IMG/VR virus record: IMGVR_UViG_3300027850_000002
Coordinates: 1-64,000 of that record
Strand: one strand, 5' to 3'
Source of the DNA: a virus
Length of the DNA stretch: 64,000 nucleotides
Shown here: in pieces, positions 1-64,000 of the stretch
How positions within the stretch are numbered: the first letter of the stretch is position 1
Layout: each line of letters begins with the position of its first letter
Translations under genes and position numbers: made by a program
The notes under the pieces: generated by a model
Told to the model about the DNA's origin: nothing
Databases searched by the model: none
The model's input: the letters and a program-made list of their open reading frames with translations, nothing else

Positions 1-161
1 CCAAGGTCCACTTGGTCGAGCAGGTTCAACCAGTCCGTGTTGGGCTCGCACATCGGCGTCCACTGGTTCGGGTCACTACGACCTCGCACCTCTATCTCGT
101 AGTGGATGACGCCTGCGATGTCACGCTTCAGGTTGAAGCTGATACTCCACGTTACCGTCAT
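1..161 (-). CDS. H-C3 zinc-finger family protein (truncated by window edge)
   Basis: Manual translation MTVTWSISFNLKRDIAGVIHYE...MCEP; ATG at 161 overlaps TGA of 158..487; DxxGVIH motif. Confidence 0.65.
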   Translation of the reverse strand, partial: MTVTWSISFNLKRDIAGVIHYEIEVRGRSDPNQWTPMCEPNTDWLNLLDQVDL

Positions 162-487
162 CTCGCTAGACATTCGAAACACGTGACCACGCGAACAGGA
201 TCATCGGCCTTTCGATTCTGCACCGCATGGAACACTGTCCATGAATGTGTAACGCCCTGCTCGTCCGTCCACGACGACGGAACGATGCCCTTCTCACGCC
301 ACCAATTCGGATGGTACTCCGTGCGACGGATGCACTCGGCTCCGATCGCCTCCATCTCGGCATGCACGATGGGCGGATAGAGCGAGCCCACCATCGTGTT
401 GTACAGCTCAGTTCGTTGTTCGAAGCCTCGAAGGAGGCTCTCGTTGTCCCACTTCATCAAGTCTTCAGACACGAGGACCATAAACAT
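158..487 (-). CDS. H-C3 zinc-finger family protein with N-terminal extension
   Basis: DEQGVTH...VVTCFECLA; middle Cys not evident. Confidence 0.7.
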   Translation of the reverse strand: MFMVLVSEDLMKWDNESLLRGFEQRTELYNTMVGSLYPPIVHAEMEAIGAECIRRTEYHPNWWREKGIVPSSWTDEQGVTHSWTVFHAVQNRKADDPVRVVTCFECLAR

Positions 488-533
488 CTCCTTCCCCGAT
501 GGAACGTTGGTCCGCTCCGCGGATCATCGATCA

Positions 534-719
534 TCACACCCACGCGGCCATGCACCGCAGGCACGTCACCGTTCGTTCCTCTATCGTCTGGAACCGTCGG
601 TGAATGGGTTCATCGCAATCCCCGATGTCGATGTTGCACAAGGTCCACCACGTGTTGCCCCAAAGGTTCACGAGGTGAACGAGGCCTTCATCGATAAGAA
701 GTACAGGTTGAACTTTCAT
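534..719 (-). CDS. H-C3 zinc-finger family protein
   Basis: DEGLVH...LC...TCLRCMA; ATGA overlap start at 719. Confidence 0.7.
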   Translation of the reverse strand: MKVQPVLLIDEGLVHLVNLWGNTWWTLCNIDIGDCDEPIHRRFQTIEERTVTCLRCMAAWV

Positions 720-898
720 GACAATGGCACTTTGAAGAACGTGTCGTAGTAGATACGTGCGAGGCACGTCGGTGCATCACGGATGAGCTGCGTGTCTCTA
801 TCCGGTGCGTAGGGCCCGTAACACACCGGACGTGGGCCGAATGCTTTCATCTTCATGATGTGCACGAGCCCGTCGGAGCTTCGCCACTGTTGCTTCAT
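716..898 (-). CDS. H-C3 zinc-finger family protein (last Cys lost)
   Basis: SDGLVH...VC...PTCLARI. Confidence 0.65.
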   Translation of the reverse strand: MKQQWRSSDGLVHIMKMKAFGPRPVCYGPYAPDRDTQLIRDAPTCLARIYYDTFFKVPLS

Positions 899-1080
899 GG
901 CCGTCGCATCCGCGTCGCAATGCACCACAGACATGTCGGCATGTCTTTGCTCAAGGCCTCACCTTCCTTGGGGTGGCGCTTCGAGTAGCAGATGGGCCAC
1001 ACGACGGACGGGTTGCGCCCTATAACCAGCATCGTCTCCACGATGTGGACGATGTCCTCGTGATCGCGCCACGTCACCAC
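895..1080 (-). CDS. H-C3 zinc-finger family protein
   Basis: DHEDIVH...IC...PTCLWCIA. Confidence 0.7.
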   Translation of the reverse strand: MVTWRDHEDIVHIVETMLVIGRNPSVVWPICYSKRHPKEGEALSKDMPTCLWCIATRMRRP

Positions 1081-1289
1081 TTGATGATCCCCGGTTCGCC
1101 ATCCTTACGAATGAGACCTGAATCGAAACGGTCGAACGAGTCCGCAATGCACCACAGACACGTCGGAACCGCGATGATCACGCGGTCGGGTGGCGGTCGG
1201 TAGTGACCCGTGCACGCCATCACAAATGAACCCCCGAGCAAGATGTGCACGAGACCATCACCGTCGATCCAGAAAAGTTCTGTGGTCAC
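1074..1289 (-). CDS. H-C3 zinc-finger family protein
   Basis: DGDGLVH...AC...PTCLWCIA; GTGA overlap start. Confidence 0.7.
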   Translation of the reverse strand: MTTELFWIDGDGLVHILLGGSFVMACTGHYRPPPDRVIIAVPTCLWCIADSFDRFDSGLIRKDGEPGIIKW

Positions 1290-1483
1290 AGCGCGTCTAC
1301 CTTGGCGATGCACTGCAGACATGTGAGGACGACGTTAGCCCCGACCAGCTTGAACATGGAGCGGGTCCGAAGCGCGTAGCCTGACGTCGAGCATATGGTG
1401 TACGTATCCCACGTAACGTCGTCAGGGCCGAGGTGGACGAGACTGTTGTCGTCAACCCACTGTGCGTAACCGCTCAGGGTCAT
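1286..1483 (-). CDS. H-C3 zinc-finger family protein
   Basis: DDNSLVH...IC...LTCLQCIA. Confidence 0.7.
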   Translation of the reverse strand: MTLSGYAQWVDDNSLVHLGPDDVTWDTYTICSTSGYALRTRSMFKLVGANVVLTCLQCIAKVDAL

Positions 1484-1846
1484 AGTGTACCTTTCACACT
1501 GGTTTGTAGGGTATCCCCTAGATGTTTATGAAATAAGCACACGGTCGTCGGCATCGTGCAAATTTGACACATACGTAGAAAGCGCGAGACGCCGGCGCTC
1601 GGTTGGTTTACCCCATAAACAAGATTGTCAAGACCCTTGCAGTCCTAAAGAGGGATCTGCACAGTCGTCCTAATGGCAGACAGCACTCACCTGAACCCGG
1701 AACCGCGTGCCATGTCGCTTCTTGCAGGGCTTCAGCTCGCGAACAAGAACATTCCCGCAGCGGAGGAGCAGCTCGTCGAGCTGATCGCGTGGCTTGCGTT
1801 CGATCGACCGACAGCAATTCCGCCTGCGCCTACAGAGGACGATATT

Positions 1847-2221
1847 ATGCGAATTCTCGTCGTGGATGATTATCCCGACACTGCTGAACTCATCTGTCAG
1901 CTCGCCTCACTCCTTGGCCATATCACGCGCCCTGCGTTCACGGGACGCGATGCCATCAAATACGCGCACGAGTTCCAACCGGACCTCGTCATTCTCGATA
2001 TAGGCCTACCCGACATTCGCGGTGATGAGGTCGCTCGGTTGTTGTTTGCGATGCCCAAACCTCCGCACATCGTCGCGATGTCTGGTTGGACGACGGGAGG
2101 ACACCGTGAACGAGCAATGGAAGCAGGGTGCAAACAGTTCTTCGTGAAGCCGTTCAACCTCGAGATGATGCGCAAGTTGCTCGAGAAGCCGGAACAGTTT
2201 TGGCTCGACCAACCGACGTAG
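1847..2221 (+). CDS. Single-domain (CheY-like) response regulator
   Basis: RILVVDD, PDLVILDIGLP (phosphoacceptor Asp), AMSGW, FVKPF; GAGGA RBS before ATG 1847 (ORF open from 1673). Confidence 0.9.
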   Translation: MRILVVDDYPDTAELICQLASLLGHITRPAFTGRDAIKYAHEFQPDLVILDIGLPDIRGDEVARLLFAMPKPPHIVAMSGWTTGGHRERAMEAGCKQFFVKPFNLEMMRKLLEKPEQFWLDQPT

Positions 2222-2224
2222 ACA

Positions 2225-2647
2225 TCACGCGGAGAAACGTTCGATGGTGCGGCTGTACGCACGCATCAGACGCGGCGAGACAGTGATGGCCTTGATGCGG
2301 CGCAGGGCCATTGCCTTCGACGTCACGATGCTCTTTTGCTGACCTTCGGATTGGTAGCCAGCATCTTCGATGCCCCACCACACACTGTTGATGAGGGGCA
2401 CGAGCGGGATCTTCAGGACGTCGAACTGTAGACGGATGACCCGCAGCTCGTGAAGTTGCGCTCGGCCGCAGGTCATGGTTTCGAGGCACATGTTCATGTC
2501 CTCGATGTCATCCTTGCGTTTGCATGGCGGCTTTCGAAACAGCACGACGTAGTGCGCCAGCTCGTGGAGGCAGTAGTCGAGGTCTCCACTGGACCCGCGC
2601 TGCGTGTCGATTCTGTTGAAGTTGATGACGAGGTTGGTTTCGTTCAT
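2225..2647 (-). CDS. Hypothetical protein with HExxH motif
   Basis: LHELAH; ATGA overlap start. Confidence 0.55.
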   Translation of the reverse strand: MNETNLVINFNRIDTQRGSSGDLDYCLHELAHYVVLFRKPPCKRKDDIEDMNMCLETMTCGRAQLHELRVIRLQFDVLKIPLVPLINSVWWGIEDAGYQSEGQQKSIVTSKAMALRRIKAITVSPRLMRAYSRTIERFSA

Positions 2648-2856
2648 GGTGGATTCACAACCGAGAGACACCACAAACACGTCACAGGCGTGTCGGGCGG
2701 TAAGTCGAGGGGCTTCGTAGCGATCTCAGGACCAAAGTCCAAACACAGGCGATACCACACAGCGTCATCTATGATTTCATACTTCCACAGTACATGGACG
2801 ATACCGTTTACATCGATGACGCGCGCGTGCACGAGGGTGTAGTTTGGTTCACCCAT
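2644..2856 (-). CDS. H-C3 zinc-finger family protein
   Basis: DVNGIVH...LC...VTCLWCLS. Confidence 0.7.
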   Translation of the reverse strand: MGEPNYTLVHARVIDVNGIVHVLWKYEIIDDAVWYRLCLDFGPEIATKPLDLPPDTPVTCLWCLSVVNPP

Positions 2857-3031
2857 CGCGAGCCACGCATTGCAGGCACGTTGCAAGCATGTAGGGCGGT
2901 TTCGGTCTGACCCACTTCTCGCCATGGCAATCGCCGCCACACAGGAAGTAGAACAACATACCGTTGTAGCCACGGTCCACGTGCTCTCGCACGACGTGCA
3001 CAAGGTTATTTTTGCGGTCGAAGAGTGTCAT
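2849..3031 (-). CDS. H-C3 zinc-finger family protein
   Basis: DRKNNLVH...LC...ATCLQCVA. Confidence 0.7.
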   Translation of the reverse strand: MTLFDRKNNLVHVVREHVDRGYNGMLFYFLCGGDCHGEKWVRPKPPYMLATCLQCVARDG

Positions 3032-3228
3032 GGGTTTCTTTTCGCGATGCACTCGAAGCACGTGGGAACTGCATCAGCGCACCAGCGCCACGCGAGAATC
3101 GTGTCTTCGCTGGCGCATTCGACGTAGACCGTGCTGCCTAGATGTTCGTGCTCGGTCTGAGAGGCGATATGGACCAGTCCGTCCTTGCGCTCGAGACTGC
3201 GGATGCTTCGGTAGTGGACGTCGGTCAC
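3028..3228 (-). CDS. H-C3 zinc-finger family protein
   Basis: KDGLVH...EC...PTCFECIA. Confidence 0.7.
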   Translation of the reverse strand: MTDVHYRSIRSLERKDGLVHIASQTEHEHLGSTVYVECASEDTILAWRWCADAVPTCFECIAKRNP

Positions 3229-3416
3229 AGGTCGAACATCCGCCCCGGGCGGTTCCCTAGACACGTCAGGCACGTTGGAAACCCTTTCTCATTCACGGTC
3301 TGAAGAAAGACCTTGGGCGCGTTGCACAAAACGTCGTAGTTCCATGGCTGCATGGGATCGACGATTGCGATGTGAACGACGTGGTTGCGGTCCCTAACCA
3401 GGACCGACGCCGACAA
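3225..3416 (-). CDS. H-C3 zinc-finger family protein
   Basis: DRNHVVH...LC...PTCLTCLG; TTG start after GAGGAG. Confidence 0.7.
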   Translation of the reverse strand: MSASVLVRDRNHVVHIAIVDPMQPWNYDVLCNAPKVFLQTVNEKGFPTCLTCLGNRPGRMFDL

Positions 3417-3699
3417 GCTGCTCCTCGAGAAACGTGCGTGTGATGACGGCACTGCGTTTGGCCCACGCGTCGTCGGCGTCTTCATCGGGGATGGTGTTGC
3501 CAGGTCCAAACAACCGCCGCATCAGTTCGACGACGGGTCCCAGCCCTGTGTGGGACGTCCGCTTTTCAGGTACGTCGAACAGCGCGATCTCTGCGAGCAA
3601 CGCGAGCTGCAGGCCCAGCGATTCCTTGCTGCGGGCGTACATCGCGGGCCGCGTGCCCATTGCATCGATGCGTTCGTAGATGAATTCGCGTAGCGTCAT
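3394..3699 (-). CDS. Hypothetical protein
   Basis: MTLREFIYERIDAMGTRPAMY...; protein-like helical ORF. Confidence 0.55.
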   Translation of the reverse strand: MTLREFIYERIDAMGTRPAMYARSKESLGLQLALLAEIALFDVPEKRTSHTGLGPVVELMRRLFGPGNTIPDEDADDAWAKRSAVITRTFLEEQLVGVGPG

Positions 3700-3739
3700 T
3701 TCGTCACGTTTTGGTTCCGTCATTGCATTCCTTACAGGT

Positions 3740-4051
3740 ATGTCGAAACGAACTACGCCCACATCTGAAGCCGTCTCCACACAAGGTCCCGAGACCACTC
3801 CGGATGTTGCAGAAAACCCGTTCCGTGCCGAGGCCGAGGCGAACATGGCCAAGATGGACCGGCTGCGTCTCGAGCACATCGCGCAGGAGCGCGGTGTCAC
3901 AGTCGCACAGCTGCTCGAGGCGGACGGGGCGCAGGCGCCCACCAAGCCCGCAGGTGACTCCCCTCGCAAGAAGGCTGTTACGGGCGTGCTGGAGGCTGTC
4001 GAGCATGTGAAGGAGTCGATTCGCGAATCCGAAAAACACGCACGGCACTAG
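3740..4051 (+). CDS. Hypothetical protein
   Basis: MSKRTTPT...; divergent plus-strand ORF with GC3-rich codons. Confidence 0.5.
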   Translation: MSKRTTPTSEAVSTQGPETTPDVAENPFRAEAEANMAKMDRLRLEHIAQERGVTVAQLLEADGAQAPTKPAGDSPRKKAVTGVLEAVEHVKESIRESEKHARH

Positions 4052-4323
4052 TCGTCATCGTCTTGATAGCTAGTGCCGTCTTCGTCAACGTCATCGAAGA
4101 GATCCCGTGACGGCGAATCGACGAACGTGAACCCGACGCACGTGAAGCAGGTGAGCACGGGCTCGTCTGTCACCTCAGCGTCTCGCACCACGCCGTCGTC
4201 GTGTTGGGGCGCGTACATACGGTCACTGCCGACACGCAACGCTGCGTGGATGAGTCCCTTGGAGCACTTCAGGTGCAGTACCGGGAACTTTGCGCCGTCG
4301 AGCGTGACGATGTCGCCGATCAG
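4048..4323 (-). CDS. H-C3 zinc-finger family protein (start uncertain)
   Basis: Frame open upstream of the track start: CSKGLIH...VLTCFTCVG; no ATG/GTG found. Confidence 0.55.
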   Translation of the reverse strand: MIGDIVTLDGAKFPVLHLKCSKGLIHAALRVGSDRMYAPQHDDGVVRDAEVTDEPVLTCFTCVGFTFVDSPSRDLFDDVDEDGTSYQDDDD

Positions 4324-5219
4324 AATTCACCCAGCAGGCGACGAAACGCGTTGGTCAGCTGGTTTGCGTACCATTTGTAGTACGCCTGCTTGGTCCATCC
4401 ATCCTCGGGATCGTAGTTGTCCGCGAGCATGAAGCCCTGGTGGTCGACGTTGAAATGAACACCACGCTCGTTGACGTTCACTGACCAACGTTTGCCCTGT
4501 GGACATTCGCTACCTGCGAGTAGTGTTCTCTCGCGCGGCTTCGCTTTCAGGTGCGGCCTATATGCAAGCCAACCATCGACCGTCCAGTTGACGACCCACT
4601 TCTGCTTGGCGTCTGCCGCCCAGTCCGGCCCGATCAACTCACGCAGATGCTCTTCATCGGTGAGTCCAGGGTAGCGTGGCAAGTAGCCGAGCTTGGAAAT
4701 CAGCTCTTGGGTGAATTCCATCCAAGGCAGCCCGCCCTCGCGCGGTGCACTGTCATCGACGATGCACGCGTTGCAGCGAGATGTGCCTGTTGACTCGTGC
4801 ACGTGTTCCCACGGCAGCCCAGTCACGGCGTTGTAGAGCCACGGAGGCGATTTCTGCGTCGTTCCATGGTTGTCCGGATTCCGTGGGTATGTGGCCGCAT
4901 GGGGACGACTGATTTCAGCAACGTCCACGCACCACAATCCACATAGATCGCATTGCTCGTGGTCGGGCGTGCGGGGCTCGGTCGGCGCCTTTCGCTTTGC
5001 CTTGTTCGCCGCGTTCGCGCTCTTGTAGCTCTCGCGCTTCGGCTTCTTCGCTGGCACACAGATACATGGCGGCGTTCCGTCATGGATGGCACGACGTGCC
5101 TTGCACTTTACTTCAACGCGATCGTAGTGCCCCTCTCCCTGTGGGATCGATACGTATTGACGCTTGCGCGTCGTCTTCTTTTTCTTAGGTGTCATCTTCG
5201 TCCTCCGAAGTCCAGACAA
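4320..5219 (-). CDS. Hypothetical Cys-containing protein
   Basis: 299-aa ORF, basic N-terminus, CxxC pairs. Confidence 0.6.
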   Translation of the reverse strand: MSGLRRTKMTPKKKKTTRKRQYVSIPQGEGHYDRVEVKCKARRAIHDGTPPCICVPAKKPKRESYKSANAANKAKRKAPTEPRTPDHEQCDLCGLWCVDVAEISRPHAATYPRNPDNHGTTQKSPPWLYNAVTGLPWEHVHESTGTSRCNACIVDDSAPREGGLPWMEFTQELISKLGYLPRYPGLTDEEHLRELIGPDWAADAKQKWVVNWTVDGWLAYRPHLKAKPRERTLLAGSECPQGKRWSVNVNERGVHFNVDHQGFMLADNYDPEDGWTKQAYYKWYANQLTNAFRRLLGEF

Positions 5220-5430
5220 CCACCACTGTTGTTACGGTTAGCTTGACGCCGTACCGCGTACCGCACTTCTCACATGTTACTGGACCGTGTCGGTTGACGT
5301 CCGTCAGGACGTCCGACGGCGCCTCCTCGAGTGTGTACTCCATGAGCAAGCAGTCGCCGCTCTTGGACTGAAAGCCCGCGACGGTTTGACACGTCGGACA
5401 CGGCACGTTGACGGTATCGAACATGCCCAT
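5185..5430 (-). CDS. Small zinc-ribbon phage protein
   Basis: MGMFDTV..CPTC..FQSK..C..CEKC. Confidence 0.65.
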   Translation of the reverse strand: MGMFDTVNVPCPTCQTVAGFQSKSGDCLLMEYTLEEAPSDVLTDVNRHGPVTCEKCGTRYGVKLTVTTVVVVWTSEDEDDT

Positions 5431-5432
5431 GA

Positions 5433-5651
5433 CTACTTCTTCTTCCTCTTGGGCTTGGCCTTCGTCTTCACGGGACCAACGACGTCCCACTCCATCTCGC
5501 ATTCACCTTCCGAAGATAGACGGCGGTACACGTTGCTCTCGTCGACGAAGTTCTCGATGTCCATCCCGTTCTCGAGGTTGGCGAACTCAGCGTCCGTTAA
5601 CGCCTTCGTCAAACGCATTTCTAATCGCACAGTGACTTCGATGGTTTTCAT
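5433..5651 (-). CDS. Hypothetical protein
   Basis: 72-aa ORF in the operon flow. Confidence 0.5.
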   Translation of the reverse strand: MKTIEVTVRLEMRLTKALTDAEFANLENGMDIENFVDESNVYRRLSSEGECEMEWDVVGPVKTKAKPKRKKK

Positions 5652-6051
5652 GTTGCCTTCTTCAGCATCTTCCTAAACGTCGCCATGTTCTCAGGACATT
5701 GCATCGCTACGATATCGATCCAGCCACCGTCCATACCGAGCCATGTGGCAACGGCGTTGGCTGCCCAGTACATCATCTCACCGTCCATCTGTGTATCTTT
5801 TCCGTAGTGCGACCGCACTACCGTCAAGATGATTCAAGCAGTGCCGTCCGCTTGCATCATGCCTTGAGTTCCGAGCGTCGCCTTCTTCGCAGCGCGCTTG
5901 TCTTTCTTGGTTAGCGTGAGCGTTGCGTCTCTGTTCATTATGGCTTCCTCCAGTAGCGGGTGACCTTGACGACTCCGTGGAGCCGCGTGTGAGCCTTGAC
6001 GCGGGTCAGAAACCCGAGCCACTGCATGACGATGTTTATCATGTAAACCTT

Positions 6052-6267
6052 TCAAGCGAGCGCACACACGAAGCACGTCGGAACACGGGGTTCTTTCGTC
6101 TTCGCAAAACTACGCGGAGAAATCGTTACGACGTAGACGGGTTCACACGGCAGGTACACAACCGTGGCCTTGCCAAACGATTCCCAGTCCGTGACAACGT
6201 GCACGAGCCCATCGCGCTCGAAGTAGCGACGCTTCTTGTTAGGGTCGAGAACGCGCGGGTTTTTCAC
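6052..6267 (-). CDS. H-C3 zinc-finger family protein
   Basis: ERDGLVH...PC...PTCFVCAL. Confidence 0.7.
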   Translation of the reverse strand: MKNPRVLDPNKKRRYFERDGLVHVVTDWESFGKATVVYLPCEPVYVVTISPRSFAKTKEPRVPTCFVCALA

Positions 6268-6453
6268 GGCCGCCCTTTTCGCCGATGTTCCGCGATGCAC
6301 CAGAAGCAGGTGGCCTCGGGCGCGTCATCGTCCGCGTGGCATTGGTTCAGGTAGAGCGCGTACTCCGAGAGACACCACGCGACTTTTGAGCCGTTTGCTA
6401 TCAGGTACCGCGTGATGTGCGATGCCGGTTGAATCGATCCATCGAATGACCAT
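6264..6453 (-). pseudogene. Frameshifted H-C3 zinc-finger gene
   Basis: GGAGG-ATG(6453) gives MVIRWIDSTGIAH in one frame; WC...ATCFWCIAE lies in another; restoring 2 nt near 6417 rejoins them. Confidence 0.6.
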
Positions 6454-6465
6454 CGGCCTCCGTGT

Positions 6466-6500
6466 CGAAAAAAGAAGGCGCCGCATTCCTGCGACGCCTC
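6466..6500 (-). terminator. Intrinsic terminator closing the repeat array
   Basis: Minus strand GAGGCGTCGCA-GGAA-TGCGGCGCCTT (11-bp stem incl. G-U, GNRA loop) followed by CTTTTTT. Confidence 0.85.
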
Positions 6501-7681
6501 CAGTATAGCCCCTCCAGTGATCACTAGACCAATCCGCTCACAGCGTTTCCAATGCAGCATATCCAGTCATTCGCATGCACGTCCTCACCTCCGTCGTCCG
6601 TTCTATCACCGCGTTTCCAGTCATCCCCGCCACCATGCATGACCATTCCTTTGGCGTTACCGCCATTGTTTCCCGTTTAACACCCATCCAATCACCCCAA
6701 ACCCATTGCAGCCATTCCGGTGCGGTGTGCTCCCATCAGAGCCAAGCCTTCACGGCCCGTTCCGGTGCAGCCATACCATTGCTCTCCGAAGCATTGAATG
6801 CCCCGAGTTTCCCCTGCAGCTGTCCCCCTGTATCGTAGCCCTAACATCACCCGTGCACGCCTATGCGGCCCTACATCTCCAGTGCTTTCCTTCGACGCCT
6901 ACCGTAGGCCGCTCCGCTCCAATGCCGCCGTTCCTTTATCTTGCGGACCACTCGACGCCTCACGCTTCCTATGCAGCCATTCCTAACCGCCTACTTTCCC
7001 CACGCCTCCGTGCCCCACCTGTGACCTCGCCGCCTCTGCAGCTTCTCCACTCGTCACAGTGCCAACCATCACCCGACATTTCCTTTGCAGCCTTTCCGAT
7101 GTGCTCCACGCGAGACAAGTCCTACGTTGTCCACTGCCGCCGGTCCGTTGCCGCCCCGCCCTCTCCACGCGCATCGCACCTAGTCCATAGTACGCTTCGC
7201 GCACCCGCCCCAATGCTGCCTTTCCATCCCTCAACTTTCACTACCTATCAGGTCATTTCCGGTGCTGCCGTTCCAATGCGTCCACTTCATATCCCATGAC
7301 GTCCTGTCGCAATGCGGCAAGTCCGCCCGGCACCACTGCTCGCTCTTCCTCACGCAACCTATACAGCCTATCCACTCCACGCAGTTGACGTCGCACCCTT
7401 ACACCTCATCCACGCTCCACTGCCGCCCTCGCAATCGCGCCCTTCGACTCCTTACATCCACAATCCGATGCAGCATCTCCATTAAGATCCAACACGGTCC
7501 TGACCCATCAGGTCCGGTCGCCTCCCCTGCCGCCACTCACTCAAAAAACAACCCGCAAATCGAATCCATTGCTCTCCGATGCGATCGTTTCCTCACCCTT
7601 CAGAACCAACCCCACGCCGCCTATCCAATGACGTCCGGTGAAGATCGAACCAGCCTAGACGTTCCCTCTGCAGCCACTCAC
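6501..7681 (-). ncRNA. Array of 21 pentamer-periodic units (NN-GGH)n punctuated by a TGCA/GGCA-like tetramer; putative VIPR-like guide RNA array
   Basis: Plus-strand tgcNgc(c)-like motifs at 6504,6553,6607,6658,6707,6766,6815,6864,6923,6972,7037,7086,7135,7214,7263,7313,7362,7421,7469,7528,7615,7669; 16 of 21 spacings equal 5n+4; internal (t/g/a)cc-NN period; no credible ORF. Confidence 0.8.
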
Positions 7682-7685
7682 CCTC

Positions 7686-7716
7686 ACGCCGCGTTGCTGT
7701 CGAGGCAACGAAGCGT
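7686..7716 (-). other. Leader hairpin between partner gene and array
   Basis: acgc..cgttgc(7692-7697)/gcaacg(7705-7710)..gcgt inverted repeat. Confidence 0.5.
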
Positions 7717-7727
7717 AAAGCCGCTGG

Positions 7728-8258
7728 CTACTTCTTCTTCGTCTTGGCCTTCTTCACCGAAGCCTTGACCGCACGCATCGCAGCCATGATGCCAGGCATC
7801 GCAGCCTTGGCCCACCCGTACTTCGCGTGCCGCGCCTTCCACGCCTCGAGCTGCGCGAGCGCCTGCTCGATGACCTGGTCGGCCAGGTCCGGCGTGTCGA
7901 ACACGAACGTTGCGGCCTCGTAGCTGCGATGGTTTTCCGAGTCCCGTACGTTGAAGTACATTTTCATCGGGACCTTCTTGCCCTTGGCGTCCTCGAGCAC
8001 CACCTCGATGGAACGGAGCAGAGCACGCGCCTGCGTCAGCCGAAACTGATGGGCTGCTTTGTGATCGTCCCATTCGAAGTAGCGGTACATCGGCGAGCCG
8101 GTTTTGCTCGCCTCATTGAGCACACGCTCTGCCGTCAACAGTCCGGTCTTCTTGAGCTGCTCGAAGATCTGGCCGAGCACCGGAGCATCCGATTCGCGTA
8201 CCCGAGAGCCGGGCGCGACGCGAAAGGTCATCTTCACGCCTGGTTTTCCTGCCGTCAT
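7728..8258 (-). CDS. Conserved phage protein, accessory partner of the RAMP-like gene
   Basis: LTAERVL..A....SP....FEWDD..AA..FRL.QAR.L.R signature; sits between the RAMP gene and the array. Confidence 0.75.
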   Translation of the reverse strand: MTAGKPGVKMTFRVAPGSRVRESDAPVLGQIFEQLKKTGLLTAERVLNEASKTGSPMYRYFEWDDHKAAHQFRLTQARALLRSIEVVLEDAKGKKVPMKMYFNVRDSENHRSYEAATFVFDTPDLADQVIEQALAQLEAWKARHAKYGWAKAAMPGIMAAMRAVKASVKKAKTKKK

Positions 8259-8279
8259 TCATTTCTCCTTGGTCAACAA

Positions 8280-9281
8280 TCACAACCCGAAGTTCTTGCG
8301 CATCTTTGCGATCTGCTCGGGCGTCGCGTTCGCGACCAGGTCTTTGAAGCTCCCGTCCAACTTCTCCAACTTCGGGCGACCCGGCGGACGACCGGGCGGA
8401 CGCTTCAGCACCTTGTTGGCCACGGTCACACCGTTGCTCTCGCTCTTCTTGGGGCGCCCCGGCTTGCGCTTCATCGGCGGCGCATCATCGAGAGCCGAAG
8501 CCTCGACCACCTTCTTCGGGCGACCCAGCTTCTTCTTCGGCGCATCCACGACCTCGATGCCATCCTTCGCAGCCTTGGCCCGACCACGTGCCACCTTGGC
8601 GTCGTCCTTGGCGGCCTGCGCTGCCATCGTTTCCTTTGCAGCGATCTGAGCAGCTGCGCGGGCCTGCTCGATGATCTTCTTGCTGGCACCTGCCGGGAAC
8701 ACGTCGAACCGACCGTAGTCACCGCCCTTCTGCGGGCGCCACTCACCGACGCCGTTCTTGGCACCGGCATGCGCGAGCAGCGTGACCACCTGGTGCGGTG
8801 TCAGGACGGAGGCGTCGAAGCCGATGCGGAGCTTGCAGCTCCAGCCCGGGAACTCGGGGCGATAGGCCAACGAGGTCTTCGCCATGCCGCCTTGACCGAC
8901 ACGGACACGTGCCGTGTTCATGATCGGCTTCTTGCCCGTGAACTTGATCGGGATGAGGTCGCCGACCACGTAGACGCCCTGTTCGACGTTGCCACGTGGG
9001 ATCTGGAAGTAGCCGCCCATTGCGGCCATGCCCTTCTTGAACCAGATCGCCTTGACGCAATCCTCGCCCTTGGTGTTCTTGATGCGCGCGCGCTCGCACT
9101 CTTCCTCAGGCACGCGCGGTGCCTTGGTGCGCGAGGCGTTGCCGCCCTGCTTGCGTGCGATGTCGTCCTGCGTCTTCTCGTCGAAGCGCTTCACGAGCAG
9201 GCTGGTGCGGCCGACAATGTCGACCTCCAGTTCCGTGGTCTGAATGTCAGGGACGATGATTCCGAGAGTGTTCTTTGCCAT
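8280..9281 (-). CDS. Cas7/RAMP-like (Vipr-like) RNA-binding protein with AT-hook C-terminal tail
   Basis: N-terminal beta strand then GRTSLL; AYRPEFPGWSCKLRI; C-terminal Gly-rich loop AGAKNGVGEWRPQKGGDYGRF; tail KKLGRPKK, KRKPGRPKK, RPPGRPPGRPK. Confidence 0.75.
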   Translation of the reverse strand: MAKNTLGIIVPDIQTTELEVDIVGRTSLLVKRFDEKTQDDIARKQGGNASRTKAPRVPEEECERARIKNTKGEDCVKAIWFKKGMAAMGGYFQIPRGNVEQGVYVVGDLIPIKFTGKKPIMNTARVRVGQGGMAKTSLAYRPEFPGWSCKLRIGFDASVLTPHQVVTLLAHAGAKNGVGEWRPQKGGDYGRFDVFPAGASKKIIEQARAAAQIAAKETMAAQAAKDDAKVARGRAKAAKDGIEVVDAPKKKLGRPKKVVEASALDDAPPMKRKPGRPKKSESNGVTVANKVLKRPPGRPPGRPKLEKLDGSFKDLVANATPEQIAKMRKNFGL

Positions 9282-9317
9282 TGCCGTTGCTCCATTGAAA
9301 TAACATTGGCGAACCTC

Positions 9318-9334
9318 GTTGAAAGAATTTCAAC
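9318..9334. promoter_or_regulatory. Operator-like inverted repeat upstream of the RAMP-like gene
   Basis: GTTGAAA-gaa-TTTCAAC perfect 7-bp palindrome in an AT-rich intergenic gap. Confidence 0.45.
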
Positions 9335-9370
9335 CAGGCCGCGGGGTCCGTACACATTCTTATGTCATGT

Positions 9371-9550
9371 CTATGGCGCAAGCTTAGGAACGGCCGACGT
9401 CGCGTTTTCACGGGCGATGCATGCAAGACACGTCACGAGCTTTGGTTCGAGGTCGATGACGACAGGCGCCTCGTCTTGCCAGGTACGGATCCACTCGCAC
9501 CACTCGTTGCTTACGTAGTGGACGAGACCTCCTGTATCCGTACATGTCAC
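9371..9550 (-). CDS. H-C3 zinc-finger family protein
   Basis: DTGGLVH...WC...VTCLACIA. Confidence 0.7.
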   Translation of the reverse strand: MTCTDTGGLVHYVSNEWCEWIRTWQDEAPVVIDLEPKLVTCLACIARENATSAVPKLAP

Positions 9551-9711
9551 CAAGGTTTCCACAATCGACTAATAACGCACCAGAAACAGGTAGGGAAGCG
9601 CGCAGACCCTTGCTCGGGTACGCCATCCATCCGCTTGTTGCAACACGTCCAGTCGGGGAACCGTTTCGTAACAACGTGAACTACGCCTTCATGATCAGTG
9701 TACGTAGTCAC
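9547..9711 (-). CDS. H-C3 zinc-finger family protein (54 aa, missing from ORF track)
   Basis: Manual translation VTTYTDHEGVVHVVTKRFPDWTCC...FPTCFWCVISRLWKPW. Confidence 0.7.
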   Translation of the reverse strand: MTTYTDHEGVVHVVTKRFPDWTCCNKRMDGVPEQGSARFPTCFWCVISRLWKPW

Positions 9712-10240
9712 GCAGGTCTTCCTTAGCGAGGCACTGCAGACACGTGATCATGACTTGGTCGCGGACCAACTGAAGCTTGGCGTACCGCTCGGTGGTCATC
9801 TCGTTGACGTAAAGTAGGCGTCCGTTGCGTTCACAAAGAGGGTAGAGGTCAAGAGGCTTCCGCGCATGGACGATCCCGGCTACGTCAGCCATTGGGACGG
9901 CCCCTGCCCGAAAGTCTTGGACGATGAGCTTTCCCCTGCGTGTCAGCGTACGTTCGTGGTCAACGTAATCAGATTTGACCAATCGTTCGAGGGCTCCTCG
10001 ACTCAATGAGAATGTTTCCCCTCGTGCATTCGTTTCTAGCCACAACCGTGCACGCGAGGACATCGTGAGCGGGTTGTCCATCTTCAAACAACCCGGACAC
10101 GTTGGCGTCTTGTCACTGCGTTCACCTGTGTCGTAGTACGAACCGCACAAAGTCCAAACAGGGCCGGCGGCCTTCTGCGTCTTGGTCTCGTGGATGACGT
10201 GCCAGACGTACCCACGTTTAACCTTATAGGTTGTCTTCAT
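9695..10240 (-). CDS. Double H-C3 zinc-finger protein with central winged-helix-like segment
   Basis: YVWH..LCG..PTCPGC; LERLVKSDYVD..TLTRRG; DVAGIVH..LC..ITCLQCLA. Confidence 0.7.
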   Translation of the reverse strand: MKTTYKVKRGYVWHVIHETKTQKAAGPVWTLCGSYYDTGERSDKTPTCPGCLKMDNPLTMSSRARLWLETNARGETFSLSRGALERLVKSDYVDHERTLTRRGKLIVQDFRAGAVPMADVAGIVHARKPLDLYPLCERNGRLLYVNEMTTERYAKLQLVRDQVMITCLQCLAKEDLRDYVH

Positions 10241-10458
10241 GGTTCTGCGCTCCTTGCCAGACACGCGAAACATGTGGTTGGTGGAGGTGTTGTTACAACG
10301 AAACAGACTTCGTCGATCGTTCCACCGTTGTGTGAGAACGCTTCGATGATGTCAGGGTCTATAGTGAACAGAATTTCGCACACCGTCTTGCCCCAGTGAT
10401 CTTCATCCTCGGGCCGGAACTGTACGTGCGCGAGTCCGTCATCTGTCTTGATGAGCAC
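10237..10458 (-). CDS. H-C3 zinc-finger family protein
   Basis: DDGLAH...VC...TTCFACLA. Confidence 0.7.
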   Translation of the reverse strand: MLIKTDDGLAHVQFRPEDEDHWGKTVCEILFTIDPDIIEAFSHNGGTIDEVCFVVTTPPPTTCFACLARSAEP

Positions 10459-10459
10459 G

Positions 10460-10663
10460 TTACAACGGGCCTTTATCTAGCTCGCGATCCACCATCGCGA
10501 TGCATTGGATGCACATGGGGAACTGTCCAGGTTCTGGCTTGAACGAGCTGTTGAGGTATTGCTCTTTGCCGCAGACGAGGAGGATGCCTCGCATCTCGTA
10601 CTTCCAATGTGTGACACCGTAGTTGTCGGTGAAAAGTGTGATGTTGTGTACCGGCCTATCCAT
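10460..10663 (-). CDS. H-C3 zinc-finger family protein
   Basis: DNYGVTH...VC...PMCIQCIA. Confidence 0.7.
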   Translation of the reverse strand: MDRPVHNITLFTDNYGVTHWKYEMRGILLVCGKEQYLNSSFKPEPGQFPMCIQCIAMVDRELDKGPL

Positions 10664-10838
10664 GCTTGAAGTTCCCGATGCACAAGAGGCACGTTAGGAT
10701 TTTGTCGCCGCCGAAGTATTTGGCCCCGATGATCGACTGCCCACACGCGGCCCAGATCGCATCCTTGTAGATGACGTGCTTCAAGCCGTCTTGGCCCATG
10801 TAGTAGCGGTCGAATGTCCAGGTTTTACGGCGTGCCAT
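10656..10838 (-). CDS. H-C3 zinc-finger family protein
   Basis: QDGLKH...AC...LTCLLCIG. Confidence 0.7.
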   Translation of the reverse strand: MARRKTWTFDRYYMGQDGLKHVIYKDAIWAACGQSIIGAKYFGGDKILTCLLCIGNFKHG

Positions 10839-11094
10839 GGCTTACGGGTCTCGGAGGGATCGCAACAGGTAGTTGACGGCGTTAAGCGTGTCGTGCACCA
10901 TGTTGATATCCCCTCTCCGATGCGACGTTTACCCGATAATCTCGTGCCCGCCATGAAGCCCCTTTGCTTCTATTCCATGTTCTCGGCTGAGCAGTGCCCC
11001 AAGGCTCTGGCTTGGATGGCAGCGCTTTGCGCTTCCACGGGACGCGGACATGACGCTGAGCAGTGGCTGATCGAGCTGATCGAGTCGGTGCTGT

Positions 11095-11310
11095 TCACCC
11101 ACCAGAACGTCGTTCGGCCGACCGAGATTGCGCTGCGAGACACTGCAAGCATGTCGTGATCTTCCGACGGGTTGGCTCGAGCTGCGCTGACGGCCAGATG
11201 GAAACTTCGCCAGCGCCCTCATAGTTTTCGCAGGCGGTCACACGTACACCCAGCTCATGGTCTTGTGCATCGTGCACGAGCCCGTCGGGGTCTAGGTAGC
11301 GGCGAGGCAT
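11095..11310 (-). CDS. H-C3 zinc-finger family protein
   Basis: DPDGLVH...AC...TTCLQCLA. Confidence 0.7.
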   Translation of the reverse strand: MPRRYLDPDGLVHDAQDHELGVRVTACENYEGAGEVSIWPSAQLEPTRRKITTCLQCLAAQSRSAERRSGG

Positions 11311-11489
11311 TGAAGACAGGTCACGGGTTGGTGAAAGACTTCTTCCATGTCCCGCATGTTGAGGTCAAACCCGCCGACGTCATCGGCTTCGCAGACCATG
11401 AGCGAGTTGGCTCCAAAGCTCCCACCGCAGACGTGAACGAGGCCTTTTCGGTCCCGGAACGTCTGTGGTTCACGCTTTTTCCACGTCAT
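11292..11489 (-). CDS. H-C3 zinc-finger family protein
   Basis: DRKGLVH...VC...VTCLQCLA. Confidence 0.7.
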   Translation of the reverse strand: MTWKKREPQTFRDRKGLVHVCGGSFGANSLMVCEADDVGGFDLNMRDMEEVFHQPVTCLQCLAAT

Positions 11490-11869
11490 GCACCCGCCTC
11501 CGCGATGCACCAGAAGCAGTAGACGGGGTCGTGCTCCCAGATCGCGTGGTCGTTGACGATCTCCTCGAGTTCGCCGGCTAGTTCCGTCAGGGCCGTGTGC
11601 ACCATGTCGTCGTAGTAACCGCCGCCCGCCATGAAGCTTTGCCTCGACTCGTACGCACATCCGCCGAGGTAGTCACTGCACGTAATGCCTTTGTACGTGG
11701 CCGACACTTTGACAATGCACCACGCCCATTCGTTGCCGCGAGCAAGCTGATCCCGAATCCACTCCACACATGTTGGGTCGTCAAACTCTCCAACATAGCT
11801 TCGGTCCTCGGGTTCGACGAAAAGTTTGACTGCCGCGACCTTTTTCAGCTTCTCTAGGTCGATCTTCAT
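11486..11869 (-). CDS. Conserved phage protein ending in a captured CxxC tail
   Basis: GNEWAWC..V.A...DYLGGC.Y...GGYYDDM followed by YCFWCIAE. Confidence 0.65.
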   Translation of the reverse strand: MKIDLEKLKKVAAVKLFVEPEDRSYVGEFDDPTCVEWIRDQLARGNEWAWCIVKVSATYKGITCSDYLGGCAYESRQSFMAGGGYYDDMVHTALTELAGELEEIVNDHAIWEHDPVYCFWCIAEAGA

Positions 11870-12078
11870 CGTCCTTGCCACCGTTCTTCGACGATGCGAA
11901 CGGCGTCGTCCTGGTCCGCGGCGTCGCCCCATCCACCGCGAGCGTCTCGCCATCGCCATGCAGGCCCGGTCCCCCGGTTCACAGGCTCGAAGTTCTTGAA
12001 TTCGACTTCGCCGGTGACGACACCGTCGATCACAACCTCGGCGCACATGGTGCCGGGCTTCTTACGCAGCTCAGTCAT
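11866..12078 (-). CDS. Hypothetical protein
   Basis: ATGA-coupled ORF MTELRKKPG... Confidence 0.5.
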   Translation of the reverse strand: MTELRKKPGTMCAEVVIDGVVTGEVEFKNFEPVNRGTGPAWRWRDARGGWGDAADQDDAVRIVEERWQGR

Positions 12079-12521
12079 GGTTTTCCTTTCGCCCAATAGG
12101 CGATGCAGTCGAAGCACGTGACGGCTTCGACCTGCGGTCGTCGTCCGACAGCCGTTTCGATTCCGCATGAGAATTGAAACGTCGGATCCGCCCACGAGAT
12201 GCACTTGAACGCTTGATGGACAGTACCCTCGTGTTCGACGAGCATCTTCTCGCCGTTGTTGTAGTCTCTCGCGCGGACGGTTTGCTGCTCGCGGTCCTTC
12301 GTGATGATGTCTTCCGTTTCCTCGGACGCATACCAACCACGTTCCCGATCTTCGAGGTCGACGACTTCTTCTTCGTTGTACGGATTGATCTGGACGGCAC
12401 CACAGTGGCGGCATACGGCCGCAGTCACTTGTTGCATGCCGACGCCATTGTCGACGTACTCCGCGTCTGTATCACGCGAGCCGCACCAACCGCAGGTCAC
12501 CACTGGATGCAGGTCAGGCAC
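12075..12521 (-). CDS. Zinc ribbon fused to H-C3 finger
   Basis: CGWC..CRHC then HEGTVH..SC..VTCFDCIA. Confidence 0.7.
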   Translation of the reverse strand: MPDLHPVVTCGWCGSRDTDAEYVDNGVGMQQVTAAVCRHCGAVQINPYNEEEVVDLEDRERGWYASEETEDIITKDREQQTVRARDYNNGEKMLVEHEGTVHQAFKCISWADPTFQFSCGIETAVGRRPQVEAVTCFDCIAYWAKGKP

Positions 12522-12745
12522 GTGATTGACGGTGCGACCTCAAGCGAGCCGGGGTCGCCACTGTTGATCGCGCGGCAGGGGCACATGAAGTTGAGGTACG
12601 CAACGCCTTGCGCGACGTTCCACTCAACATTGTACACTGCCGTAATGACCAACATGTGTCCAAGTCCATCAGGTCCGATGACGATCTCGTGATCGCCGAC
12701 CTTGGGCAGTGTGCGTGCCTGCGCCAGGACTTCGTTGAGCTTCAT
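12497..12745 (-). CDS. H-C3 zinc-finger family protein
   Basis: GPDGLGH...MC...ITCLTCIQ. Confidence 0.7.
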   Translation of the reverse strand: MKLNEVLAQARTLPKVGDHEIVIGPDGLGHMLVITAVYNVEWNVAQGVAYLNFMCPCRAINSGDPGSLEVAPSITCLTCIQW

Positions 12746-13135
12746 GGCCACGTCTTTTCCTCGCTGATGGCCAGCTCGTAGTCTTCGTGGTTGAGGTTGA
12801 TCGCCATGCCACGTGCTGTGCGTGCCGCGTCCGTGCACGGACCGACCGCCTGGACGGACTCTCGCGTCTTCTTGTCGATGACGTGGACGTACTCAACGTC
12901 AGGCTTCTTTTTCTTCAGCAACGTTAGTTCCTTTCAGCGCGTCGAGCCGGCGTTTCGTCGGACCCGCCATCAACGCGTTCAGTTCACGATCCGTCTTTTC
13001 GCTGCCTTCGTTTGTGAGCATTGCGTAGAGCAGCTCGAGGACTTCGACGTCCCGCATTCGAGAATCATATCGAGGGCGTCGCTCGGGTCTCGCGCCATGA
13101 CAGCGTAGATGCCGATGGCCACACGTCCCGTCTCT

Positions 13136-13546
13136 TCAGACATGGGACATGTTCGGCATCTCGTCGACGTCGTCGCAGACGACTTGGAGCCGTTCCCGTT
13201 GGGCGGCTTCTGCGCTCGACCGGGCGATCCCCTGGCGAAGCTTCAGCTCCCAGATCTCGCGAGCAAACGATGCTTGCGCGATGGTGAGCGGGTAGTCCCC
13301 GTGCGTGCTCACGAAGCCGTCGGAGACGCGACACAGAGATTCCGTTCGTTGCGCCATCTCGTAGTTGCAGAGCGCGACGTCATCGCGCATTCCTTCAACA
13401 CGGTCCTCGAGTAGTTCCGCGAGTGTCTCGTCGTTCTCGTTGCGTACGGACATTACGACGCAAACGACCGCGAACCCCGCGTCGTTCACGGGGCCGAAGT
13501 CCCGGCGATACTCCTTGGGCTTCGTCTTCTTGGTGTTCAAGCTCAT
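13136..13546 (-). CDS. Hypothetical protein
   Basis: 136-aa helical ORF. Confidence 0.5.
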   Translation of the reverse strand: MSLNTKKTKPKEYRRDFGPVNDAGFAVVCVVMSVRNENDETLAELLEDRVEGMRDDVALCNYEMAQRTESLCRVSDGFVSTHGDYPLTIAQASFAREIWELKLRQGIARSSAEAAQRERLQVVCDDVDEMPNMSHV

Positions 13547-13648
13547 CGCGACCTCGTGCGCATCGGAGAGCGTGTTGTAGATGCCGAGGTACCACTGTCC
13601 GTTACGAACTCAGTGCGTATGGGTGACCTTGTACTCTGTCGACATGGC

Positions 13649-14005
13649 TCAACCCTTCTTTCGTGCGGCCAGGAGTTCGTTGATGTGGTCCTCGTAGGTC
13701 TTCAGCCCCGAGATCTCGAGCCCGACGGACTTGGCGTAGTTGACGAGCATCAAGGGATTCCAAGACCCGCCGCCTTCGATACGAAACCGCGTGCTCCGAA
13801 GGACCCGACGTTCCTCGAATGCATTGAAACCGTGGAGGAACACGAGCTGGTTGCCTTGCTTGCTCACTAGCAGCACGACATCGTTCGCCTTGAGCGCGAG
13901 CTTGTTGCCCGCGACCCCAAACTCTGGATGTTTTGCCAGGATCTCGAGCCAGTTCGTCAGCTCGCTCTTGCCGAAGTGACAGGTCGCGACATAGCGCAAC
14001 CTCAT
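13649..14005 (-). CDS. Hypothetical protein, weakly IS66 TnpB/Orf2-like
   Basis: Size and pattern DVVLLVSKQGNQLVFL...RFRIEGGGSW. Confidence 0.4.
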   Translation of the reverse strand: MRLRYVATCHFGKSELTNWLEILAKHPEFGVAGNKLALKANDVVLLVSKQGNQLVFLHGFNAFEERRVLRSTRFRIEGGGSWNPLMLVNYAKSVGLEISGLKTYEDHINELLAARKKG

Positions 14006-14006
14006 G

Positions 14007-14459
14007 TCACGCCGCCGTCCAGTGAGCGCCGGGTCCCCGTCCCTCGAGACCGATCAGACCGCGCTTCTTGAGCGTACGTGCTGCGCGCTTGACGATGTAC
14101 GTTGTCTGTCCTGTCTTCGCGATCAACTCCGCCGTCTTCGCCGTCTTCAGTTTCTTCAGCGCCGCAAGCACGCTCTGCTCACCTTCCGTCAGTTCTTCCG
14201 GGAGGTCGACGGCGAAGTTCACCGCAGGCGGCTTGGCTTTCGCTTTGGCTTTCGCCTTTTTGGACGTCTTACGTGCAGTGCTCGTCGGCAACTCCCCGCC
14301 GACCAGCACCTGCGCAATCTCTCTGCGCGCCTCCACGATGAGTTGTTTGGCCTGTTGCAGCTTCTTGAAAGCGCTCTCGAGGCCGTGTGCGTGTTGTAGA
14401 AACGTGAGGTCGTCGTCGGTCAGGCTTACGCCTAGACCGTTGTCATTGGTGTTCGACAT
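14007..14459 (-). CDS. Coiled-coil plus winged-helix DNA-binding protein
   Basis: LTEGEQSVLAAL...TAELIAKTG..YIVKRAARTLKKRGLI. Confidence 0.7.
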   Translation of the reverse strand: MSNTNDNGLGVSLTDDDLTFLQHAHGLESAFKKLQQAKQLIVEARREIAQVLVGGELPTSTARKTSKKAKAKAKAKPPAVNFAVDLPEELTEGEQSVLAALKKLKTAKTAELIAKTGQTTYIVKRAARTLKKRGLIGLEGRGPGAHWTAA

Positions 14460-14582
14460 GAATTTCTCAATTCGGCTTGGAACGATGCCAAGCACTGCAT
14501 CTAGCGCGAGGCGCGCCCGACGGGTTCGTTCTAAAATTTCACGGATACAAGGGCGCAACATGGAGCCCCGTTACGTGAGTAG

Positions 14583-14777
14583 TTAGCTGTCGCTGTCGCT
14601 GCGTTTGTCGACGAACTCGTCCATGAAGCGCCACGCAAGCTCCGCCTGCGCTACAGCCTCAGCGTCGTCCGTCTTCGTGTTCTTGATGAACAGTTCCATC
14701 GCCCTCGAGATACACGCGCTCGCCTGCTTCAGTGTTTGCAGGTCAATTCCGCGCGCTGATCCAGGACGGCGTGCCAT
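14583..14777 (-). CDS. Hypothetical protein
   Basis: Short helical ORF MARRPG... Confidence 0.45.
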   Translation of the reverse strand: MARRPGSARGIDLQTLKQASACISRAMELFIKNTKTDDAEAVAQAELAWRFMDEFVDKRSDSDS

Positions 14778-14782
14778 CGCAT

Positions 14783-15253
14783 TCACGAAACTGTGTTCTT
14801 GCCGCCAAGGTACTCTTTCCACGGGATGTGAGTTCCCGTGTTCGAGTCCTTGAAGCCCCAGCTGCCGACGTTGGTACCCGCGACGAACAGGCTCCAGCTG
14901 CCCTTTGCAGGGTTGAGCAGGTCCACGCGGTGGTAGTCGTTTTGCCGGATGATGTTCACCATACCCGGCTTGAATGTCCGTACGTCCATCCCCCGCTCTT
15001 CGGTGTACCCGCCCTTGAGAATGAGCGCGATGGAGCGACCCCACGGATGGTTGTGCTGATCTCGATCTTCGTCGCTTCGATGGAAGAAGTGGATGAAGAC
15101 GGCGAACGGGGCCTTAGGTGTGACCTCGTCGTCGGCGGTCCGTGGACTGGACGGCCAGACGTACCACCGCGTCAGATAGGGACGCCCCTCCGGATCTGCA
15201 ATGGTCCAGTGGTTCAGACGAACGACGATCTTCTTCAGGAGCCACTCAATCAC
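14783..15253 (-). CDS. Cupin-fold phage protein
   Basis: HFFHRSDEDRDQHNHPW...ILKGGYTE...YHRV...WSLF. Confidence 0.75.
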   Translation of the reverse strand: MIEWLLKKIVVRLNHWTIADPEGRPYLTRWYVWPSSPRTADDEVTPKAPFAVFIHFFHRSDEDRDQHNHPWGRSIALILKGGYTEERGMDVRTFKPGMVNIIRQNDYHRVDLLNPAKGSWSLFVAGTNVGSWGFKDSNTGTHIPWKEYLGGKNTVS

Positions 15254-15421
15254 GGCAGGACCTCCGCTTCCGTGTATAGCGGAAACGGGAGATGCCGATC
15301 AAGGCAGGATATGTCGGCCAGATAACCCCGCCGCCGATTGCACGACGCCAGGAAGCCCCCAGGTACCTCTTGGCACCTGTGGCGATCGCTGCGCCAACAC
15401 CTAGCCAGATTGCTACGAGCG

Positions 15422-15943
15422 TCATCCGTCCCCCATTTCCCACGAATGCAGTTCCGCACCCTCGTGATAGTCGATGAATTCCTGGTGCGTGCCGAACACG
15501 GAAACCTTGTCCGGCTTCATACGCGGAAAATTTCGGTCTCGGGGAAGTTTGCTCATGTTCGCAGACATGATCAGGGCACCTGCGCAGATGTTGCCCGTCT
15601 TCTGGGCTTCCCACTTCTCCTTCCAGTCCGGATCTGCGTAGTCCATCGTCTGGTGACACGGTAACGGTTGTTCTATTGAAATGTTGACGATGAAGCTCCG
15701 CGGATTGGCAGCCCCAAGCCAGCCCGGCATCGCCTTGCGGCGGAACGGACAGTCGTTGCACGGAACCTTGGTCGGCTCGCGATACGTCACAAGGCCCCTG
15801 GGTTGAACAACATGTTCGCGAACATCCCCAGCGCCACCGACCCGCCCAGACACAGTTGTAACGGTCTGCGTCGACCTCTTGGCTTTCCGAGCCAGTGCCT
15901 TAGCGCTGCTTCGAGTGTTCTTTTTGTTCGTGGAACGGGCCAT
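15422..15943 (-). CDS. Cys-rich PCxxCPFR family protein
   Basis: PCNDCPFRR..PGWLG..PCH..ICAGAL. Confidence 0.65.
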   Translation of the reverse strand: MARSTNKKNTRSSAKALARKAKRSTQTVTTVSGRVGGAGDVREHVVQPRGLVTYREPTKVPCNDCPFRRKAMPGWLGAANPRSFIVNISIEQPLPCHQTMDYADPDWKEKWEAQKTGNICAGALIMSANMSKLPRDRNFPRMKPDKVSVFGTHQEFIDYHEGAELHSWEMGDG

Positions 15944-16503
15944 AACTTCTTCCTTCGGAGTAGCGCGGTCGCACGGTCCTCATGAATTGGGTCTACGAGA
16001 TCAATGTCCGAAGTCTCTTCGAACTCCAGGTGTGCAAGGCGAGGGTGCCCAGCCGCCGCGAGCAGTCGGCTCGAGATGCGCATTGCTGCGACTTCGTACG
16101 TGTCACACAGGTGGTTGTGGCAATGACAGAATGCGATCGGACAGTGGCCGTAGTCGGGTTTGTTCCAACGGTCGCGTGTCTCGATGAGTGCGTGGCCTAG
16201 CTCATGTGCAGGGCCCCAACTTTGACTCGTCTCGAGCAGGTGAGGTCACGCCGCTTTCTTTGGGCACCACCTATTGGCTAGCTCGTAGAAGTCATACAGG
16301 TTCAACGTATTTGACGCGGCGGTGGCACGCCGTGCACTCGAAGCCTTCATGACCAAGACCTTCCTCTAGGCGGGAGAGGGTAATGCGATTCATGACGCCG
16401 CCGCAGTCACCGCCGCCTTTGGCGGGCGGAACACCGCCACGAACCGTTCGTCCTTTCGAACCACAGGCGACACCGACAGGCTTGCGAACAACAACCATCG
16501 GCT

Positions 16504-16692
16504 TCATCCGAAGTATCCCCGGACCCGCATCGCGATCATGCAATCTGTGATGTCGATGACGGAGTCCAGCTCTGAGATCGTGCCGCTGTTGGACATGTGT
16601 TCGGCGACCTCGGCGGCGCTTGCGCCTTTACCGTTGTTCTTCTTGGACACTGCTTCGTAGGCGTCCATGATTTTGCGTTCGTACGCGGTCAT
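16504..16692 (-). CDS. Small HTH-like protein
   Basis: MTAYERKIM...ASAAEVAEHM. Confidence 0.5.
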   Translation of the reverse strand: MTAYERKIMDAYEAVSKKNNGKGASAAEVAEHMSNSGTISELDSVIDITDCMIAMRVRGYFG

Positions 16693-16864
16693 GGCTTCTT
16701 TTTGAACTCCTTGAGACCGTAGTGGAGACGGACTTTTTCAACGGCAGTCGCTGTTTTGGGGTCACGTCCGTTGAGACGGTCCGGGTCGTACGACAACGTC
16801 ATGTCCATCGCCAGGTCGTACAGCGCCTGGAGCGCCTTGAGTGGTGTGTATGCATTCCGACTCT

Positions 16865-17509
16865 TCATTTTATCTTTCGTACAGGTGTTGTGAATGCCCG
16901 GTCCACAGGCCACCCACGTGAAACGATACGACGGTGCAATTCTTTGTAGGGCAGTTTGAGTACGGCGGCCCAGTCCAAGAGGAGCTTCCTTTGTCCTTGG
17001 TAGGAAACGAAACGGTTGTTTCGTTTGTTACGAGCTTGCGTCGAACGCGTCGCCCAGACGCAGTTGGAGGGTGAATAGTCCAACTTGTTCTTCTTGCGTT
17101 CAATCGAATGATTGACAGTAGGCGGTTCTTTCATATCACTAATAAAACGTTCGAATCCGCCTAAACCTTGCCAACGTTTGCAAACCCGTATTCCACGTCC
17201 ACCGTAACGTTCCCAGTTTGAGCACGTTTTGTCAGAGCACCGCTGAAGCATTGCTCTGTAAACCGCGTACAAACGGTCCCTTGATCTCCCGTGTGTCGTA
17301 TTTACTTCACTCGTGCGTTCTCGATTCAAACATTTGCACGACTGAATCTGACCACCTATCAAGTGAGACGAGCGCACATTGACAGTGTCCCCGCAAATAC
17401 ACCGACAAACCCACATGATTTTCCCGTTGGTCCGTTGCCCAGAGTCACGAAGCACCGTTAACCGACCGAACTTTTGACCCTTCAAATCGATTGCACGGTT
17501 ACTTCGCAT
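16865..17509 (-). CDS. HNH-type homing endonuclease
   Basis: DLKGQKFGRLTV..WVCRCICG..SCKC..YGGRGIRVC..SIER..N..YSPSNCVWAT; AT-richer than flanks. Confidence 0.85.
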   Translation of the reverse strand: MRSNRAIDLKGQKFGRLTVLRDSGQRTNGKIMWVCRCICGDTVNVRSSHLIGGQIQSCKCLNRERTSEVNTTHGRSRDRLYAVYRAMLQRCSDKTCSNWERYGGRGIRVCKRWQGLGGFERFISDMKEPPTVNHSIERKKNKLDYSPSNCVWATRSTQARNKRNNRFVSYQGQRKLLLDWAAVLKLPYKELHRRIVSRGWPVDRAFTTPVRKIK

Positions 17510-17517
17510 TGGTCTTT

Positions 17518-18105
17518 CTATTTGTGAAAGTTCATCCACATGCGACTAGCCTGTGGTCTTGGATCACGTCCGTCGCGGTATTTAGCGTTCGGTTTGCTGT
17601 CGTAACCCTGTTCCGGCGCCCCGGTTTCAAAGTAGATGAGTTGCCCGATAGGCATGCCTGCGTAGACTCGGACAGGTTGGACGACATGTATTTCAAGAGT
17701 CCAATGACCTTTGTATAATACATCGCCACGTCCCGCAGTACAGTGGATCGTGATTCCGAGCCGCCCGATACTGCTTTTCCCGTCGAGGAAGGGAACGTGC
17801 TTGAGGCTCTCGGTGTACTCGCTCGTCGAGCCGAGATAGAGCGTGCCCGGAATCAGCACGATTCCATCCGTCCCGATTTCGTATGCGTGCGTTTCATGCT
17901 CGACTTTGCAGTCGAGCAGTCGGGGCACCAGGTTCGGCGTCGTGCGGCCTTCGTTGATGTCGGGATAGCCTGTGGCGTACGTCAGGATTGTTGACCCTAA
18001 GTGCACGTCGTACGAGTTGCTTCCAAGTGCACTTGGGTCAAACGGGTCGATAACGATGTCACCCTTCGCCATCGCCTCCTTGATCATCTTGTCGCTTAGG
18101 ATCAT
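17518..18105 (-). CDS. dcd: dCTP deaminase
   Basis: MILSD, SYDVHLG, GKSSIGRLG, TAG.GD..YKG..TLEI, IGQL.YF. Confidence 0.92.
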   Translation of the reverse strand: MILSDKMIKEAMAKGDIVIDPFDPSALGSNSYDVHLGSTILTYATGYPDINEGRTTPNLVPRLLDCKVEHETHAYEIGTDGIVLIPGTLYLGSTSEYTESLKHVPFLDGKSSIGRLGITIHCTAGRGDVLYKGHWTLEIHVVQPVRVYAGMPIGQLIYFETGAPEQGYDSKPNAKYRDGRDPRPQASRMWMNFHK

Positions 18106-18294
18106 TTTTCACAGGCTCCCATTCCAGGTACCAAGCAGTGATACCGATTTCGCGTGCGCTCTCGCAATCCGAGTGACCACATCTCTTGCCCTTGCATGGG
18201 AAGAAAGTTCCGCAGACCTCACACTTCTCGAACTTGTCGCCGCGGATTGCACGCCAGACATGCTTACTGTTCGAGCAGAGAGGTTGGCGAGGCA

Positions 18295-18579
18295 TCAGCG
18301 TCGGGTGGGTTTGGTGGTCGCGTTACGTACGAGCCACGTTTCAACGAGGTCGTCGACGGTTTTGAGGATGTCCTTGTCCTCGTTGGCAAGCACGATGGTC
18401 GCTTCCAGCGCCACATCATCCATACGGGCTTTGACGCGGTACTGGTAAGCCGTGTAGCCGAGGACCAGCACGCCGACGTCGCACTTGTCGGGGAACACGA
18501 ATCCCTTGATGCGCTCGACGTCGAGCGAACGCCTGACCTGGTCTCCGAACTTCTGGGTCACTTCTTCTTTGTTGAGCAT
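18295..18579 (-). CDS. Hypothetical protein
   Basis: MLNKEEVTQKFG... in the operon flow. Confidence 0.5.
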   Translation of the reverse strand: MLNKEEVTQKFGDQVRRSLDVERIKGFVFPDKCDVGVLVLGYTAYQYRVKARMDDVALEATIVLANEDKDILKTVDDLVETWLVRNATTKPTRR

Positions 18580-18845
18580 CGATAGTCCTTCCCAAACGCG
18601 TCGACAATGAGGCACTCCGTACAGGTTGGAGGACCTGGTGTGATTCGATTTTGGCTGCCGGGGTTCAGCTTGGCGTGACGACCACATGCAAGCTCCGCTT
18701 GGCGATTGGGGTCGAGTCCCACGCCGTTTGCGTCGATCCGAACGTCTTGTTCGAATCCGGACCAGCTGAGCCAGCGCAGGACGATGTGAACGCCGTCGTG
18801 ACGTTTCATGTACCAGGGAGGCCGCGCGACAGACAAAACAGACAT
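18558..18845 (-). CDS. H-C3 zinc-finger family protein
   Basis: HDGVH...LACG...PTCTECLI. Confidence 0.65.
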   Translation of the reverse strand: MSVLSVARPPWYMKRHDGVHIVLRWLSWSGFEQDVRIDANGVGLDPNRQAELACGRHAKLNPGSQNRITPGPPTCTECLIVDAFGKDYRCSTKKK

Positions 18846-19060
18846 GTGACGACCTCCTTGGTTGGGGTTCCGTTTGACGGGTCTTGCATCCAGAGCCCGC
18901 GTTCGCGGCATGTGAAGCGTAGGTTCAACGGCAACACTGAGCGTGGAGCGTCGACAGCCTTGCGCAGTGAGAATTCAACAGGAACCCGTTCTCCCACGAT
19001 GTCCCAAGCCTCAGTGACGATATGGACGACTCCATCCGGATCTTGAAACCGTCGGCTCAC
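18806..19060 (-). CDS. H-C3 zinc-finger family protein
   Basis: DPDGVVH...TC...VTCLFCLS. Confidence 0.7.
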   Translation of the reverse strand: MSRRFQDPDGVVHIVTEAWDIVGERVPVEFSLRKAVDAPRSVLPLNLRFTCRERGLWMQDPSNGTPTKEVVTCLFCLSRGLPGT

Positions 19061-19581
19061 TTGCGATCGATCACTGGATAGCCGATTTTCACGTCGCCGA
19101 GGTTTGGCCGCGACATCGCGACGGGGTTTAGAACGCTTCCACCGAACACCGCGCGTTCCATCAAAGCGATCAGGCTGCTACGCATCAGGCCGTTCGGACG
19201 CAGCTTGCGGTACTGCTGCAGCGTCTTGCCTTTGGGGTCGGCTTCGCACATCCCTTGGAAGACCATCCACTCGCGCTGCACGACTACGAGAGCGCCTGTA
19301 CACTCGTTGATCGTGTCTCGCTCGGCGAGTGCCTCATAACCCGAGAACACCGCCATTCGCGGGTCCGTTGGATGGCACGACATACGTGCTCCGTTGCGCA
19401 AGCCTTTCCATAACCGCGCCAAGTTGGCGGGAGTATAGAATTTATATGGGTCGGGTTTTGAGCTTTGATTGGCAAGACGCCATGGACAGTGCTTGCACGG
19501 CACCAGACACGCGGCTTTGACTGTGGCTGTCGACTTCAGAACCACCCTCTTTCTTCGGCGAGAGGCGCAGAGCCCCAACAC
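19057..19581 (-). CDS. Cys-rich PCxxCPWR family protein (start uncertain)
   Basis: PCKHCPWR..MSCH..ECTGAL. Confidence 0.65.
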   Translation of the reverse strand: MLGLCASRRRKRVVLKSTATVKAACLVPCKHCPWRLANQSSKPDPYKFYTPANLARLWKGLRNGARMSCHPTDPRMAVFSGYEALAERDTINECTGALVVVQREWMVFQGMCEADPKGKTLQQYRKLRPNGLMRSSLIALMERAVFGGSVLNPVAMSRPNLGDVKIGYPVIDRK

Positions 19582-19620
19582 CAGATTGTTTCGATGTTCA
19601 TCGGCTTGCGCCGCGGACCG

Positions 19621-19968
19621 TCATGGCGTCTTCGCCGTCCGGTTGATACAGCCCATGTGGGCGTAGGTCGACCGCGTCTCATCGAACCGTTGGATCTGTG
19701 TCACGTGGCTCGCGCTCGGCCCTTGGTCGAGGGGCAGCCTGCAGACCGGACAGGTCTCGGGCTTCTCCCAAATCTCGCTTCGGTCGAGCGGGACGGGACG
19801 CAGCTTGACGTCGAACTTGCGCAGCACGGCATCGATGCAGCCCCGTAGGTCCGAGTGGCTTTGCGGATAGTTGAGGTCGGCGCGCCACTCATGGAGACCG
19901 GCGATCATCGTCTCCATCAGGTCACTCGCGAGTGTTGAGAACGGTTCGCGGAGAAACGGCTTAGGCAT
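19621..19968 (-). CDS. Hypothetical protein with C-terminal CxxC..HxxC finger
   Basis: CPVC...HMGC. Confidence 0.55.
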   Translation of the reverse strand: MPKPFLREPFSTLASDLMETMIAGLHEWRADLNYPQSHSDLRGCIDAVLRKFDVKLRPVPLDRSEIWEKPETCPVCRLPLDQGPSASHVTQIQRFDETRSTYAHMGCINRTAKTP

Positions 19969-20297
19969 TAAATGTGTTTCCACTGTTTCCGGTTAACGAT
20001 GAGCGTCACCTGTTTTTGACTGACGCCAAAACGTACCGCGAGCACACGGTGTAGCGCGCCATTGGCGTGCGTCTTACGCATCGCGATTACTTGCGGTGCT
20101 GTTAGCTTGGACATTCCACTACGTTCTCCGAGGGGCGGATTTCCTCGGCCCTTACGAAGCATGTCCAGACAATTGTCTCGAGTGGTACCTTTGAACAAGT
20201 GTTTAAGGTTCACACACCATGGATTGTCACACGTATGAAGTGCCTTTTTGTTCCCTAAAGGTCCATGACGCAGTTCCCACATCACACGGTGGGCCAG
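19968..20297 (-). pseudogene. N-terminally truncated HNH endonuclease
   Basis: LAHRVMWEL..LHTCDNPWCVNLKHLFKGT..DN..DM..KGR..SKLT + HTH; no N-terminal half. Confidence 0.7.
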
Positions 20298-20470
20298 ACC
20301 ATGTCCTGTAGTTCACCCGCTTCTGTGCAGATGCCGATCATGCCGTGGAGGAGTCGCGCGAGCATGCGGTCCTGGTCACTCAACACGGTCTCGGTTGAAG
20401 CGGATGTGTTGACGAAATTCGGTGTCTTCTCCGAACGGAGTCAATCCTGTTGAAATTCATTTGGCGTCAT
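20282..20470 (-). pseudogene. MazG-like nucleotide pyrophosphohydrolase remnant
   Basis: MTPNEFQQD*LRSE...RLLHGMIGICTEAGELQDMV then abrupt junction; in-frame TGA at 20441-20443. Confidence 0.7.
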
Positions 20471-20517
20471 CGAAGCCTGATACCATAACGAGACCCCAAT
20501 TCGTTAACGAGATAAAC

Positions 20518-20934
20518 CTACGTTCGACGCCAGTGTTCCAGTATCAGCTGTTCGAACGCCCTTGTTGTTGCAGCATCGGCACCTGCGTCCCGCAGCACCC
20601 GTGCGATCTCCTCGACGGGAACGCATTTGGGGTTGTCGTAGAGCTGATGGAACTTTTCATTCCAGCCAACCAGTGGCTCGAACGTCACGCTAGCTCCCTT
20701 GAGCTTTTCGCAAACGCCTTTGCACTCGTCGCAGAGCGACATCGCGCCTTTGCGTCCGTCCTTGCCCGCTTCTGCTTCACGGGCGTACCAGGTCGGTTTA
20801 TTGGTACAGCGACCCCAACGTCCGCCGACGTCCCCGCCCATGATCCACGGGTTGTACGCTGATTTCACGTCCGCTTGGCAGCGTGCGTGATCGACGGACT
20901 CGAGTGGCGCGAGCTGGTTCGTAGCCTTGGTCAT
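20518..20934 (-). CDS. Hypothetical Cys-containing protein
   Basis: RCQA..RC..SLCDEC. Confidence 0.55.
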   Translation of the reverse strand: MTKATNQLAPLESVDHARCQADVKSAYNPWIMGGDVGGRWGRCTNKPTWYAREAEAGKDGRKGAMSLCDECKGVCEKLKGASVTFEPLVGWNEKFHQLYDNPKCVPVEEIARVLRDAGADAATTRAFEQLILEHWRRT

Positions 20935-21389
20935 GTGAGTCCTCGCAGCTTGGCCTCGACGTTGAGCACTTCGAGCCATTCCTTCCAGTCCTTCTTGAAC
21001 TCGCCCTCGTCACGCGTCAGCTTCGCGATGGAGTTGCGCAAGTGTTGTTCGTCCATCTCGAACACATAGAGCTTGCGACCGTCCTTGGTCTCCCACTTCC
21101 CGAGCCGCACGGTCTCCTCTCGGATGTAGCCCGGCACGCACGCAGGACAGCCGCGGCAGATCACACATTTCATGCACGACGGACCGTCGTACACGACGAG
21201 CGTTGGACCGAAGTGAATCCTGCAGCAGGTCAGGTATGAATCCCCGCCCTCGAGCCACGCACACGTGTGAATCAGACCGTCGTCGAATTTGTGGAAGTCA
21301 CGCGCAACGTTGTAGGGTGGTTCGTAGTTGCCTGGAACGACGCTGTTGCGTGTTGTGTGCAACAGTCGACGAGACTTCGTCGCCGTCAT
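20931..21389 (-). CDS. H-C3 finger fused to a WxTKDG phage domain
   Basis: DDGLIH..TCC..SCMKC; WETKDGRKL...MDEQHLRNSI. Confidence 0.65.
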   Translation of the reverse strand: MTATKSRRLLHTTRNSVVPGNYEPPYNVARDFHKFDDGLIHTCAWLEGGDSYLTCCRIHFGPTLVVYDGPSCMKCVICRGCPACVPGYIREETVRLGKWETKDGRKLYVFEMDEQHLRNSIAKLTRDEGEFKKDWKEWLEVLNVEAKLRGLT

Positions 21390-21393
21390 GGCA

Positions 21394-21630
21394 CTAGTAG
21401 CCAAACCCAGACTCCGCCAGGTCGGCGCAACGGTCGCACTGGTACCCGCATTCCCGATCCGCCGGCGTCAGCACGTTCGGCGTTTTGCAGTTGGGACACG
21501 GCAGGTTTCGGGGATTCGTCGGCGTCTCGGCGCGCAACGCGCTATTGCCGCCGGGGTCCGCGAACTGAATGCCGCCGTCTCCGTCGTCGGGCTCGTACAC
21601 GTCCTCGTCGTAACCTTCGTCATCGTTCAC
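21394..21630 (-). CDS. Small zinc-ribbon phage protein
   Basis: FADPGGNSALRA..PCPNC..YQCDRCAD. Confidence 0.7.
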   Translation of the reverse strand: MNDDEGYDEDVYEPDDGDGGIQFADPGGNSALRAETPTNPRNLPCPNCKTPNVLTPADRECGYQCDRCADLAESGFGY

Positions 21631-21952
21631 GGGGTTTTCCTTTCGAACGTTTCAGGGCGTTGTCGACGGTCTTGCCTGCCTCGCGCAGGGCCGTTTCAGG
21701 GTCAAGACCTTCTTTCCAAGCACGACCGGCGGCACCGGCAGGTGCAGCACAGTCCGAACGCACGCCGTAGATCGCCGCCGTCAGCGCCATGGTGATCGCC
21801 GCGGTGTCGAGGGCGGCGCCGGCACGCTCTCGACCGAGCGTGTTGGTCTTCGGCGTCTTGGCGTAGACGTGCGCGGCATGTCGAAGTGCAGTCCGTGCCT
21901 TCTGGAGTTCCTCGAATAGCTGACCGCCTTCGTTCATGACGACGGTGGACAT
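21620..21952 (-). CDS. Hypothetical protein
   Basis: 110-aa helical ORF abutting the ParB-like stop. Confidence 0.55.
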   Translation of the reverse strand: MSTVVMNEGGQLFEELQKARTALRHAAHVYAKTPKTNTLGRERAGAALDTAAITMALTAAIYGVRSDCAAPAGAAGRAWKEGLDPETALREAGKTVDNALKRSKGKPRER

Positions 21953-22918
21953 CTACTTCTTGGCCTTCTGCGCCGCCTTGTTGTCCGCGTAGACCTGCTT
22001 GAGGATCGCCTTGAGGCGGTCGTCGACGTCCTTCTCGCCGATGACCAACTTCAACATGTCTTCGGCACCTTCCCACCAAGCGAGCGTCTTCTCGCTGGTG
22101 TTGTGCGGGTGCGGGGTGTTCTGAACGCCGTCGAGCAGCTTCTTGAGCGTGCGCTTGTCGGTCACACCTGTGATGACACTGCTGCCGGTGCCCGCCGCTG
22201 CGATCTTGGCCGCACGCGGAGAACTCCGACCGCCCGCATGGACGTGTGTCATCAGCTCGTCGAGAGCCTCCTTCTGCTTCTCCGGCTCCTTGATCCGCGC
22301 CAGTGTCATGGCTGCACTGACCGAGACCTTGCCTGTCTCGACCGCCTTCTTGGTGGCGGCGAGCGCGTTGTCGTCGAATGCCAGCCAGGTCTTGACGGTT
22401 GGCAAGGTCACGTTGAACCGAATGGCCGCGTCTTCGGGCGAGACGCCCTTGTTCAGAAGGCGCTTGAGCTTGTTGATCTTCGTCATCACGTCGTCGTCGC
22501 GACGCGCTTCGTTCTCGGAGATCATCGTCCCCATGAGGCCGACGTCGGAGTCCCGCTTGATCTTGCAGTCGACCTTGATGAGCGGCTCGCCCTTCTCAGT
22601 GCGGCGCTGATTCGCCAGACGCGCAGCACGGACGCGAGAACGACCCACAACGACGGCAGCGAGTCCGTCGATCTTCGCAATGATGATGGGCGTGTCGACA
22701 CCCACAGCGTAGATGTTGTTGACGAACTCCGGGGTCAACGGTTCGTGGAGACGGACGTCGTAGAGTGCGTTCTCCTCGTCTTCCTCTGTGTCGTTGGGTC
22801 CTTGTTCGCCTTTGGGCAGGCACTTGCCGCCAACGATGCACAGGTCGAGAGGTTCGACGGAGTACATGGAGTTGCGGGCGAAGTCGAACGCCTGCTTCTT
22901 GGTCTTCGTAGCGGTCAT
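21953..22918 (-). CDS. ParB-like protein (ParB/Srx domain + HTH)
   Basis: GVDTPII..VVVGRSRVRAA..SENEAR..SPEDAAIRFNVTLPTVKTWL..GKVSVSAA. Confidence 0.8.
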   Translation of the reverse strand: MTATKTKKQAFDFARNSMYSVEPLDLCIVGGKCLPKGEQGPNDTEEDEENALYDVRLHEPLTPEFVNNIYAVGVDTPIIIAKIDGLAAVVVGRSRVRAARLANQRRTEKGEPLIKVDCKIKRDSDVGLMGTMISENEARRDDDVMTKINKLKRLLNKGVSPEDAAIRFNVTLPTVKTWLAFDDNALAATKKAVETGKVSVSAAMTLARIKEPEKQKEALDELMTHVHAGGRSSPRAAKIAAAGTGSSVITGVTDKRTLKKLLDGVQNTPHPHNTSEKTLAWWEGAEDMLKLVIGEKDVDDRLKAILKQVYADNKAAQKAKK

Positions 22919-23727
22919 CGGCGGGTTCCTTTCAATTGGATCAGTGGCGATCCCGTCGTTCGTTTCTTGGTGTCGAAGCAGTACTGGCACTTCTGACATG
23001 CACCCTCCAGCTCAGCAGAGCTGTCATACGATTCGTGAATGGTTGCGGGACAAGCCCGTCGTTCGGGTTCGCGATTAGCACGACCAGCGCCCGCGCGGTG
23101 CTCTTCGAACACTACGCTCACCCAGTCCGGAATCTTCTCGTCGACTGAACAGCGGACCCATGCCGCAAAGAACTGCGGCCGACGCTTGGCCATGAGCTTG
23201 AGCCCCGCGGTTCGGTGTCGGGGCAGTGTCGTCGAGTCGAAGCTGAGCATCACGTGGAGGTTGGGTGAGTCGACGAGCTTGGCCGCCAAGTCGAACTTCC
23301 GCGTCGAGACCCAGATTTTGAACTTTGGCTTGATTGCCTTGGCGTACGTCGCCAGCTGGTTGATGAAGTAGACGCTCCCGAGCTGCAGGTCCCCGACCCC
23401 AAACATCCGCAGGAAGTCCTGCTGACGAGAAACCACATGCGCGATGTCCATCGCTTCGTCGGCGAGCTGTCCCCATTCCCCGTCTTCGACGGAAAAGAAC
23501 GCCGAATTCTCCGCCTGTCGCTGGAGTGCAGCCGGTAGCCGGATACGTCCACCCAAGCCGTAGCAGTAGACGCTACATGCACGTGTCATCGCGGTGCACG
23601 TTCGCGCGATGCTCGCGTTGATCGAGATGCCGGTCTTGTCGTTCTTTGAAAGGAACAGCCGATCGGGTACGTCGTCTGCGTCGATGACAGGCGTCGCCTG
23701 TCGGAGCTGTTTCATCTTAGTCGACAT
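22915..23727 (-). CDS. Gp88-like Cys-rich phage protein
   Basis: N.K..TC....AC...CY..FLRM..VGD..WVSTR..NL...S.D..CP..CQKCQYCF. Confidence 0.65.
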   Translation of the reverse strand: MSTKMKQLRQATPVIDADDVPDRLFLSKNDKTGISINASIARTCTAMTRACSVYCYGLGGRIRLPAALQRQAENSAFFSVEDGEWGQLADEAMDIAHVVSRQQDFLRMFGVGDLQLGSVYFINQLATYAKAIKPKFKIWVSTRKFDLAAKLVDSPNLHVMLSFDSTTLPRHRTAGLKLMAKRRPQFFAAWVRCSVDEKIPDWVSVVFEEHRAGAGRANREPERRACPATIHESYDSSAELEGACQKCQYCFDTKKRTTGSPLIQLKGTRR

Positions 23728-24211
23728 GGAAGCCGTCCCAGATCATGGCGCCGCAAGAGCCACACTCGAGGCGCGCTGCGTCGATGACCTGTTCCTTGAC
23801 ACGGTTGAGCGCGCCGTCGCGCTCCCCCGAGATGTCTTTGTCGTTGTGTGACAAGTGAGCCTTCCATTGATGAGCCACGAGATACGTCTCGACGATTGCA
23901 CAAGCTCTCCGAAGGTCCTTCTTGCATTTAGGACACCGTCCAGGAATTACAACCTTGCGTGTCGTGATGCGTACGTGCGCGACTTCTATTGAGTGTGCCT
24001 TCCCACGTATGGGAACCACGTTCTCGGCAGAGTTGACGTCCACTGCGTCTACTTTGCCTGGGACAATGCCCGCAAACAGGATTCCCGCTTCGGCCTTACG
24101 AAGGGCCTTAGATTGCGCTTCCTGCCAGGTTTTGGCTTCGAAATGGTCTACGTAAGATTGTTCGTTATCGTCGTAGACGGCAAAGACCGTCCACCATTGT
24201 TTAGTAGCCAA
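23717..24211 (-). CDS. Hypothetical zinc-ribbon protein
   Basis: CPKC...CGSC. Confidence 0.55.
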   Translation of the reverse strand: MATKQWWTVFAVYDDNEQSYVDHFEAKTWQEAQSKALRKAEAGILFAGIVPGKVDAVDVNSAENVVPIRGKAHSIEVAHVRITTRKVVIPGRCPKCKKDLRRACAIVETYLVAHQWKAHLSHNDKDISGERDGALNRVKEQVIDAARLECGSCGAMIWDGFHVD

Positions 24212-24469
24212 TTAACACCAAAGGAGTACATGCCAAGCGCCGGCGTCCTTGCACTCGATGTACTTCGTGATGAAGTCTTCGGTACAACCACCCTCACGCA
24301 TTTCGGTAACAAGAAATTGCCAATACGGGATGCCTGTATCGATAGGTTCTCCGATATGGAGAATGAATTCGCACCATTCTCTATGAACGAACGTTGCATT
24401 CTCCTTGCACCATTTCCAGTTGGTGTCGTCTTCAGCGAAGTCCCATTCGACTTCAGCTAATTGCTTCAT
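24212..24469 (-). CDS. Hypothetical protein
   Basis: MKQLAEVEWDF... Confidence 0.5.
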   Translation of the reverse strand: MKQLAEVEWDFAEDDTNWKWCKENATFVHREWCEFILHIGEPIDTGIPYWQFLVTEMREGGCTEDFITKYIECKDAGAWHVLLWC

Positions 24470-24710
24470 CTCCATGTGATTCACGGACCTCACGCACCGC
24501 GATAGCGATGCGCAGCATGTCGATTTCATCGGCCACCGATACGCCACGGCCTCCGTGGGCGTTGAATGTTTCAACGGCGGTTTCAAGGGTTTCGCGCATT
24601 GCCTCGAGCGGTGTCTCAGACCACTTCTGCAACGCAACCATGATGTCGTGCACAGGTAGATCCCACCCGACAGCCTCTTCGGCTGCCGTGCGTTCCTTCG
24701 TCGTGATCAT
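24453..24710 (-). CDS. Hypothetical protein
   Basis: GGAGG RBS; GGRGV..ADEID. Confidence 0.55.
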   Translation of the reverse strand: MITTKERTAAEEAVGWDLPVHDIMVALQKWSETPLEAMRETLETAVETFNAHGGRGVSVADEIDMLRIAIAVREVRESHGDEAIS

Positions 24711-24717
24711 TCGCCTC

Positions 24718-25473
24718 CTAGGCGAGCGAGAACTCACGCACCAATTCCCAACCGTGCCACGGCAGGGAGATCAGCGCGGAGATTCTTGCAATAGGGACGC
24801 ATTTGCAGTCAGGACATGCGGCCCGGTGTTCAATCGGTTTCACCGTGGCGCCCTCAGGAACATTCTCGCGGACCGCTTGCAGTTTCGAGAACTGAAACGA
24901 GTCCATGTACTTTGGCGGGCCGACGTCGAACGTGACCCGGTGCGCGCAGCTGCACTCGCAGGCGTCGCCACGTCGCAGCGGCTCGTAGACGTTGAAGCCC
25001 GCGATGTCCAATAGCTCGTCGGTCACCGCGTCGAGGATCTCATCCTCAGGCAGGAACCCCTCCGCCATACGTGCTCTCTGCTCATCGTCGCCGTGCTTCT
25101 CGATCCAACTCCGCAGGGCCCGTGACCGCGCGTTGTCCTTGGCCGTGACGTCCCGCGATGCCACCGCCGCAAGCTCAGCTTTGCGGGCATCGTCGATGCG
25201 TTTGGCCTCCTCGAGACGTTTGCGTTGCGTCGCACGAAGTTCGAGCACAGGTCGAATCGAAGACAGCGACGCTTCGATAACAGCGGGCTCGTTTGGATTT
25301 TCCCCGATGGGCTGGTTCGCTTCGTAAGCCAACGCCAGCTCGAAACGCAGCTCGTCAGGCAGTTCTTTCAACGCTTCCTCGGTGAGGTTGAAGGACAGAG
25401 TGCCGACGCTCGTACGTCCCGCCATGATGGCAGCACGCGGGGACACAAAAACGTTGATGGTCAGCACAGGCAT
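24718..25473 (-). CDS. Hypothetical protein
   Basis: 251-aa ORF, coiled coil, CxCxC and CPDC. Confidence 0.6.
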   Translation of the reverse strand: MPVLTINVFVSPRAAIMAGRTSVGTLSFNLTEEALKELPDELRFELALAYEANQPIGENPNEPAVIEASLSSIRPVLELRATQRKRLEEAKRIDDARKAELAAVASRDVTAKDNARSRALRSWIEKHGDDEQRARMAEGFLPEDEILDAVTDELLDIAGFNVYEPLRRGDACECSCAHRVTFDVGPPKYMDSFQFSKLQAVRENVPEGATVKPIEHRAACPDCKCVPIARISALISLPWHGWELVREFSLA

Positions 25474-25874
25474 GGCATCACATGAACAGAGACCAAAGCG
25501 TCAACGTGACCAAGCCTAGGCAGATGGCAATCATGACGAGACTTACGAGAACCTGCCAGGCCGTTAGACGTGGCGGGTCCTTGGGTGCCGCCATGAGTGC
25601 CGGGAACGGAAGAAGGTTGTTCTTCAAGTTGGACTTCTCGGCTTCTTGCAGTCTTGGCACAGGACTTCCTCGTCGAGGGTTGGCTTGTGGTCTTCGAACG
25701 TGAACGGGTCTCCACAGACGCCGCAGGGTCCTACCGCACCGTGCGCTACGAGGTAAGCGTCGAGCCCTGCTTGCGTTGGATTGTTGATCTCGGCGATGAC
25801 CTTGTCGACAACATCCTGCGTGCCGCCTTCAGCGATGGCGTCGTAGAGCCCTGCCAAGTACATGTCGAAGTACT

Positions 25875-26561
25875 TCATGCTGCCGTCCGTCCCATCTTAG
25901 CTTCGCGCTTCTGCCAGCGTGCCTTGGCAGCGTCGTCGATGAACCGTTTCTCCCAGCGACCATCCACCCAATCGCCAGTGAACCAGTGCCAGCTGACGCC
26001 ATCTCCCACAATCTCGTGGCGGACCTTGTCGTACTGACGAACCAAGTTGTGGTCGTATGCTTGACCGCAAAACCAGGGGGATCCGTCAATCATCGAGACC
26101 CACGGTACACCCGCTGCGAAGCGTTTGAACATGTCCTCGGCGAAGCCTGCACCGCGATTCGGTACGACCCGCTTATTGTAGCGGTCGGACTTCGTCCAGT
26201 CGAAAGGCCGGGCTGCGTCTCCATCGAGACTTCGCATGCTCACAAACAGGGCGGCTTGGAGGGCATACCTCCACCCGTTCAAGTTGCGATCCGTGGTCAT
26301 GCTGTATCCGGTGTATCCAAAGTCGGTGACCCTGTCACGGTCAAAATCGACGTGCATCACGCGACTTTCGTGGTGCCAGAACGAGAGCTGACCGGATGCA
26401 GTCCAGTAGCGGCCTTCGAATGTGATTAGTGGGAACACCTCACCTTCGAAGAAGATTTTAACGTTGGTGCGGTTGTTGACGCATTTCCCTTTTTGCAACG
26501 CCGTCTGGATCTGCGTCCAGGAAACATCAGACCGAACTGCGCCTGCATAGCCGCCACTCAC
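25875..26561 (-). CDS. Hypothetical protein (start uncertain)
   Basis: Long aromatic-rich ORF. Confidence 0.55.
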   Translation of the reverse strand: MSGGYAGAVRSDVSWTQIQTALQKGKCVNNRTNVKIFFEGEVFPLITFEGRYWTASGQLSFWHHESRVMHVDFDRDRVTDFGYTGYSMTTDRNLNGWRYALQAALFVSMRSLDGDAARPFDWTKSDRYNKRVVPNRGAGFAEDMFKRFAAGVPWVSMIDGSPWFCGQAYDHNLVRQYDKVRHEIVGDGVSWHWFTGDWVDGRWEKRFIDDAAKARWQKREAKMGRTAA

Positions 26562-26974
26562 GGGACCGCCCTCAAGCGTTCTTCGTCCTTGCGGATTCGT
26601 TCTTTCGCAATCGGAAGTCGTGCAAGCCAGGCATCGAGTCGGGTCTTCAACGGAACCTGCGAATGCACGGTCCGTACGTAACGGTAGTTCTCCGCATTGC
26701 CGCGCAGCGCCCATTCGATCAAGTCGCTCGTACATAGCGGGCACCGCATCGCAGGTGCCTCACGGTTCTGTTCGAACTGGTTGTTGCCGCAGTCCAGGAT
26801 CAGAAGCTCGCCGCCGCCGACTTCGACCGCGGTGGAGCCGCAACAATTGAACCGCCAACCGTTGCCGCCTTGGCTGATTGCGCACGCCATGGTCACGGGG
26901 CACGAGCCACAATCGACGGCGCTGATTTTCTTCTCCGGAAGGTCGAGCAACGCCAGAATCTTCAAGGGTTTCAT
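26558..26974 (-). CDS. Hypothetical Cys-rich protein
   Basis: CGSCPV..C..CC..CPLC. Confidence 0.55.
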   Translation of the reverse strand: MKPLKILALLDLPEKKISAVDCGSCPVTMACAISQGGNGWRFNCCGSTAVEVGGGELLILDCGNNQFEQNREAPAMRCPLCTSDLIEWALRGNAENYRYVRTVHSQVPLKTRLDAWLARLPIAKERIRKDEERLRAVP

Positions 26975-27546
26975 AACGTCAAATCCTTCGCCTGGACCTT
27001 GTACGTACCGCGAGGGTGCGTGCAGGTCACGGTCACGGTGTTCTTGGAGATCTTCACAGGCGTCACGCACGCTTTACCTCTCGACAGGCGCGCTAGCTGG
27101 TAGGAACCGTCTTCGCGCTGATGCGCACCGACGGGCGGTCCTTTCTCGAAACACTCGGCGGGCGAACTGTAGTTTTTGGCGATGCACGCGATCGAGATCG
27201 TGCAGCCCGAACAGATCTCGGCCGGATCTCTGATGAGCTTTGCAGGCGAGACCGACATGGCCGTCTCGTCTTGTATGGCCCTGCGAACCACGGCCCTGCT
27301 TACTCCGTCCTGGACGTGTTCGCTGATTGCCGCCCTCAACTCAGGGCTGAGCCTTAGACCCTCGTCCATTCTTTCGATGGCGCCTGTTTCCACGTGCGAG
27401 TTTCGAACAATGGTCGCAGCGTAGAGCACACGTTCCACCGCTTCCCTGGACAGCTCGAGGACACGCGCGATCACTTCAGTTACATCTTCTTCGGCATCGC
27501 CCCACTTCGCTTCGAAGAGCGCTTGCTCGAGGTCATCCAATGACAT
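26971..27546 (-). CDS. Hypothetical protein
   Basis: 191-aa ORF, AGGAG RBS, CSGC..C. Confidence 0.6.
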   Translation of the reverse strand: MSLDDLEQALFEAKWGDAEEDVTEVIARVLELSREAVERVLYAATIVRNSHVETGAIERMDEGLRLSPELRAAISEHVQDGVSRAVVRRAIQDETAMSVSPAKLIRDPAEICSGCTISIACIAKNYSSPAECFEKGPPVGAHQREDGSYQLARLSRGKACVTPVKISKNTVTVTCTHPRGTYKVQAKDLTL

Positions 27547-27596
27547 AGCGTGCTCCTGTTCTAAGGCTTATACCGTAAACATCACAGAGGATACGA

Positions 27597-28484
27597 ATGA
27601 CCAATCGCCCGCAAGCAACCATTGTTGCCGACGCGCCCATCGTCGCGCCCATCGGCCAGATGGCGCTCATGCCCGAAGGCATTCTGACGATGGCCGAGTG
27701 GATCAAGAAGTACCGTCCCGACTGCGTACCTGATGGCGGATTCAGCAGCGTCTATGACTTGCTCCCGCATGACGGTTATGACGACGATCCGTTCATTGTG
27801 CCGTCCGAGGGCAGCTCTGTGCCCCAGCGCAAGGTTTCCGATAACGAGCTGCTCGCGGAGCTGGCTGGCCGCAAGTGCTACGACAGCTTCGCGGACGCTG
27901 GCAAGAAACGCTCGAACAACGAGTACCTCCATTCGATGTGGGATGGTCGCATTCCACACCGTTCGACCGGGTACCACGCGCAGATGTCGTTCTTCATCGC
28001 GCACGTCAGTCGCCGCGTCAGCCACGAGCTGATCCGCAACTACGTCGGCCACTCCAAGGACGAAGAGGGCATCCCCTCACAGGAGTCGACACGATTCACC
28101 CACCATCCAGGCATGTACATCGCACACCCGTACTACCTCGGCGAGCCCGATGAATTCGCCGAGTTCGAGCGACGTGCGCAGCGCAACTACGAGGACTACG
28201 TTGCCACGATTCAACGCAAGGTCGAACGCTACGTAGCCAAACAAGGACATCCGCCCAAGGGTCTCGATAAGAAGCGCATCTACGAGTCGTCGTCCGGAGA
28301 TCTTCTCATGAGCTGTGGGACCTCGTTCATCTGGACGACCAACCCAATGGCGATGACGAAGTTTTTCCATGAGCGTCACGACGAAGCTTCCGACATGGAA
28401 ATGTCACGCTTCGCCGCCACCTGGAAGAAGGTCTGCTTTCAGCACTGGCCCAACCTCTTCAGCGATTTCCACCCCAAGAAGTGA
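27597..28484 (+). CDS. thyX: FAD-dependent thymidylate synthase (divergent)
   Basis: LAELAGRKCYDS, H.S..H, VSRRVSHELIR, SQESTRF, WTTN, R...A..EM..FA. Confidence 0.8.
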   Translation: MTNRPQATIVADAPIVAPIGQMALMPEGILTMAEWIKKYRPDCVPDGGFSSVYDLLPHDGYDDDPFIVPSEGSSVPQRKVSDNELLAELAGRKCYDSFADAGKKRSNNEYLHSMWDGRIPHRSTGYHAQMSFFIAHVSRRVSHELIRNYVGHSKDEEGIPSQESTRFTHHPGMYIAHPYYLGEPDEFAEFERRAQRNYEDYVATIQRKVERYVAKQGHPPKGLDKKRIYESSSGDLLMSCGTSFIWTTNPMAMTKFFHERHDEASDMEMSRFAATWKKVCFQHWPNLFSDFHPKK

Positions 28485-28837
28485 ATCGATGGTGCGGCGG
28501 TGCAATTGTTGGTTTGTGGTCCAGTGCGTTGCACCGTTCGTCCGACCATATTGACTCAAGCAGCTCTTCCTCGTCGTGTGTCCAGACTAGTAGTTCGTAA
28601 GCACGGACACCGTAGTCATCAAAGCCGTCCATCCCATAGACCTCGATGTTTTGAATCCGCGGTCCTTCGAACGTTATCAACGTGTAGAGCTGTCTGAGAC
28701 AACCTACACAGATGTCGTTGGTGGTGTCGTGGTCGGTTCGATACTCGCAACCACAATCCAGACAGCCCGGACAGTAGACCTTACCGTCATGCCATTGAAC
28801 GAGGTCAACCTCGTTCTTGCAACGTGAGCACGCAGGC

Positions 28838-30265
28838 TCAGAACGGGATGGTTTCCGGCGTGGCATTGGAGGGAGTATGTAGCGAGCACGAATGGTGGTG
28901 GTGCATGTTCACCATCGAAGGCGTGCTTCCTGGGATAGCCTTGCTGCACTTGTCGCAGACTTCGTGGTCCGTAACATCTGACACCAACGTCTCCTTCTCA
29001 CGGGCGACGTGTTCAAGCAGGATGTCGATCGGGAACACGTTACGGCGCTTGGCCTCCGCCGCTAGAGCTGATGTCAGAAGCTTTTTGAACGGCTCCAAGA
29101 GCAGTCGCCGTTCGACGCCCACGATGCCGCCATCGTCGATCAGGCGGCATGCCGTCTTGGTCCCACGGAACGTGACAACGACGAACGACGCCACAATTTG
29201 CTCGAGACGGTCAGAGGTTTCGCGCTCTTCGAGCGTGAGGTCAGATGGAGCGAAACGCGCCTCAACGGTTCCTTCCATCTTGGCCGCGATGGTTTCCGCG
29301 GACAGGCCGCCCTTCTCAAGCAGTTCCTGAAGCGTGTTGGACACTACGACCGGCTTGGCGCCGATGCTTTCGGCTTCCTTGGCCGCGCGCATCGACGTGA
29401 CCGGGGACGCGTCTACGCCGTTTTCAGCTTCGAACCTGTCCCGTACGCTCTTCAGCAGCTTGTCGTCGGCGTGGTACTTGAGCTGCCGTATTTCGGCGGC
29501 GTCTGCCTTCGCCATCTCGTAGACGCGAGGCGCCGCCAGTTCTGGTTTCTGTGTGCAGACCTGTTGCCACAAGTTACCGAGCGCGTAGTGCAGGTCCCAC
29601 TCGTCGACCATACGTCGGTCTCGGTCGAGCTTGAGCGACTTCATGTCGTACCCGCATGACAGGTCACTGAACGCTCGAACGAAGATGCCGCGAGCGAACA
29701 CCTGACCGACACGATCCTTCGACAGGAGAAGGGTCCCGCTGGACATTTCCACGACGTCAGCAGGTTTGGGTGGTTCCAAGAACAGGAACAACTTCTTGAG
29801 CGCATCCCAGATGCCTGTCGTGATTCCTTCGATTTCGATTTTGAAGTCAACCTCGCGGATCGAGATTTTGCGGGACTTGAACGTCAGAAGCTCTTGACCC
29901 TCGAACGGATGGCCTACGTCAGGTTCTTCGAACGACACGCTCCAGGACAGGTCCCCGTTCTGAAACTTCACATCGTGCCCCTTGCGCAACAGTGCCAGGC
30001 AGCCGAGCACGAAACCCTCACCGAACTGGCCGCGCTTCTCGCCTGGCGTCTTGTCCGACTTCCCGAGGATGAGGAGCTTGGCGGGATCCACGTAGATCTG
30101 CGCGTTGGAGATCTCAAGACGTGACGTTCGAGGAAAGTGATCGATCGTCATCTTGTAGCCGTCTTCGTCCGCGTCCTTAGCGTTTTGCAAGAACTCCCGG
30201 CAGCCCTCGAAAACGCTCCAGGAGGCGCAGTAATTCTTGTCGATCGCGAGTGGGATCTTAGCCAT
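28838..30265 (-). CDS. GHKL (HATPase_c-like) ATP-binding protein
   Basis: REFLQNAKD, LILGKSDK, GQFGEGF. Confidence 0.8.
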   Translation of the reverse strand: MAKIPLAIDKNYCASWSVFEGCREFLQNAKDADEDGYKMTIDHFPRTSRLEISNAQIYVDPAKLLILGKSDKTPGEKRGQFGEGFVLGCLALLRKGHDVKFQNGDLSWSVSFEEPDVGHPFEGQELLTFKSRKISIREVDFKIEIEGITTGIWDALKKLFLFLEPPKPADVVEMSSGTLLLSKDRVGQVFARGIFVRAFSDLSCGYDMKSLKLDRDRRMVDEWDLHYALGNLWQQVCTQKPELAAPRVYEMAKADAAEIRQLKYHADDKLLKSVRDRFEAENGVDASPVTSMRAAKEAESIGAKPVVVSNTLQELLEKGGLSAETIAAKMEGTVEARFAPSDLTLEERETSDRLEQIVASFVVVTFRGTKTACRLIDDGGIVGVERRLLLEPFKKLLTSALAAEAKRRNVFPIDILLEHVAREKETLVSDVTDHEVCDKCSKAIPGSTPSMVNMHHHHSCSLHTPSNATPETIPF

Positions 30266-30310
30266 GACCTATCTTTCGTTTGCGTTGTGATTGTGTGATA
30301 AACGTGTTGC

Positions 30311-30706
30311 GTGTGGAAGCCAGTGAGCAAGTTGAATTGGACACCGTTGGCGTCCGATGGGCGTTTCGTTGTGGTCACGAACACCGCGATTGTGAGTGAC
30401 CGTTGGCACGCACGCGCATGTGCCGCGATCACTGATTCGGCCTACGCCGTTCGTGACGTCGTGCGAGATATCCTTGCGAACCCTCAGGTCAGGGCCGTCG
30501 TGTTCGATGGCCCTGCGCTCAATCGTGCCGAGTTCGATAAGTTCTGGCTCGGGGAGAACGACATCTCCTGGCGTATCGATAAGGAACATCTCGACCTGGT
30601 CCGCCAGTTTGTCGATCTGTTCGACGACGATTGTATGTGGCGTGTGCCGCCGCAGCCGTTCTGGCCTGCGCGCGTTATGTACCTCGAAGAAATGGAAGCC
30701 AAATGA
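30311..30706 (+). CDS. Stand-alone MtrA-like domain protein
   Basis: VVRDILANPQVRAVVFDG...IDKEHLDLVRQFVDL resembles the MtrA-like NPxIR and xRQxVEL motifs. Confidence 0.5.
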   Translation: MWKPVSKLNWTPLASDGRFVVVTNTAIVSDRWHARACAAITDSAYAVRDVVRDILANPQVRAVVFDGPALNRAEFDKFWLGENDISWRIDKEHLDLVRQFVDLFDDDCMWRVPPQPFWPARVMYLEEMEAK

Positions 30707-31380
30707 GACTGATCGCGTTGATGGGCAAGAGCAAGAGTGGCAAGGATACGGTTGGACAGATGCTTCTGGACGCCGATCCACGAGGTGTCACCATCGCGTT
30801 CGCAGACAAGTTGAAGGAAGTCTGCATGGACCTCTTCGACCTGTCTCACGACGATGTCTACACCGAGGAGGGCAAGAACCGGGTCACGGATTTCCCCTGC
30901 TACAAGTGTCCGGCCTGTGGCTCTATCGACGCGACGCTCGAGGCACCGACGCAGGTCGTGTGCAAGGGCTGTACTGCCGTCGGAGCACCTTCAGCCTTCG
31001 CATCGTTTTGGACAGTGCGGATGATTTTGCAACACGTCGGGACAGAAGGTTGCCGTCGTGTGTGCGACACCGTTTGGGTTCGACAGGCGATCAAACGCAT
31101 CAAGGCGCAGTACGCCGACAAACCCTTCGTAGCCATCACGGATTGTCGCTTCAAGTCGGAAGCAGACATGGTGTGGAAGACCGAAGGTGAAGTGTGGCGT
31201 ATCCGTCGTCCCGAGACGGACCACAAGGCGCAAGGTCTCGCGAAGCACAGCTCGGAGACCCAGATGGACACGATCCCGGACACGTTGTTTCAACTCACGC
31301 TGAACAACGACAGCACTCTCGAGAATCTACGACACAAAGTCGTGGGTGGGCTCGAGCGGTTCCTCGCTGCACGTGCGTAG
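30703..31380 (+). CDS. Deoxynucleoside monophosphate kinase with zinc-ribbon insertion
   Basis: GKSKSGKDT P-loop, AFADKLKE, R.ILQ..GTE..R, ITDCRF..E, H.SE. Confidence 0.88.
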   Translation: MRLIALMGKSKSGKDTVGQMLLDADPRGVTIAFADKLKEVCMDLFDLSHDDVYTEEGKNRVTDFPCYKCPACGSIDATLEAPTQVVCKGCTAVGAPSAFASFWTVRMILQHVGTEGCRRVCDTVWVRQAIKRIKAQYADKPFVAITDCRFKSEADMVWKTEGEVWRIRRPETDHKAQGLAKHSSETQMDTIPDTLFQLTLNNDSTLENLRHKVVGGLERFLAARA

Positions 31381-31596
31381 AACGCTTGGACGGTAGCGAT
31401 ATCGGTCTGCTGCCTTCTGCATCGCCGCATTCAGCGCGAGCCGCGCGTCTTGGTAGCCCTGCTCGTACGCCAAGCGGATCTTCTCGTTCGTGTGCGTCGT
31501 GAACGCAGGGTCGAGCGGCTTGCTCGAGGCTCCAGCGACCCAACCCTTGCGGTACGACTGCCACTGGTTCGCGGCGTCGGGATCAGCGATTGGCAT
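31327..31596 (-). CDS. Hypothetical protein
   Basis: YRKGW..AYEQGY motif. Confidence 0.5.
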   Translation of the reverse strand: MPIADPDAANQWQSYRKGWVAGASSKPLDPAFTTHTNEKIRLAYEQGYQDARLALNAAMQKAADRYRYRPSVLRTCSEEPLEPTHDFVS

Positions 31597-31888
31597 CGTA
31601 GTACTTCCGAGCTTCCACAGCGACGCGGTCGAACATCGCCTTACCGCCGAACTTCTCAGGGAGGTTCTCTCGGTAGTTGATGGTCACGAGCGCCAGCGCA
31701 AACACGCACTGTTCAGGGGAGAATCCCATCTCGCCCCACTGCTCGTTCAACCATCTGATGATGGTTTCACCGTTACCTGCGGCCTCGAGCGCATGATCGT
31801 TCATCGCGCTTGCGGCCATCTGTTTCTTCATCGCCTCGATGGCCTCGGACGACTTCGATATGTTCTCGGCGAATTTCTCGTTCATCAA
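31583..31888 (-). CDS. Hypothetical protein
   Basis: Overlap-coupled ORF. Confidence 0.55.
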   Translation of the reverse strand: MMNEKFAENISKSSEAIEAMKKQMAASAMNDHALEAAGNGETIIRWLNEQWGEMGFSPEQCVFALALVTINYRENLPEKFGGKAMFDRVAVEARKYYDANR

Positions 31889-32154
31889 CGTCTCACGGGT
31901 TGCTTGGGAACAGCCTTTGGAATCGGCTTATCGCGGAATAGACCGCAGCCTCGAACAACTTCAGCACCCACCACGATGACCGGCTTGGCCAGCTCACCGT
32001 CAGGCGCGCGTTCTACGCCGGGCGGGAACATTTGTCCTCGCTGTTCGGTCGCAGGGTAGGTCGACTGCACAGCACAGCGCCCGTGACGACCTTCTTTGAC
32101 GCCCCGGATGATGGGGTCGTAATTTTGACATTGAGAACAAGGTTTATCGGCCAC
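31885..32154 (-). CDS. Small Cys-rich protein
   Basis: CSQC.NY..GRC..GC..F. Confidence 0.55.
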   Translation of the reverse strand: MADKPCSQCQNYDPIIRGVKEGRHGRCAVQSTYPATEQRGQMFPPGVERAPDGELAKPVIVVGAEVVRGCGLFRDKPIPKAVPKQPVRR

Positions 32155-32162
32155 AGAGTCTC

Positions 32163-32654
32163 CTAGCTGGCGGTCATCATGACGACGATGCCGAAACGAC
32201 GCAAGATCGGAGCTGCGAAGGACGTACGAAGTACCTTGGCGAGCGCCAGCATTCCACGGTCGAGTGGTTGCCCGATGAACCAGAGCACGGACGCATCACT
32301 CTTGAGAGTAGATGCAGGTGCCCCTTCGGACGGAGCGTTCAACACGGTGTCGTTGTATCGAACGCCAATCCCCGCATCCACCAACATCGTGCTCACGCCC
32401 TGCACCATGAACAAGTCTGCAACGCAGTTGGCTAGGACATCGAGCGCGTCGTTGTCGGTTTGTACACGTGTCGACGTCACATCGAACCCCACATGCTTCG
32501 ACCGAATGACGTGTTTGTTTGGAATCGCCATGTCGGCGTCCCGGTCTATCTCGTCTAGGTTGATACGAGCACGTGATGATGGCTCGACGCGGACGGGTTG
32601 ACGTAACGGTTCAACCGTTCGCCATGGGTCCACGATTCCGCGTTTCTTGGTCAT
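32163..32654 (-). CDS. Hypothetical protein
   Basis: ATGA-coupled ORF. Confidence 0.5.
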   Translation of the reverse strand: MTKKRGIVDPWRTVEPLRQPVRVEPSSRARINLDEIDRDADMAIPNKHVIRSKHVGFDVTSTRVQTDNDALDVLANCVADLFMVQGVSTMLVDAGIGVRYNDTVLNAPSEGAPASTLKSDASVLWFIGQPLDRGMLALAKVLRTSFAAPILRRFGIVVMMTAS

Positions 32655-32881
32655 GTCGTCACTACGATGCGGCCATCGAGCCCTGGATCCACGCAGGACG
32701 CATGGACGAACTCGAACTCCCCCGACATGTGAATCCCCATCTCTTGTGTTTGAGGATCTCGCGCATTCGGGTCGTAGATGATGTGTGCAGGCATGACGCG
32801 ATCGCCCGCCTTGAACAACTTACGACACCGCGCGCAGGTTGTATGCGGGACCCGTTGATTGAGGGTGTTGACCGGCATCAA
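32651..32881 (-). CDS. Small CxxC..HxxC finger protein
   Basis: CARCRK.F..GD..FVHASC. Confidence 0.6.
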   Translation of the reverse strand: MMPVNTLNQRVPHTTCARCRKLFKAGDRVMPAHIIYDPNARDPQTQEMGIHMSGEFEFVHASCVDPGLDGRIVVTT

Positions 32882-33546
32882 TCCTCGATGCCTTGGGCAC
32901 GCAGCATGACCGCACGTACAGGTCGATAGGATTTACGATGTGCCATCGTAGGTCCACGCTTGGCCAAGAGCGCCTTGTGTTCGCGTGTTGGATACCCGCG
33001 GCTCTTGTCGAAGCCCCAGTTCGGATACTCTTTGTGCAGCTCGTCGATCCGCTTGTCATGGGTCGTCTTCGCGACGATCGACGCAGCGCCGATGTGCCAG
33101 TCGGTCCTGTCTCCGTCAGGGATACATTTGACAGGACACGGCAGGTTGGGTCGTTCGAGGTCTCCGTCGATCAAGACGAGAAAATCCTCGGGCTGGAGTG
33201 TCGGGTCGAGCGTCTTGAGCCGTTCGAGGCAGCGTGATGCTGCTAGCTTGATCGCTTCTGGAAACACTGTTCCGAAGAGCCTCGCGTCAATTTCAGCAGC
33301 GGTCTTTTCGATGATGACGACGGCAGCACAGGTCGCTTGAACGGCGATGGAGAGTGCGGCTCGGTGCGCTGGATTTTTGATGCCCTTGGAGTCGCCTGCT
33401 ACCAAGGCCTTGTCGGCGTAGACACCTTTCCACATCGAGGTAACGCGCTCCGCGTCGATCGGAAACGCGACAGCAACCACGACAAGGGGTCCAACCAGAG
33501 CCCCACATCCCGCCTCGTCCACACCGACAACATATTTGGGAATCAT
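32878..33546 (-). CDS. rnhB: Ribonuclease HII
   Basis: GVDEAG.G.LVGP, DSK, IDG, DGD, IGAASIVAK, GYPT.EH, HR.SY.PV. Confidence 0.92.
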   Translation of the reverse strand: MIPKYVVGVDEAGCGALVGPLVVVAVAFPIDAERVTSMWKGVYADKALVAGDSKGIKNPAHRAALSIAVQATCAAVVIIEKTAAEIDARLFGTVFPEAIKLAASRCLERLKTLDPTLQPEDFLVLIDGDLERPNLPCPVKCIPDGDRTDWHIGAASIVAKTTHDKRIDELHKEYPNWGFDKSRGYPTREHKALLAKRGPTMAHRKSYRPVRAVMLRAQGIED

Positions 33547-33692
33547 GTGACGGCCTTGATGCGTGGTTTCTTCTTGTTGAGGGACACGCGCCTGTCGCAA
33601 TTTATGCAGGCCGCAGTTTTTCCTTTACCGGTCACTCGCCACCCGCACGGGCACACGACGACCTTCGTGCCTTTGGGGCGGCCTGCCTTCAT
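33543..33692 (-). CDS. Small AT-hook/zinc-ribbon protein (49 aa, not in track)
   Basis: MKAGRPKG..CPCG..CINC; ATGA overlaps at both ends. Confidence 0.6.
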   Translation of the reverse strand: MKAGRPKGTKVVVCPCGWRVTGKGKTAACINCDRRVSLNKKKPRIKAVT

Positions 33693-33910
33693 GCGCTGAT
33701 CGTCCAACTCGTTTTGAAGAACTTGGCCAACTTGTGTAGATGTCGCCAGTTTAGAAGGCTCCTACCCTGTTCGATCGCCGTGTACTGCGCCCGACTGAGT
33801 TGAATGCCGGCTGCTACCTGCGCCTGCGTCAGGTTTTTGGACAAGCGTTTGTCCCGCAGTTCTTTCAACAACGTTACATACGGATCGCGGCTCATATCGG
33901 ACAGAATCAT
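33689..33910 (-). CDS. XRE-family HTH regulator
   Basis: LRDKR..NLTQAQVA..QLSRAQYTAIEQG. Confidence 0.88.
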   Translation of the reverse strand: MILSDMSRDPYVTLLKELRDKRLSKNLTQAQVAAGIQLSRAQYTAIEQGRSLLNWRHLHKLAKFFKTSWTISA

Positions 33911-33936
33911 AGGCGTTCAGGGTTTATTGCGCAAAC

Positions 33937-36042
33937 TCACGCGGCCGTAGTGCGCCGGAAGTGCTCGACGAAACGCGGAATGAATCGTTCGCACACCGCC
34001 ATGTCTGACGTGATCGCGTTGTTCGACCACGGCAGGGCTTTGCGCACGGCGCCTCCGTAGCTCTTGTCCCAGATGCGACTGTCGAGGATCGCAACGCACC
34101 CCCGGTCGTCTTTCGTACGAATCAATCGACCAACGCCCTGACGCAAGTCGATGAGCATGTCGACAAGTTGAACGTCGTGGAAGGCGTTCTTCCCTGCGAG
34201 CCGCTCGCGCGCCTTGATGATCGGGTCGTTGTATTGCGGAAACGGAAGCTTGGCCATGATGACCAGCCGAAGTGCGCCTCCCGGAACATCGACACCTTCC
34301 CAGAACGACTTCGAACCGACGAGGATCGAATCCGGCGTCGCTTTGAACTGCTTGAGCGCCGCGTTTGGGTCACCGTCCCACGGATTCTTCCGATGGCCCT
34401 GCGCGAACGTGCGACCAGGGAAGCGTTGCTTGAGCGCTGTCGCAAATGCGTCGAGTTCATCGTTCGCCGTCGTGAGAATGAAGGCGCCACCATCCGACAG
34501 CTCCACGAGACGGACCGCCATGTCGACGCGGCTCTGCATGACCTTGGCGTAGTCTGGATTCACTCGACCGATTGCGGGCAGGTTACGAGGTACGAACACG
34601 AAGCCCTGTGCGTCGTAGTTGAATGCCGTTGGCAGAACTTCTGCCTTTGCCGGTGACAGTCCCGTCATGCTGGTCACGTGCTCGAAGTCGCCGTTGACGG
34701 CGAGCGTCGCGCTGCACACCACGATCGTTTTGATCGCCGAGAAGTACTTTCCTGCGATGCCGCCAACACTCACAGGCGCGCAGTTGATGCCGAAGCGCCC
34801 GCGGTCGTCCTGTGTTGCGTAGATCGCCGTGTTGGCGAGAATGCGCTCGCGGCGCATCGCCTGCTGTTCGGGGTCTGTGATCTCGAGGTCGGGGTCCACC
34901 ATGCCCTGCGACGTCTGCAGCCCGCGCAAGAGGGAGTCAACGCGTCGCGTCGCCTGGGTAAGGAACGCGAGGTCCTTCGCTTTGTATTCCTCACTGCGCA
35001 CCTTCTCGATTGTCATGTCGACTTCGATGCCCTTCATCTCTTCATCGAACTCAGACAGGCCGTCGTCGGGGTGGTTGTACGTCCGCTCCTCTGGCTCCGA
35101 TTCAACAGGATCGGCGTTGAGTTCGGATGTTTTCTTGGTCAGTTCGACAGCTGCAGCACGAAGTCCGTCGATAGCCGCTCGCGCTAGCGCGTCGTCGAAT
35201 ACAGGAACATCCTTGGCGCTCGCATCCTGGTAGTGCTTGTTGGGCACCGCTTCGAACATCGCTTTCCACGGCTCGAGTAGTTCGCGGATGCGAGGGAACG
35301 AACCGCTCGTGCGCTTGAGCAAATCCACCAACCCTGAGATCGAGTCCTCGCTGACCCGGTGCGTGAACGCCGAACGGATTCCTGCAGCAAGCGTGTGCGC
35401 CTCATCAATGATGAGAACGTCGTAGGGCCCGCCCACGAGTTTGCCGTGGCCGAAGTACATCTCGGCACCGAGCACGTGATGGTTGATCACGATGAGCTTG
35501 GACTGCGTGGTGTCTCGCTTGAGGCGGATGTAGCCGCAGTCGTCAAAGAAATCGCACCGTTTGCCGACACAGTCTTCGGCCGATGCAGATCCCCACCAAC
35601 GAGGCGGCATGCCTGGGTACTCAGCCCGATCGCCGTAGAGGTTTCTGCGGATGAAGTCCATGTACGGAGCGCCGCCCTCGCCGCCTTTGTCGATGATTGA
35701 AACCGCCGACATCTGGCAGGCATAGTTGCCCTTGCCCTTGAGTGGGATGGCCGTCGCGAACGGCATGTTCAGGATGCGTTTCAGCGTCGGGAAATCCTTG
35801 CCGACGATCTGGTCCTGGAGGCCCTTCTTGGCCGTTGCAACGACGACCCGGCGTCCGGCAGCCAGAAGCGCCGGCAGGAGGTACGCGTACGTTTTGCCGG
35901 TGGCAACCGGCGCCTCGCAGAAGTAGGCTCCCCCGTCACGGAGAACTTCTTCGATGGAGGCGGCCATCGAGAGCTGGGGCGGGCGCGCTTCGCGTACCAA
36001 GCCGTGTACGGGATCGGTCAGAAGGTCAGCTACCGTTCGCAT
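33937..36042 (-). CDS. DinG/YoaA-family Fe-S DNA helicase
   Basis: EAPVATGKT, LKGKGNYAC, C..C..C cluster, DEAH, SATL, FWEGVDVPG, KLPFP, QGVGRLIR. Confidence 0.92.
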   Translation of the reverse strand: MRTVADLLTDPVHGLVREARPPQLSMAASIEEVLRDGGAYFCEAPVATGKTYAYLLPALLAAGRRVVVATAKKGLQDQIVGKDFPTLKRILNMPFATAIPLKGKGNYACQMSAVSIIDKGGEGGAPYMDFIRRNLYGDRAEYPGMPPRWWGSASAEDCVGKRCDFFDDCGYIRLKRDTTQSKLIVINHHVLGAEMYFGHGKLVGGPYDVLIIDEAHTLAAGIRSAFTHRVSEDSISGLVDLLKRTSGSFPRIRELLEPWKAMFEAVPNKHYQDASAKDVPVFDDALARAAIDGLRAAAVELTKKTSELNADPVESEPEERTYNHPDDGLSEFDEEMKGIEVDMTIEKVRSEEYKAKDLAFLTQATRRVDSLLRGLQTSQGMVDPDLEITDPEQQAMRRERILANTAIYATQDDRGRFGINCAPVSVGGIAGKYFSAIKTIVVCSATLAVNGDFEHVTSMTGLSPAKAEVLPTAFNYDAQGFVFVPRNLPAIGRVNPDYAKVMQSRVDMAVRLVELSDGGAFILTTANDELDAFATALKQRFPGRTFAQGHRKNPWDGDPNAALKQFKATPDSILVGSKSFWEGVDVPGGALRLVIMAKLPFPQYNDPIIKARERLAGKNAFHDVQLVDMLIDLRQGVGRLIRTKDDRGCVAILDSRIWDKSYGGAVRKALPWSNNAITSDMAVCERFIPRFVEHFRRTTAA

Positions 36043-36126
36043 AAGGCCTTTCAGTCTGCATTGCTTGTGGGATAAACATCAAGACGATCAGTTGCTTTCC
36101 TCGTCTGTTCCTTGTACCAAGATTCC

Positions 36127-36729
36127 ATGGCAACTACGGATGACGCTCGCATCGGTGACTTCACACGTCCTGTGGTCGATCCCCCCAAGACAGGTGCGTC
36201 GCCAACCAAGGACGCTCTCGACCGTGCAGAGCAGAATCTCGAGGACTCCGTTCAGAAAGACGAAGCCACGCTCAAGCCGATGATCTCGTACGAAGAACGG
36301 TTGAAAGAGATCGGGGTGACCAAAGCAAAGGCCGCGGAGATCATCGATGCGGTCTTGCTCAAGGGCTTCTACGCTGAAGACGTCCAGATCACGAAGTCTA
36401 TCAAGGCACGTTTCCGGACGCGGAACGCGCGCGATACTCGCCGTGCGCAAGAACAGATTGAAGCGCAGCGTCTTACGTACGACGTTCACTACAGCGAGAT
36501 GCTCGCCCGGCTCTTGCTCGCATCATCGCTTGAACGCTTCGGCGACGACAAGCTCACCCACGTCATGAAGGGCACGAAGAACGACGACGTCGAGAAAGCC
36601 TTCTTCAATCGCATGTCGTACGTCGAATCGCTGTCCGATCCTGCGATGCGCCTCCTCATCACCAAGCTTGCAAAGTTCGACCGCATGATCGGCATCGTTC
36701 TCGAGGAGGGTGCGATCGAAAATTTCTAG
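36127..36729 (+). CDS. Tail assembly chaperone (G-like)
   Basis: Ends ENF* on slippery A-AAT-TTC, two ORFs upstream of the tape measure gene. Confidence 0.7.
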   Translation: MATTDDARIGDFTRPVVDPPKTGASPTKDALDRAEQNLEDSVQKDEATLKPMISYEERLKEIGVTKAKAAEIIDAVLLKGFYAEDVQITKSIKARFRTRNARDTRRAQEQIEAQRLTYDVHYSEMLARLLLASSLERFGDDKLTHVMKGTKNDDVEKAFFNRMSYVESLSDPAMRLLITKLAKFDRMIGIVLEEGAIENF

Positions 36730-37115
36730 GAGGCCCGGGAGGTAACGCCCGCGCGACGTTGTACGCACGCGGCGTCGAACTCGCGCCCTACGGTTCCATC
36801 GAGGATCGCGTTCAGCGTGAGATGATCTTCCGGGAGCGCCAGGAGCGCGTGGCTCACGTGAATGCGATCGCGCAGATGATCGCGCGCGTGTTCAACGTGG
36901 ACGCTGGGAAAGCGTTCGCGGGGATCGTTTCGGAGTACGCGTCCGAGGTGTTCCAGGAGACGTACGACCCAGAGATCTTGAAGGCGAAGGTCTTCCGCCG
37001 GAAGGTTGCGCAGGCCGAGATCGTGGCCAAACGCCGACGCGACGAGGAGTTGATCCAGCGACTAAATCGGATGGGTGAGTACTACGATCGCCAAAACCCC
37101 AAGAATGCCAAGTAA
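36720..37115 (+). CDS. Tail assembly chaperone -1 frameshift extension (T-like)
   Basis: The -1 frame is open from the heptamer at 36720-36726 into ORF 36759..37115. Confidence 0.7.
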   Translation, partial: KFLGGPGGNARATLYARGVELAPYGSIEDRVQREMIFRERQERVAHVNAIAQMIARVFNVDAGKAFAGIVSEYASEVFQETYDPEILKAKVFRRKVAQAEIVAKRRRDEELIQRLNRMGEYYDRQNPKNAK

Positions 37116-37126
37116 CTGCTTGATTC

Positions 37127-37135
37127 CCCTATAAT
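37127..37135 (+). promoter_or_regulatory. Candidate late promoter CCCTATAAT
   Basis: Same 9-mer precedes structural genes at 37144, 52675 and 61142. Confidence 0.55.
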
Positions 37136-37143
37136 AACCCCAA

Positions 37144-40100
37144 ATGGCTGACCAACAGTCGAACGACACCATTCGCCAGATGATGTCGGGGTTCTCGGCG
37201 ATGCAATTCAATCTTGGATTGCTGCCGATGCCGCAAGCCCAAGCGATGGGTGGTGCAGGTTCGCAGTTCCAAGCTCCGCCGCCTCCGCCGCCGATCATGA
37301 GCCCTGGCGACTACGGGCAACAGGCGATGCAGCGACACGACGCGATGGTGCAACAGTCGCTGCAAGCTGCTCAGGTCACGCGATACCAGCCACCCCCATC
37401 GGCACCGACGCCCTCGGTCAGCGCGATGGTTGGAATGGGCGCGATGAATCCGTTCATGGCGCCGCCTGTCGGCGGTGGCTTCTCGAGTCCTGGTGGTGGC
37501 GGCGGAGGCGGTGGCTTCGGTGGTGGCGGCGGATTTGCCGGCGGTGGCACGTTTGCTAGTGGTGGATTCGCGGGTGGCGGACCGCCGCGTATGCCGTCGG
37601 TGTTCAATCCATTTGCACCAACGCACCCGACGTCTCACTTCGCGTCACCTGCGATGCGCAACCTGCAGATCATGCAGCACGCTCAGTCGTCGACGATGGG
37701 TACGATGGCTGGCGTCACCGAGGGTGTGATGGGTGTTGGCGGCGCTGTCGCCGGTGGCCTTCTCGGGTCCGCCTTCGGCCCAATGGGTACCGCTGCAGGT
37801 GCGTGGCTTGGCGGGAAGATTGGCGGCGCTGTTTCCGGGATGATGACGGGCCCCGTCACACAGGACTTCGCACGCGGTCGCCAGATTCAACAGATGACAT
37901 CACCGTTCATGGTGTCTGGACATTCAATGAATACGATGACTGGCCAAGGTATGGATGCGCATTCTGCGCGCCAGACTGCGACAGGCATTCGCAATCTTCA
38001 GCGCGATCATGACTTCGAGCGGACTGGGTTCAACACCCAGGACACCATGAAGATCATGCAGCAGTCCGGACAGCAAGGACTGCTGTCCGGTGCCCAGTCA
38101 CCCGATCAACTTGTTCAGAAGGTGAAAGACATCTCAAAGACCATCAAGGTCTTGATGAAAATCACCGGCGATCCGGATGTGCAGAGCGCCATCCAATCAC
38201 TTGGGCAAATGCGTGACATGGGTTTCCAGGGGCTCGCGGCGCAAGGCGGCGCTGTCGCGAACCGCACCGCGTTCGCGCGTATGGCCGGCGTCTCCCAAGG
38301 CCAGATGCATCAATACGGTCAGATGGGCGCGGGCATGGCGCAGGGCATGGGGCTCGCTGGCGCAACAGGTTATGGCGCGGGCATGGTCGGCGCCGCTTCT
38401 GCGAACATCGCGGTTTCCACCAGCGCACTCAACGATCTACAGCTCTCACGTGCGGGCGGCAAGGAGGGTGTCGCCCAGATCATGACGAAGGCCCAACTCG
38501 ACGCAATGGACAACAGCCCTTATCTTGCGGCGTCGTTGACGCGCGACAAGAACGGCGCGATGACGGTCGATCCGAACCTTTATCGCAAAGCTCATGGTCT
38601 TTCGTTCCAAGAAGTCTCGCAGATGGCTGCGACGAAACTTCGGGAGATTGGTGTTTCGGGCAACCTCGAGTTCGCGAACCGGATCGCAGAATTCAAGGAT
38701 CAGATTTCACAGAAGCTCGACCCGCTCGAGAAGCAGACGATGGCGTTTCGTCAGGCACAGGTCCTGGCGCAGAAGATCGGAAACGGTGCTGACCTCGCCG
38801 CGGGATTCCGTGAGATGGGTATGTCCGAGACCGAAGCCCGCACCATAGGCAAGATAGGCGAGAGTCGGAAGTTTTGGGACGGTGAAATCGAACAGCTCAA
38901 AGTCCAACGGATCACGGCGTCCGAGCAAGACTCGGCGAAGCGGGAGCAGTACCGCACACCGGGCGTGATGCTCCGAATGGATCGTGGTGTTCGCGGCTTT
39001 TTCAATGACGCCAGCGACACCGTGTCTTCTCCGTTCCGTTTGCTCTCCGAACACATGGATCGCACGAACGAGAACGAAGAGGCGGCAGGTCGCGGACTGC
39101 GTATCAATCGCTACAGCGAGCTGCAGGTCGTCAAGGACGACTCAGACCGCATGATGATGCGCGCCGCGTATCGTGACCGAGATTTCCAGCGCACCCTGAA
39201 ACAGGCGGGCTCCAACTTCATGGACGAGCAGGATGGATCACTCGGCGGTGCGTTCAAGCGGTCCGCAGGCCGGCAGTTGAACCGTATGGGTAGTTTTTTG
39301 GGTTTGTCTTCTCTCAGCAACGAGAACCGCATCACAGACATCGCGAGCCGGATCGACGGTTCGTACACCGGCTTGCATCCGTTCTCGACGTTCGGTGATC
39401 CGCAGGAAGCGATGAAACGCGTGCAAGGAGTTGTCGGCGCAGCACGCGCGTTCACAGACGCAGAATCGTTCTCTGCGGCCAAATCTGTCGCAGCCACAGC
39501 CGAGGTTGAAGCTCACATCCGCGGCATGGACGGAGACAAGATGAAGGGCGTGTCAGGCGCACAGATCATGGAGGCCGCGTCCAACAACTTCATTCGTACG
39601 TTGAAGGGCTACAAAGCCGGGACTATCAAGGGCGCGACTGCTGCATCAGAGAATGACATCCGTGAGGCTGTCATCAAGGCGGGCACCGACAACAAGATGT
39701 CGCGTGCTGAAGCCGAAGCAATGTACGAGAAGAGCAAGCACAAGTTCGGCGCCTTCATGGCGAAGGACGTCTTGGCGAGCGGCGACGAGAAGTTGATCGA
39801 GGTCGGCGCCAAGGCTCAAGAGCTTGCTTCAGAGGCAGGTACAGTCAGCCAGCTGCGTAGCCGTGAAGCGATCAGCGACGACATCAAGCTCACCGACGAG
39901 ATGCTCGGCCTCGATGACGAGAGCAGCGAGACGATGCTTGAGATCAAGGCGGTCCTCAAGCGCGGTGACGACGACGTCGTTGGATTGGCTGGCGCCCTGA
40001 ACGCGTCCAACTCCAAGGACGAGCGGACGCAGGAGTTAGGACAGCAGCTTCTCAAGAGCTATGAAGCGAAGCTCGGCGGTGACTACTCCAAGAAGAGAGC

Positions 40101-40725
40101 TGAAGCGACCGACCTCATGATGAACATGAGCGAGGACGCGAAGGACGCGCTCACCAACACGGTGACGACGACCGGAACCGTGAGTGCTGACGCGATGTCA
40201 GGCCTCATTGGCAAGAATCTGCGCAATCGGTTTGGCAAGGAGATGCTCGGCGCCGCACAGGAGGAGGCGCTCGAGAACCTCGAAGACGTGCAATCAGGAT
40301 TGAGCGGTTCGGATGACATCAAGGAGGCGCTCGGGAAGTTGTCGTTCGCGTCCATTGATGCCCTTCGTGAGAGGGGTCAGGGCGCTCGCGCGGATAAGCT
40401 CGAGAAGGCCAAGAAGGCGCTCGCTGCAGGCGGTGGCGATGCAGAGGTCGAGGACATGCTCGTCAGTGAAGCACCTAAGACCATGAAGACGGTGCATGGC
40501 GGCGGTGAAGGCGCTGCAACATCTGCAATCGACGCGCAAATTGATGCGGTGACGCGGGCACGAGACGAACTGGCCAAAAAAGGTGGCGACGCGAGCGATA
40601 CAGACATTGCGCAGGCGCAGGCGGATTCGTCAGTGCTGTTCTCGTCCTCGGTGAAGGACTTCCACGAATCGATCACGACGCTCGCGCAAGTGATCGCTCA
40701 CCCGAACTTCCAGTCGAGGAGGTGA
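37144..40725 (+). CDS. Tape measure protein
   Basis: 1193 aa, helical, Gly/Ala/Met-rich, follows chaperone frameshift pair, precedes baseplate genes. Confidence 0.8.
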   Translation: MADQQSNDTIRQMMSGFSAMQFNLGLLPMPQAQAMGGAGSQFQAPPPPPPIMSPGDYGQQAMQRHDAMVQQSLQAAQVTRYQPPPSAPTPSVSAMVGMGAMNPFMAPPVGGGFSSPGGGGGGGGFGGGGGFAGGGTFASGGFAGGGPPRMPSVFNPFAPTHPTSHFASPAMRNLQIMQHAQSSTMGTMAGVTEGVMGVGGAVAGGLLGSAFGPMGTAAGAWLGGKIGGAVSGMMTGPVTQDFARGRQIQQMTSPFMVSGHSMNTMTGQGMDAHSARQTATGIRNLQRDHDFERTGFNTQDTMKIMQQSGQQGLLSGAQSPDQLVQKVKDISKTIKVLMKITGDPDVQSAIQSLGQMRDMGFQGLAAQGGAVANRTAFARMAGVSQGQMHQYGQMGAGMAQGMGLAGATGYGAGMVGAASANIAVSTSALNDLQLSRAGGKEGVAQIMTKAQLDAMDNSPYLAASLTRDKNGAMTVDPNLYRKAHGLSFQEVSQMAATKLREIGVSGNLEFANRIAEFKDQISQKLDPLEKQTMAFRQAQVLAQKIGNGADLAAGFREMGMSETEARTIGKIGESRKFWDGEIEQLKVQRITASEQDSAKREQYRTPGVMLRMDRGVRGFFNDASDTVSSPFRLLSEHMDRTNENEEAAGRGLRINRYSELQVVKDDSDRMMMRAAYRDRDFQRTLKQAGSNFMDEQDGSLGGAFKRSAGRQLNRMGSFLGLSSLSNENRITDIASRIDGSYTGLHPFSTFGDPQEAMKRVQGVVGAARAFTDAESFSAAKSVAATAEVEAHIRGMDGDKMKGVSGAQIMEAASNNFIRTLKGYKAGTIKGATAASENDIREAVIKAGTDNKMSRAEAEAMYEKSKHKFGAFMAKDVLASGDEKLIEVGAKAQELASEAGTVSQLRSREAISDDIKLTDEMLGLDDESSETMLEIKAVLKRGDDDVVGLAGALNASNSKDERTQELGQQLLKSYEAKLGGDYSKKRAEATDLMMNMSEDAKDALTNTVTTTGTVSADAMSGLIGKNLRNRFGKEMLGAAQEEALENLEDVQSGLSGSDDIKEALGKLSFASIDALRERGQGARADKLEKAKKALAAGGGDAEVEDMLVSEAPKTMKTVHGGGEGAATSAIDAQIDAVTRARDELAKKGGDASDTDIAQAQADSSVLFSSSVKDFHESITTLAQVIAHPNFQSRR

Positions 40726-40730
40726 TAACT

Positions 40731-41849
40731 ATGGCAAATCCGTTGGACTTCGGACAGTACGAGCCCGCAAACGTCAAAGGGCGCGATGCGCTCGACGACG
40801 GCACCGTCGGTGGAGCCTTCACACAGGGTCGCGTGACCAACGCGCTCGCGGCGTCGCGCGAACGCCCGTCGATGTACAACCCGGGCCAGCAGGGCGTCTT
40901 CGGGGCCAACCCGTTGATGACGCCGAAGTACGCGCGCAACAACAGCAACGGTGTTGCTCGTGATGCCGAGTACCGCGAGACGATGGCGCGGCTCTACATC
41001 TCCCTCGCGGACGTTGGTTCAACGGCCATCTCGAACTACCTCGCGGGATTGCCCGATCAGCAGACGAAGGCGCTCGCGCAGGTCTTGCTCGCCAGTAACA
41101 ACAAAGGCTCAGGCGGCACTGGCTTCATCGACTTTTTCCTGACGTCAGCCAACGAAGCGTTCCAAGAGGTGATGCAGGTCGACAAGGTCTTGGCCGACGA
41201 CTATGTGGCTTTCTACTACGGACAGAGCCCGCCGATTTTTCAGTACTCGGGCGTCCTGCTCAACTCGATGCAGGACGACCACCGATCAGGGTTTGCGCGT
41301 GCGTACCTCGAGCTACTTCGTGGAACACAACTCGCACGTCGCGGCGCACTTGCACGTCTTCGTTATGACTCGGTCATCGTGTCCGGCACGATGAACACAC
41401 ACCAGCAGGTGTTGGTCGCCGAGAACGAACTTGCGGTCCAGTTCTCTTTCACCTTCTTGGTGAAGGAATACATCATCCTGCCCAACGCGAAGTTCACGAA
41501 GATGCGTCCCGAGGACTATGTGAAGCTCGCGGCGCAGGCGGAAGTCACCAAGCTCGGACCGACGGGCGTGGCCAATGATGTGCGTGTGCGTACCATCTCA
41601 GTCACTACACCGTCGCCCGCAGGCCAGTCGATCGCAGGCTCTCCTCCGCCTACAACGGTCGTCGACACGAGTGTCAACACTATGCAGCAGCTGACCACCG
41701 CAGGGAACACCGCTAAAACCCCGCAAAGCCCGACCTCGAACATCAAAGGCACGGTTCAGACACCTCCGCCCAATCCGCCTCCGTCGTTCGCCTCTGCCAA
41801 TCCAGCCAGCAACTTTCTGGCTCCCACGCCTTCATTCGCGAGGCTCTGA
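40731..41849 (+). CDS. Putative tail/baseplate structural protein
   Basis: Position after tape measure; FYYGQSP..FQYSG.LLN; FSFTFLV. Confidence 0.6.
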   Translation: MANPLDFGQYEPANVKGRDALDDGTVGGAFTQGRVTNALAASRERPSMYNPGQQGVFGANPLMTPKYARNNSNGVARDAEYRETMARLYISLADVGSTAISNYLAGLPDQQTKALAQVLLASNNKGSGGTGFIDFFLTSANEAFQEVMQVDKVLADDYVAFYYGQSPPIFQYSGVLLNSMQDDHRSGFARAYLELLRGTQLARRGALARLRYDSVIVSGTMNTHQQVLVAENELAVQFSFTFLVKEYIILPNAKFTKMRPEDYVKLAAQAEVTKLGPTGVANDVRVRTISVTTPSPAGQSIAGSPPPTTVVDTSVNTMQQLTTAGNTAKTPQSPTSNIKGTVQTPPPNPPPSFASANPASNFLAPTPSFARL

Positions 41850-41868
41850 TCCGCGATAAGGATAGGTC

Positions 41869-42363
41869 ATGCAATATCCACTGACGATACCATTCTTCTT
41901 CGGCGGGCCTCAGCCCACTGTAGACGCGGACGGCTGTTGGATTGGGTTGCCAACCGAGTTCGAGGTTCTGTTGCTGCAACCGATGGCAACATACCCACTT
42001 GAACAACTGCGTCAGCGTTTCATGTTTGCGTTGACTACCAACCATGACCGCATCAAAGGTGCACGTGTTTGTCTACAGATGGCGTTTGAGATCGATACAC
42101 GCTCATACTTGAACAAGCTCATCGATCTTCCGCTCGAGGTGCCGCAGTCCAAAGTGTGTGAACGTCGTCGGTTTCTGGATATCGATAAGGACATGCGGTT
42201 GCAGCGTTACTTGGTTGGCCCTGCGATTGAGTCGCTCGCAACGATTCCAGCGATCCCGGTATCGTACGTTGAGCTGATCCGTAGGTACGCAATGGCGAAC
42301 TACGCCCGTTATCGAACCTGTGCGTTGGCGGCAGCGCTTTGCACAGCGAAGGCAGTGCAGTGA
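41869..42363 (+). CDS. Hypothetical protein
   Basis: 164-aa ORF within the structural operon. Confidence 0.55.
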   Translation: MQYPLTIPFFFGGPQPTVDADGCWIGLPTEFEVLLLQPMATYPLEQLRQRFMFALTTNHDRIKGARVCLQMAFEIDTRSYLNKLIDLPLEVPQSKVCERRRFLDIDKDMRLQRYLVGPAIESLATIPAIPVSYVELIRRYAMANYARYRTCALAAALCTAKAVQ

Positions 42364-45300
42364 CCGCGCCCATCAGCAAGACATCCTTTGCAGCGAGTCA
42401 GCCAAGACAGGCTGCGTTCATCGTTTACATCAACGGCATCGAAGTCCCCGCGAAGTCCGTGAACCTGCGGTTCGGCGTCTGGCAGATGCCCGAGATGCAA
42501 ATCGAGATGACCGCGGACCCGGTGCTAATGCGCTTGGGCGCAGAAGACCGTGTTCAGGTTGTGGTGTTCTACCTCGATGACTGCGACGTCGTGCCCGGAG
42601 TTAAACCTGAGTTTCGTCTGTTTGGCGAAGGCGAAATCACTGGATGGGGCTACCGCAACACGGGCGCTAGCCGCTCGATCATGTTCACGGTCGTCAATCA
42701 GATTGCGATCTACACGCAGTTGACGGTCAGTTTTCTGAACACGTTCGAGGACCTCGTTGGCGATGCGCGCGACCCCGCGCGAGGTGTAATAAATCTTTCA
42801 ACACCATCGTCGCGTCTGGTCTACCCGCTCGCGCTGTTTACGCAAGGGCTTCTCGAGACAGGTGATGCGAAGGCTGATTTCATCAAACGGCCCTTCGACT
42901 TCCTCTACAACACTGTTCGCGGAATGATCGACGCGCGCATTCCAGAAGCGCATCAGGCCATCCCCGCCTCGAACTTCTTCGCACGTTGGTCGAGGCTGAC
43001 GAACTTCCACAATCGGTTCGTAGCGTCCCCGTTCTTCGATGAGGTCGCGGCAGGCAGTGACAACATCTTCCCGGTCTTGAAGGCGGTGCAGAGCGTCTCG
43101 GCTGTTAGCGCAATCGTCAAAAACCTCATCCCGAACGTTCAGAACTCGGGGTCCATCTGGGACATGCTCGAGGTGGTCATCCAGACCCTCTTGACCGAGA
43201 TCGCGATGATTCCGTCGATGCCGCTGGTTACGGTCGACCTTGCGACGAGTCTCATCCTTCCGACCAACTTCAACGAACACATCCTCGTTCAGGCGCCTGG
43301 GTACACGGATGAGCTGCTTACCGTGATCGGTGGTCAGGTTCGTACGTTCGGCGGCACACCGATCACAGGACTCGTCAACGGGCACGCTATTGACGTCGAT
43401 CCATTCACAGGTGCGGCCACCGACGGGGTAACGGGCGCGCCCATCGAGTACAGCGATACGCTCGAGAGCGCTTCAGCGAAGGCGAACGCTCGGAAGTGGG
43501 TTCCCGCGCTCAGCATCGACAGCCGTAAAACGGCCCCCAAGCGGATCCCAAACTACTTTGTGAAGCCGCAGAGCCTGTTCAGCATCCCACCGTCCTGTAA
43601 TGCGATCTTCCCGTCGCAGCTCCTCGACATGAGCTACCAGGAGAACTACGCGACGCAGCCGACGCGTCTGTACTTCAACGACGGCACCATCAATCGGCTC
43701 CTGCACCAGGTGGGCCCTTATGCGAATGCCGTCATGGATGCGCTCGCGATCGGGTATCCGCCTGAAGTAGACCTGCTTGAACGTCAGCGCCCAGCATCTG
43801 CCACCTACAACGCGAAGAATTTTCTCATCTTCCCCGAGGAGTTCTTCAAAGGTCCCGTAATGGACCGTCGCGACATCCCCCCGTGGATGTTCTTTCTCAG
43901 CGCACAGGAAAACCACATCAATCCAAAGCCCGCGGACGGAAGCGCGCCTGCGTCCCCGCCGCCCGCACGCACGAGCGCGACGCCGCCTCCACAACCGTTC
44001 ACACCCGCACCGCCTCTGCCGACCGTGGCCACCGGAAACACCAATCCGACGTTACCGCTTCAAGGTCGTTGGGTTTGGCCCGTCTCGATGTACAACGGCC
44101 GAAAGCCCATCGTTAGCCAAGGTTTCAATCGGAATCCAGGAAGCGAACGCGGCGTCATACATCCGGGACAAGACTTCTTCTTCGAACGAATTCGGTCAGA
44201 CCCATACCCTGACCGCACGCCCAATCGGTCCAAGAACTTCGTCATGCCCAATGGCGTGTCGGTCCTTGCTGCGGCTGACGGAGTCATCTGGTCAGCAGGT
44301 AAGACGGGGGTCGGTTATAGTATTGTTATCAGTCACGAACCGCTCAAGGTCGCAACGTATTATACACACATGACATCCATGTTTGTGGAACCTACACAAC
44401 GTGCGAACTCAGGTCAACGCGTCAAGGCAGGCACGCCCCTCGGCATCATCGGATACAGTCCGACGGATGAAGCCAAGCTGATGCACCTGCATTTTGAGCT
44501 GTGGTTCGGTGGTGCAACAGACTTCGTCGATCCCGCGCGTTTCCAGAAGAACTGGGAATACATGACGGCGGGGCAACCGCTGCCCGCAGCAGCGCCGCCG
44601 CCCGCTACGCCGCAGTCGTCAACGTCTGTTCAGCCCCCACCCGCGGCACCCACGTCTCCTGCGCCTTCACCGGCTGCCTATGACACAGCTCAAGAGGCAA
44701 GCGATACAGTCTACAAGCTTTACGCTAAGTTCGAGTACTTCCGTGAACGTTACGCCAAGCGGAACGGCTCAGCCTCTGTTGCGTGGAATCCATACGTTGT
44801 TGCAGGCTTTCCCGGCGTCATTCTTGATCAACGCGCGTCGCGCGTTGACCTGTTCTGTTACATCACAACAGTGCAGCAGACTATGTCTCACGACGGGCGT
44901 CGTGGAACGCAACTTTCATTTTCGTACGGACGCCAACTCCAGGAGATGTTCCAGCAACTGAGTGACGAGTTCTCGTTGAACGACGCGACTGCACGAGGAT
45001 CGGCCCCCCAGGAGCCCATTCGTGATGTCAGCAAGGTGCTTCAGTCGTTCCCACAGGCTGAAACGTACTATCAAAACCTGTTCTACGGTGCGCAGCCTCT
45101 TTACGGTAAGGACGCGTCTTTCGATTTCCGAAACATGCTTGCGTACGCACCTAAGGTACCAGGCGCCTCTCCGGAACAAATCTATGTCGACGGACCCGAT
45201 GCGGTAGTCGACGATGCGGTTGTTCAAGCGACCCAGGTCTACGCGAATTTATTGGCTGAACGGACACCGCTCAGTGAAAAGGTCGTGTTGCTTCAAAGCC

Positions 45301-45965
45301 AGATCCAGATTCAACTGGATATTATCTTTGTCAACACGTTATCGTTTGGATCAACTCAAACAAGCGATAGTTCGCCGCTCGATGCAAACAACAATCCAAA
45401 CGCTTTGGTCTCCATCATTAAGGAGCAGCAAACAGCGACAGCCGACACAACCCTCGCTGACCTGAATCCACAACTCAAACGCGCACAAGCAGACCTTGCT
45501 GCTCTTGATACACGCATCAACAGTACGTTGTTGGTCAAAAACCAGACGTCGGTGAACTCCGTAACACGTGTATCGCACAACCTCGGTGGTGCGAACGCGA
45601 ACCGAGAGCTGGTTCCTACACCACGCTCAGCGCAGTTCTTCAACAGCCGAGATGCGGCGATGCGTTACAACTGGCGCCCGATCTGCACACTTGATGAGTA
45701 CGTCGTTTTCCTCAATTCTGCGGGGGAAGGAGCCGTGCCTTCGTTTGGCCATGCACACAGTGTTGGTGCTCGATATTTCCAACGTATTCGACGTATCGAA
45801 TACCAGCCGTTGCCTTTGGATCCCCCGCCGGGCGTTACGGGCCTGGACTCACCTGCCGTCACGGGTTTGACGTCGACAAGCTTCTCCCAAACACGTAGCG
45901 ACTGGGATACGGCACTGCTCGCCTATCGCAACAACGTCCTGGCCATCAAGACGCCGAGAACCTAG
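42360..45965 (+). CDS. Baseplate hub-like protein with inserted M23 peptidase
   Basis: VYINGIEVP hub-like start; HPGQD, AAADG, YYTHM, HLHFE M23 motifs between Pro-rich linkers. Confidence 0.75.
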   Translation: MTAPISKTSFAASQPRQAAFIVYINGIEVPAKSVNLRFGVWQMPEMQIEMTADPVLMRLGAEDRVQVVVFYLDDCDVVPGVKPEFRLFGEGEITGWGYRNTGASRSIMFTVVNQIAIYTQLTVSFLNTFEDLVGDARDPARGVINLSTPSSRLVYPLALFTQGLLETGDAKADFIKRPFDFLYNTVRGMIDARIPEAHQAIPASNFFARWSRLTNFHNRFVASPFFDEVAAGSDNIFPVLKAVQSVSAVSAIVKNLIPNVQNSGSIWDMLEVVIQTLLTEIAMIPSMPLVTVDLATSLILPTNFNEHILVQAPGYTDELLTVIGGQVRTFGGTPITGLVNGHAIDVDPFTGAATDGVTGAPIEYSDTLESASAKANARKWVPALSIDSRKTAPKRIPNYFVKPQSLFSIPPSCNAIFPSQLLDMSYQENYATQPTRLYFNDGTINRLLHQVGPYANAVMDALAIGYPPEVDLLERQRPASATYNAKNFLIFPEEFFKGPVMDRRDIPPWMFFLSAQENHINPKPADGSAPASPPPARTSATPPPQPFTPAPPLPTVATGNTNPTLPLQGRWVWPVSMYNGRKPIVSQGFNRNPGSERGVIHPGQDFFFERIRSDPYPDRTPNRSKNFVMPNGVSVLAAADGVIWSAGKTGVGYSIVISHEPLKVATYYTHMTSMFVEPTQRANSGQRVKAGTPLGIIGYSPTDEAKLMHLHFELWFGGATDFVDPARFQKNWEYMTAGQPLPAAAPPPATPQSSTSVQPPPAAPTSPAPSPAAYDTAQEASDTVYKLYAKFEYFRERYAKRNGSASVAWNPYVVAGFPGVILDQRASRVDLFCYITTVQQTMSHDGRRGTQLSFSYGRQLQEMFQQLSDEFSLNDATARGSAPQEPIRDVSKVLQSFPQAETYYQNLFYGAQPLYGKDASFDFRNMLAYAPKVPGASPEQIYVDGPDAVVDDAVVQATQVYANLLAERTPLSEKVVLLQSQIQIQLDIIFVNTLSFGSTQTSDSSPLDANNNPNALVSIIKEQQTATADTTLADLNPQLKRAQADLAALDTRINSTLLVKNQTSVNSVTRVSHNLGGANANRELVPTPRSAQFFNSRDAAMRYNWRPICTLDEYVVFLNSAGEGAVPSFGHAHSVGARYFQRIRRIEYQPLPLDPPPGVTGLDSPAVTGLTSTSFSQTRSDWDTALLAYRNNVLAIKTPRT

Positions 45966-45969
45966 TACG

Positions 45970-46722
45970 ATGGCCTCTATGACGAACACGCTGTCTCGTT
46001 TTGCAAAGCTGGCGGTAACGAATCGCCAGACGCAAGACATTGATGCGTGGCATGCGTGGAAGAAGAGTCCGACGGACGCAAACGCGTCTGCTTTGCTCTC
46101 GCACGTTTCGCCGCTCATTCATCGTGAGGCGAACAAATGGGCGGGCACGATGGCTCGTCCTCTCTTGGAATCTGAAGGCAAGCGTCTCGCGATGGAGGCG
46201 TTCCACAACTACGATCCGAACAAGGGTGCGGCGCTCGGCACCCATGTCGTTAACCAACTTCAGCGGATGTCTCGGTTGTCGTACGCGAATCAGAACGTTG
46301 CACGGCTCCCTGAGAACAAGATGCTGCTCTACCACAGCTACAACGTTGCGCACTCGGACCTCTCGGACGCGCACGGACGCGCACCGACGACCGACGAGCT
46401 TGCGGATCATCTCGGATGGCCAATCCCTCATGTGGAGGCGTATCGGAAGTCGATTGGCCGCAGGGAGCTGCTCGAGTCAGGCGGTCTGTTCGAGACGGGT
46501 GACGCAGGGCTCTATGATGGAGACAAGCAGGAGCATGTTGTCGACTTCATTCACCACGCCCTGACGCCGCAACACAAAGCCATCTTCGAGCACTTGACAG
46601 GTTACGGAGGTGCCGAGCAGCTCTCGAATCAAGAGATCCAGAAGAAGCTCGGCATGACGCAGGGGCAATACTCCTACGCCAAGGCGAAACTCATCGAACA
46701 CGTGGAGAAGGTCCATGGCTGA
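45970..46722 (+). CDS. Phage sigma-70 family factor
   Basis: AFHNYDPNKGA (region 2), GRAPTTDELADHLG (region 3), LSNQEIQKKLGMT (region 4). Confidence 0.88.
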   Translation: MASMTNTLSRFAKLAVTNRQTQDIDAWHAWKKSPTDANASALLSHVSPLIHREANKWAGTMARPLLESEGKRLAMEAFHNYDPNKGAALGTHVVNQLQRMSRLSYANQNVARLPENKMLLYHSYNVAHSDLSDAHGRAPTTDELADHLGWPIPHVEAYRKSIGRRELLESGGLFETGDAGLYDGDKQEHVVDFIHHALTPQHKAIFEHLTGYGGAEQLSNQEIQKKLGMTQGQYSYAKAKLIEHVEKVHG

Positions 46723-47785
46723 TCCAAAGCCGCCCGATCCGTGGGAATCCGTCAAAGAAATGGGGACGGGGCTCGCTCGCGCGTCTTCAGCGCAGGGTGA
46801 TAAGTCGTCATCAGATGCCAACGCGCAGCGACCGGGCATCGAGTACGACCCCGATACCAAACAGCGCTTCTACGATACAGCGCCGGTCCCTACCAAACGT
46901 TTGCTAGGCTCCCCGCTCGCGCCCACAGGTCCGTTCTCGATCGGAAAGCAGCGTGAACGGTCATTGGTGCGCGGTTGGGATTCAGGACATCGGTCGCTGG
47001 ACTTCAACGCCGTCTCGGGCGAGCCCGTCTTCGCGATGGCCGATGGCACGGTCGTCTTCGTCGGATTCCAGTCAAAAACGATCGGGCTCGTGAACTTGGA
47101 GAGCGCGCACGCGGATTCCAAGGGCAACATCTACGGAGGCGGGTCCGACGCCGTCGCGACGCCTCGTGATGTTGGTGAAGGTGGCATCATCATCCAAATC
47201 CTCCACAGCGGGGATTTCGAAGGCTATCGCACCGAGTACTTCCGCCTCGACAGCGTCAGCGTCTCAGCCATCGCCCCGGGCAACCAAGTAACCGAGGGTC
47301 AGCAAATTGGAAAGGCCGGCGGTACCGGCGGTCCCGCAGGATTTTCGAAGAAAAATCCCGTGCTGCCCATCCAAGTCTCGTTCGTATCGGGCCCCATCGT
47401 AACCATCGTTCGTCCAACTGCCTTCGTTCCGAATGCCTGGCCCGGACATCAGGACTCGACGTCAGGTACAGGGTTAGGCAGCAGTATTGTGATGCCTATT
47501 TTGAATGCATTCGGTGCACAAACAATGGCGAGCGACGCCGCCGTTATTATCCAGAGCTTAGACCGGGCGACGTCGTTACAGAACCAAGACACGTCTGCCA
47601 CCAAATTGGCGCAATCACGGCACGACACCTTTATCCAACAGACGCTCAACAATCGACAGAGCACGCTGTATGCGGCGACGGCCGCGTTTAAGGAGCAGCC
47701 ATTCTCTAAGGTGACCGCTCCAATGGTGTTCGACTTCGAAAAGGGTGTGTGGGTGGTTGGCGGTATTGAACAAGGACCTCTCTAA
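46715..47785 (+). CDS. M23-fold protein lacking the HxH motif
   Basis: HRSLD, PVFAMADG.V, VTEGQQIGKAGGTG; PVLPIQV replaces PHLHFE. Confidence 0.75.
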   Translation: MADPKPPDPWESVKEMGTGLARASSAQGDKSSSDANAQRPGIEYDPDTKQRFYDTAPVPTKRLLGSPLAPTGPFSIGKQRERSLVRGWDSGHRSLDFNAVSGEPVFAMADGTVVFVGFQSKTIGLVNLESAHADSKGNIYGGGSDAVATPRDVGEGGIIIQILHSGDFEGYRTEYFRLDSVSVSAIAPGNQVTEGQQIGKAGGTGGPAGFSKKNPVLPIQVSFVSGPIVTIVRPTAFVPNAWPGHQDSTSGTGLGSSIVMPILNAFGAQTMASDAAVIIQSLDRATSLQNQDTSATKLAQSRHDTFIQQTLNNRQSTLYAATAAFKEQPFSKVTAPMVFDFEKGVWVVGGIEQGPL

Positions 47786-48231
47786 TGGCGTTTGACATCA
47801 ACATTCAGATCGTCCCCGCCTCGCGGTATACCGGAACTGCGTTTTATTCGTTCGGTCAAACACGTTCTCTGGGTGTACGGGGAATCCAGAAACTGGTGAA
47901 CATCTTTGCAAAGTACCTGTTGACGCCTGTAGGTACCGATCCTCTGGACATCACTTACGGAACCAATCTGACCAACCTCATCGGGTCCAATGTGTCCTTA
48001 AATGACGCCAGGGAAGTTTTGGACATGGCGGTCGAGAGTGCCGCCCAGGGCGTGCAAGCGTACCAATCGTTGCAGACGTCAGTAGATGACGACGAACGTC
48101 TCGCATCTGCCGTCGTGACCGACTACATTGCGATTCCAGACGGTCCTGGTTTCGCTGCTCAGGTCCTGATAACTAACGTCGCGAACCAGCAAATGCAGAT
48201 CGTGCTTCCCACGCTCGAGGTCCGCCAATGA
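47785..48231 (+). CDS. gp25-like baseplate wedge protein
   Basis: LLTPVGTDP..YGT.L..DERL; precedes J-like gene. Confidence 0.7.
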   Translation: MAFDINIQIVPASRYTGTAFYSFGQTRSLGVRGIQKLVNIFAKYLLTPVGTDPLDITYGTNLTNLIGSNVSLNDAREVLDMAVESAAQGVQAYQSLQTSVDDDERLASAVVTDYIAIPDGPGFAAQVLITNVANQQMQIVLPTLEVRQ

Positions 48232-50261
48232 GTACGACGATAACCATCAACCCCTCGGACGTATCGACCGCTGCCGACTTCCTGGAACAGTTCCTCTCGG
48301 ATCAGGTCACTGACGGGGATTTCAGTCGCGGAACGGCACTACGCGATCTAACCGTGCAAGCGGTTGCCGCCGTCGTCACATTTCTACGCAGTGATGCTGC
48401 ACAGATCCGCAAGATGCAGTCGCTCTTGTCGGTACGGGAGGCGGTGAACTCGGTCGGAGGTGACTCCGAAGCGTTGACGGATGCCGTCACTGCGATCTTG
48501 TCCAACTTCTTCGTCACGCCCAAGAGCGGTACGACGGCACGTGGCTACGCCATTGGACACGCGTCACAACAGGTCGATATCTTCATTGCAACGACCGTCC
48601 GCTTTACGTACAGCCGTGGGATTGTGTTCTCGGTTGATGCGGCGGACACGTTGTTTATCCCGAAGTCCGAGCTGACACCGATCATCGACGCAGACAACAC
48701 GGTCCTGGATTACGAGTTTCGGATTCCACTCGTCGCAGTCACCTCTGGCGCGGACTACAACATCCAGCCAGGGCTGTTCTCAGCGTTCGATCGATTCAAC
48801 CCGTACATCACACGCATCGAGACCACTGCTGAATTTTCAGGGGGTCGTGGGCCTGAGACGGTCGAGGAGGTGCTCGCGCGCGCCCCCACCGTCGTCGCGG
48901 TTCGCAATCTGATCAACTCGAGATCCATAAACGCGACCCTCGAAGACAATTTTGACAGCATCGAAAACATTCTTGTGATTGGAATGGGCGACCGTGAAAT
49001 GCAACGGGACATCGTTCCAACGATCGCACCCAACCTCAAGTTTCACGTTGGTGGCGCTGTCGACATCTACCTACGCACGGCGCTCGTTGAGACGTCGTTC
49101 ACAGGCGCAGTAGGCGGGGCGTTCGCGCGTCCTAATGGAGTCTCGACGATCTTCCGAGATGGTTCGGTGAGCTTCGCGGCCGTACTTCCAGGCGACATCA
49201 TCCGGGTCACCGCAGGCCTGCCCTCCGTCCCTGCAGAATTTCTCGTCGTAGAGAATGCCAGTTCAAATCTCGTCGTAAGTAGCCAGTCGCCCTTTCCAAT
49301 CGCGACAGACGAAGGCTCGCCGCCCACGACCGTGAATTATGTGATTGGACGTATCGGCCCGACGTACAACGATGTTGTGTTCGGTCTAGGCGGACTTCCT
49401 TACACGACGGGTTCGACGTCACGTCAGATCGGTACGCCGGGCCGTATCACGATGCCGGGCGGTCCCGTCATGGACATTTTGGACGTCGCCCTCATCAACC
49501 CTCCGCCGCCCGAAGCTGCATACAAGTCGACGCTCGACGGATTCGTGCACTACCCCAACCACGTCAATCAGACGCCGCAGCAATCCGCGTCGCCGACGCA
49601 AGGGCTACAGTTTCAAACGGTCGTCCATGCGCCGCTCGAAGCGCAAAGCACTCTCCAGTGGATGGAGGTCGTCGTTGGTACGGACATGTTCCCGACGCGG
49701 TTTGATACCTACCGGCTGCGGGTCCGCTACCGTACCCTGCAGTCGTTTGCGGTCATTGATTCATTCGTGCGCGGAACCCGTGAGCGGGTAAGCGCGGCCT
49801 TCCAGTTGCCTCGAGGACACCACCCTGTCTTGGTGTCCATGTTCTTGACGTACACGCTCAAGAGTACGGCTGTGACGACGCTTGATAACGATGCCATCGC
49901 CCTGACCATCATCGATTACGTCAACGCATTCGACGCATCGATCTCCTCGATCGATGTCTCAACTGTGATTCAGCTCGTCAAGAACACGTACCCTGACATT
50001 GCCAACATTGTACCGTCTGCGCTTGGTCTTCCGTTGTTGCAGATTGACTACGCGTTGCGGGCACCCACAGGTGACGTGCTTTCGTACAGTACGGCGGATG
50101 TTGTGAGTGTTGAATTGAGTAAACAGGTCGCGGGGCCTATTCCTCCAACGTGGCTGTTTAACGGGTCTCCCGTAACACTCGAGAGTCTCGGCGTTACCAA
50201 CCGCACGCTTCGCTATATTGCCAATGAGACCAGCATCGTTGCGCAGCAGGACGGAACCTAA
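48228..50261 (+). CDS. Baseplate J-like protein
   Basis: GTALRDL, A...G..YNI..G, FSGGRGPETVEE. Confidence 0.75.
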   Translation: MSTTITINPSDVSTAADFLEQFLSDQVTDGDFSRGTALRDLTVQAVAAVVTFLRSDAAQIRKMQSLLSVREAVNSVGGDSEALTDAVTAILSNFFVTPKSGTTARGYAIGHASQQVDIFIATTVRFTYSRGIVFSVDAADTLFIPKSELTPIIDADNTVLDYEFRIPLVAVTSGADYNIQPGLFSAFDRFNPYITRIETTAEFSGGRGPETVEEVLARAPTVVAVRNLINSRSINATLEDNFDSIENILVIGMGDREMQRDIVPTIAPNLKFHVGGAVDIYLRTALVETSFTGAVGGAFARPNGVSTIFRDGSVSFAAVLPGDIIRVTAGLPSVPAEFLVVENASSNLVVSSQSPFPIATDEGSPPTTVNYVIGRIGPTYNDVVFGLGGLPYTTGSTSRQIGTPGRITMPGGPVMDILDVALINPPPPEAAYKSTLDGFVHYPNHVNQTPQQSASPTQGLQFQTVVHAPLEAQSTLQWMEVVVGTDMFPTRFDTYRLRVRYRTLQSFAVIDSFVRGTRERVSAAFQLPRGHHPVLVSMFLTYTLKSTAVTTLDNDAIALTIIDYVNAFDASISSIDVSTVIQLVKNTYPDIANIVPSALGLPLLQIDYALRAPTGDVLSYSTADVVSVELSKQVAGPIPPTWLFNGSPVTLESLGVTNRTLRYIANETSIVAQQDGT

Positions 50262-52654
50262 TGCCAGCCGTCGGATATCAATACAATTTCATCTTAGGTC
50301 TGTCGGATTTCTGGCAGCGTTTCTTTGCGGATGCAGACCAGCTCGAGACGCTCTATCACGGCTCTGCGATTCTTATTGGTCAGGCGTATCTGGACCTAAT
50401 GTCAGCGACGCTCGGCATCTCTCTTCGAGATTCTGTTGCGCTTGATCGCGAATTTTATCACCTGCTCGCGATGCGCGAAGACGAGATCCGTTTCGTCGAA
50501 GGCGCTACGGTCAACGCTGACCGTTGGGCCTACACTCTTCCAGATCCTGTTGTCGCCTTCGTCTCGATTGACAACCGTGTTATCGAACCCACCGCGTCTC
50601 TCGAAGACCAGCGTGACTACGACGTCGTCAACCGTGTGGTCCTATTCAAGGTCGACCCCACGAACCCAACCAACAACGGTCTGCCCTTGGCGGGCTATGC
50701 TCGAAGGTCCCTCGATGTGTCCGTCGGTGGAAGTTTCACCGATCCGTTTGTCGCAGCGTGGGCATCAACCACACCCGTTAAGAAGGGCGACACACTACGT
50801 CTTCTTGACGTTGGAACCGACGGAGCACAGCGACGTCGTCAGGATTACCAAATCGTCGTCGTGCGAGAACCTGCCATCTTCGTGTCCAAAGATGTAGCGC
50901 TTCCTCCTCCTGCGTCCAATATCAACTACGTCATTCTACGATGCCCGGCGAACCCTGTAGTTATAGCCGAACCGTTCACTCTCGTTGCAGGTGTTCCATA
51001 TAACTACGCGCAACTGGCGCACACGCGCATCCATTACAAATCGGTGCGCGTGTTTGCCAAGAGGCTTTCGGACGGCCAGGACGTAGTTGAGGATGTCGAT
51101 TACATCATCAATTACGAAGGCGGGTTGATCTTCCAGGTCACGGCGTGGCAAGGCGCGAGTCCTTACGCAGTTGACTATACGTGGATGAAGGAGGTCTATC
51201 CGATTGCAGGTCCGGTGCCCCGTCTGTCCATGACAGGAAGGATCGTCGCATCCTCGACGGTCGTTCGCGTTCTGCAGATGGCGGCGTGGACCCCCGAGAC
51301 GTTGGTTGATCGTCGGACGCTCGCTAACAACTTCGGCGCGCTCATTGGACGTCAGTCTGATAGCAGCGAGTTGTACCGCTCGTTTCTCGAGGGGATTTTC
51401 CAGCTCTACATCCTTGGACCTGTACTCGAGCGCATCGAGAGCGCGCTCAACGTAGTGCTCAACCTTCCAGTGGTTCGTGATGACGGTGAGGTCTACATCG
51501 CCACCGATTTCTCTGATTCGATCGTCGATCGAGTCTTGACGACACGGCCTTCTACCAACCAGACCGCGACGTATGAGTTTCCCAAGGGAACACCGTTCCG
51601 CGTCGACCTAGTGCCCGGCCTTGTGCTCGAATCGTTCGAGCCCTTTACGACCGCCGTCGCCGTAACGGACTATGTTCAATCGCCGTCGTGGTGGTACGGC
51701 GAGATCATCCCAGAAAACTTGTTTTCGCCAGTTGCCGGAAGTGTGCCCCCGATCTTTCGACGTATCGCGAGCCCGTACTACGTCGAGAATGTGGTCGGCG
51801 CTCCTGACGATCCCCAAGTCGGAGACCCGGGTCTTCACGTAGGTACTGACGAAACGGGCGTCCCCTTGGTACCGACACCGACACGAATCTATCGACACCG
51901 TATGGCGTTCGTGTTGATGGACCGATATCTCAAATACCATACGTTCTCGGTCAAGTTCGACGCGCTTGCACTGTCCGCATCTGGTGGTGGCGGCTTTGCG
52001 CAAAGTCTGCGTGACTTGAATGAGTTGGTGTTATCGGCAAAGCCGTCGCACACATACGTGTTCACCACGCCCACAACTGCGTTTCGTGACGAAATACAAG
52101 TCAAGGAAGATTCCATATCCTTCAATCGATTGGTCGGTTCCCGTGTTTACGGTCCTGACAAGGTCCTTTTCACTGACGATCCGCCGGTGGTTGGTGCAGG
52201 TATCTGGAACGTGGGTGACTACTTCAAGTACGAGTCGTTCACAGTGTTGACTTTGTTGCCTTTGGCAGTGCCCGTGACATTGGCAAATACACCGGCATTG
52301 CCACATTTCGGACGTTTGGTCCGCGCGTTTATCGCTGGAGATGTCGCAGGTGTCGCGCTCGTCGAAAACGTCGACTACACCGTCAACTATGCGGCACGCC
52401 AAATCACGCGGCTGACCGCATGGACGACGGACACGGTCAACGTGACCTATACCCAGCTCAACATCGGGAATCTCGCTGACGCTCCGATCGCCGTCGCCAA
52501 TATGCCGCTCTTGGTGAACGGCGTCGATCCCGCGCACATCACGGGTGCGTTCAGTGCTTCCGCGGCTGGTTGGGATGGTGTTACAACGCCACCATCTGCT
52601 CCGCGGGACATCGGCATGGTGGAACGCGCGCTCATCGTGTACGCACACCCGTAA
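50261..52654 (+). CDS. Baseplate wedge / tail structural protein
   Basis: NNFG.LIG..GP....IE.ALN..L..P; AKPSHT; repeated VE.VDY..NY. Confidence 0.65.
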   Translation: MPAVGYQYNFILGLSDFWQRFFADADQLETLYHGSAILIGQAYLDLMSATLGISLRDSVALDREFYHLLAMREDEIRFVEGATVNADRWAYTLPDPVVAFVSIDNRVIEPTASLEDQRDYDVVNRVVLFKVDPTNPTNNGLPLAGYARRSLDVSVGGSFTDPFVAAWASTTPVKKGDTLRLLDVGTDGAQRRRQDYQIVVVREPAIFVSKDVALPPPASNINYVILRCPANPVVIAEPFTLVAGVPYNYAQLAHTRIHYKSVRVFAKRLSDGQDVVEDVDYIINYEGGLIFQVTAWQGASPYAVDYTWMKEVYPIAGPVPRLSMTGRIVASSTVVRVLQMAAWTPETLVDRRTLANNFGALIGRQSDSSELYRSFLEGIFQLYILGPVLERIESALNVVLNLPVVRDDGEVYIATDFSDSIVDRVLTTRPSTNQTATYEFPKGTPFRVDLVPGLVLESFEPFTTAVAVTDYVQSPSWWYGEIIPENLFSPVAGSVPPIFRRIASPYYVENVVGAPDDPQVGDPGLHVGTDETGVPLVPTPTRIYRHRMAFVLMDRYLKYHTFSVKFDALALSASGGGGFAQSLRDLNELVLSAKPSHTYVFTTPTTAFRDEIQVKEDSISFNRLVGSRVYGPDKVLFTDDPPVVGAGIWNVGDYFKYESFTVLTLLPLAVPVTLANTPALPHFGRLVRAFIAGDVAGVALVENVDYTVNYAARQITRLTAWTTDTVNVTYTQLNIGNLADAPIAVANMPLLVNGVDPAHITGAFSASAAGWDGVTTPPSAPRDIGMVERALIVYAHP

Positions 52655-52663
52655 CCCTATAAT
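52655..52663 (+). promoter_or_regulatory. Candidate late promoter CCCTATAAT
   Basis: 11 nt upstream of ATG 52675. Confidence 0.55.
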
Positions 52664-52674
52664 TACCCGGAACC

Positions 52675-53211
52675 ATGCGAAAAACCCTACACGCCAGCGA
52701 AGGCCTTCCGATGATGGGGACCATCAGCATGGTCATTCGCGACGCGAAAACATTGAAGGTGCAGAAGCGGATCACGATCCGCAACAAAATCACCTTCCTT
52801 GCAGCAGACCTTCTGGTCGAGCTGATCGCACAACGCGCCACGGACCCCGTTCCTGGCCGGGACCTCATCTACTCGATGCGCATGGGCAGTTCAAACACTG
52901 CAGCTGCGCGCTCGGACACGAACCTTGGTGCATTCGTCGTCGGCAAGGTGATCGGTGACGTCGGTAAGGTCACCGGCGCCCCTGGCGAGATCAAGTTCAT
53001 CGCGACGCTTGATTCAGGTGATGCCAACGGTTTCACACTCCGAGAAGCGGGCCTTTTCACGGCAGGGGCGACGCCTTCAACGAACGACGCCCCGGGTAAC
53101 ACGCCAGGCGTCACCCGTATGTTCGCGCGTCAGGTCTATCCGGACGTGCCCAAGACAGTTGCAATCGTGATCGATTACAGCTGGACCATCGCATTCACTG
53201 CTGTTCCCTGA
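52675..53211 (+). CDS. Tail fibre/collar N-terminal-like protein
   Basis: N.IT..G..DT.L..ANG..LREAGLF..MFAR..K..WTI.F. Confidence 0.7.
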   Translation: MRKTLHASEGLPMMGTISMVIRDAKTLKVQKRITIRNKITFLAADLLVELIAQRATDPVPGRDLIYSMRMGSSNTAAARSDTNLGAFVVGKVIGDVGKVTGAPGEIKFIATLDSGDANGFTLREAGLFTAGATPSTNDAPGNTPGVTRMFARQVYPDVPKTVAIVIDYSWTIAFTAVP

Positions 53212-53235
53212 TCTTCGCCTTCAAGAGGTCTCCCC

Positions 53236-56200
53236 ATGCCCGGCCCTGTGAAACAGTTCCTTGACTACTCTTCGAACACGGCGAACGACACCGGCGAGAA
53301 CAACGCTGCGTCAGTCCAGCCGATTGCCAACGGCGAGACCGTTGAACAAACTGTTCTAAACCGGCCCGGCGAAAGTTTGCGTCAACGCACGGAAGCGATC
53401 CGCAACCTTGAGGCGGACAGCCTCTATCTGCGAGACGCGGACCGGCAGCTCATCCTTGCGGGCCCCGGCAAGGTCACCTGGCCGGGAAGCACGACCGCGG
53501 CGGCCTCCGGCATTCCTGTCATCGACAACAACCTCTTCCTGCTCCCGATGCTCACACCGGGATTTCCGCAGGTCACGCCGGTTCCGCCGGTGGCGTCCGC
53601 CTTCGGTGCGCTCCACCTCAAGCGCGCCAGCGACAGCATGAATTCGATCTCGGTCACCAGCCAGCGCCGGAGCTACGCGGCGGGTGATCAGATCAACGTC
53701 GTCGTCACGCCGGGCGCCGCGTTCTCGTGTGTGCTTGACGTCGAGACGACGTATCAACGGACGATCAAGATCGTCGGTGTGGTTGGCGTGACAACGCTCG
53801 CACAGACGATCACGGCCCTCAACGGGCTCACGCCGACCGCTCCCGACAACACACAGCTCGTACTCGCTGCACTCGAGGGTGGTGCCATTGGATCAGACCT
53901 CCTGCTGACGACGCAGGCCAAGCAGTACGTCACGGGCAACTACGACGGTGAAGGGCACACCATCACCCCCATGAATCTCGCGGGCTTCTTTGTTACGAAC
54001 CCGCTGCAGGCTTTGGGCGAAGGCGACAGCCTTTGCGTCAACTTCCCTATGGTCTCGGACACTGCATCCGTGGGCGGACGTCGACAAGCCCTCCCTGAGA
54101 ATTCGAACACCGCGATTGCGTCGGGTGCTTTTTTCAACAGTCGCGTCCATCCCGAGAACCTCGTCAACGCGCTGCCCATCTGCAAGGTTATCAACGGCAA
54201 CCTGGTGTTCGGCACTGGCGTTGAGATCCCTGCGGGCGCCACCAACGTGTCGCTCAGCACGGAAGACCTGGGTTCGCGCATCATGCGAAACGCGGGGTTC
54301 GAGCACGGCGTCACGCTCAGCACCGCGCGGTTCGGTATCTCCGACTGGGAGAACCGTTCGGACTTGGCAGTCAACGGCGGCTTTCGTTTGAATACGACGA
54401 CACCGCTCACAGGCGCCAAGCAGCTCGAGTTCAACCAAACAAGTGCTTCGGCGGCCACTGGACGCATCGAACAGCCACAGGAAATCGCCGTCAATCCAGG
54501 ACAGAACATTCGCGTCACTGCCGCCGTACGGCAGCTGATTGCCCCAACGGCTGGGCAGTACTCCGTTGTTTTGTACTGGGGCGATACGAACAGCGGTGCG
54601 TCGGGCAATACGACCATCGCGCTTCAGGTGCTTGCGTCCACGGACCCGACATACCGCCAGATCGCGCAGACGGTCGTGGTGCCCGCGGGCAAGCACTTCT
54701 TGAAGCACGTGACTATCGAAGTCACGGGCGTCACCCTCGGCGTGCCCGGTGTATCGCTGCTTGTTGACGATATCCAGGTCGTCGTCGAGACGCAGACGGG
54801 CATGACGCCCGCAGTCGACAACGTGCTCATGCGTCCTCAGACCGTGGACGCCGTGATCGTCGAGGACCCGACAACCTACGCACTTGGTCAGCTCGCCGCG
54901 TTGCTGCGTATGGACAAGGCCGTGCCTGCGTTGGAGGGTCGAACGATCCTCGAGCGTAAGGACCAGGATTACACCGCCGGGAATCTGCCGCCGGCGCTAG
55001 CGCTGTTCGGCCGTCTGTTCCAACTCGGATCCAAGTTGCTGGATTCGGAAGCTCACGCACTCAAGCCGCGTGTGTCCGCGGACTTTGCCGCGCTCGCGGG
55101 CGTGGACTTTACGCTCATGTGGGAATCTGGTCGTGAAGGTGAAGTTGCGGGTACGTACACGCAGCCTGTAACCCGTCTTTACACATCAAACGACGGGCAG
55201 TGGATTCACACGTCCAATGCCGCGTGGGGCGGCGCTACTTGGACCAAAGATGTCGCGGGGCAACCTGCCACCAAGTTCGGCATGGGCAAGGACGGACTGC
55301 GTATTCAAACGCGGGTCAGTGATGTCGCGTGGAATGATGCAGCATGGGCAGCCACGTACCGATTCACGAATCCGCTCGAAAGCGCATCCGACGCACGCAC
55401 TCCGCGCATGACGATGACGGGGTTCGACGGTGCTTCTGTTAACGAGTTCACTCAGTTGTTCGCCCTCAATTTCACAGGGTACACGCTCCGACTTTACGTT
55501 GGGCACCTGACTGACAACGTCGACCTTGCTCTAACGTTCAATGCACAGTGGAACGGGACTGGCTGGGTCAAGGACACCTCGGGCAAAGTTTCAACACGTA
55601 TCTACATAGGCTCTCTTGGTGCAACGTCTGCAGATACAAGCCGACTCAACATCTACCATCAGACGTGCAAGACGACGGATACGTTCCCAGAGTCTGATTG
55701 GACGGCGTCGCCGACCACGGCAACACCGACGGGAACGGGCGGCACGCTCATCACAGGACGTGTGTATGGCGGGGCCACGGCAACGGGCAGCACACCCAAC
55801 CCGCAAGGCCGACTCACTGCAGCGCCTGACGGGTTTGGCGACGGCGTCACATCGTCCTCGTTCGTTATCGATTCGCTCGAGTGCATTGAGACCCCGAACG
55901 TCGCGGTAGGAACCTACGGCGACCTCTGGTCCAACGGCGGAATGATCTTCGAGGAGTTCTTCAACAACGTTGCGCCCAGCGGTTGGCAGGCCGCGACATC
56001 AGGCGCAGGTGTCGTCGAATTCAACTACGAAAACCTTTCTCGCATCCGGTTGAACCCAGGCGCTTCTGATTCGGCTGGAATCCGAACCAATGGATTGGTG
56101 TTTCAGGCTGCGTACAGCTCCTTCACGATCGAGATGCGATACGTCAACGTGCTCGGCAAGTCGCAAATCGGCTACATGGACAGCGCGGCAAATCCAGACA

Positions 56201-56547
56201 TCGCGTTCTTGCAGGACAGTGCAGTTTACGGTGATGAAAATATCCGATTGGTCGTGCGTACAGGCGCCGGACTCCAGGTTCTCAACACCGGCATCAACGT
56301 TTCAACAATCGCGGATGACTGGGTCAAGATGCGTGTATTTGCACGCGGTGGAACAGGCCTGATCACAACAACATCCGTCTTCTGGCGTATCCAGGCCAAA
56401 AAGGGCAGTGGAGGCGGTGTGTTTACGCCAGGCGGAACTGTTGTCAATCCGGGCGCCGGTCGTGTGTGGCGTGCGGACGCTCAAAACGGCGCGTTGGTTG
56501 TCATCGATCGCGTGAGTCTTGGCGGCAAGAGCAACTTCTCGTTGTAA
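53236..56547 (+). CDS. Tail fibre / receptor-binding protein with CBM-like beta-sandwich
   Basis: 1103 aa, beta-rich; NRP..L..RTE N-terminus; IMRNAGFE..W..VDDIQV CBM-like module. Confidence 0.65.
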   Translation: MPGPVKQFLDYSSNTANDTGENNAASVQPIANGETVEQTVLNRPGESLRQRTEAIRNLEADSLYLRDADRQLILAGPGKVTWPGSTTAAASGIPVIDNNLFLLPMLTPGFPQVTPVPPVASAFGALHLKRASDSMNSISVTSQRRSYAAGDQINVVVTPGAAFSCVLDVETTYQRTIKIVGVVGVTTLAQTITALNGLTPTAPDNTQLVLAALEGGAIGSDLLLTTQAKQYVTGNYDGEGHTITPMNLAGFFVTNPLQALGEGDSLCVNFPMVSDTASVGGRRQALPENSNTAIASGAFFNSRVHPENLVNALPICKVINGNLVFGTGVEIPAGATNVSLSTEDLGSRIMRNAGFEHGVTLSTARFGISDWENRSDLAVNGGFRLNTTTPLTGAKQLEFNQTSASAATGRIEQPQEIAVNPGQNIRVTAAVRQLIAPTAGQYSVVLYWGDTNSGASGNTTIALQVLASTDPTYRQIAQTVVVPAGKHFLKHVTIEVTGVTLGVPGVSLLVDDIQVVVETQTGMTPAVDNVLMRPQTVDAVIVEDPTTYALGQLAALLRMDKAVPALEGRTILERKDQDYTAGNLPPALALFGRLFQLGSKLLDSEAHALKPRVSADFAALAGVDFTLMWESGREGEVAGTYTQPVTRLYTSNDGQWIHTSNAAWGGATWTKDVAGQPATKFGMGKDGLRIQTRVSDVAWNDAAWAATYRFTNPLESASDARTPRMTMTGFDGASVNEFTQLFALNFTGYTLRLYVGHLTDNVDLALTFNAQWNGTGWVKDTSGKVSTRIYIGSLGATSADTSRLNIYHQTCKTTDTFPESDWTASPTTATPTGTGGTLITGRVYGGATATGSTPNPQGRLTAAPDGFGDGVTSSSFVIDSLECIETPNVAVGTYGDLWSNGGMIFEEFFNNVAPSGWQAATSGAGVVEFNYENLSRIRLNPGASDSAGIRTNGLVFQAAYSSFTIEMRYVNVLGKSQIGYMDSAANPDIAFLQDSAVYGDENIRLVVRTGAGLQVLNTGINVSTIADDWVKMRVFARGGTGLITTTSVFWRIQAKKGSGGGVFTPGGTVVNPGAGRVWRADAQNGALVVIDRVSLGGKSNFSL

Positions 56548-56557
56548 GAGGTGAAAC

Positions 56558-57133
56558 ATGTCCCACAGCATCAACATCGACCTGCTTGAACAAATCGGCG
56601 CGTGCCGCCCGCACTGCATCAAACTGCGCGAAATCTTCCCGAACGGAGTGGTCGCGTTTGATGCGGAACACTTCCCTGAACTTCAAGACAAGAAGGTTCA
56701 GGTCTTTTGGGGGACAGCGCTGCTGTCACGAGAGCAGCAAATAGCGCTCGCGCTGTCCTGGTACGACCGTGCCTTGACCGCTCAGACCCCGACGTGGAAG
56801 ACGGCGCTCCGTACGTTGATCCAAACACCTGAACTGTCAGCCGCTGCGTTGCAGTTGAGTGCACGTCTCATTGAGCGTCGTGCGGTAGCCGCTACAGACG
56901 TTGCTGCTACTGCAACCGCGGGTGTTGGATACGCTGCTGCCGCATTCGCAGGCAAGTTCGCTGAGACGGTTCCGGACATGGAGCGGCTACTGGCCGCTGT
57001 GATGGTGTTGGCGCAATGGTGCGCGCAAGCTGCATCAGTCGCCGAATCGAAGACAATGGACGAAGTGCTCGACGAGTTTCGTTCGGACGTGTGGACTGCG
57101 CTCGAGAAGCACGGCCCGACTCTTCCTGCCTAA
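56558..57133 (+). CDS. Hypothetical protein
   Basis: GAGG RBS; LEQIGAC....LREIFPNG. Confidence 0.6.
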   Translation: MSHSINIDLLEQIGACRPHCIKLREIFPNGVVAFDAEHFPELQDKKVQVFWGTALLSREQQIALALSWYDRALTAQTPTWKTALRTLIQTPELSAAALQLSARLIERRAVAATDVAATATAGVGYAAAAFAGKFAETVPDMERLLAAVMVLAQWCAQAASVAESKTMDEVLDEFRSDVWTALEKHGPTLPA

Positions 57134-57417
57134 GGAACTTCACGAACGATCGGTTCGCCGCCACCACCGACCACCCGGCAACCAAACTCCACCCAGCGCA
57201 CTCGCTTCCCTGCCCGGTGGAACTCGACAACGACGCCGCCCTGGCTGGGCAGCTCTTCGTTCATCGGCGTCTGCCAGTCGTACAGCGACTTTACGATGAC
57301 ACTGTCGTAGGCCGGATGGTCGCTCTCGTAGCAACCGAGGCCTTTCTGCAGGTAGTGGAACGCGTGCCGTTTCAACATGGGGGTCAGGCCCAGCTTGTGG
57401 TCGATCCGAGACGTCAT
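57130..57417 (-). CDS. Hypothetical protein
   Basis: ATGA-coupled ORF. Confidence 0.5.
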   Translation of the reverse strand: MTSRIDHKLGLTPMLKRHAFHYLQKGLGCYESDHPAYDSVIVKSLYDWQTPMNEELPSQGGVVVEFHRAGKRVRWVEFGCRVVGGGGEPIVREVP

Positions 57418-57638
57418 CCTGCGCGCTTGGCGGTAGTCATGCCCCCGACCGTCTCAATGACGGAGAACTGCTCGTAGGTGAAGCTACCGATGTCACCCCG
57501 GCGAATCACCAGCTTGATGAGTCTCGCATTTGTCATGCAGCCATCACAAATGGCAGTCGCGGTCTTGCCCTTGGATGTGACGACGACGCCATCGTTGCTG
57601 GCGTCAAACGGCACGTTACAGTTGGAGCAAGTATGCAT
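57414..57638 (-). CDS. Small zinc-finger protein
   Basis: CSNC...CDGC. Confidence 0.55.
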   Translation of the reverse strand: MHTCSNCNVPFDASNDGVVVTSKGKTATAICDGCMTNARLIKLVIRRGDIGSFTYEQFSVIETVGGMTTAKRAG

Positions 57639-57658
57639 CTAGTACGTTTACCGCGCAA

Positions 57659-58225
57659 TCACAACATGTTGCAAGCAGAACGAAACGAAACGACATCGTC
57701 CAACCAACGAACGAAGTCGGCGTAAGACATTACGCCTTTGGCCCGGTTACACAACGCACAACTCGGGACCGTGTTCGCGTTCGTATACCCGGTTGTATTA
57801 TCGATTCGATCGATACCGTTGCACTTGATATGTTCCTTACGGGTGTTCCGCAACGGAGCCCTGCCGCAGTAGTGGCATTTATTCATTAGAAGACGGGCTG
57901 CGTCTTCCCAAGACAACTCCCAGACATGATTCCTACGTCGCGCATTCGTCATGTAGACGCCGATCACATGGTTAAGAGCAGGAACCACAGGGTCGGCGTA
58001 TCGAAAAGATGTCGGCGGAGTTCTGAGTCCGTTTTGTCGAGACTTCGAACGCCGTAAACAACCACAACTCTTAGTTCGACCACTTTTCAAATGGTGCGCA
58101 GCCACGCGCGTGGTGTTTCCGCATTCACAGCGACATACCCACATGCAGCTACGTCCGTTTGGATTGGTCTTTTCTACAACCGTTAGTTTTGTGTAAATCT
58201 GTCCGGTCAGGTCAATGAAACGCAT
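57659..58225 (-). CDS. HNH-type homing endonuclease
   Basis: DLTGQ..LTV..WVCRCECG..KSCGC..CHYCG..NGIDRIDN..GY..N.VP.C..CN.AK. Confidence 0.85.
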   Translation of the reverse strand: MRFIDLTGQIYTKLTVVEKTNPNGRSCMWVCRCECGNTTRVAAHHLKSGRTKSCGCLRRSKSRQNGLRTPPTSFRYADPVVPALNHVIGVYMTNARRRNHVWELSWEDAARLLMNKCHYCGRAPLRNTRKEHIKCNGIDRIDNTTGYTNANTVPSCALCNRAKGVMSYADFVRWLDDVVSFRSACNML

Positions 58226-58228
58226 ACC

Positions 58229-60481
58229 TTATGCAATGCTGCATGCGCCGCCTGCACATGCGGCCTCGCCCGTCAGGTTCGTGCCGTCTTCGGCCTCGAA
58301 CACCGAGAGGTAGTCGATTGGCGTGTAGCTGGCGACCAACTCGTTCCAGCGTCGTTCTTGTGCCTCCGTTTTGACCGCCTCAAACGGAGCAAAGGCATAA
58401 AGCATGTCCCCGGAGTCCGGAAGTAGTGACACGCCTGTGAAGTCGTTACGGTGCGTCCACAGGTAGTCGGCAACCGACGCCCACTCGTCTGGACGGACGG
58501 TGATGGTGTTTGAGACGTTGTGCGAGAGTCCAGGTACCTGACTTGGACGAGTCGCTCCGGGGACCACCCAGTTTTGCTGGGTTGATCGCACTGTGTCCAT
58601 GAACACCTCGGCCGAGAGGTCCTCTTTGAGGGCTGCACCCTCAGGGGCCTCGACCGGAAATTCAATGACCCACTTTCCGTCCGGTTTACGAACACACATT
58701 GCAGGGTTCACTGTTTGGAACGCTTGGAACACAGTCTCAAGAGCGTCAGCGGTGACGCGACGGATGTAGCGCCGTGCGTGGTGTGGATGGATGCCCGAGC
58801 CGACGTTGCCTAGCTCGAGAGACGTCGTGCCTGACGGCTTCACGCACGTCGTGCGCGCTGCCTGATTGATACCAAGGAGAGCGGCGTACTCACGGTTCCA
58901 TTCGACAACCTGTGCGGCAACCTTGCGCTGGAACTCTGGGTCACACGCGATGTGAGGCGCATCCTGCATCCCCGTCATGCCGATGCCGAGCAGCGCATCA
59001 CGACGGACGATCGCTTCGGTGACCTTGCCCAGAAACGGCATATCGGTGTACGTCGCCTGCATCGTGCCGATGAGCGTTGCCGCCCAGGCAGCCTCGGAGA
59101 AGTCCTCGAATGAAGTGAGCTTCGCCGCGTTGATCTCGCAGAGGTTGCACATCGCCCAGCCGGTTGACGTCGAGCCGTCGTCATTGACGAGGAGCGGGTC
59201 GAGGCCGATTTCGGCGCAGGGGTTGGTGACGTGGTTGTAGTCGCTGACGAACAGGACGCCTGGCTCGCCGAAGTTCCGCGTCATCCCGAAGATGCGTTTG
59301 AACTGCTTCTCCTTGACCTCGTCACGTTTGAGCACGACGGAGTTGTTGGCGTTGGCCAGCCATGGTTCCTTGGCGTACCAATCACGGTCCGTCTTGATGT
59401 GCATCAATTCGCTGTCCTCGATCGAGAACAAACAGATCATCGCACTGCGACGAATGCCGCCCGAGAGCACAGCATCTGCCGCGTGGCACAGGATGCGATG
59501 GCATTCGACGGGACGGAGCTGCCGGCCTTGCGCGCTGTGGAGGATCTTGCGGATCTGTTCGAGGGCGAGCTTGAGCTTGCGATGTCCGGGTGCTCGGCCG
59601 CCGCTGGTCTTGAGCGGCGTGCCTGCCGCACGGATTTGGTTGTACGCGAATTCGACGTGGTAGCCGCCGATGTAGCCGTTGATCAACGCATCGAGTGCGT
59701 TGGCCCAGCCTTCGATAGTGTCGTCGATGAGGTGGTGGACGACCTTCTTCTCGTCGACGTCGGCAAGTGCAGGCAACTTCTCGACGTGCTCGATCTGCAC
59801 GGAGTACCCAACACCGCAGCCTGATAAGAGCAGGAACATCGCTTCAGCGAAAACGCGAGGGCGGTCAACGAGCGATGCGGAGCAGTTGTAGATGCGGTTG
59901 TGGTTGGCTTCGATAGCTGTTCCGCCAAATTGCATCGAACGCATCGACGGAAGAACTTCTTTGCGACGGACTGCTTCGTGCGCTCGTTTGATGAGCGGCA
60001 GCAGTTCGGGTATGTGAGCGAAGCGCCGCAGGTGCATGCCTTCTTCGCGGTCGACTGTCTCGTCGTAAACTTCGCGGCGCAGCAGATCGGGGACGTACCG
60101 TGCGTACTTGCTCGCGTGGATGTAGTCGGCGACCGCGGTAGCGTCAGGCTTGCGTTGGGCTGCGCGCGCCTCGGTCCGCTTCTGACGGTAGATGATGTAC
60201 GCCTTGGCAACCTTGAATTGCTTGGCGCGCATGAGCGCAACTTCGACGGCATCCTGAATCTGCTCGACGTTGGCGATGTCCGCACGCAGCGTTGCTGCAA
60301 CGAACGTTGCGACGCGCTGGAGTCCTTCCTCGTCGACAGCGCCTTCAGCCTCCAACCACGCTTTCCGCACCGCGCTCACAATCTTTCCCACGTCGAAGGG
60401 CTGAACCGTTTGTCCATCGCGCTTGCGCACGGTTCCTGGTTGAATGACGGGAAGGGTGAACGTTGTGTCAGCAGATTGCAC
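58229..60481 (-). CDS. nrdJ: Class II (B12-dependent) ribonucleotide reductase with N-terminal ATP cone
   Basis: VRKRDG ATP cone; YNCS, GGIRRSA, TNPCAEI, CNLCE, TCVKPSGT, C-terminal CAGGAC. Confidence 0.92.
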   Translation of the reverse strand: MQSADTTFTLPVIQPGTVRKRDGQTVQPFDVGKIVSAVRKAWLEAEGAVDEEGLQRVATFVAATLRADIANVEQIQDAVEVALMRAKQFKVAKAYIIYRQKRTEARAAQRKPDATAVADYIHASKYARYVPDLLRREVYDETVDREEGMHLRRFAHIPELLPLIKRAHEAVRRKEVLPSMRSMQFGGTAIEANHNRIYNCSASLVDRPRVFAEAMFLLLSGCGVGYSVQIEHVEKLPALADVDEKKVVHHLIDDTIEGWANALDALINGYIGGYHVEFAYNQIRAAGTPLKTSGGRAPGHRKLKLALEQIRKILHSAQGRQLRPVECHRILCHAADAVLSGGIRRSAMICLFSIEDSELMHIKTDRDWYAKEPWLANANNSVVLKRDEVKEKQFKRIFGMTRNFGEPGVLFVSDYNHVTNPCAEIGLDPLLVNDDGSTSTGWAMCNLCEINAAKLTSFEDFSEAAWAATLIGTMQATYTDMPFLGKVTEAIVRRDALLGIGMTGMQDAPHIACDPEFQRKVAAQVVEWNREYAALLGINQAARTTCVKPSGTTSLELGNVGSGIHPHHARRYIRRVTADALETVFQAFQTVNPAMCVRKPDGKWVIEFPVEAPEGAALKEDLSAEVFMDTVRSTQQNWVVPGATRPSQVPGLSHNVSNTITVRPDEWASVADYLWTHRNDFTGVSLLPDSGDMLYAFAPFEAVKTEAQERRWNELVASYTPIDYLSVFEAEDGTNLTGEAACAGGACSIA

Positions 60482-60500
60482 GATGGGGCTCCTTCGGTTG

Positions 60501-61052
60501 TCAGATCGCGTTCTTGATCAAACGACGCAGGTGGCGTCGGGGCTTCTTGTTTTTCCCGGGGTTTCGAAGCGTATGGAGAACGTCCATTTCGCAACGATGA
60601 CGGGCAATGTTCTTCGCATAGGTCCGAGCGATACAGGCCAAAAAAAAGGCGTCGGCTTGATCGTCGTTGGCACCGAAATCGTGGCCCTGGCTGGCGGCTG
60701 CAGCCAGCATGGCGTCCTTGCTAGCGTGAACCGATCCCGTAGCAAATTTCTTGACAAGCACGGGCGCTACCACGACGTAGGGAACGTGGTGCTCGTGGAG
60801 CAGCACTTTGAGGACTCCGCCTATCTCGCCGAGTTCAAACACGCGCCCCACAGAATCATAGGAGTAGCCCTCCAGCGTCGCAAACTCGACGCCGGCGAGA
60901 AAGTTCGCCACTGCGGTCTTGATGTAAACCAGGCGTTCTCCGTCCCGGAGGTCGTCTGTGGTGACCGTTGCGGACGCAACCAGGTCCCCTGCATCCGAAA
61001 GGATGCAGATGCCGGTGCCCGTCAGCGATTGATCGATCCCCAGGAACGCCAT
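60501..61052 (-). CDS. RuvC-like Holliday junction resolvase
   Basis: LGIDQSLTGTG, LEGY, ELGEIGG, KKFATG..A.K, DDQADA. Confidence 0.88.
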   Translation of the reverse strand: MAFLGIDQSLTGTGICILSDAGDLVASATVTTDDLRDGERLVYIKTAVANFLAGVEFATLEGYSYDSVGRVFELGEIGGVLKVLLHEHHVPYVVVAPVLVKKFATGSVHASKDAMLAAAASQGHDFGANDDQADAFFLACIARTYAKNIARHRCEMDVLHTLRNPGKNKKPRRHLRRLIKNAI

Positions 61053-61072
61053 GCCACCCTAAGAGCCTGCCA

Positions 61073-61081
61073 CCCTATAAT
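61073..61081 (+). promoter_or_regulatory. Candidate late promoter CCCTATAAT
   Basis: Upstream of the plus-strand island 61142..62492. Confidence 0.5.
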
Positions 61082-61141
61082 TTCCAGGCGTAGCGTCGCA
61101 AGCAAAGCGCGCTCGCATCACCGAAAAAGTTGGGAGATCTC

Positions 61142-61510
61142 GTGGTTAGTTTCACGCTTCACCAAGTTACGGCCATTGTTGATGGGCCGGCGTACCAGGT
61201 AACCAACGAGGTCACTGCTGCAACCGGCGCGAGTGTCGCAACATACGTGTTCAAAACAGTTGACCAGGCGTTTAGCCACTACGCAACGCCTGCTGATATG
61301 ACACAGTGGCCTGACAGTTATGCCTTGGCACAGCTCGCGGGAGCGGCCTTCTACCGCTTGCCTAGTGTCATCCGGACATGGGACACCGTGGTCCTTATGA
61401 ACGAGGACTTGGCCATGTCGCTCCGGAGGCTTCAGTTCCTCGCGGACGAGATGAACGCTCAGCAGGGCGCTCTCATCGTGGACCGTACAACCCTGGTTCA
61501 GGGAGCCTGA
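61142..61510 (+). CDS. Hypothetical, probably virion, protein
   Basis: GGAGA RBS then GTG 61142. Confidence 0.55.
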   Translation: MVSFTLHQVTAIVDGPAYQVTNEVTAATGASVATYVFKTVDQAFSHYATPADMTQWPDSYALAQLAGAAFYRLPSVIRTWDTVVLMNEDLAMSLRRLQFLADEMNAQQGALIVDRTTLVQGA

Positions 61511-61511
61511 G

Positions 61512-62492
61512 ATGGCTCTCTTTGAACAAGAGCGGCACGTCGAACTGGTCGAGAGCGCTGATCAGCTCTTCTTCGTTACGAGCCGGATAGTGTCTGCGGT
61601 TATCCCGGACCAACTCCCGCACCTGAACGTTTTTGTTCTCTCGGTTTCCAACGTCCTCGACCCGACCCAAGACGTGCTCGCTCGCGTTGCCAACCTGGCA
61701 GACCTTACGCTGATCCCAATTGGACGGGACCCTGGGATCGCTGCTCCCGGGATCAACGGCATCGAGTACCTGGCCGATACATCAACGAGTACGTACACCA
61801 CCCTCGAGACCGCCAACGATGCGGCCGTGGCCTTCCAGGACCGCGTCAACGCGCTCATCCAAGCGTGGATTACGTTCCGAACCGAGTTCAACGCGCCTGA
61901 GCCGACACCCGCGCTCTACACGTTCCCCACTGTCGATCCGTCTCAGTTGAACGCGTTGATTGCAGCGTACGCCGCAGCCAAGCAATTCGGCTACGCCCAG
62001 CTACAAACGAAACTCGCTGCTGACAACACGCTGCTCCTTGCACAAGCGGATTTCACATACAAACAAAGCCTGGTCCAAGGTGCGACGACCACGGTTTCTG
62101 ACACGACCAATGTCAGCAACAAGTTCATATCTACGGTCACGCAGTACGGCTCGCTTCTCACCGCGGCCAACACGTTCTACTCGTTGAACACGGGTGGCGC
62201 TGGTGCCGCGGCAATGGCCGCTGCCATCTCGACGGCGAATGCTCAACAGACGGCCATGCCGGGCTACCTGGCGGACGCGTTGGCTGCGATCACCAATGCC
62301 ACCAGCTATCTGACCAATCGTCAAAACGACATGAATGCGGCAGGCACGGTTCAAGCAACCGCGCAGTCCAACGCCATCACACAGACGCAACTTCTCACGG
62401 CTGCGAACGCGACAACGACTGCGGCTCTTGCGGCAGTCATCGCCATCTGTCCAGATTTCGACGCGACGACCATCGCGCTCGTCCCGGGCTGA
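61512..62492 (+). CDS. Hypothetical Ala/Thr/Gln-rich coiled-coil protein, probably structural
   Basis: 326 aa; co-oriented after the promoter motif. Confidence 0.6.
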   Translation: MALFEQERHVELVESADQLFFVTSRIVSAVIPDQLPHLNVFVLSVSNVLDPTQDVLARVANLADLTLIPIGRDPGIAAPGINGIEYLADTSTSTYTTLETANDAAVAFQDRVNALIQAWITFRTEFNAPEPTPALYTFPTVDPSQLNALIAAYAAAKQFGYAQLQTKLAADNTLLLAQADFTYKQSLVQGATTTVSDTTNVSNKFISTVTQYGSLLTAANTFYSLNTGGAGAAAMAAAISTANAQQTAMPGYLADALAAITNATSYLTNRQNDMNAAGTVQATAQSNAITQTQLLTAANATTTAALAAVIAICPDFDATTIALVPG

Positions 62493-62494
62493 TC

Positions 62495-62660
62495 AAAAAA
62501 AACCGGCGCCCGCAAGAGTAACGCGGGTGGAACGTTGCTCTACACGGTGGGAACCGTGGCGTGCGCCGGCCAAAAGAGGGCTGGTGAAACAGGACAAGTG
62601 TCGGGCAGAAACGACACCCTATATCACCACGTTCATGTGTCTGCCAACCACACAAACGTT
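62495..62660 (-). other. Highly structured intergenic element ending in U8 (terminator and/or ncRNA)
   Basis: Stems ccggcgc/gcgccgg, cccgc/gcggg, cacggt/accgtg, tggtga/tcacca, gtgtcg/cgacac; A8 at 62495-62502. Confidence 0.5.
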
Positions 62661-62672
62661 TGCCCAAAACGC

Positions 62673-62849
62673 TTACTTCATCACACGAATCTGCCACACC
62701 AGCTGCTTCACTAGAAGCGCAATTCCTGACGTCAGCGCTGCGTCTGCATCTTCGAGGATCTGAGACAGCTCTTCTTCGGTGAATCGCCGGTCAACCCTCT
62801 GCAGTTCGCGCGCAAGCTTCTTCAGGCGTGTCGCGGCGCATGCACTCAC
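62673..62849 (-). CDS. Small hypothetical protein
   Basis: GTGA overlap with the upstream stop; helical 58 aa. Confidence 0.45.
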   Translation of the reverse strand: MSACAATRLKKLARELQRVDRRFTEEELSQILEDADAALTSGIALLVKQLVWQIRVMK

Positions 62850-63997
62850 GCTGCGATTTTCTCCTTGGGCGGGGCGAGCAACAACTGGCCGGCGATCTCC
62901 TCCAGCTCGAGTCGACGCTCTGCCGTCGGAGCGCTCTTGGCGAACCACGACACCGCGTTCGAGAGACGCGCTTGTGTGGTTCCACGCGGTAGCACCTCGA
63001 CGTCTCCGTCCATGAAGACCTCCTTGATCTTGTCGACCTCGCCCTTGAGCAAGCCCATCTTGGGCAGCTCCTGCCACGCCTGCTTCGGGTCGATGCGCGT
63101 CTCGAGTGCTTCACCGATGCAGCCCACGAGCGCGTTCACCTTGTCGGGTGCGAGCACCTGCTGGACCATGTCCTGAATGGCCGAGACCTGTGTCTTGGTG
63201 TCGAGCAGGTAGGTCTCCTTGCTGAACTCCATGTCGTCCGACAGACGTTTGCCGAGGTGAACTTGGCGCATGACCTGCTCGAGGGTCGCCGTGTTGGTGC
63301 ACACGAGACGCGTGCAGAACGCGTTGAGCCCGAGCACACCCTTGCCGAAGTCGGAATTCGACAACTGCAACCCGAACGCAAGGACCTCCTCCATGCCACG
63401 CTTGGCCGCCGGCTGAAACACCATCGGCAAGATGGCCTTCACCGCCCAGCGCAGGTCACCGCCAATGCCCTCGACAGGCACCGCACCGATCTTTCCACAC
63501 GCCTTCGCGAACGCTTCGATGATGGGTCCCGAGTCCATGCGCTTGAACGAGTTCGACAGCACGCCGCGGACCTGGTCATTGACCGACCGGACGAGGAACT
63601 TCTTGTTCTCCTCCTCCTTGAAGATGCGTGACAGGTTCTCGACGATCAGCTCGCGGCCGTAGGGCCTCTCGAGCAGACGGTTGACGTAGGTACCAGGGAC
63701 GCCGGCGCGCTCGCAGACTTGGTCGAGCGCGTTCTTGTGCAACCCCTCCTCGAAGTAGTTCTTGGCCTTCTTGTTGCGCAAGCCCATCACGATGGTCTTG
63801 GTGTCATTGCCGTCGACCATGAACTGCAGCGACGTCGAGTCGGCAACCCGGTCAACCGGCGTCTCGCGCTGGACCTTCTCGATGACGGACATCGCAGATG
63901 CCTGCGTCTTGTGGATCATCTCCTCGAGCTTGACCTTGAAGCCTGCGGTGGCCTCACCGAGAGCTACGTCGTAATCCTTTTCGCTGTGGTGGATCAT
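62846..63997 (-). CDS. DUF932-like phage protein
   Basis: RGVLSNSFKRMD, LSNSDFG.G, RLVCTN, SNAVS. Confidence 0.7.
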   Translation of the reverse strand: MIHHSEKDYDVALGEATAGFKVKLEEMIHKTQASAMSVIEKVQRETPVDRVADSTSLQFMVDGNDTKTIVMGLRNKKAKNYFEEGLHKNALDQVCERAGVPGTYVNRLLERPYGRELIVENLSRIFKEEENKKFLVRSVNDQVRGVLSNSFKRMDSGPIIEAFAKACGKIGAVPVEGIGGDLRWAVKAILPMVFQPAAKRGMEEVLAFGLQLSNSDFGKGVLGLNAFCTRLVCTNTATLEQVMRQVHLGKRLSDDMEFSKETYLLDTKTQVSAIQDMVQQVLAPDKVNALVGCIGEALETRIDPKQAWQELPKMGLLKGEVDKIKEVFMDGDVEVLPRGTTQARLSNAVSWFAKSAPTAERRLELEEIAGQLLLAPPKEKIAA

Positions 63998-64000
63998 TTT

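Follow-up and report, generated by a model that had tools for sequence, protein, structure and literature searches.

Dense blocks of very small genes are known from the early region of Bacillus phage SPO1, where the co-oriented genes gp37-60 form a host-takeover module; for that module a redirection of the host machinery has been proposed or demonstrated. Among small metal-binding domains, zf-HC3 is an uncharacterised zinc finger with a His-Cys3 ligand set, and sets of this kind also occur in some Fe-S proteins. In the treble-clef fingers, the last two ligands, a CxxC, lie at the N-terminus of a helix (bioRxiv 10.64898/2026.04.01.715805). DUF3039 (PF11238) is an uncharacterised, single-copy "signature" protein specific to the actinobacteria, for example SCO2947 / ML1016 (PMC4255298).

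The window analysed here, the first 64,000 nucleotides of a 175,415-bp phage contig (IMG/VR record IMGVR_UViG_3300027850_000002), carries in its positions 1-21,389 many copies of one tiny, unnamed mini-protein family which, by its ligand pattern, would bind metal through one His and three Cys; it is a single real family, and one of such size is unusual for a phage. As in SPO1 gp37-60, many small co-oriented genes belonging to no known families lie in a non-structural arm; unlike the SPO1-type modules of unrelated proteins, one scaffold has been reused about 37 times, across a clade of uncultured phages.

A profile HMM (A3) made from 121 metagenomic relatives, selected with a filter from which the central Cys was absent, detects 38 family domains across the whole contig, all on the minus strand, with no matches in the other five frames (3,371 open segments). 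The interval 158-21,389 contains 26 of these domains, distributed over 25 genes, and two further genes there (11486-11869 and 12497-12745) fit at the motif level, giving 27 genes with 28 domains, exclusive of the ORF at 3-182 that is cut by the contig end. A six-frame scan for [G/N/S]-[LIV]-x-H ... [T/S/M]-C-x-x-C-[ILVMA] likewise gave 27 minus-strand matches within 1-21,389; between 22 and 64 kb it gave no comparable one, preceded by a His motif and close to the C-terminus. The estimate of about 27 minus-strand copies in the preliminary description is thus borne out, and the HMM count that it had proposed for the whole genome and for relatives extends it: one copy lies at 64.0 kb and 11 more domains at 156.3-165.0 kb, and the whole phage has about 37 family genes, 27 of them in the 1-21,389 part of the window. 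They are as follows, E being the HMM value and ATGA or GTGA a start-stop overlap.

3-182, minus strand: possible N-terminal half of a further member (3'-open ORF at the contig end, with I-A-G-V-I-H), left unscored by the HMM for lack of the C-terminal half
158-487, minus strand: weak member, 109 aa, E 4e-3, with GVTH and TCFEC, lacking the central Cys
534-719, minus strand: member, 61 aa, E 5e-13, ATGA at 719; identical to database gene call P0044
716-898, minus strand: member, 60 aa, E 2e-10, ATGA at 898, last Cys replaced (T-C-L-A-R); orthologues P0024/P0049/P0089 retain CxxC
895-1077, minus strand: member, 60 aa, E 4e-13, GTGA at 1077; AlphaFold model 1 (on the 895-1080 ORF)
1074-1289, minus strand: member, 71 aa, E 2e-14, GTGA at 1289; identical to P0019, with look-alike clusters P0020/P0023/P0026
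1286-1483, minus strand: member, 65 aa, E 3e-11, first gene of its run; identical to P0017
2644-2856, minus strand: member, 70 aa, E 3e-9
2849-3031, minus strand: member, 60 aa, E 3e-10, ATGA at 3031; likely orthologue P0025
3028-3228, minus strand: member, 66 aa, E 4e-11, GTGA at 3228; likely orthologue P0046
3225-3416, minus strand: member, 63 aa, E 3e-10
4048-4326, minus strand: degenerate member, E 1e-3, lacking the central Cys, with an acidic tail; the first ATG/GTG/TTG (4239) comes only after the GLIH strand
6052-6267, minus strand: member, 71 aa, E 4e-11, GTGA at 6267; identical to P0014
6264-6560, minus strand: variant member, 98 aa, E 3e-4, lacking DGLVH, C-terminal T-C-F-W-C-I-A; P0006
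9371-9550, minus strand: member, 59 aa, E 3e-9, GTGA at 9550; orthologues in related loci L004 (61% identity) and L010 (51%)
9547-9711, minus strand: member, 54 aa, E 2e-14; AlphaFold model 2; orthologue set A5 at 69-76% identity
9695-10240, minus strand: two-domain member, 181 aa, E 1e-7 and 2e-6, ATGA/GTGA at 10240; orthologues (set A2) at 40-61% identity
10237-10458, minus strand: member, 73 aa, E 1e-5; orthologues in L004 (44%) and L010 (37%)
10460-10663, minus strand: member, 67 aa, E 2e-9; orthologues at 65%
10656-10838, minus strand: member, 60 aa, E 5e-10; L010 orthologue 57%; P0002/P0003/P0033
11095-11310, minus strand: member, 71 aa, E 1e-12; syntenic L010 counterpart 36%, dN/dS 0.60
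11292-11489, minus strand: member, 65 aa, E 1e-12, ATGA at 11489; identical to P0012
11486-11869, minus strand: variant, 127 aa, placed by motif and alignment only, C-terminal D-D-M-V-H ... Y-C-F-W-C-I-A, no central Cys aligned; its counterpart L010:7509-7901 (46%) scores as family
12075-12500, minus strand: C-terminal family domain in a protein of 141 aa, E 5e-5, GTGA at 12500, with a ribbon-like CxxC...CxxC segment at the N-terminus; L010 orthologue 56%
12497-12745, minus strand: member, 82 aa, E 1.9e-5 with the first HMM, ATGA at 12745, long His-to-Cys loop; identical to P0005, orthologues P0004/P0008/P0010
18558-18809, minus strand: member, 83 aa, E 9e-6, ATGA at 18809, D-G-V-H with one residue fewer ahead of the His; identical to P0027
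18806-19060, minus strand: member, 84 aa, E 9e-10, GTGA at 19060, long His-to-Cys insert
20931-21389, minus strand: family domain with an 80-aa C-terminal extension, 152 aa in all, E 6e-4, extra Cys in C-R-G-C-P-A-C; near-identical to P0009 (two residues differ), no Pfam match

The genes probably encode 54-181 aa each, with a median of 70, and the pI of the copies runs from 4.1 to 9.4. Three copies in the window are degenerate: 716-898, with CxxR for CxxC, and 158-487 and 4048-4239, both without the central Cys. The 14 start-stop junctions listed confirm the chained runs that had been described (158-1483, 2644-3416, 9371-12745 and 18558-19060), and they agree with the genes called independently in the protein database. 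The family also flanks the 6561-9281 block on both sides, as had been reported. Its genes belong to a co-oriented, non-structural minus-strand arm, distant from the structural module at 37-57 kb on the plus strand. Searches upstream of the runs turned up neither a shared early-promoter motif nor sigma-70-like promoters, so that what suggests "early" expression is position and strand only.

As the preliminary description had it, little apart from a His/Cys/CxxC pattern is conserved: among the 121 relatives just four columns never vary, H, C, C and C (a Cys, then the CxxC), while a G and a T come close. AlphaFold models of two paralogues at 38% identity, the 61-aa ORF at 895-1080 (pLDDT 87.9) and 9547-9711 (pLDDT 83.8), show one predicted topology, in which three strands precede a C-terminal helix starting at the CxxC, and the shared fold that had been named as a check is found in these two predictions. 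The His would lie at the start of strand 2, one Cys would follow strand 3 and the CxxC would occupy the N-terminal end of the helix. A single metal ion probably holds the whole together; zinc is the likeliest, although a His-Cys3 site can accommodate an Fe-S cluster too. The CxxC at the helix N-terminus and the small, putatively metal-stabilised domain are reminiscent of treble-clef fingers, but the first ligand pair is not the CxxC knuckle of treble-clef and zinc-ribbon fingers; it is a His and a Cys, 8-27 residues apart and on different strands. The family has no match in Pfam, PHROG, PDB or BFVD; against PDB chains the best VIA-align Z values were 3.3 and 2.7 and Foldseek gave E > 3, with no treble-clef or zinc-ribbon match. 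No fused forms of at least 206 aa were found, so the domains stand alone.

The suggestion that these are fingers of the zf-HC3 type is not supported at the sequence level. The Pfam zf-HC3 model (PF16827, cut-off 25 bits) recognises none of the 28 window members, nothing in the six-frame genome at E <= 10, and one of the 121 relatives (E 0.036). What resembles zf-HC3 is the small size, the set of one His and three Cys putative metal ligands seen in the 121 sequences, and possibly the fold: the best ESM-Atlas match of model 1 (TM 0.79, rmsd 2.0 over 59 residues, both sides being predicted models) is a 78-aa Actinomycetota cluster, only 23% of which carry zf-HC3, and the next three matches are also from Actinomycetota. 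Of 301 sampled Actinomycetota genomes, none carries zf-HC3. DUF3039 provides a better link in sequence, of moderate strength; Cys-rich profiles can inflate such scores. In hhalign, A3 against 13 DUF3039 domains (A4) gave a probability of 56% and E 1.1e-4 over 44 columns, with H, C and CxxC aligned in register, and the domain at 10082-10165 (N-terminal in 9695-10240) reaches 18-20 bits (best 19.6) against the Pfam DUF3039 cut-off of 22.7, while the other 27 of the 28 window sequences (A1) have no DUF3039 match at all. The two share the four ligands in the same order and comparably spaced, H ... (A-L-)C-G ... P-x-C-x-x-C, the last of these being C-terminal. They differ in that DUF3039 conserves a stretch from the His to the Cys and reads P-V-C-P-x-C-K-E where the family has T-C-L-x-C-[IL]-A, and in the contrast between one conserved copy per actinobacterial genome and about 37 divergent phage copies. 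The scaffold may be described, tentatively, as a distant DUF3039 relative that would fold like zf-HC3-type proteins.

Interiors described earlier as hypervariable are so between paralogues, where mean column identity is 8-15% and the loops differ almost wholly, but not between orthologues. Gene order is shared with L010 and L004; every copy of the 9.3-12.5 kb block is matched in one or the other by a syntenic counterpart of its own at 36-80% identity, against 27-38% with its best paralogue, and all 11 family genes of the syntenic 6.8-10.3 kb block of L010 keep the order that they have in the window. The proposed dN/dS estimates (NG86) indicate purifying selection in 12 of the 13 computable orthologue pairs (0.08-0.31), the remaining pair being that with 0.60; since dS is saturated, these figures are akin to upper bounds. 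An actively diversifying library engaged in an arms race, renewed by recent "accordion" duplicates or mutagenic retrohoming, is accordingly a very improbable reading and largely refuted. The divergence of the paralogue loops would suit it, as would the decay of a few copies (716-898, 4048-4326, 158-487) and the somewhat greater divergence of family orthologues (median identity 49% vs 63% for conserved neighbours, with 11 genes in each set and p 0.04, a comparison skewed by neighbours that gave no hit), though the last is too modest to demonstrate an arms race. Against it, no paralogue pair in this genome exceeds 39% identity and there are thus no recent duplicates, an RVT_1 profile search found no reverse transcriptase in the genome, and the paralogue-specific surfaces, loops included, are kept within orthologue sets (A5, A2). 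The conserved orthologues and the lack of recent duplicates and of a reverse transcriptase point instead to an old, fixed panel.

An anti-defence or host-takeover role would be a reasonable one for such a panel. The reading we favour, to which we give an even chance, is that these old, stand-alone mini-domains (~55-85 aa) are a fixed set of small, target-specific binders used in host takeover or counter-defence. The phage lineage expanded the scaffold long ago, and each paralogue is now an orthologous line of its own under purifying selection, with its own loops, tails and charge. Translational coupling would link the expression of the chained genes in the non-structural minus-strand arm, and the specific loops and tail of each paralogue might give it a partner of its own, in most cases a host protein and perhaps in some a nucleic acid, the panel together acting as small modulators. 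It is rather unlikely that the copies are instead small zinc-finger regulators, transcription or RNA-binding factors that recognise different sites and program host transcription or the phage's own RNA polymerase. Binding to nucleic acids is common among small Cys/His metal fingers, tandem two-domain forms exist here and nine copies are basic (pI > 8), but 13 are acidic (pI 4.1-6), a spread that does not fit one shared nucleic-acid target; Pfam, PHROGs and the PDB gave no match to any family that binds DNA or RNA, and some 37 regulators would, for such a genome size, far exceed what known phage programmes use. A common physical or chemical role, such as metal buffering, redox or Fe-S chemistry, or service as structural or assembly parts, appears improbable: the metal site is the only universally conserved feature and its ligand set is one known from some Fe-S proteins, but a shared bulk role leaves unexplained the specific loops and tails under purifying selection and the conserved order, and the distance from the structural module speaks against assembly parts. 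Hardly credible, and refuted for the bulk of the family, is the view that the genes are chance frames or decayed remnants. They are very short, three are degenerate and high-GC DNA is rich in spurious frames; yet the other five frames are empty of HMM matches, the orthologues are conserved at the protein level with pN well below pS, 121 single-domain relatives share four invariant residues and the AlphaFold models are confident. For 4048-4326 and 158-487 it is possible.

In a metagenomic search of 1.84 billion proteins, 197 clusters match the family at E <= 1e-3, of which about 190 appear to be real members and a few are spurious long repeat proteins. Among 401 Actinomycetota genomes the profile has weak matches in three; that in one of them (G231) falls within a frame of 301 aa and seems fortuitous. 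The arrays are a trait common to the related large phages: similar ones occur in every related locus, with 24 domains in 20.5 kb in L008, 13 in L010 and 11 in L001, and a more distant 192.7-kb contig (L012) has 41 family domains in 20 kb.

Scanning the window in six frames for [G/N/S]-[LIV]-x-H, followed after 24-62 residues by [T/S/M]-C-x-x-C-[ILVMA] near the C-terminus, gave 27 minus-strand instances, all within 1-21.4 kb; nothing comparable to this motif was found in the other 42 kb. This bears out the preliminary description, which had placed a minus-strand family of about 27 copies between positions 1 and 21,389, chained by ATGA/GTGA overlaps: 14 such start-stop junctions between genes were counted, in agreement with the gene calls stored in the protein databases. 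Scoring the whole genome with A3 -- the family profile, made from 121 metagenomic relatives with a single domain each -- gave 38 domains, distributed as follows:

158-21,389, minus strand: 26 A3-scored domains
64.0 kb, minus strand: 1 A3-scored domain
156.3-165.0 kb, minus strand: 11 A3-scored domains

As an internal control, all 38 lie on the minus strand, with none in the other frames of the genome. Two further window genes, 11486-11869 and 12497-12745, have been assigned by motif and orthology only, and ORF 3-182 is interrupted by the contig end. Three of the window copies show decay:

716-898, minus strand: last Cys gone, retained in orthologues
4048-4326, minus strand: all usual start codons lie downstream of the His strand
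158-487, minus strand: without the central Cys

The only invariant columns among the 121 relatives are the His and the three Cys, spaced His-x(8-27)-Cys-x(13-36)-CxxC, with the Gly that precedes the His by three residues and the Thr preceding the CxxC nearly so; because the central Cys was not used in selecting these relatives, the invariance of that residue checks the pattern independently. Scanning the members against Pfam and PHROG returned only noise, leaving the family without a name in either. The feature holds up as real and robust, and it is unusual: a His-Cys3 mini-domain that is new, widespread and without a name, with about 37 genes in one phage and comparable numbers in its relatives.

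The phage record is a single sequence of 175,415 bp and 59% GC, linear according to IMG/VR and about 94% complete by the CheckV estimate. Small minus-strand genes make up almost all of the first 36 kb; the structural module is probably formed by the large genes that the plus strand carries at 37-57 kb. The following genes of the window are recognisable, and most of the rest have no match:

17518-18105: dCTP deaminase
21953-22999: ParB-like protein
33937-36042: DinG-type helicase
among the genes of 37-57 kb, plus strand: 1208-aa protein with an M23 peptidase domain
58229-60481: ribonucleotide reductase with an ATP cone

The family genes form translationally coupled chains that sit away from the structural module, among other tiny genes of no known family. 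Cultured phages offered no similar DNA, and no protein match for the one family member searched; scans of IMG/VR with two window proteins did not find relatives. The actinophage marker WhiB is absent from the genome, which is host evidence neither way. Neither sigma-70-type promoters nor terminators are enriched, no Rfam families or tRNAs were found in the region, and a crude k-mer comparison across some 30 intergenic regions gave no shared motif above shuffles. Within the longest run (9371-12745) there is a 256-nt gap without a family gene, 10839-11094, where ORFs on either strand are unsupported and which may be a regulatory region or an unrecognised small gene.

Searched exhaustively with HMMER, 1.84 billion representative proteins yielded 197 clusters at E<=1e-3. 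Most of the matches listed are proteins of 50-100 aa or tandem two-domain proteins with the same signature, and a few long repeat proteins among them are spurious. The domain stands alone: no fused forms of at least 206 aa were found, and the sole additions to the domain are tandem doubling, a ribbon-like N-terminal segment (12075-12500) and a C-terminal extension (20931-21389). Arrays are a lineage trait, found in other metagenomic loci:

L010, 157-kb syntenic contig: 13 domains in 13 kb
L008, 75.6-kb contig: 24 domains in 20.5 kb
L001, 18-kb contig: 11 domains in 12.8 kb
L002-L009, short contigs: 4-9 domains each
L012, 192.7-kb contig: 41 domains in 20 kb

Besides the family, the 20-kb piece of L012 (a JGI contig) has only two proteins in common with this phage. 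L012 and L011 represent a more distant large phage, in which one paralogue pair is 51% identical, so that some of its copies arose by later duplication.

Every window copy in the block at 9.3-12.5 kb is matched by a counterpart of its own at the corresponding position in L004 or L010, at 36-80% identity (bit scores 37-244) versus 27-38% (bit scores 23-41) for its best paralogue. For 14 orthologue pairs pN/pS is 0.21-0.79 (Nei-Gojobori), and dN/dS, computable by the same method for 13 pairs, is 0.08-0.31 in 12 and 0.60 in one; since dS is saturated at 1.1-3.4, these values understate the constraint. When the orthologues of one set are compared, the His-to-Cys loop and C-terminal tail show the same degree of conservation as the scaffold. 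Median identity is 49% for family orthologues versus 63% for neighbours (p 0.04, n=11 each, counting only neighbours that have orthologues). The genome has no reverse transcriptase and no paralogue pair above 39% identity. Given these copy-by-copy orthologues, the constraint, the conserved loops and the lack of a reverse transcriptase, the family is an old and fixed panel in which copies are gained and lost slowly, and the interiors, earlier called hypervariable, are instead paralogue-specific, differing between paralogues and kept between orthologues.

AlphaFold2, with paralogues or relatives as the input alignment, gave confident models for two copies that are 38% identical, ORF 895-1080 (pLDDT 87.9) and 9547-9711 (pLDDT 83.8). 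Both have the same topology: a strand, a second strand with the His at its start, a short third strand with the Cys after it, a long loop, and a C-terminal helix starting at the CxxC. Foldseek found no match at E<=0.001 in PDB or BFVD, and by feature the ESM-Atlas returned unnamed viral clusters only (score 0.85); going by the two models, no solved or viral predicted structure appears to resemble the family. PWWP/Tudor-like barrels were discarded, since the best Z scores of a VIA-align comparison with 48,161 chains (3.3 and 2.7) are within noise, as was Man1, a chance 16-bit match and the sole PDB sequence match for both family profiles. By shape, the best ESM-Atlas match was a 78-aa Actinomycetota cluster (TM 0.79, rmsd 2.0 over 59 residues), 23% of whose members carry Pfam zf-HC3, and the next were three more Actinomycetota clusters. 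The comparison with zf-HC3-type fingers made in the preliminary description stands only as a resemblance at the level of fold; by sequence the members do not belong, and zf-HC3 was found in 0 of 5 + 301 Actinomycetota genomes.

On sequence grounds DUF3039, a signature protein of Actinobacteria whose function is unknown (PMC4255298), is the better link. Protein 9695-10240 has two domains, of which the N-terminal one matches DUF3039 below threshold, at 18-20 bits (cut-off 22.7). Thirteen DUF3039 domains collected from Actinomycetota genomes show H ... A-L-C-G ... P-V-C-P-x-C, and when A3 was compared with them profile to profile all four ligands were aligned (probability 56%, E 1.1e-4, 44 columns). 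These alignments make distant homology of the family to DUF3039 likely, though not established. The protein 3rms (Svir_20580 of Saccharomonospora viridis) came up both in the fold search with the 9547-9711 model (Z 2.6) and in the DUF3039 profile search (E 0.62); as a relative it was set aside, both independent matches being too weak to use.

Cellular genomes are essentially free of the family. Scanning 185,579 GTDB species genomes with a degenerate DNA pattern (D-G-L-V-H ... T-C-[LF]-x-x-C) gave 18 matches, all out of frame and due to chance, and so no host or prophage. The family profile found weak matches in 3 of 401 Actinomycetota genomes, one of which, in an unpublished genome (G231), looks like chance. 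A 60-aa ORF in an Actinomycetota genome (L031:1483-1665, plus strand), with G-V-V-H ... C ... T-C-T-A-C, matches the family profile at E 1.7e-5, has no Pfam family and adjoins a UvrD-like helicase gene; it may be a cellular relative.

The age of every copy, and its conservation as an individual gene, make it probable that the copies have separate jobs. The simplest reading, to which we would give about an even chance, is that the scaffold shows paralogue-specific surfaces to different partners in host takeover or counter-defence: a small fold stabilised by metal at a putative site would present these surfaces, and each paralogue would engage a partner of its own. The copies retain their own loops and tails under purifying selection, in conserved order. 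Nucleic-acid-binding regulators seem unlikely; the pI of the copies ranges from 4.1 to 9.4 and acidic copies outnumber basic ones, which counts against a common nucleic-acid ligand. A chemical or structural role shared by all copies appears distinctly improbable. An actively diversifying library is largely refuted, and we consider it very improbable. That the ORFs are spurious is scarcely credible.

A more specific form of the paralogue-specific-partner reading, possible if rather doubtful, is that a clade of large uncultured phages turned a cellular core protein, the DUF3039/HC3 mini-domain of Actinomycetota, into about 40 metal-stabilised mini-binders, each with a different host target. Such a panel would be comparable to engineered small-scaffold binder libraries, but evolved and inherited; it would indicate an actinobacterial host, help to reveal what DUF3039 does and yield ready-made inhibitors of bacterial proteins by the dozen. 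Multigene families are familiar from large viruses, and small metal-finger proteins are known as well, but about 37 genes on one scaffold in 175 kb, and as many as 41 domains within 20 kb of a related phage of 193 kb, are an exceptional number of paralogues for a virus of bacteria. The family offers a compact catalogue of small phage effectors that is open to testing, and it may explain the role of the actinobacterial signature protein. Should the copies be plain regulators or dispensable, they would still form a new, widespread family of small metal-binding domains that merits a database entry.

Other elements lie between the family chains. The 333-aa protein at 8280-9281 matches only PHROG 4652 (function unknown), and 5185-5502 (minus strand) encodes another small Cys-rich protein, of 105 aa with two CxxC pairs, which falls outside the His-Cys3 family and has weak, zinc-ribbon-type matches only. 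What was earlier called an array is a 1.2-kb non-coding stretch at 6561-7727, whose plus strand is rich in C (the GC skew of 6-8 kb is -0.27) and in which some 20 degenerate copies of T-T-C-C-n-n-T-G-C-A-G-C-C-n-T-n-C-C recur at intervals of roughly 50-60 nt; it contains no tRNA or Rfam family, and a strong terminator-like hairpin lies at 6501-6474 on the minus strand. This DNA is missing from the syntenic place in L010 and apparently conserved in L008 (about 14.7-15.5 kb), together with the two upstream genes. The sole clear plus-strand gene of the first 20 kb, 1673-2221, is divergent from the 1483 run and encodes a response-regulator receiver domain (PF00072, E 2e-18); L008 has a homologue at 6897-7445, 36% identical and on the strand opposite the array genes.

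What the first reader, a model, noticed from the sequence alone, without database searches (positions are those of the whole stretch)
6501..7681. Hidden grammar of the array: 21 units of length 5n+4 with unique dinucleotide payloads
Successive spacings of the punctuation motif (plus strand tgcagcc/tgccgcc/tgctgcc and variants) are 49,54,51,49,59,49,49,59,49,65,49,49,79,49,50,49,59,48,59,87,54. Sixteen of 21 equal 4+5n and nine are exactly 49. Units parse into pentamers, e.g. 7214 tgct|gcctt|tccat|ccctc|aactt|tcact|accta|tcagg|tcatt|tccgg and 6923 tgcc|gccgt|tcctt|tatct|tgcgg|accac|tcgac|gcctc|acgct|tccta. The 65-nt unit regains phase after a 1-nt insertion. Positions 4-5 vary freely, while positions 1-3 are biased to tcc/gcc/acc (RNA GGA/GGC/GGU) but degenerate. 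No two units are identical, so CRISPR and tandem-repeat finders would probably miss it. The GGA-rich, degenerate triplets look like a divergent dialect of a GGY/NN code.
Basis: seen in the sequence. Interest (0 to 1): 0.9.

Follow-up and report, generated by a model that had tools for sequence, protein, structure and literature searches.

The report
Phage VIPR array targeting defence-type genes
This 175-kb freshwater phage carries a recently described RNA-guided gene-silencing system (VIPR) with about 21 back-to-back guides, and the guides that could be decoded spell conserved motifs of bacterial restriction and other defence-type genes, which suggests (no functional test yet) that the phage switches off many host immune systems at once.

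Summary
Period-5 and period-49 signals are real (z 4.5, 6.8; strongest in the genome) and the spacings are as listed. The array is the guide part of a VIPR system, read on the minus strand behind a Vipr gene (hits SUSP1 Vipr, PDB 36pp; Cas7-like fold) and a partner gene. The 5n+4 lengths fit the published 'staggered' arrays. The fixed triplet is mostly NGA/NGN, not GGY. Nine related phages carry arrays of the same grammar; they keep the dinucleotides while the triplets drift. With a one-base skip the guides read as codon prefixes. Three window guides match whole gene families in frame: a C5 methyltransferase catalytic motif (44 exact hits; the one locus annotated is Eco29kI-type restriction-modification), a ParB-like gene in a SNF2/radical-SAM/DGQHR operon (22/22), and a Ppl/TrlF-like ATPase (26 of 29 hits). 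Relatives' guides hit the same operon's SNF2 gene, HsdR and JAB-E1 proteins. Published VIPR targets are rival viruses. This scan noted one anti-CBASS guide on other DNA (unchecked here). Host, expression and silencing are unshown; most guides remain unassigned; one relative's guide fits a phage polymerase.

The parts
8280..9281 (-). vipr: 333 aa; about 200-aa RAMP/Cas7-like domain plus a Lys-rich low-complexity tail
   Evidence: phmmer hit to SUSP1 Vipr 36pp, E=3.3e-6; model pLDDT 82, Foldseek hits are Csm3/Cmr4/Cas7 chains; phrog_4652
7728..8258 (-). vap candidate: 176 aa, helical, function unknown
   Evidence: follows vipr in the related loci L125, L127-L133; homologues follow vipr homologues in mycobacteriophages; no fold match
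6506..7671 (-). staggered vrRNA array, about 21 units: GCA-NN-(NGN-NN)n-GGC-N, mostly 9-11 dinucleotides each
7472..7530 (-). guide for the C5 methyltransferase motif IV (GGPPCQPFS), sense strand
   Evidence: 44 exact in-frame IMG/VR hits; MTase beside an Eco29kI-type nuclease in L146; family found in 9 of 10 arrays' clusters
7365..7423 (-). guide for a ParB-like gene (VAEGNCRTVVY) in a ParB/SNF2/HATPase/radical-SAM/DGQHR operon
   Evidence: 22/22 in L179 and nine GTDB loci, 21/22 in one
6661..6709 (-). guide for the H-loop (IFVTHNPNI) of a Ppl/TrlF-like ABC ATPase, opposite strand
   Evidence: 26 of 29 IMG/VR hits in frame in this family; also two Acidobacteriota genomes
6975..7039 (-). 65-nt guide, probable target a GHKL-type ATPase lid motif (GGHGNGGK) in an integrase-flanked DNA-modification island; weaker
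   Evidence: one hit in 151 genomes, 21/24; relatives' versions 19/20 and 17/18
7138..7216 (-). 79-nt unit that reads like a ThiF/E1 motif; target not found
   Evidence: resemblance only; no match
6474..6501 (-). intrinsic terminator closing the array
   Evidence: 12-pair stem plus T run; folding z=-3.8
7541..7552 (-). conserved T-rich element inside the array, role unknown
   Evidence: present near the 5' end of 8 of 10 arrays

Best explanation
A phage VIPR system. vipr, vap and the array are transcribed on the minus strand up to the terminator (inferred). The array is cut at the RGC-N|GCA junctions into guides of about 50 nt (inferred; enzyme unknown). Vipr protomers coat each guide, one per pentamer, hide the triplet and present the dinucleotides, which pair with double-stranded DNA while every third base is skipped (shown for SUSP1; supported here by sequence). 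The skipped base falls on the codon wobble position, so each guide in effect recognises a 9-11-residue protein motif whatever the synonymous codons. In this clade most decodable guides point at the most conserved motifs of restriction-modification and other defence-island genes, so the likely job is multiplexed transcriptional silencing of host anti-phage systems, with a minority of guides against rival phages (inferred).
For: Vipr homology and fold; RNA-contact residues R138, D177, W178, R179 of SUSP1 align to R141, E180, W181, R182 (10.64898/2026.04.26.720927). Ten arrays, 302 units: 275 pairs share 6 or more dinucleotides against 2-5 in shuffles, and where the dinucleotide is identical the triplet is identical only 29% of the time. 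Family-level in-frame hits for three window guides. A separate guide family in relatives matches the SNF2 gene 2.3 kb from the ParB site in the same operon, 18/18, which was not selected for. At the ParB site identity by codon position is 1.0/0.99/0.59 and the site is the best conserved of 329 windows (one seed peptide overlaps it). HsdR guides in six relatives, confirmed on a type I REase. E1 motif 20/20 in 7 JAB-E1 proteins. No self-targets above shuffles; the phage has no C5 methylase.
Against: Host unknown; no single genome matched by many guides. About 17 of 21 window guides have no assigned target, and several searches were empty. Only the restriction systems are proven defence; the ParB operon and the ATPase-kinase-regulator operon are unnamed, and the ATPase is below the Ppl and TrlF cut-offs. 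The MTase and ATPase hits come largely from viral/proviral contigs. One relative's guide fits a phage DNA polymerase A (16/18, single hit). The E1 test overall is weak (8 vs 3.4). No shuffled-pattern scan of IMG/VR was run. No RNA or binding data.
Confidence: 0.62

Rival explanations
1. Same VIPR machine, but aimed at rival mobile elements (prophages, satellites, ICEs) as in published clades; the 'defence' genes are cargo that marks those elements, or methylases that protect a rival's DNA.
For: All published phage VIPR targets are viral or satellite genes or REP decoys. The 44 MTase and 26 ATPase hits are from IMG/VR; L256 is integrase-flanked; one relative's guide family fits phage Pol A.
Against: No integrase, repressor or structural gene was convincingly hit in 1.7 Mb of largely viral loci. 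The ParB operon, HsdR and ATPase targets also sit on long cellular contigs. Defence cargo of a prophage acts against an incoming phage anyway, so the two readings overlap.
Confidence: 0.25
2. A VIPR-derived system in which Vap adds another activity (cutting, modifying or occluding the target, or processing the array) so that the outcome is not plain transcriptional silencing.
For: Vap has no fold match and no SUSP1-like phage hit; targets lie mid-gene on either strand; the array has no tail or ribozyme, so processing is unexplained.
Against: No nuclease family hit in Pfam, PHROGs or NCBIfam; mid-gene targets on both strands are normal for silencing VIPRs. The Vap model is poor (pLDDT 63).
Confidence: 0.1
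3. A decayed array or a decoy (sponge) without present targeting function.
For: Only about half of the triplets are GGN; GGY to GGA abolished silencing with SUSP1 Vipr (GGY substitutions tested in fig. S12B).
Against: Dinucleotides are conserved across ten arrays while triplets drift, and match conserved motifs exactly; vipr and vap are intact; the pyrimidine-pocket residue C173 is Asn in this clade, which may admit A (inference).
Confidence: 0.03

Closest known systems
VIPR systems with staggered vrRNA arrays (10.64898/2026.04.26.720920, fig. S18)
   Same: vipr + vap + pentamer array; guides abutting with a one-base stagger (5n+4); one-base skip on the wobble position; targets on both strands; no self-targets.
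   Different: Figures and type table are not readable here, so the type cannot be assigned. Triplet consensus NGA/NGN with 76% purine at position 3; 20-52 guides per complete array; targets are defence-type genes, which the text of the three VIPR preprints does not report for phage systems.
Type II VIPR of phage SUSP1 (PDB 36pp; 10.64898/2026.04.26.720927; 10.64898/2026.10.15.759431)
   Same: Homologous Vipr G-loop and thumb residues; guides sit on catalytic-motif codons and skip wobble bases.
   Different: Four roughly 100-nt guides with strict GGY and a pseudoknot tail, aimed at a satellite; here tail-less guides of about 50 nt, C173 replaced by Asn, a Lys-rich C-terminal tail, and a Vap without detected similarity to SUSP1-like phages.
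Non-canonical VIPR repeat clusters (10.64898/2026.10.21.760802)
   Same: Period-5 arrays beside Vipr-fold genes with other triplets (GAC, CAC, WGT, TGH).
   Different: No targets analysed there; the junction motif and GGA bias seen here are not named in the text.
Class 1 CRISPR backbone proteins (Csm3/Cmr4/Cas7)
   Same: RAMP fold.
   Different: No direct repeats, no contiguous spacers, no other cas gene found next to it.

Membership tests
VIPR | Vipr: single-RRM RAMP with G-loop and thumb | tested here: met
VIPR | Minimal locus: vipr plus one vap, non-coding array, no CRISPR repeats | tested here: met
   cas genes elsewhere in the genome not searched
VIPR | Pentamer repeats, fixed triplet alternating with variable NN, 9-16 per guide (GGY or a relaxed consensus such as NNNGG/NNNNG) | tested here: met
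   relaxed consensus only
VIPR | One-nucleotide skip rule, skip on the wobble position | tested here: met
   (computational)
VIPR | Targets on either strand, none in own genome | tested here: met
VIPR | Guides expressed, processed and bound by Vipr; transcriptional silencing | not testable with these tools
   no RNA holder listed
VIPR, staggered-array kind | Successive guides offset by a one-base overlap | tested here: met
   195 of 302 units are 5n+4 (partly parser-built), 16 of 21 in the window; real cut sites not testable
VIPR type II (SUSP1) | Strict GGY triplet | tested here: not met
   GGY 14-15%, GGA 28%
VIPR type II (SUSP1) | Invariant structured 3' tail on each guide | tested here: not met
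   units abut directly; unit folds no better than shuffles
Ppl (target of unit 6661-6709) | Reaches the Ppl or TrlF model cut-off | tested here: not met
   NF045780 307 vs 350 bits; NF042955 124 vs 1000; works like, not a member
Type II RM, Eco29kI-like (target of unit 7472-7530) | C5 MTase next to its endonuclease | tested here: met
   one locus checked, L146

The most novel reading that the evidence does not exclude
A clade of large phages uses long staggered VIPR arrays as a programmable, codon-aware anti-defence library: tens of guides, each matching a motif that a defence enzyme cannot change, silence many host immune systems together. The arrays would then also be a readable list of the systems that restrict these phages, including unnamed ones such as the ParB-SNF2-radical SAM-DGQHR operon and the ATPase-kinase-regulator operon.
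Probability: 0.55. Interest if true: 0.88.

Novelty: new variant of a known kind. Interest (0 to 1): 0.74.

Why it matters
Known anti-defence factors are mostly one protein per system. Here one small protein and about 50 nt per target could cover a whole immune repertoire, robust to synonymous change. It would extend VIPR from virus-versus-virus to virus-versus-host conflict, and the 300 guides from ten arrays offer a phage-selected shortlist of candidate defence systems that can be tested directly. A Vipr that tolerates GGA and needs no RNA tail also bears on how the code is read and on multiplexed gene repression tools.

Tried and rejected
Self-targets: none above shuffles for skips 0-3. Unit 6710-6768: two IMG/VR hits antisense in a gut-phage portal gene, 18 bases only, treated as chance; none in five genomes. 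E1-like pattern: 0 in GTDB (45), 0 of 251 Pseudomonadota, 0 of 5. JAB pattern: 0 in IMG/VR (71), 0 of 151 Alphaproteobacteria. First unit: 0. AIPR-like 12-base pattern: chance level. Rfam: nothing. No sigma-70 promoter. Vap fold search empty, model poor. No RNA holder listed. The plus-strand ORFs over the array and the 563-aa frame opposite vipr are taken as shadows. An either/or reading of one-base inserts was not supported: the first register fits better for the ParB, SNF2 and ATPase guides. Motif readings from memory without a hit (HerA, AIPR, E2, BREX-like P-loop, MORC) are leads only.

Full report
Observation. The periodicity is real: z=4.5 at lag 5 and 6.8 at lag 49 against shuffles, and the strongest period-5 signal in the 175,415-base genome. 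The genome is a linear virus record, 94% complete, seen in freshwater metagenomes; the stretch is identical in two assemblies that may include the source.

Locus. Upstream on the minus strand lie a 333-aa and a 176-aa gene, and a terminator closes the array at 6501-6474. The 333-aa protein hits SUSP1 Vipr in the PDB (E=3.3e-6) and its model matches Csm3/Cmr4/Cas7 chains. The SUSP1 residues that hold the two guanines are kept; C173 of the pyrimidine pocket is Asn throughout the clade. The second gene follows vipr in the relatives and in mycobacteriophages, so it is the vap; its function is unknown. This is a VIPR system (10.64898/2026.04.26.720920). The 5n+4 lengths fit the staggered arrays with one-base overlap described there.

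Grammar across relatives. Nine further arrays (L001, L125, L127-L133; Vipr 74-89% identical) parse the same way: 302 units, 195 of length 5n+4, 108 of 49, junction RGC-N then GCA (partly parser-built). Triplets are GGA 28%, GGY 14%, middle G 79%. Units cluster across phages by their dinucleotides (275 pairs against 2-5 shuffled) while triplets are identical in only 29% of matching positions (background 11%). Selection therefore acts on the dinucleotides.

Decoding. With a one-base skip each dinucleotide is a codon prefix. (a) Unit 7530 spells motif IV of C5 methylases; all 44 exact 21-base hits in IMG/VR are in frame in such methylases, and the locus annotated carries an Eco29kI-type nuclease next door. 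(b) Unit 7423 gave one IMG/VR hit, 22/22 in frame in a ParB-like gene. The operon (ParB-like genes, SNF2 helicase, HATPase, radical SAM, DGQHR; parts resemble ZorD/DpdE, DpdB, PDC-M38A) recurs on contigs of Alpha- and Betaproteobacteria and Acidobacteria. An unrelated guide family of the relatives matches the SNF2 Walker A 2.3 kb away, 18/18. On these loci skip 1 gave 87 hits (shuffled 1.3), skips 0, 2, 3 gave 1, 0, 0; the loci were chosen through the first guide, so the SNF2 match is the independent part. Identity by codon position is 1.0/0.99/0.59. (c) Unit 6709 matches the opposite strand: 26 of 29 hits are the H-loop of a 630-aa ABC ATPase related to Ppl/TrlF but below both cut-offs, in an operon with a histidine kinase and a response regulator; an extra dinucleotide in two relatives predicts the next residue correctly. 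(d) Unit 7039 probably matches a GHKL-type ATPase in a DNA-modification island (one hit, 21/24). Relatives add type I HsdR, JAB-E1 proteins of Bub/Bil type (20/20 in 7 proteins, weak overall; PMC11601596 for the family), CBASS-type JAB (15-16/18) and GmrSD_N (16/18). One family fits a phage DNA polymerase A (16/18). No guide hits its own genome above chance.

Mechanism. Shown here: locus anatomy, conservation pattern, skip rule, family-level targets. Taken from SUSP1: filament, triplex, silencing. Inferred: expression, cutting at the junctions, and that silencing these genes disarms host defence. The main rival is that the targets are cargo of competing elements; many hits are proviral, and silencing a type II methylase alone could harm the host unless the nuclease gene is silenced too (own knowledge). 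The host was not identified and about 17 window guides are unassigned.

Novelty. VIPR, staggered arrays, relaxed triplets and wobble-aligned catalytic targets are published. In the text of the three VIPR preprints and one mapping preprint I found no phage VIPR aimed at host defence genes (figures and data files not readable). I reached this reading; the scan's notes, seen, hold the same idea for one anti-CBASS guide in another phage (not checked here, not independent support). What this locus adds is a clade-wide, multi-system pattern. Verdict: new variant of a known kind; VIPR membership about 0.97, anti-defence as main role about 0.6; interest 0.74.

Noticed in passing
L001:7577, L127:6916, L128:6280, L131:8375, L132:7129, L128:5638: A two-base insert makes TC+AG exactly at a serine position in five HsdR guides and one methylase guide. 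Serine has both TCN and AGY codons, so this may be an either/or register; two independent families only, post hoc.
   Followed up: partly
window 7541-7552 (-) and seven relatives: A conserved T-rich element interrupts the pentamer phase near the 5' end of the arrays; possibly a leaky terminator or internal promoter.
   Followed up: partly
L127:7586 and L127:7635: Guides read like the phage Pol A motif; 16/18 to the polymerase in L202, so some guides probably aim at rival phages.
   Followed up: partly
L179, L183-L192: Unnamed operon ParB-like x3, SNF2, HATPase, radical SAM, DGQHR with patchy spread; candidate defence system (no paper held all terms).
   Followed up: partly
L194-L222: Recurrent three-gene operon: Ppl/TrlF-like ATPase, histidine kinase, response regulator; candidate defence system.
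   Followed up: partly
L027-L029: Distant vipr homologues lie about 1.5 kb from a C5 methylase gene that unit 7530 would match.
   Followed up: no
H18-H42 (mycobacteriophages), H13-H17 (Gordonia phages): vipr homologues in cultured actinophages, with a vap homologue next door in the mycobacteriophages; arrays not examined. They could be tractable models.
   Followed up: no
G000:C1:129081-130463 (-): The phage encodes a protein with a HerA-like Walker B motif; relatives' guides spell similar motifs but none matches it above chance.
   Followed up: no
window 8280-8640 (-): Vipr carries a Lys/Ala-rich tail of about 120 aa with several GRP motifs (AT-hook-like), variable in length among relatives.
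   Followed up: no
L128:7955-8906: A related phage carries an M20 peptidase (allantoate amidohydrolase-like) gene near the array.
   Followed up: no

Follow-up and report, generated by a model that had tools for sequence, protein, structure and literature searches.

A clade of phage Vipr proteins carrying a polycationic C-terminal tail with AT-hook-like motifs

VIPR systems were first described in 2026 (10.64898/2026.04.26.720920, 10.64898/2026.04.26.720927, 10.64898/2026.10.15.759431), and Vipr, the single RAMP protein of these phage systems, silences transcription (same three preprints). It coats a guide RNA of GGY/NN repeats with one protomer per 5-nt repeat (10.64898/2026.04.26.720927), and both strands of matching dsDNA are threaded through the core of the filament and unwound inside it (VIPR preprints, 10.64898/2026.04.26.720927). 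The filaments of Escherichia phage SUSP1 dimerise end to end (VIPR preprints), and the accessory protein Vap is needed for VIPR function in natural SUSP1 infection (10.64898/2026.10.15.759431). C-terminal His/Strep tags on the Vipr proteins of SUSP1 and of a Pseudomonas fulva prophage permit capture of assembled RNPs (VIPR preprints), which indicates that the Vipr C-terminus is exposed. The preprints present Vipr as a minimal protein of ~20 kDa without elaborations and propose synthetic fusions to its C-terminus as tools; neither an AT-hook, nor a C-terminal extension, nor a natural Vipr fusion is mentioned in the three of them or in a supplement.

We analysed the first 64 kb (hereafter the window, 64,000 nt) of IMG/VR record IMGVR_UViG_3300027850_000002, a virus genome of 175,415 bp with 59% GC and a CheckV completeness of 94% from a freshwater metagenome. 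The window contains a VIPR locus with the following features.

8280..9281, minus strand: vipr gene, 333 aa plus stop
8694..9281, minus strand: RAMP core of Vipr, residues 1-196, RRM fold with thumb Y140-R141 and G-loop G177..E180-W181-R182
8283..8693, minus strand: C-terminal tail of Vipr, residues 197-333, present in one clade only
7728..8258, minus strand: vap accessory gene, 176 aa, phrog_15946, 21 nt after the vipr stop
6560..7720, minus strand: guide (vrRNA) array; G content 41%, 5-nt periodicity stronger than anywhere else in the window

The vipr gene is preceded by a GGAG Shine-Dalgarno sequence ~8 nt upstream of its ATG. The array, a G-rich, non-coding stretch of ~1.2 kb downstream of vap, has guide units spaced at ~49-65 nt, and the same vipr-vap-array order is found in a relative (L088) whose array reaches ~2.5 kb. 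Unusually long and closely packed arrays recur in the clade to which both loci belong; the array is context to the tail described below and lies outside that finding. A blastn search of the locus against phage records returned no match, and a tblastn search with Vipr matched 151 phage records, Felixounavirus among them. Sequencing runs listed for the locus comprised two freshwater DNA runs, either of which may be the source sample, and no RNA run.

The initial annotation had described the 333-aa product as RAMP-like, and it can now be named: it is Vipr. A phmmer search against the PDB returned SUSP1 Vipr (36pp_D, E 3.3e-6) as the sole solved structure, matched by residues 134-193, a span that takes in thumb and Gly-rich loop, and residues 16-194 match phrog_4652 (E 2e-16), while a Pfam scan of the whole protein found no family. 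An AlphaFold2 model built from a 43-sequence alignment (mean pLDDT 80.6) gave a confident RRM-type core with G-loop and thumb (pLDDT mostly >85), whose top Foldseek matches were Csm3, Cmr4 and type VII Cas7 (prob 1.0), the library used being older than the Vipr structure entries. Thumb residue R141 corresponds to SUSP1 R138, and E180-W181-R182 corresponds to the SUSP1 G-loop residues D177-W178-R179, the residues that grip the GGY/GG bases; R141 and R182 are invariant across homologues and W181 nearly so, with E180 in place of the SUSP1 Asp. The SUSP1 His that reads G1, H17, aligns with K31 here, in an N-terminal part where the alignment is uncertain. The RAMP/RRM core, the thumb Arg and the G-loop acid-Trp-Arg are thus common to the SUSP1, P. 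fulva and present proteins, and all three systems are phage-encoded, with vipr followed by vap and flanked by a 5-nt-periodic G-rich array of GGY/NN-type guides. The identification follows from the PDB match, the RAMP fold and the vipr-vap-array synteny seen here and in L088.

The 176-aa gene was identified as vap because its homologues adjoin vipr in mycobacteriophages, where they directly follow a tail-less vipr, for example as Brocalys gp45/gp46. This vap and the vap1 of the SUSP1-type Felixounavirus phage heid are members of separate families, between which hhalign detected no homology (probability 0.15%). In an alignment of Vap sequences, those of the present clade carry a Lys-rich C-terminal tail that more distant Vaps lack.

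Where this Vipr departs from the described ones is its C-terminus. The SUSP1 and P. fulva proteins comprise ~195-200 aa and end just past the last core strand, whereas the present protein continues for another 137 residues. Such a tail had been flagged as unusual for a Cas7-like protein, in agreement with the preprints, none of which mentions one. The family itself is already known; the tailed form is a new variant, since the preprints describe Vipr as minimal and report no tailed version. The tail had been placed immediately after the Gly-rich loop at about residue 195; it is real, but a beta strand (192-196) intervenes between the loop (about residues 173-190) and the tail, which begins at residue 197. 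The interval 8280-8690(-) covers residues 198-333 of the 333-aa ORF and its stop codon. The elements of the tail, all on the minus strand, are listed from its start to its end.

8565..8681, minus strand: long Ala/Lys-rich helix, residues 201-239, AlphaFold2 pLDDT 85-91
8352..8564, minus strand: disordered basic Pro-rich linker, residues 240-310, pLDDT 43-55, containing all GRP motifs
8511..8537, minus strand: hook 1, KKKLGRPKK, residues 249-257, GRP at 253-255 (8517-8525)
8445..8471, minus strand: hook 2, KRKPGRPKK, residues 271-279, GRP at 275-277 (8451-8459)
8397..8423, minus strand: V-A-N-K-V-L-K-R-P motif, residues 287-295, the best-conserved tail element
8370..8405, minus strand: hooks 3 and 4, KRPPGRPPGRPK, residues 293-304, GRP at 297-299 and 301-303 (8373-8393)
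8283..8351, minus strand: terminal helical hairpin, residues 311-333, ending ...RKNFGL, helices 312-317 and 321-331, pLDDT 84-92

The tail is rich in Ala (18%), Lys (17%) and Pro (9%), and its 33 Lys and Arg against 15 Asp and Glu give a net charge of +18. The linker accounts for 19 of the basic and 8 of the acidic residues as well as 11 prolines, and has no secondary structure in the AlphaFold2 model. The proposed order of an Ala/Lys-rich helix, a GRP-containing segment and a short terminal helix agrees with this model; when the tail was searched against the ESM Atlas, no feature match was of use, and all structural rows had TM <0.4. The start of the long helix, A-G-A-S-K-K, is nearly invariant in an alignment of the clade. 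A confident 39-residue helix beside a multivalent, charged disordered region, in a family where end-to-end dimers of filaments are known from SUSP1, could point to self-association, in which Ala-rich helices and basic linkers would bundle or condense filaments with DNA into a silencing body. Heptads, however, are not clearly recognisable in the helix, and several clade members have only a short helix or none; we regard self-association as very unlikely.

The terminal helix had been named only in passing in the initial annotation, and the motif we write as V-A-N-K-x-L-R-R was not named there. The helix, of the form T-P-E-Q...R-K-x-x-G-L/F, might represent one half of a SAP/HeH motif, or else a C-terminal peptide of the clamp-binding type. 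The Pfam SAP, HeH and Rho_N models matched none of the 29 clade members described below, and the SAP/HeH reading was set aside.

The motifs KKLGRPKK, KRKPGRPKK and RPPGRPPGRPK had been reported in this tail, and all three are present as quoted. They comprise four GRP tripeptides, at 253, 275, 297 and 301, grouped into three clusters, each separated from the next by 22 residues. From the composition of the tail 0.06 GRP would be expected, and at least four occurred in none of 200,000 shuffles; a search of all frames of the 175-kb genome found no other basic-flanked GRP cluster, barring an antisense artefact of the same DNA. By its working definition an AT-hook is a motif of 10-15 residues in which K/R lie 1-5 residues from a GRP core and prolines are often close by (PMC11354804, PMC4615771). 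All four GRP cores have K/R on both sides, and all lie in the disordered segment 240-310. The residue preceding GRP, however, is L252, P274, P296 or P300 rather than the Arg of the canonical R-G-R core. The Pfam AT_hook model (PF02178) run on the tail alone gave 11.5 and 12.9 bits (E 0.31 and 0.11), with hook 1 as the best stretch (tail residues 53-62), and did not reach the gathering threshold of 17.4, a shortfall explained by cores of the form L/P-G-R-P instead of R-G-R-P. AT_hook is nevertheless the only Pfam family that recurs on the tails of the clade, where 10 of the 29 members match it with E values no higher than 10, the best being 0.012. The claim that these are AT-hooks therefore holds for the GRP core, its basic neighbours and the disordered setting, but not for the canonical core or the Pfam cut-off, and "AT-hook-like" is a fair label.

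We searched 5.8 billion proteins for homologues and obtained 43. Among these, 29 full-length relatives of 57-81% identity were aligned, with tails of 59-137 aa (median 112); the close matches P0026 and P0032 (tails of 28 and 37 aa) and the N-terminally cut fragment P0033 were excluded from this alignment. A sister branch of 55% identity (P0034) extends 8 residues past the core, and among 86 Vipr loci further removed, from 80 viral contigs and 6 genomes, the tail is at most 21 aa in 85, the exception (L023) having a 67-residue acidic tail. In a quick maximum-likelihood tree, midpoint-rooted and with long outgroup branches, the tail bearers form one clade (SH-aLRT 100), and the sequences that branch early carry 8, 37 and 59 tail residues. 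The suspicion that an alignment of homologues would reveal a lineage-specific tail is thus borne out. It had also been suggested that the tail serves in GC-rich hosts. The tail-clade loci do have 59-67% GC, but so high a value is not specific to them, as 37 of the 86 tail-less Vipr loci also have at least 58%, and an adaptation to GC-rich hosts was rejected.

Across the 29 relatives every difference in tail length is in frame, which together with the conserved C-terminus indicates that the tail is translated. An open tail frame with a conserved terminus in so many diverged sequences is not compatible with non-coding DNA, and on the same grounds we rejected two rivals, that the tail is an artefact never translated and that loss of a stop codon produced a gene fusion. 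The tail is real and under selection, having stayed open despite many indels while its motif, terminus and charge were kept. The dN/dS ratio, calculated from the three relatives for which DNA was available (L088-L090), is 0.55-0.80 for the tail, a relaxed value, against 0.22-0.36 for the core. Together with frequent indels and a variable number of hooks, one of them born of slippage, this relaxation would fit a low-complexity appendage that is under weak constraint and lacks a specific function; the doubled PGRP of hooks 3 and 4 goes back to a tandem duplication of 12 nt at 8373-8402, for which Tandem Repeats Finder counts 2.5 copies. Against such a reading, which we consider highly improbable, 59-137 codons remain open in 29 diverged members, which have also kept the terminus, the internal motif and a positive charge.

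The features that the alignment identifies as invariant are the net positive charge, the V-A-N-K-x-L-R-R motif and the terminal helix; GRP is not among them. The net charge is +10 to +18 in every member, the V-A-N-K-x-L-R-R motif is present in 29/29 (A288, K290 and R294 being invariant), and the protein ends in G-[FLV] in 27/29. GRP is absent from 6 members, occurs once in 7, twice in 7 and three times in 8, and reaches four copies in this protein alone; hook 2 is the most widely conserved of the hooks. Some members carry KKRGRKP in place of GRP hooks, and in L091 the hooks are replaced by KPTKAKPAKTAKAKPAKPAKPAKPA, a histone-H1-like KPA repeat (KPAKPAKPA), with the helix and terminal hairpin retained. 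The initial emphasis on GRP hooks was thus right as to their presence here but not as to their conservation. Members that lack GRP show that evolution can do without it, which makes generic polycation binding more probable than a mechanism specific to AT-hooks. Selection seems to act on a polycationic, Pro-rich, duplex-DNA-binding property of which AT-hooks would be one implementation, to judge by the variation in GRP, the KPA exchange in L091, the parallel with CarD discussed below and the Lys-tailed Vap; a specific element at the end of the tail seems to be under selection as well.

The V-A-N-K-x-L-R-R motif and the terminal helix with its G-F/L end look more like a docking element than a DNA-binding brush, and the tail could accordingly be a tether, in which these two elements dock on Vap, on a neighbouring Vipr or on a host factor such as RNA polymerase or the sliding clamp, with the linker as a spacer. 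The near-universal motif and terminus, set against a GRP count of zero to four, speak for a tether, as do the confident prediction of the hairpin (pLDDT 84-92) and the dependence of VIPR on Vap in natural SUSP1 infection (10.64898/2026.10.15.759431). A passive spacer, however, would have no need of the strong positive linker charge found in every member, and the same Vap family partners tail-less Vipr in mycobacteriophages. A complex prediction of tail residues 197-333 with Vap scored 0.00, which gave no verdict for or against contact. On balance we think a tether unlikely.

For the tail as a whole, we see roughly even chances that it binds duplex DNA in a multivalent manner, non-specifically or via the minor groove, and thereby raises the avidity of the filament, as its sequence and predicted structure suggest. 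A clade of GC-rich freshwater phages has added to Vipr a translated extension of 59-137 residues, built from a rigid helix of ~39 residues, a disordered polycationic linker of ~70 residues and a short conserved terminal hairpin, the linker bearing zero to four AT-hook-type motifs ([KR][KR][KR]-P-G-R-P-[KR]-K), of which the four found here are the most observed. One protomer per 5 nt (10.64898/2026.04.26.720927) on guide units of ~49-65 nt would place ~9-12 protomers, and as many tails, on each filament, so that the earlier expectation of many tail copies per polymerised RNP agrees with the way Vipr polymerises. At about +18 and four hooks per tail, a filament would display ~35-50 hooks and a tail charge of ~+160 to +215. 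Because the target lies in the filament core and the Vipr C-terminus is exposed, we infer that the tails could reach duplex outside the footprint: carried on helical stalks of ~58 Å with flexible 70-residue linkers, they would contact flanking or distant duplex DNA and not the enclosed target, binding phosphates and the narrow minor grooves of A/T tracts with low specificity and high avidity. Non-specific DNA capture in the PAM-less target search might thus become faster, and the silencing complex might be stabilised or extended on flanking or bridged DNA, two effects that could be combined. Scanning of AT-rich promoters by the tails, as had been suggested, would be purely conjectural.

Known DNA-binding tails offer several comparisons for such multivalent duplex binding. 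HMGA-type AT-hooks (PF02178, consensus KRPRGRPKK) resemble the present motifs in that K/R flank a GRP core on either side at a distance of 1-5 residues, prolines lie close by, and multiple copies occupy a disordered basic segment; they differ in that Leu or Pro here replaces the Arg before Gly-Arg-Pro, in the sub-threshold Pfam scores and in the prokaryotic virus context. A parallel in layout is the CarD protein of Myxococcus xanthus, whose C-terminal domain consists of ~140 disordered HMGA-like residues with four RGRP hooks (PMC4374960). Both proteins thus join a folded N-terminal domain to an unfolded multi-hook tail of ~140 residues, although CarD has an unrelated N-terminal domain, the RNAP-binding CarD domain in place of a RAMP, canonical RGRP hooks and an acidic block, and lacks a terminal helix. 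As summarised in PMC4374960, the HMGA-like tail of CarD is functionally replaceable by an H1-like one (citing PNAS 2009 106:13546), and in other myxobacteria the CarD C-terminal domain is H1-like and K/A/P-rich; hooks are therefore exchangeable for KPA-type repeats in the CarD family as in the Vipr clade (L091).

The xenogeneic silencers H-NS and Lsr2 also use an AT-hook-like motif (Q/RGR) and form oligomers that coat DNA (PMC4466236), and WhiB7 has a C-terminal AT-hook, as cited in PMC11354804. Unlike Vipr, these proteins are not RNA-guided, have a single hook per subunit and bear no sequence relation to it, and the hook of H-NS and Lsr2 is set in a folded domain rather than in a disordered linker. 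A hybrid silencer can be imagined from these elements: the guide would nucleate a filament at its target, and dozens of AT-hook- or H1-like tails, together with the Lys-tailed Vap, would then clamp adjacent duplex DNA, bridge it or spread along it, much as H-NS and Lsr2 do. We hold such a hybrid to be rather doubtful; were it true, nature would have produced an RNA-programmed machine for nucleoid silencing, and the engineered Vipr fusions put forward with the discovery of VIPR would have a natural precedent.

VIPR has been portrayed as a minimal one-protein system, and the tail clade would represent a natural multivalent fusion of DNA-binding type at the Vipr C-terminus. It sits exactly where synthetic fusions have been proposed, and so would offer an evolution-tested attachment point and linker design. 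The tail could also serve as a handle on the PAM-less filament target search in the nucleoid and on repression strength, and its deletion would separate RNA-guided recognition from non-specific DNA affinity. A tail with no measurable effect would reduce the finding to a lineage-specific low-complexity appendage.

Hooks of the same kind occur outside Vipr. A search of 1.84 billion representative proteins with the tail alone returned, outside the clade, four proteins (P0086-P0089) made up of repeated hooks, KRKPGRPRK, KRGRGRPKK and KRKAGRPK among them, and a fifth match, a nematode polyprotein allergen (P0090), which was dismissed as unrelated. Like the present tail, the four repeat a [KR]R[KG]PGRP[KR]K unit with a short acidic or polar spacer every 17-22 residues, on unrelated carrier proteins none of which is a RAMP. 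P0086 is a SWIM zinc-finger protein, unrelated to Vipr, with six KRKPGRP[KR]K units (KRKPGRPRK); one of the four carries KRGPGRPRK/KRRPGRPKGSKNK units, and one of the multi-hook proteins has a sub-threshold HhH match. These carriers bear on whether the tail might bind RNA instead of DNA, and thereby aid loading or cohesion of the guide transcript or stabilise the exposed guide backbone. GRP-type hooks can favour RNA over DNA in affinity (PMC4615771), and the arrays of the clade are unusually long and back-to-back (~1.2 kb here, ~2.5 kb in L088). The preference for RNA, however, belongs to extended AT-hooks, whose basic patches lie 6-20, mostly 12-15, residues from GRP (PMC4615771), whereas here K/R directly abut each GRP core. 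The H1-like KPA variant of L091 and the multi-hook proteins with SWIM zinc-finger or HhH features likewise point to DNA, and RNA binding seems distinctly improbable to us. As regards the hooks themselves, two of the four proteins, with RGRP or AGRP cores, lie above the Pfam AT_hook threshold (61 and 28 bits), and P0086 with its six clear PGRP hooks is missed, from which it follows that the model disfavours PGRP cores. The multi-hook proteins recovered with the tail show the P-G-R-P hook to be a recurring prokaryotic module under-detected by the Pfam model.

The doubled PGRPPGRP hook in the basic C-terminal tail of Vipr exists because of a short tandem duplication in the coding DNA, and replication slippage appears to be the route of hook gain in the vipr tail.

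Window 8373-8402: 12-nt tandem duplication, 2.5 copies

Among the matches to a search with the tail alone were two metagenomic proteins, P0086 and P0089, which are prokaryotic, unrelated to Vipr and built up of KRKPGRPRK or KRGPGRPRK hooks that recur 6-9 times, with a SWIM zinc finger also present in P0086. Neither protein was detected by Pfam AT_hook, suggesting the existence of a PGRP-type class of hooks with too little annotation in prokaryotes.

Two further homologues carry tails of other composition.

L091:13-801 (Ga0315284_10467843): vipr of a tail clade member
IMGVR_UViG_3300037011_000696, about 4600-4810: C-terminal tail of the distant Vipr homologue L023

The L091 tail contains zero GRP motifs; a histone-H1-like repeat of the KPAKPAKPA type sits between a long helix and a terminal hairpin, both of which are those of the other clade tails. 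The 67-residue tail of L023, in contrast to the basic tails of the clade, is strongly acidic (21 D+E vs 5 K+R), the opposite solution in terms of charge, and could have an autoinhibitory role or act as a DNA mimic.

The accessory gene vap lies 3′ of vipr.

Window 7728-8258 (-): vap

No homology was found between this vap and vap1 of phage heid, a SUSP1-type Felixounavirus. Its relatives are instead the genes that follow vipr in a cyanophage and in mycobacteriophages of the genus Cheoctovirus. Across the tail clade, the last 13-20 residues encoded by vap are Lys-rich, and vap of L091 also bears a Pro/Lys-rich tail.

In the RAMP core, H17 of SUSP1 Vipr, the His reading the first guanine of GGY, is kept in many Vipr homologues and aligns, with some uncertainty in the N-terminal alignment, with the Lys of an invariant Lys-Arg-Phe in the tail clade.

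Window 9189-9191: residue K31 of Vipr

The guide array has alternating GG/xG pentamers, its 10-nt periodicity exceeding the 5-nt one, and the presence of K31 in place of H17 may be linked to this alternation.

Two features lie upstream of vipr.

Window 9318-9334, some 40 nt before the vipr start codon: A/T-rich palindrome TTGAAATTCTTTCAA
Window 9695-12840 (-): run of small genes with a terminal C-x-x-C zinc-ribbon-like motif (…TCLxCI/L…)

The palindrome could be a promoter or operator, and is the kind of site that might be contacted by a tail binding the minor groove. A 192-aa member of the small-gene run lies directly upstream of vipr and is syntenic in the relative L088 (L088:2232-2762).
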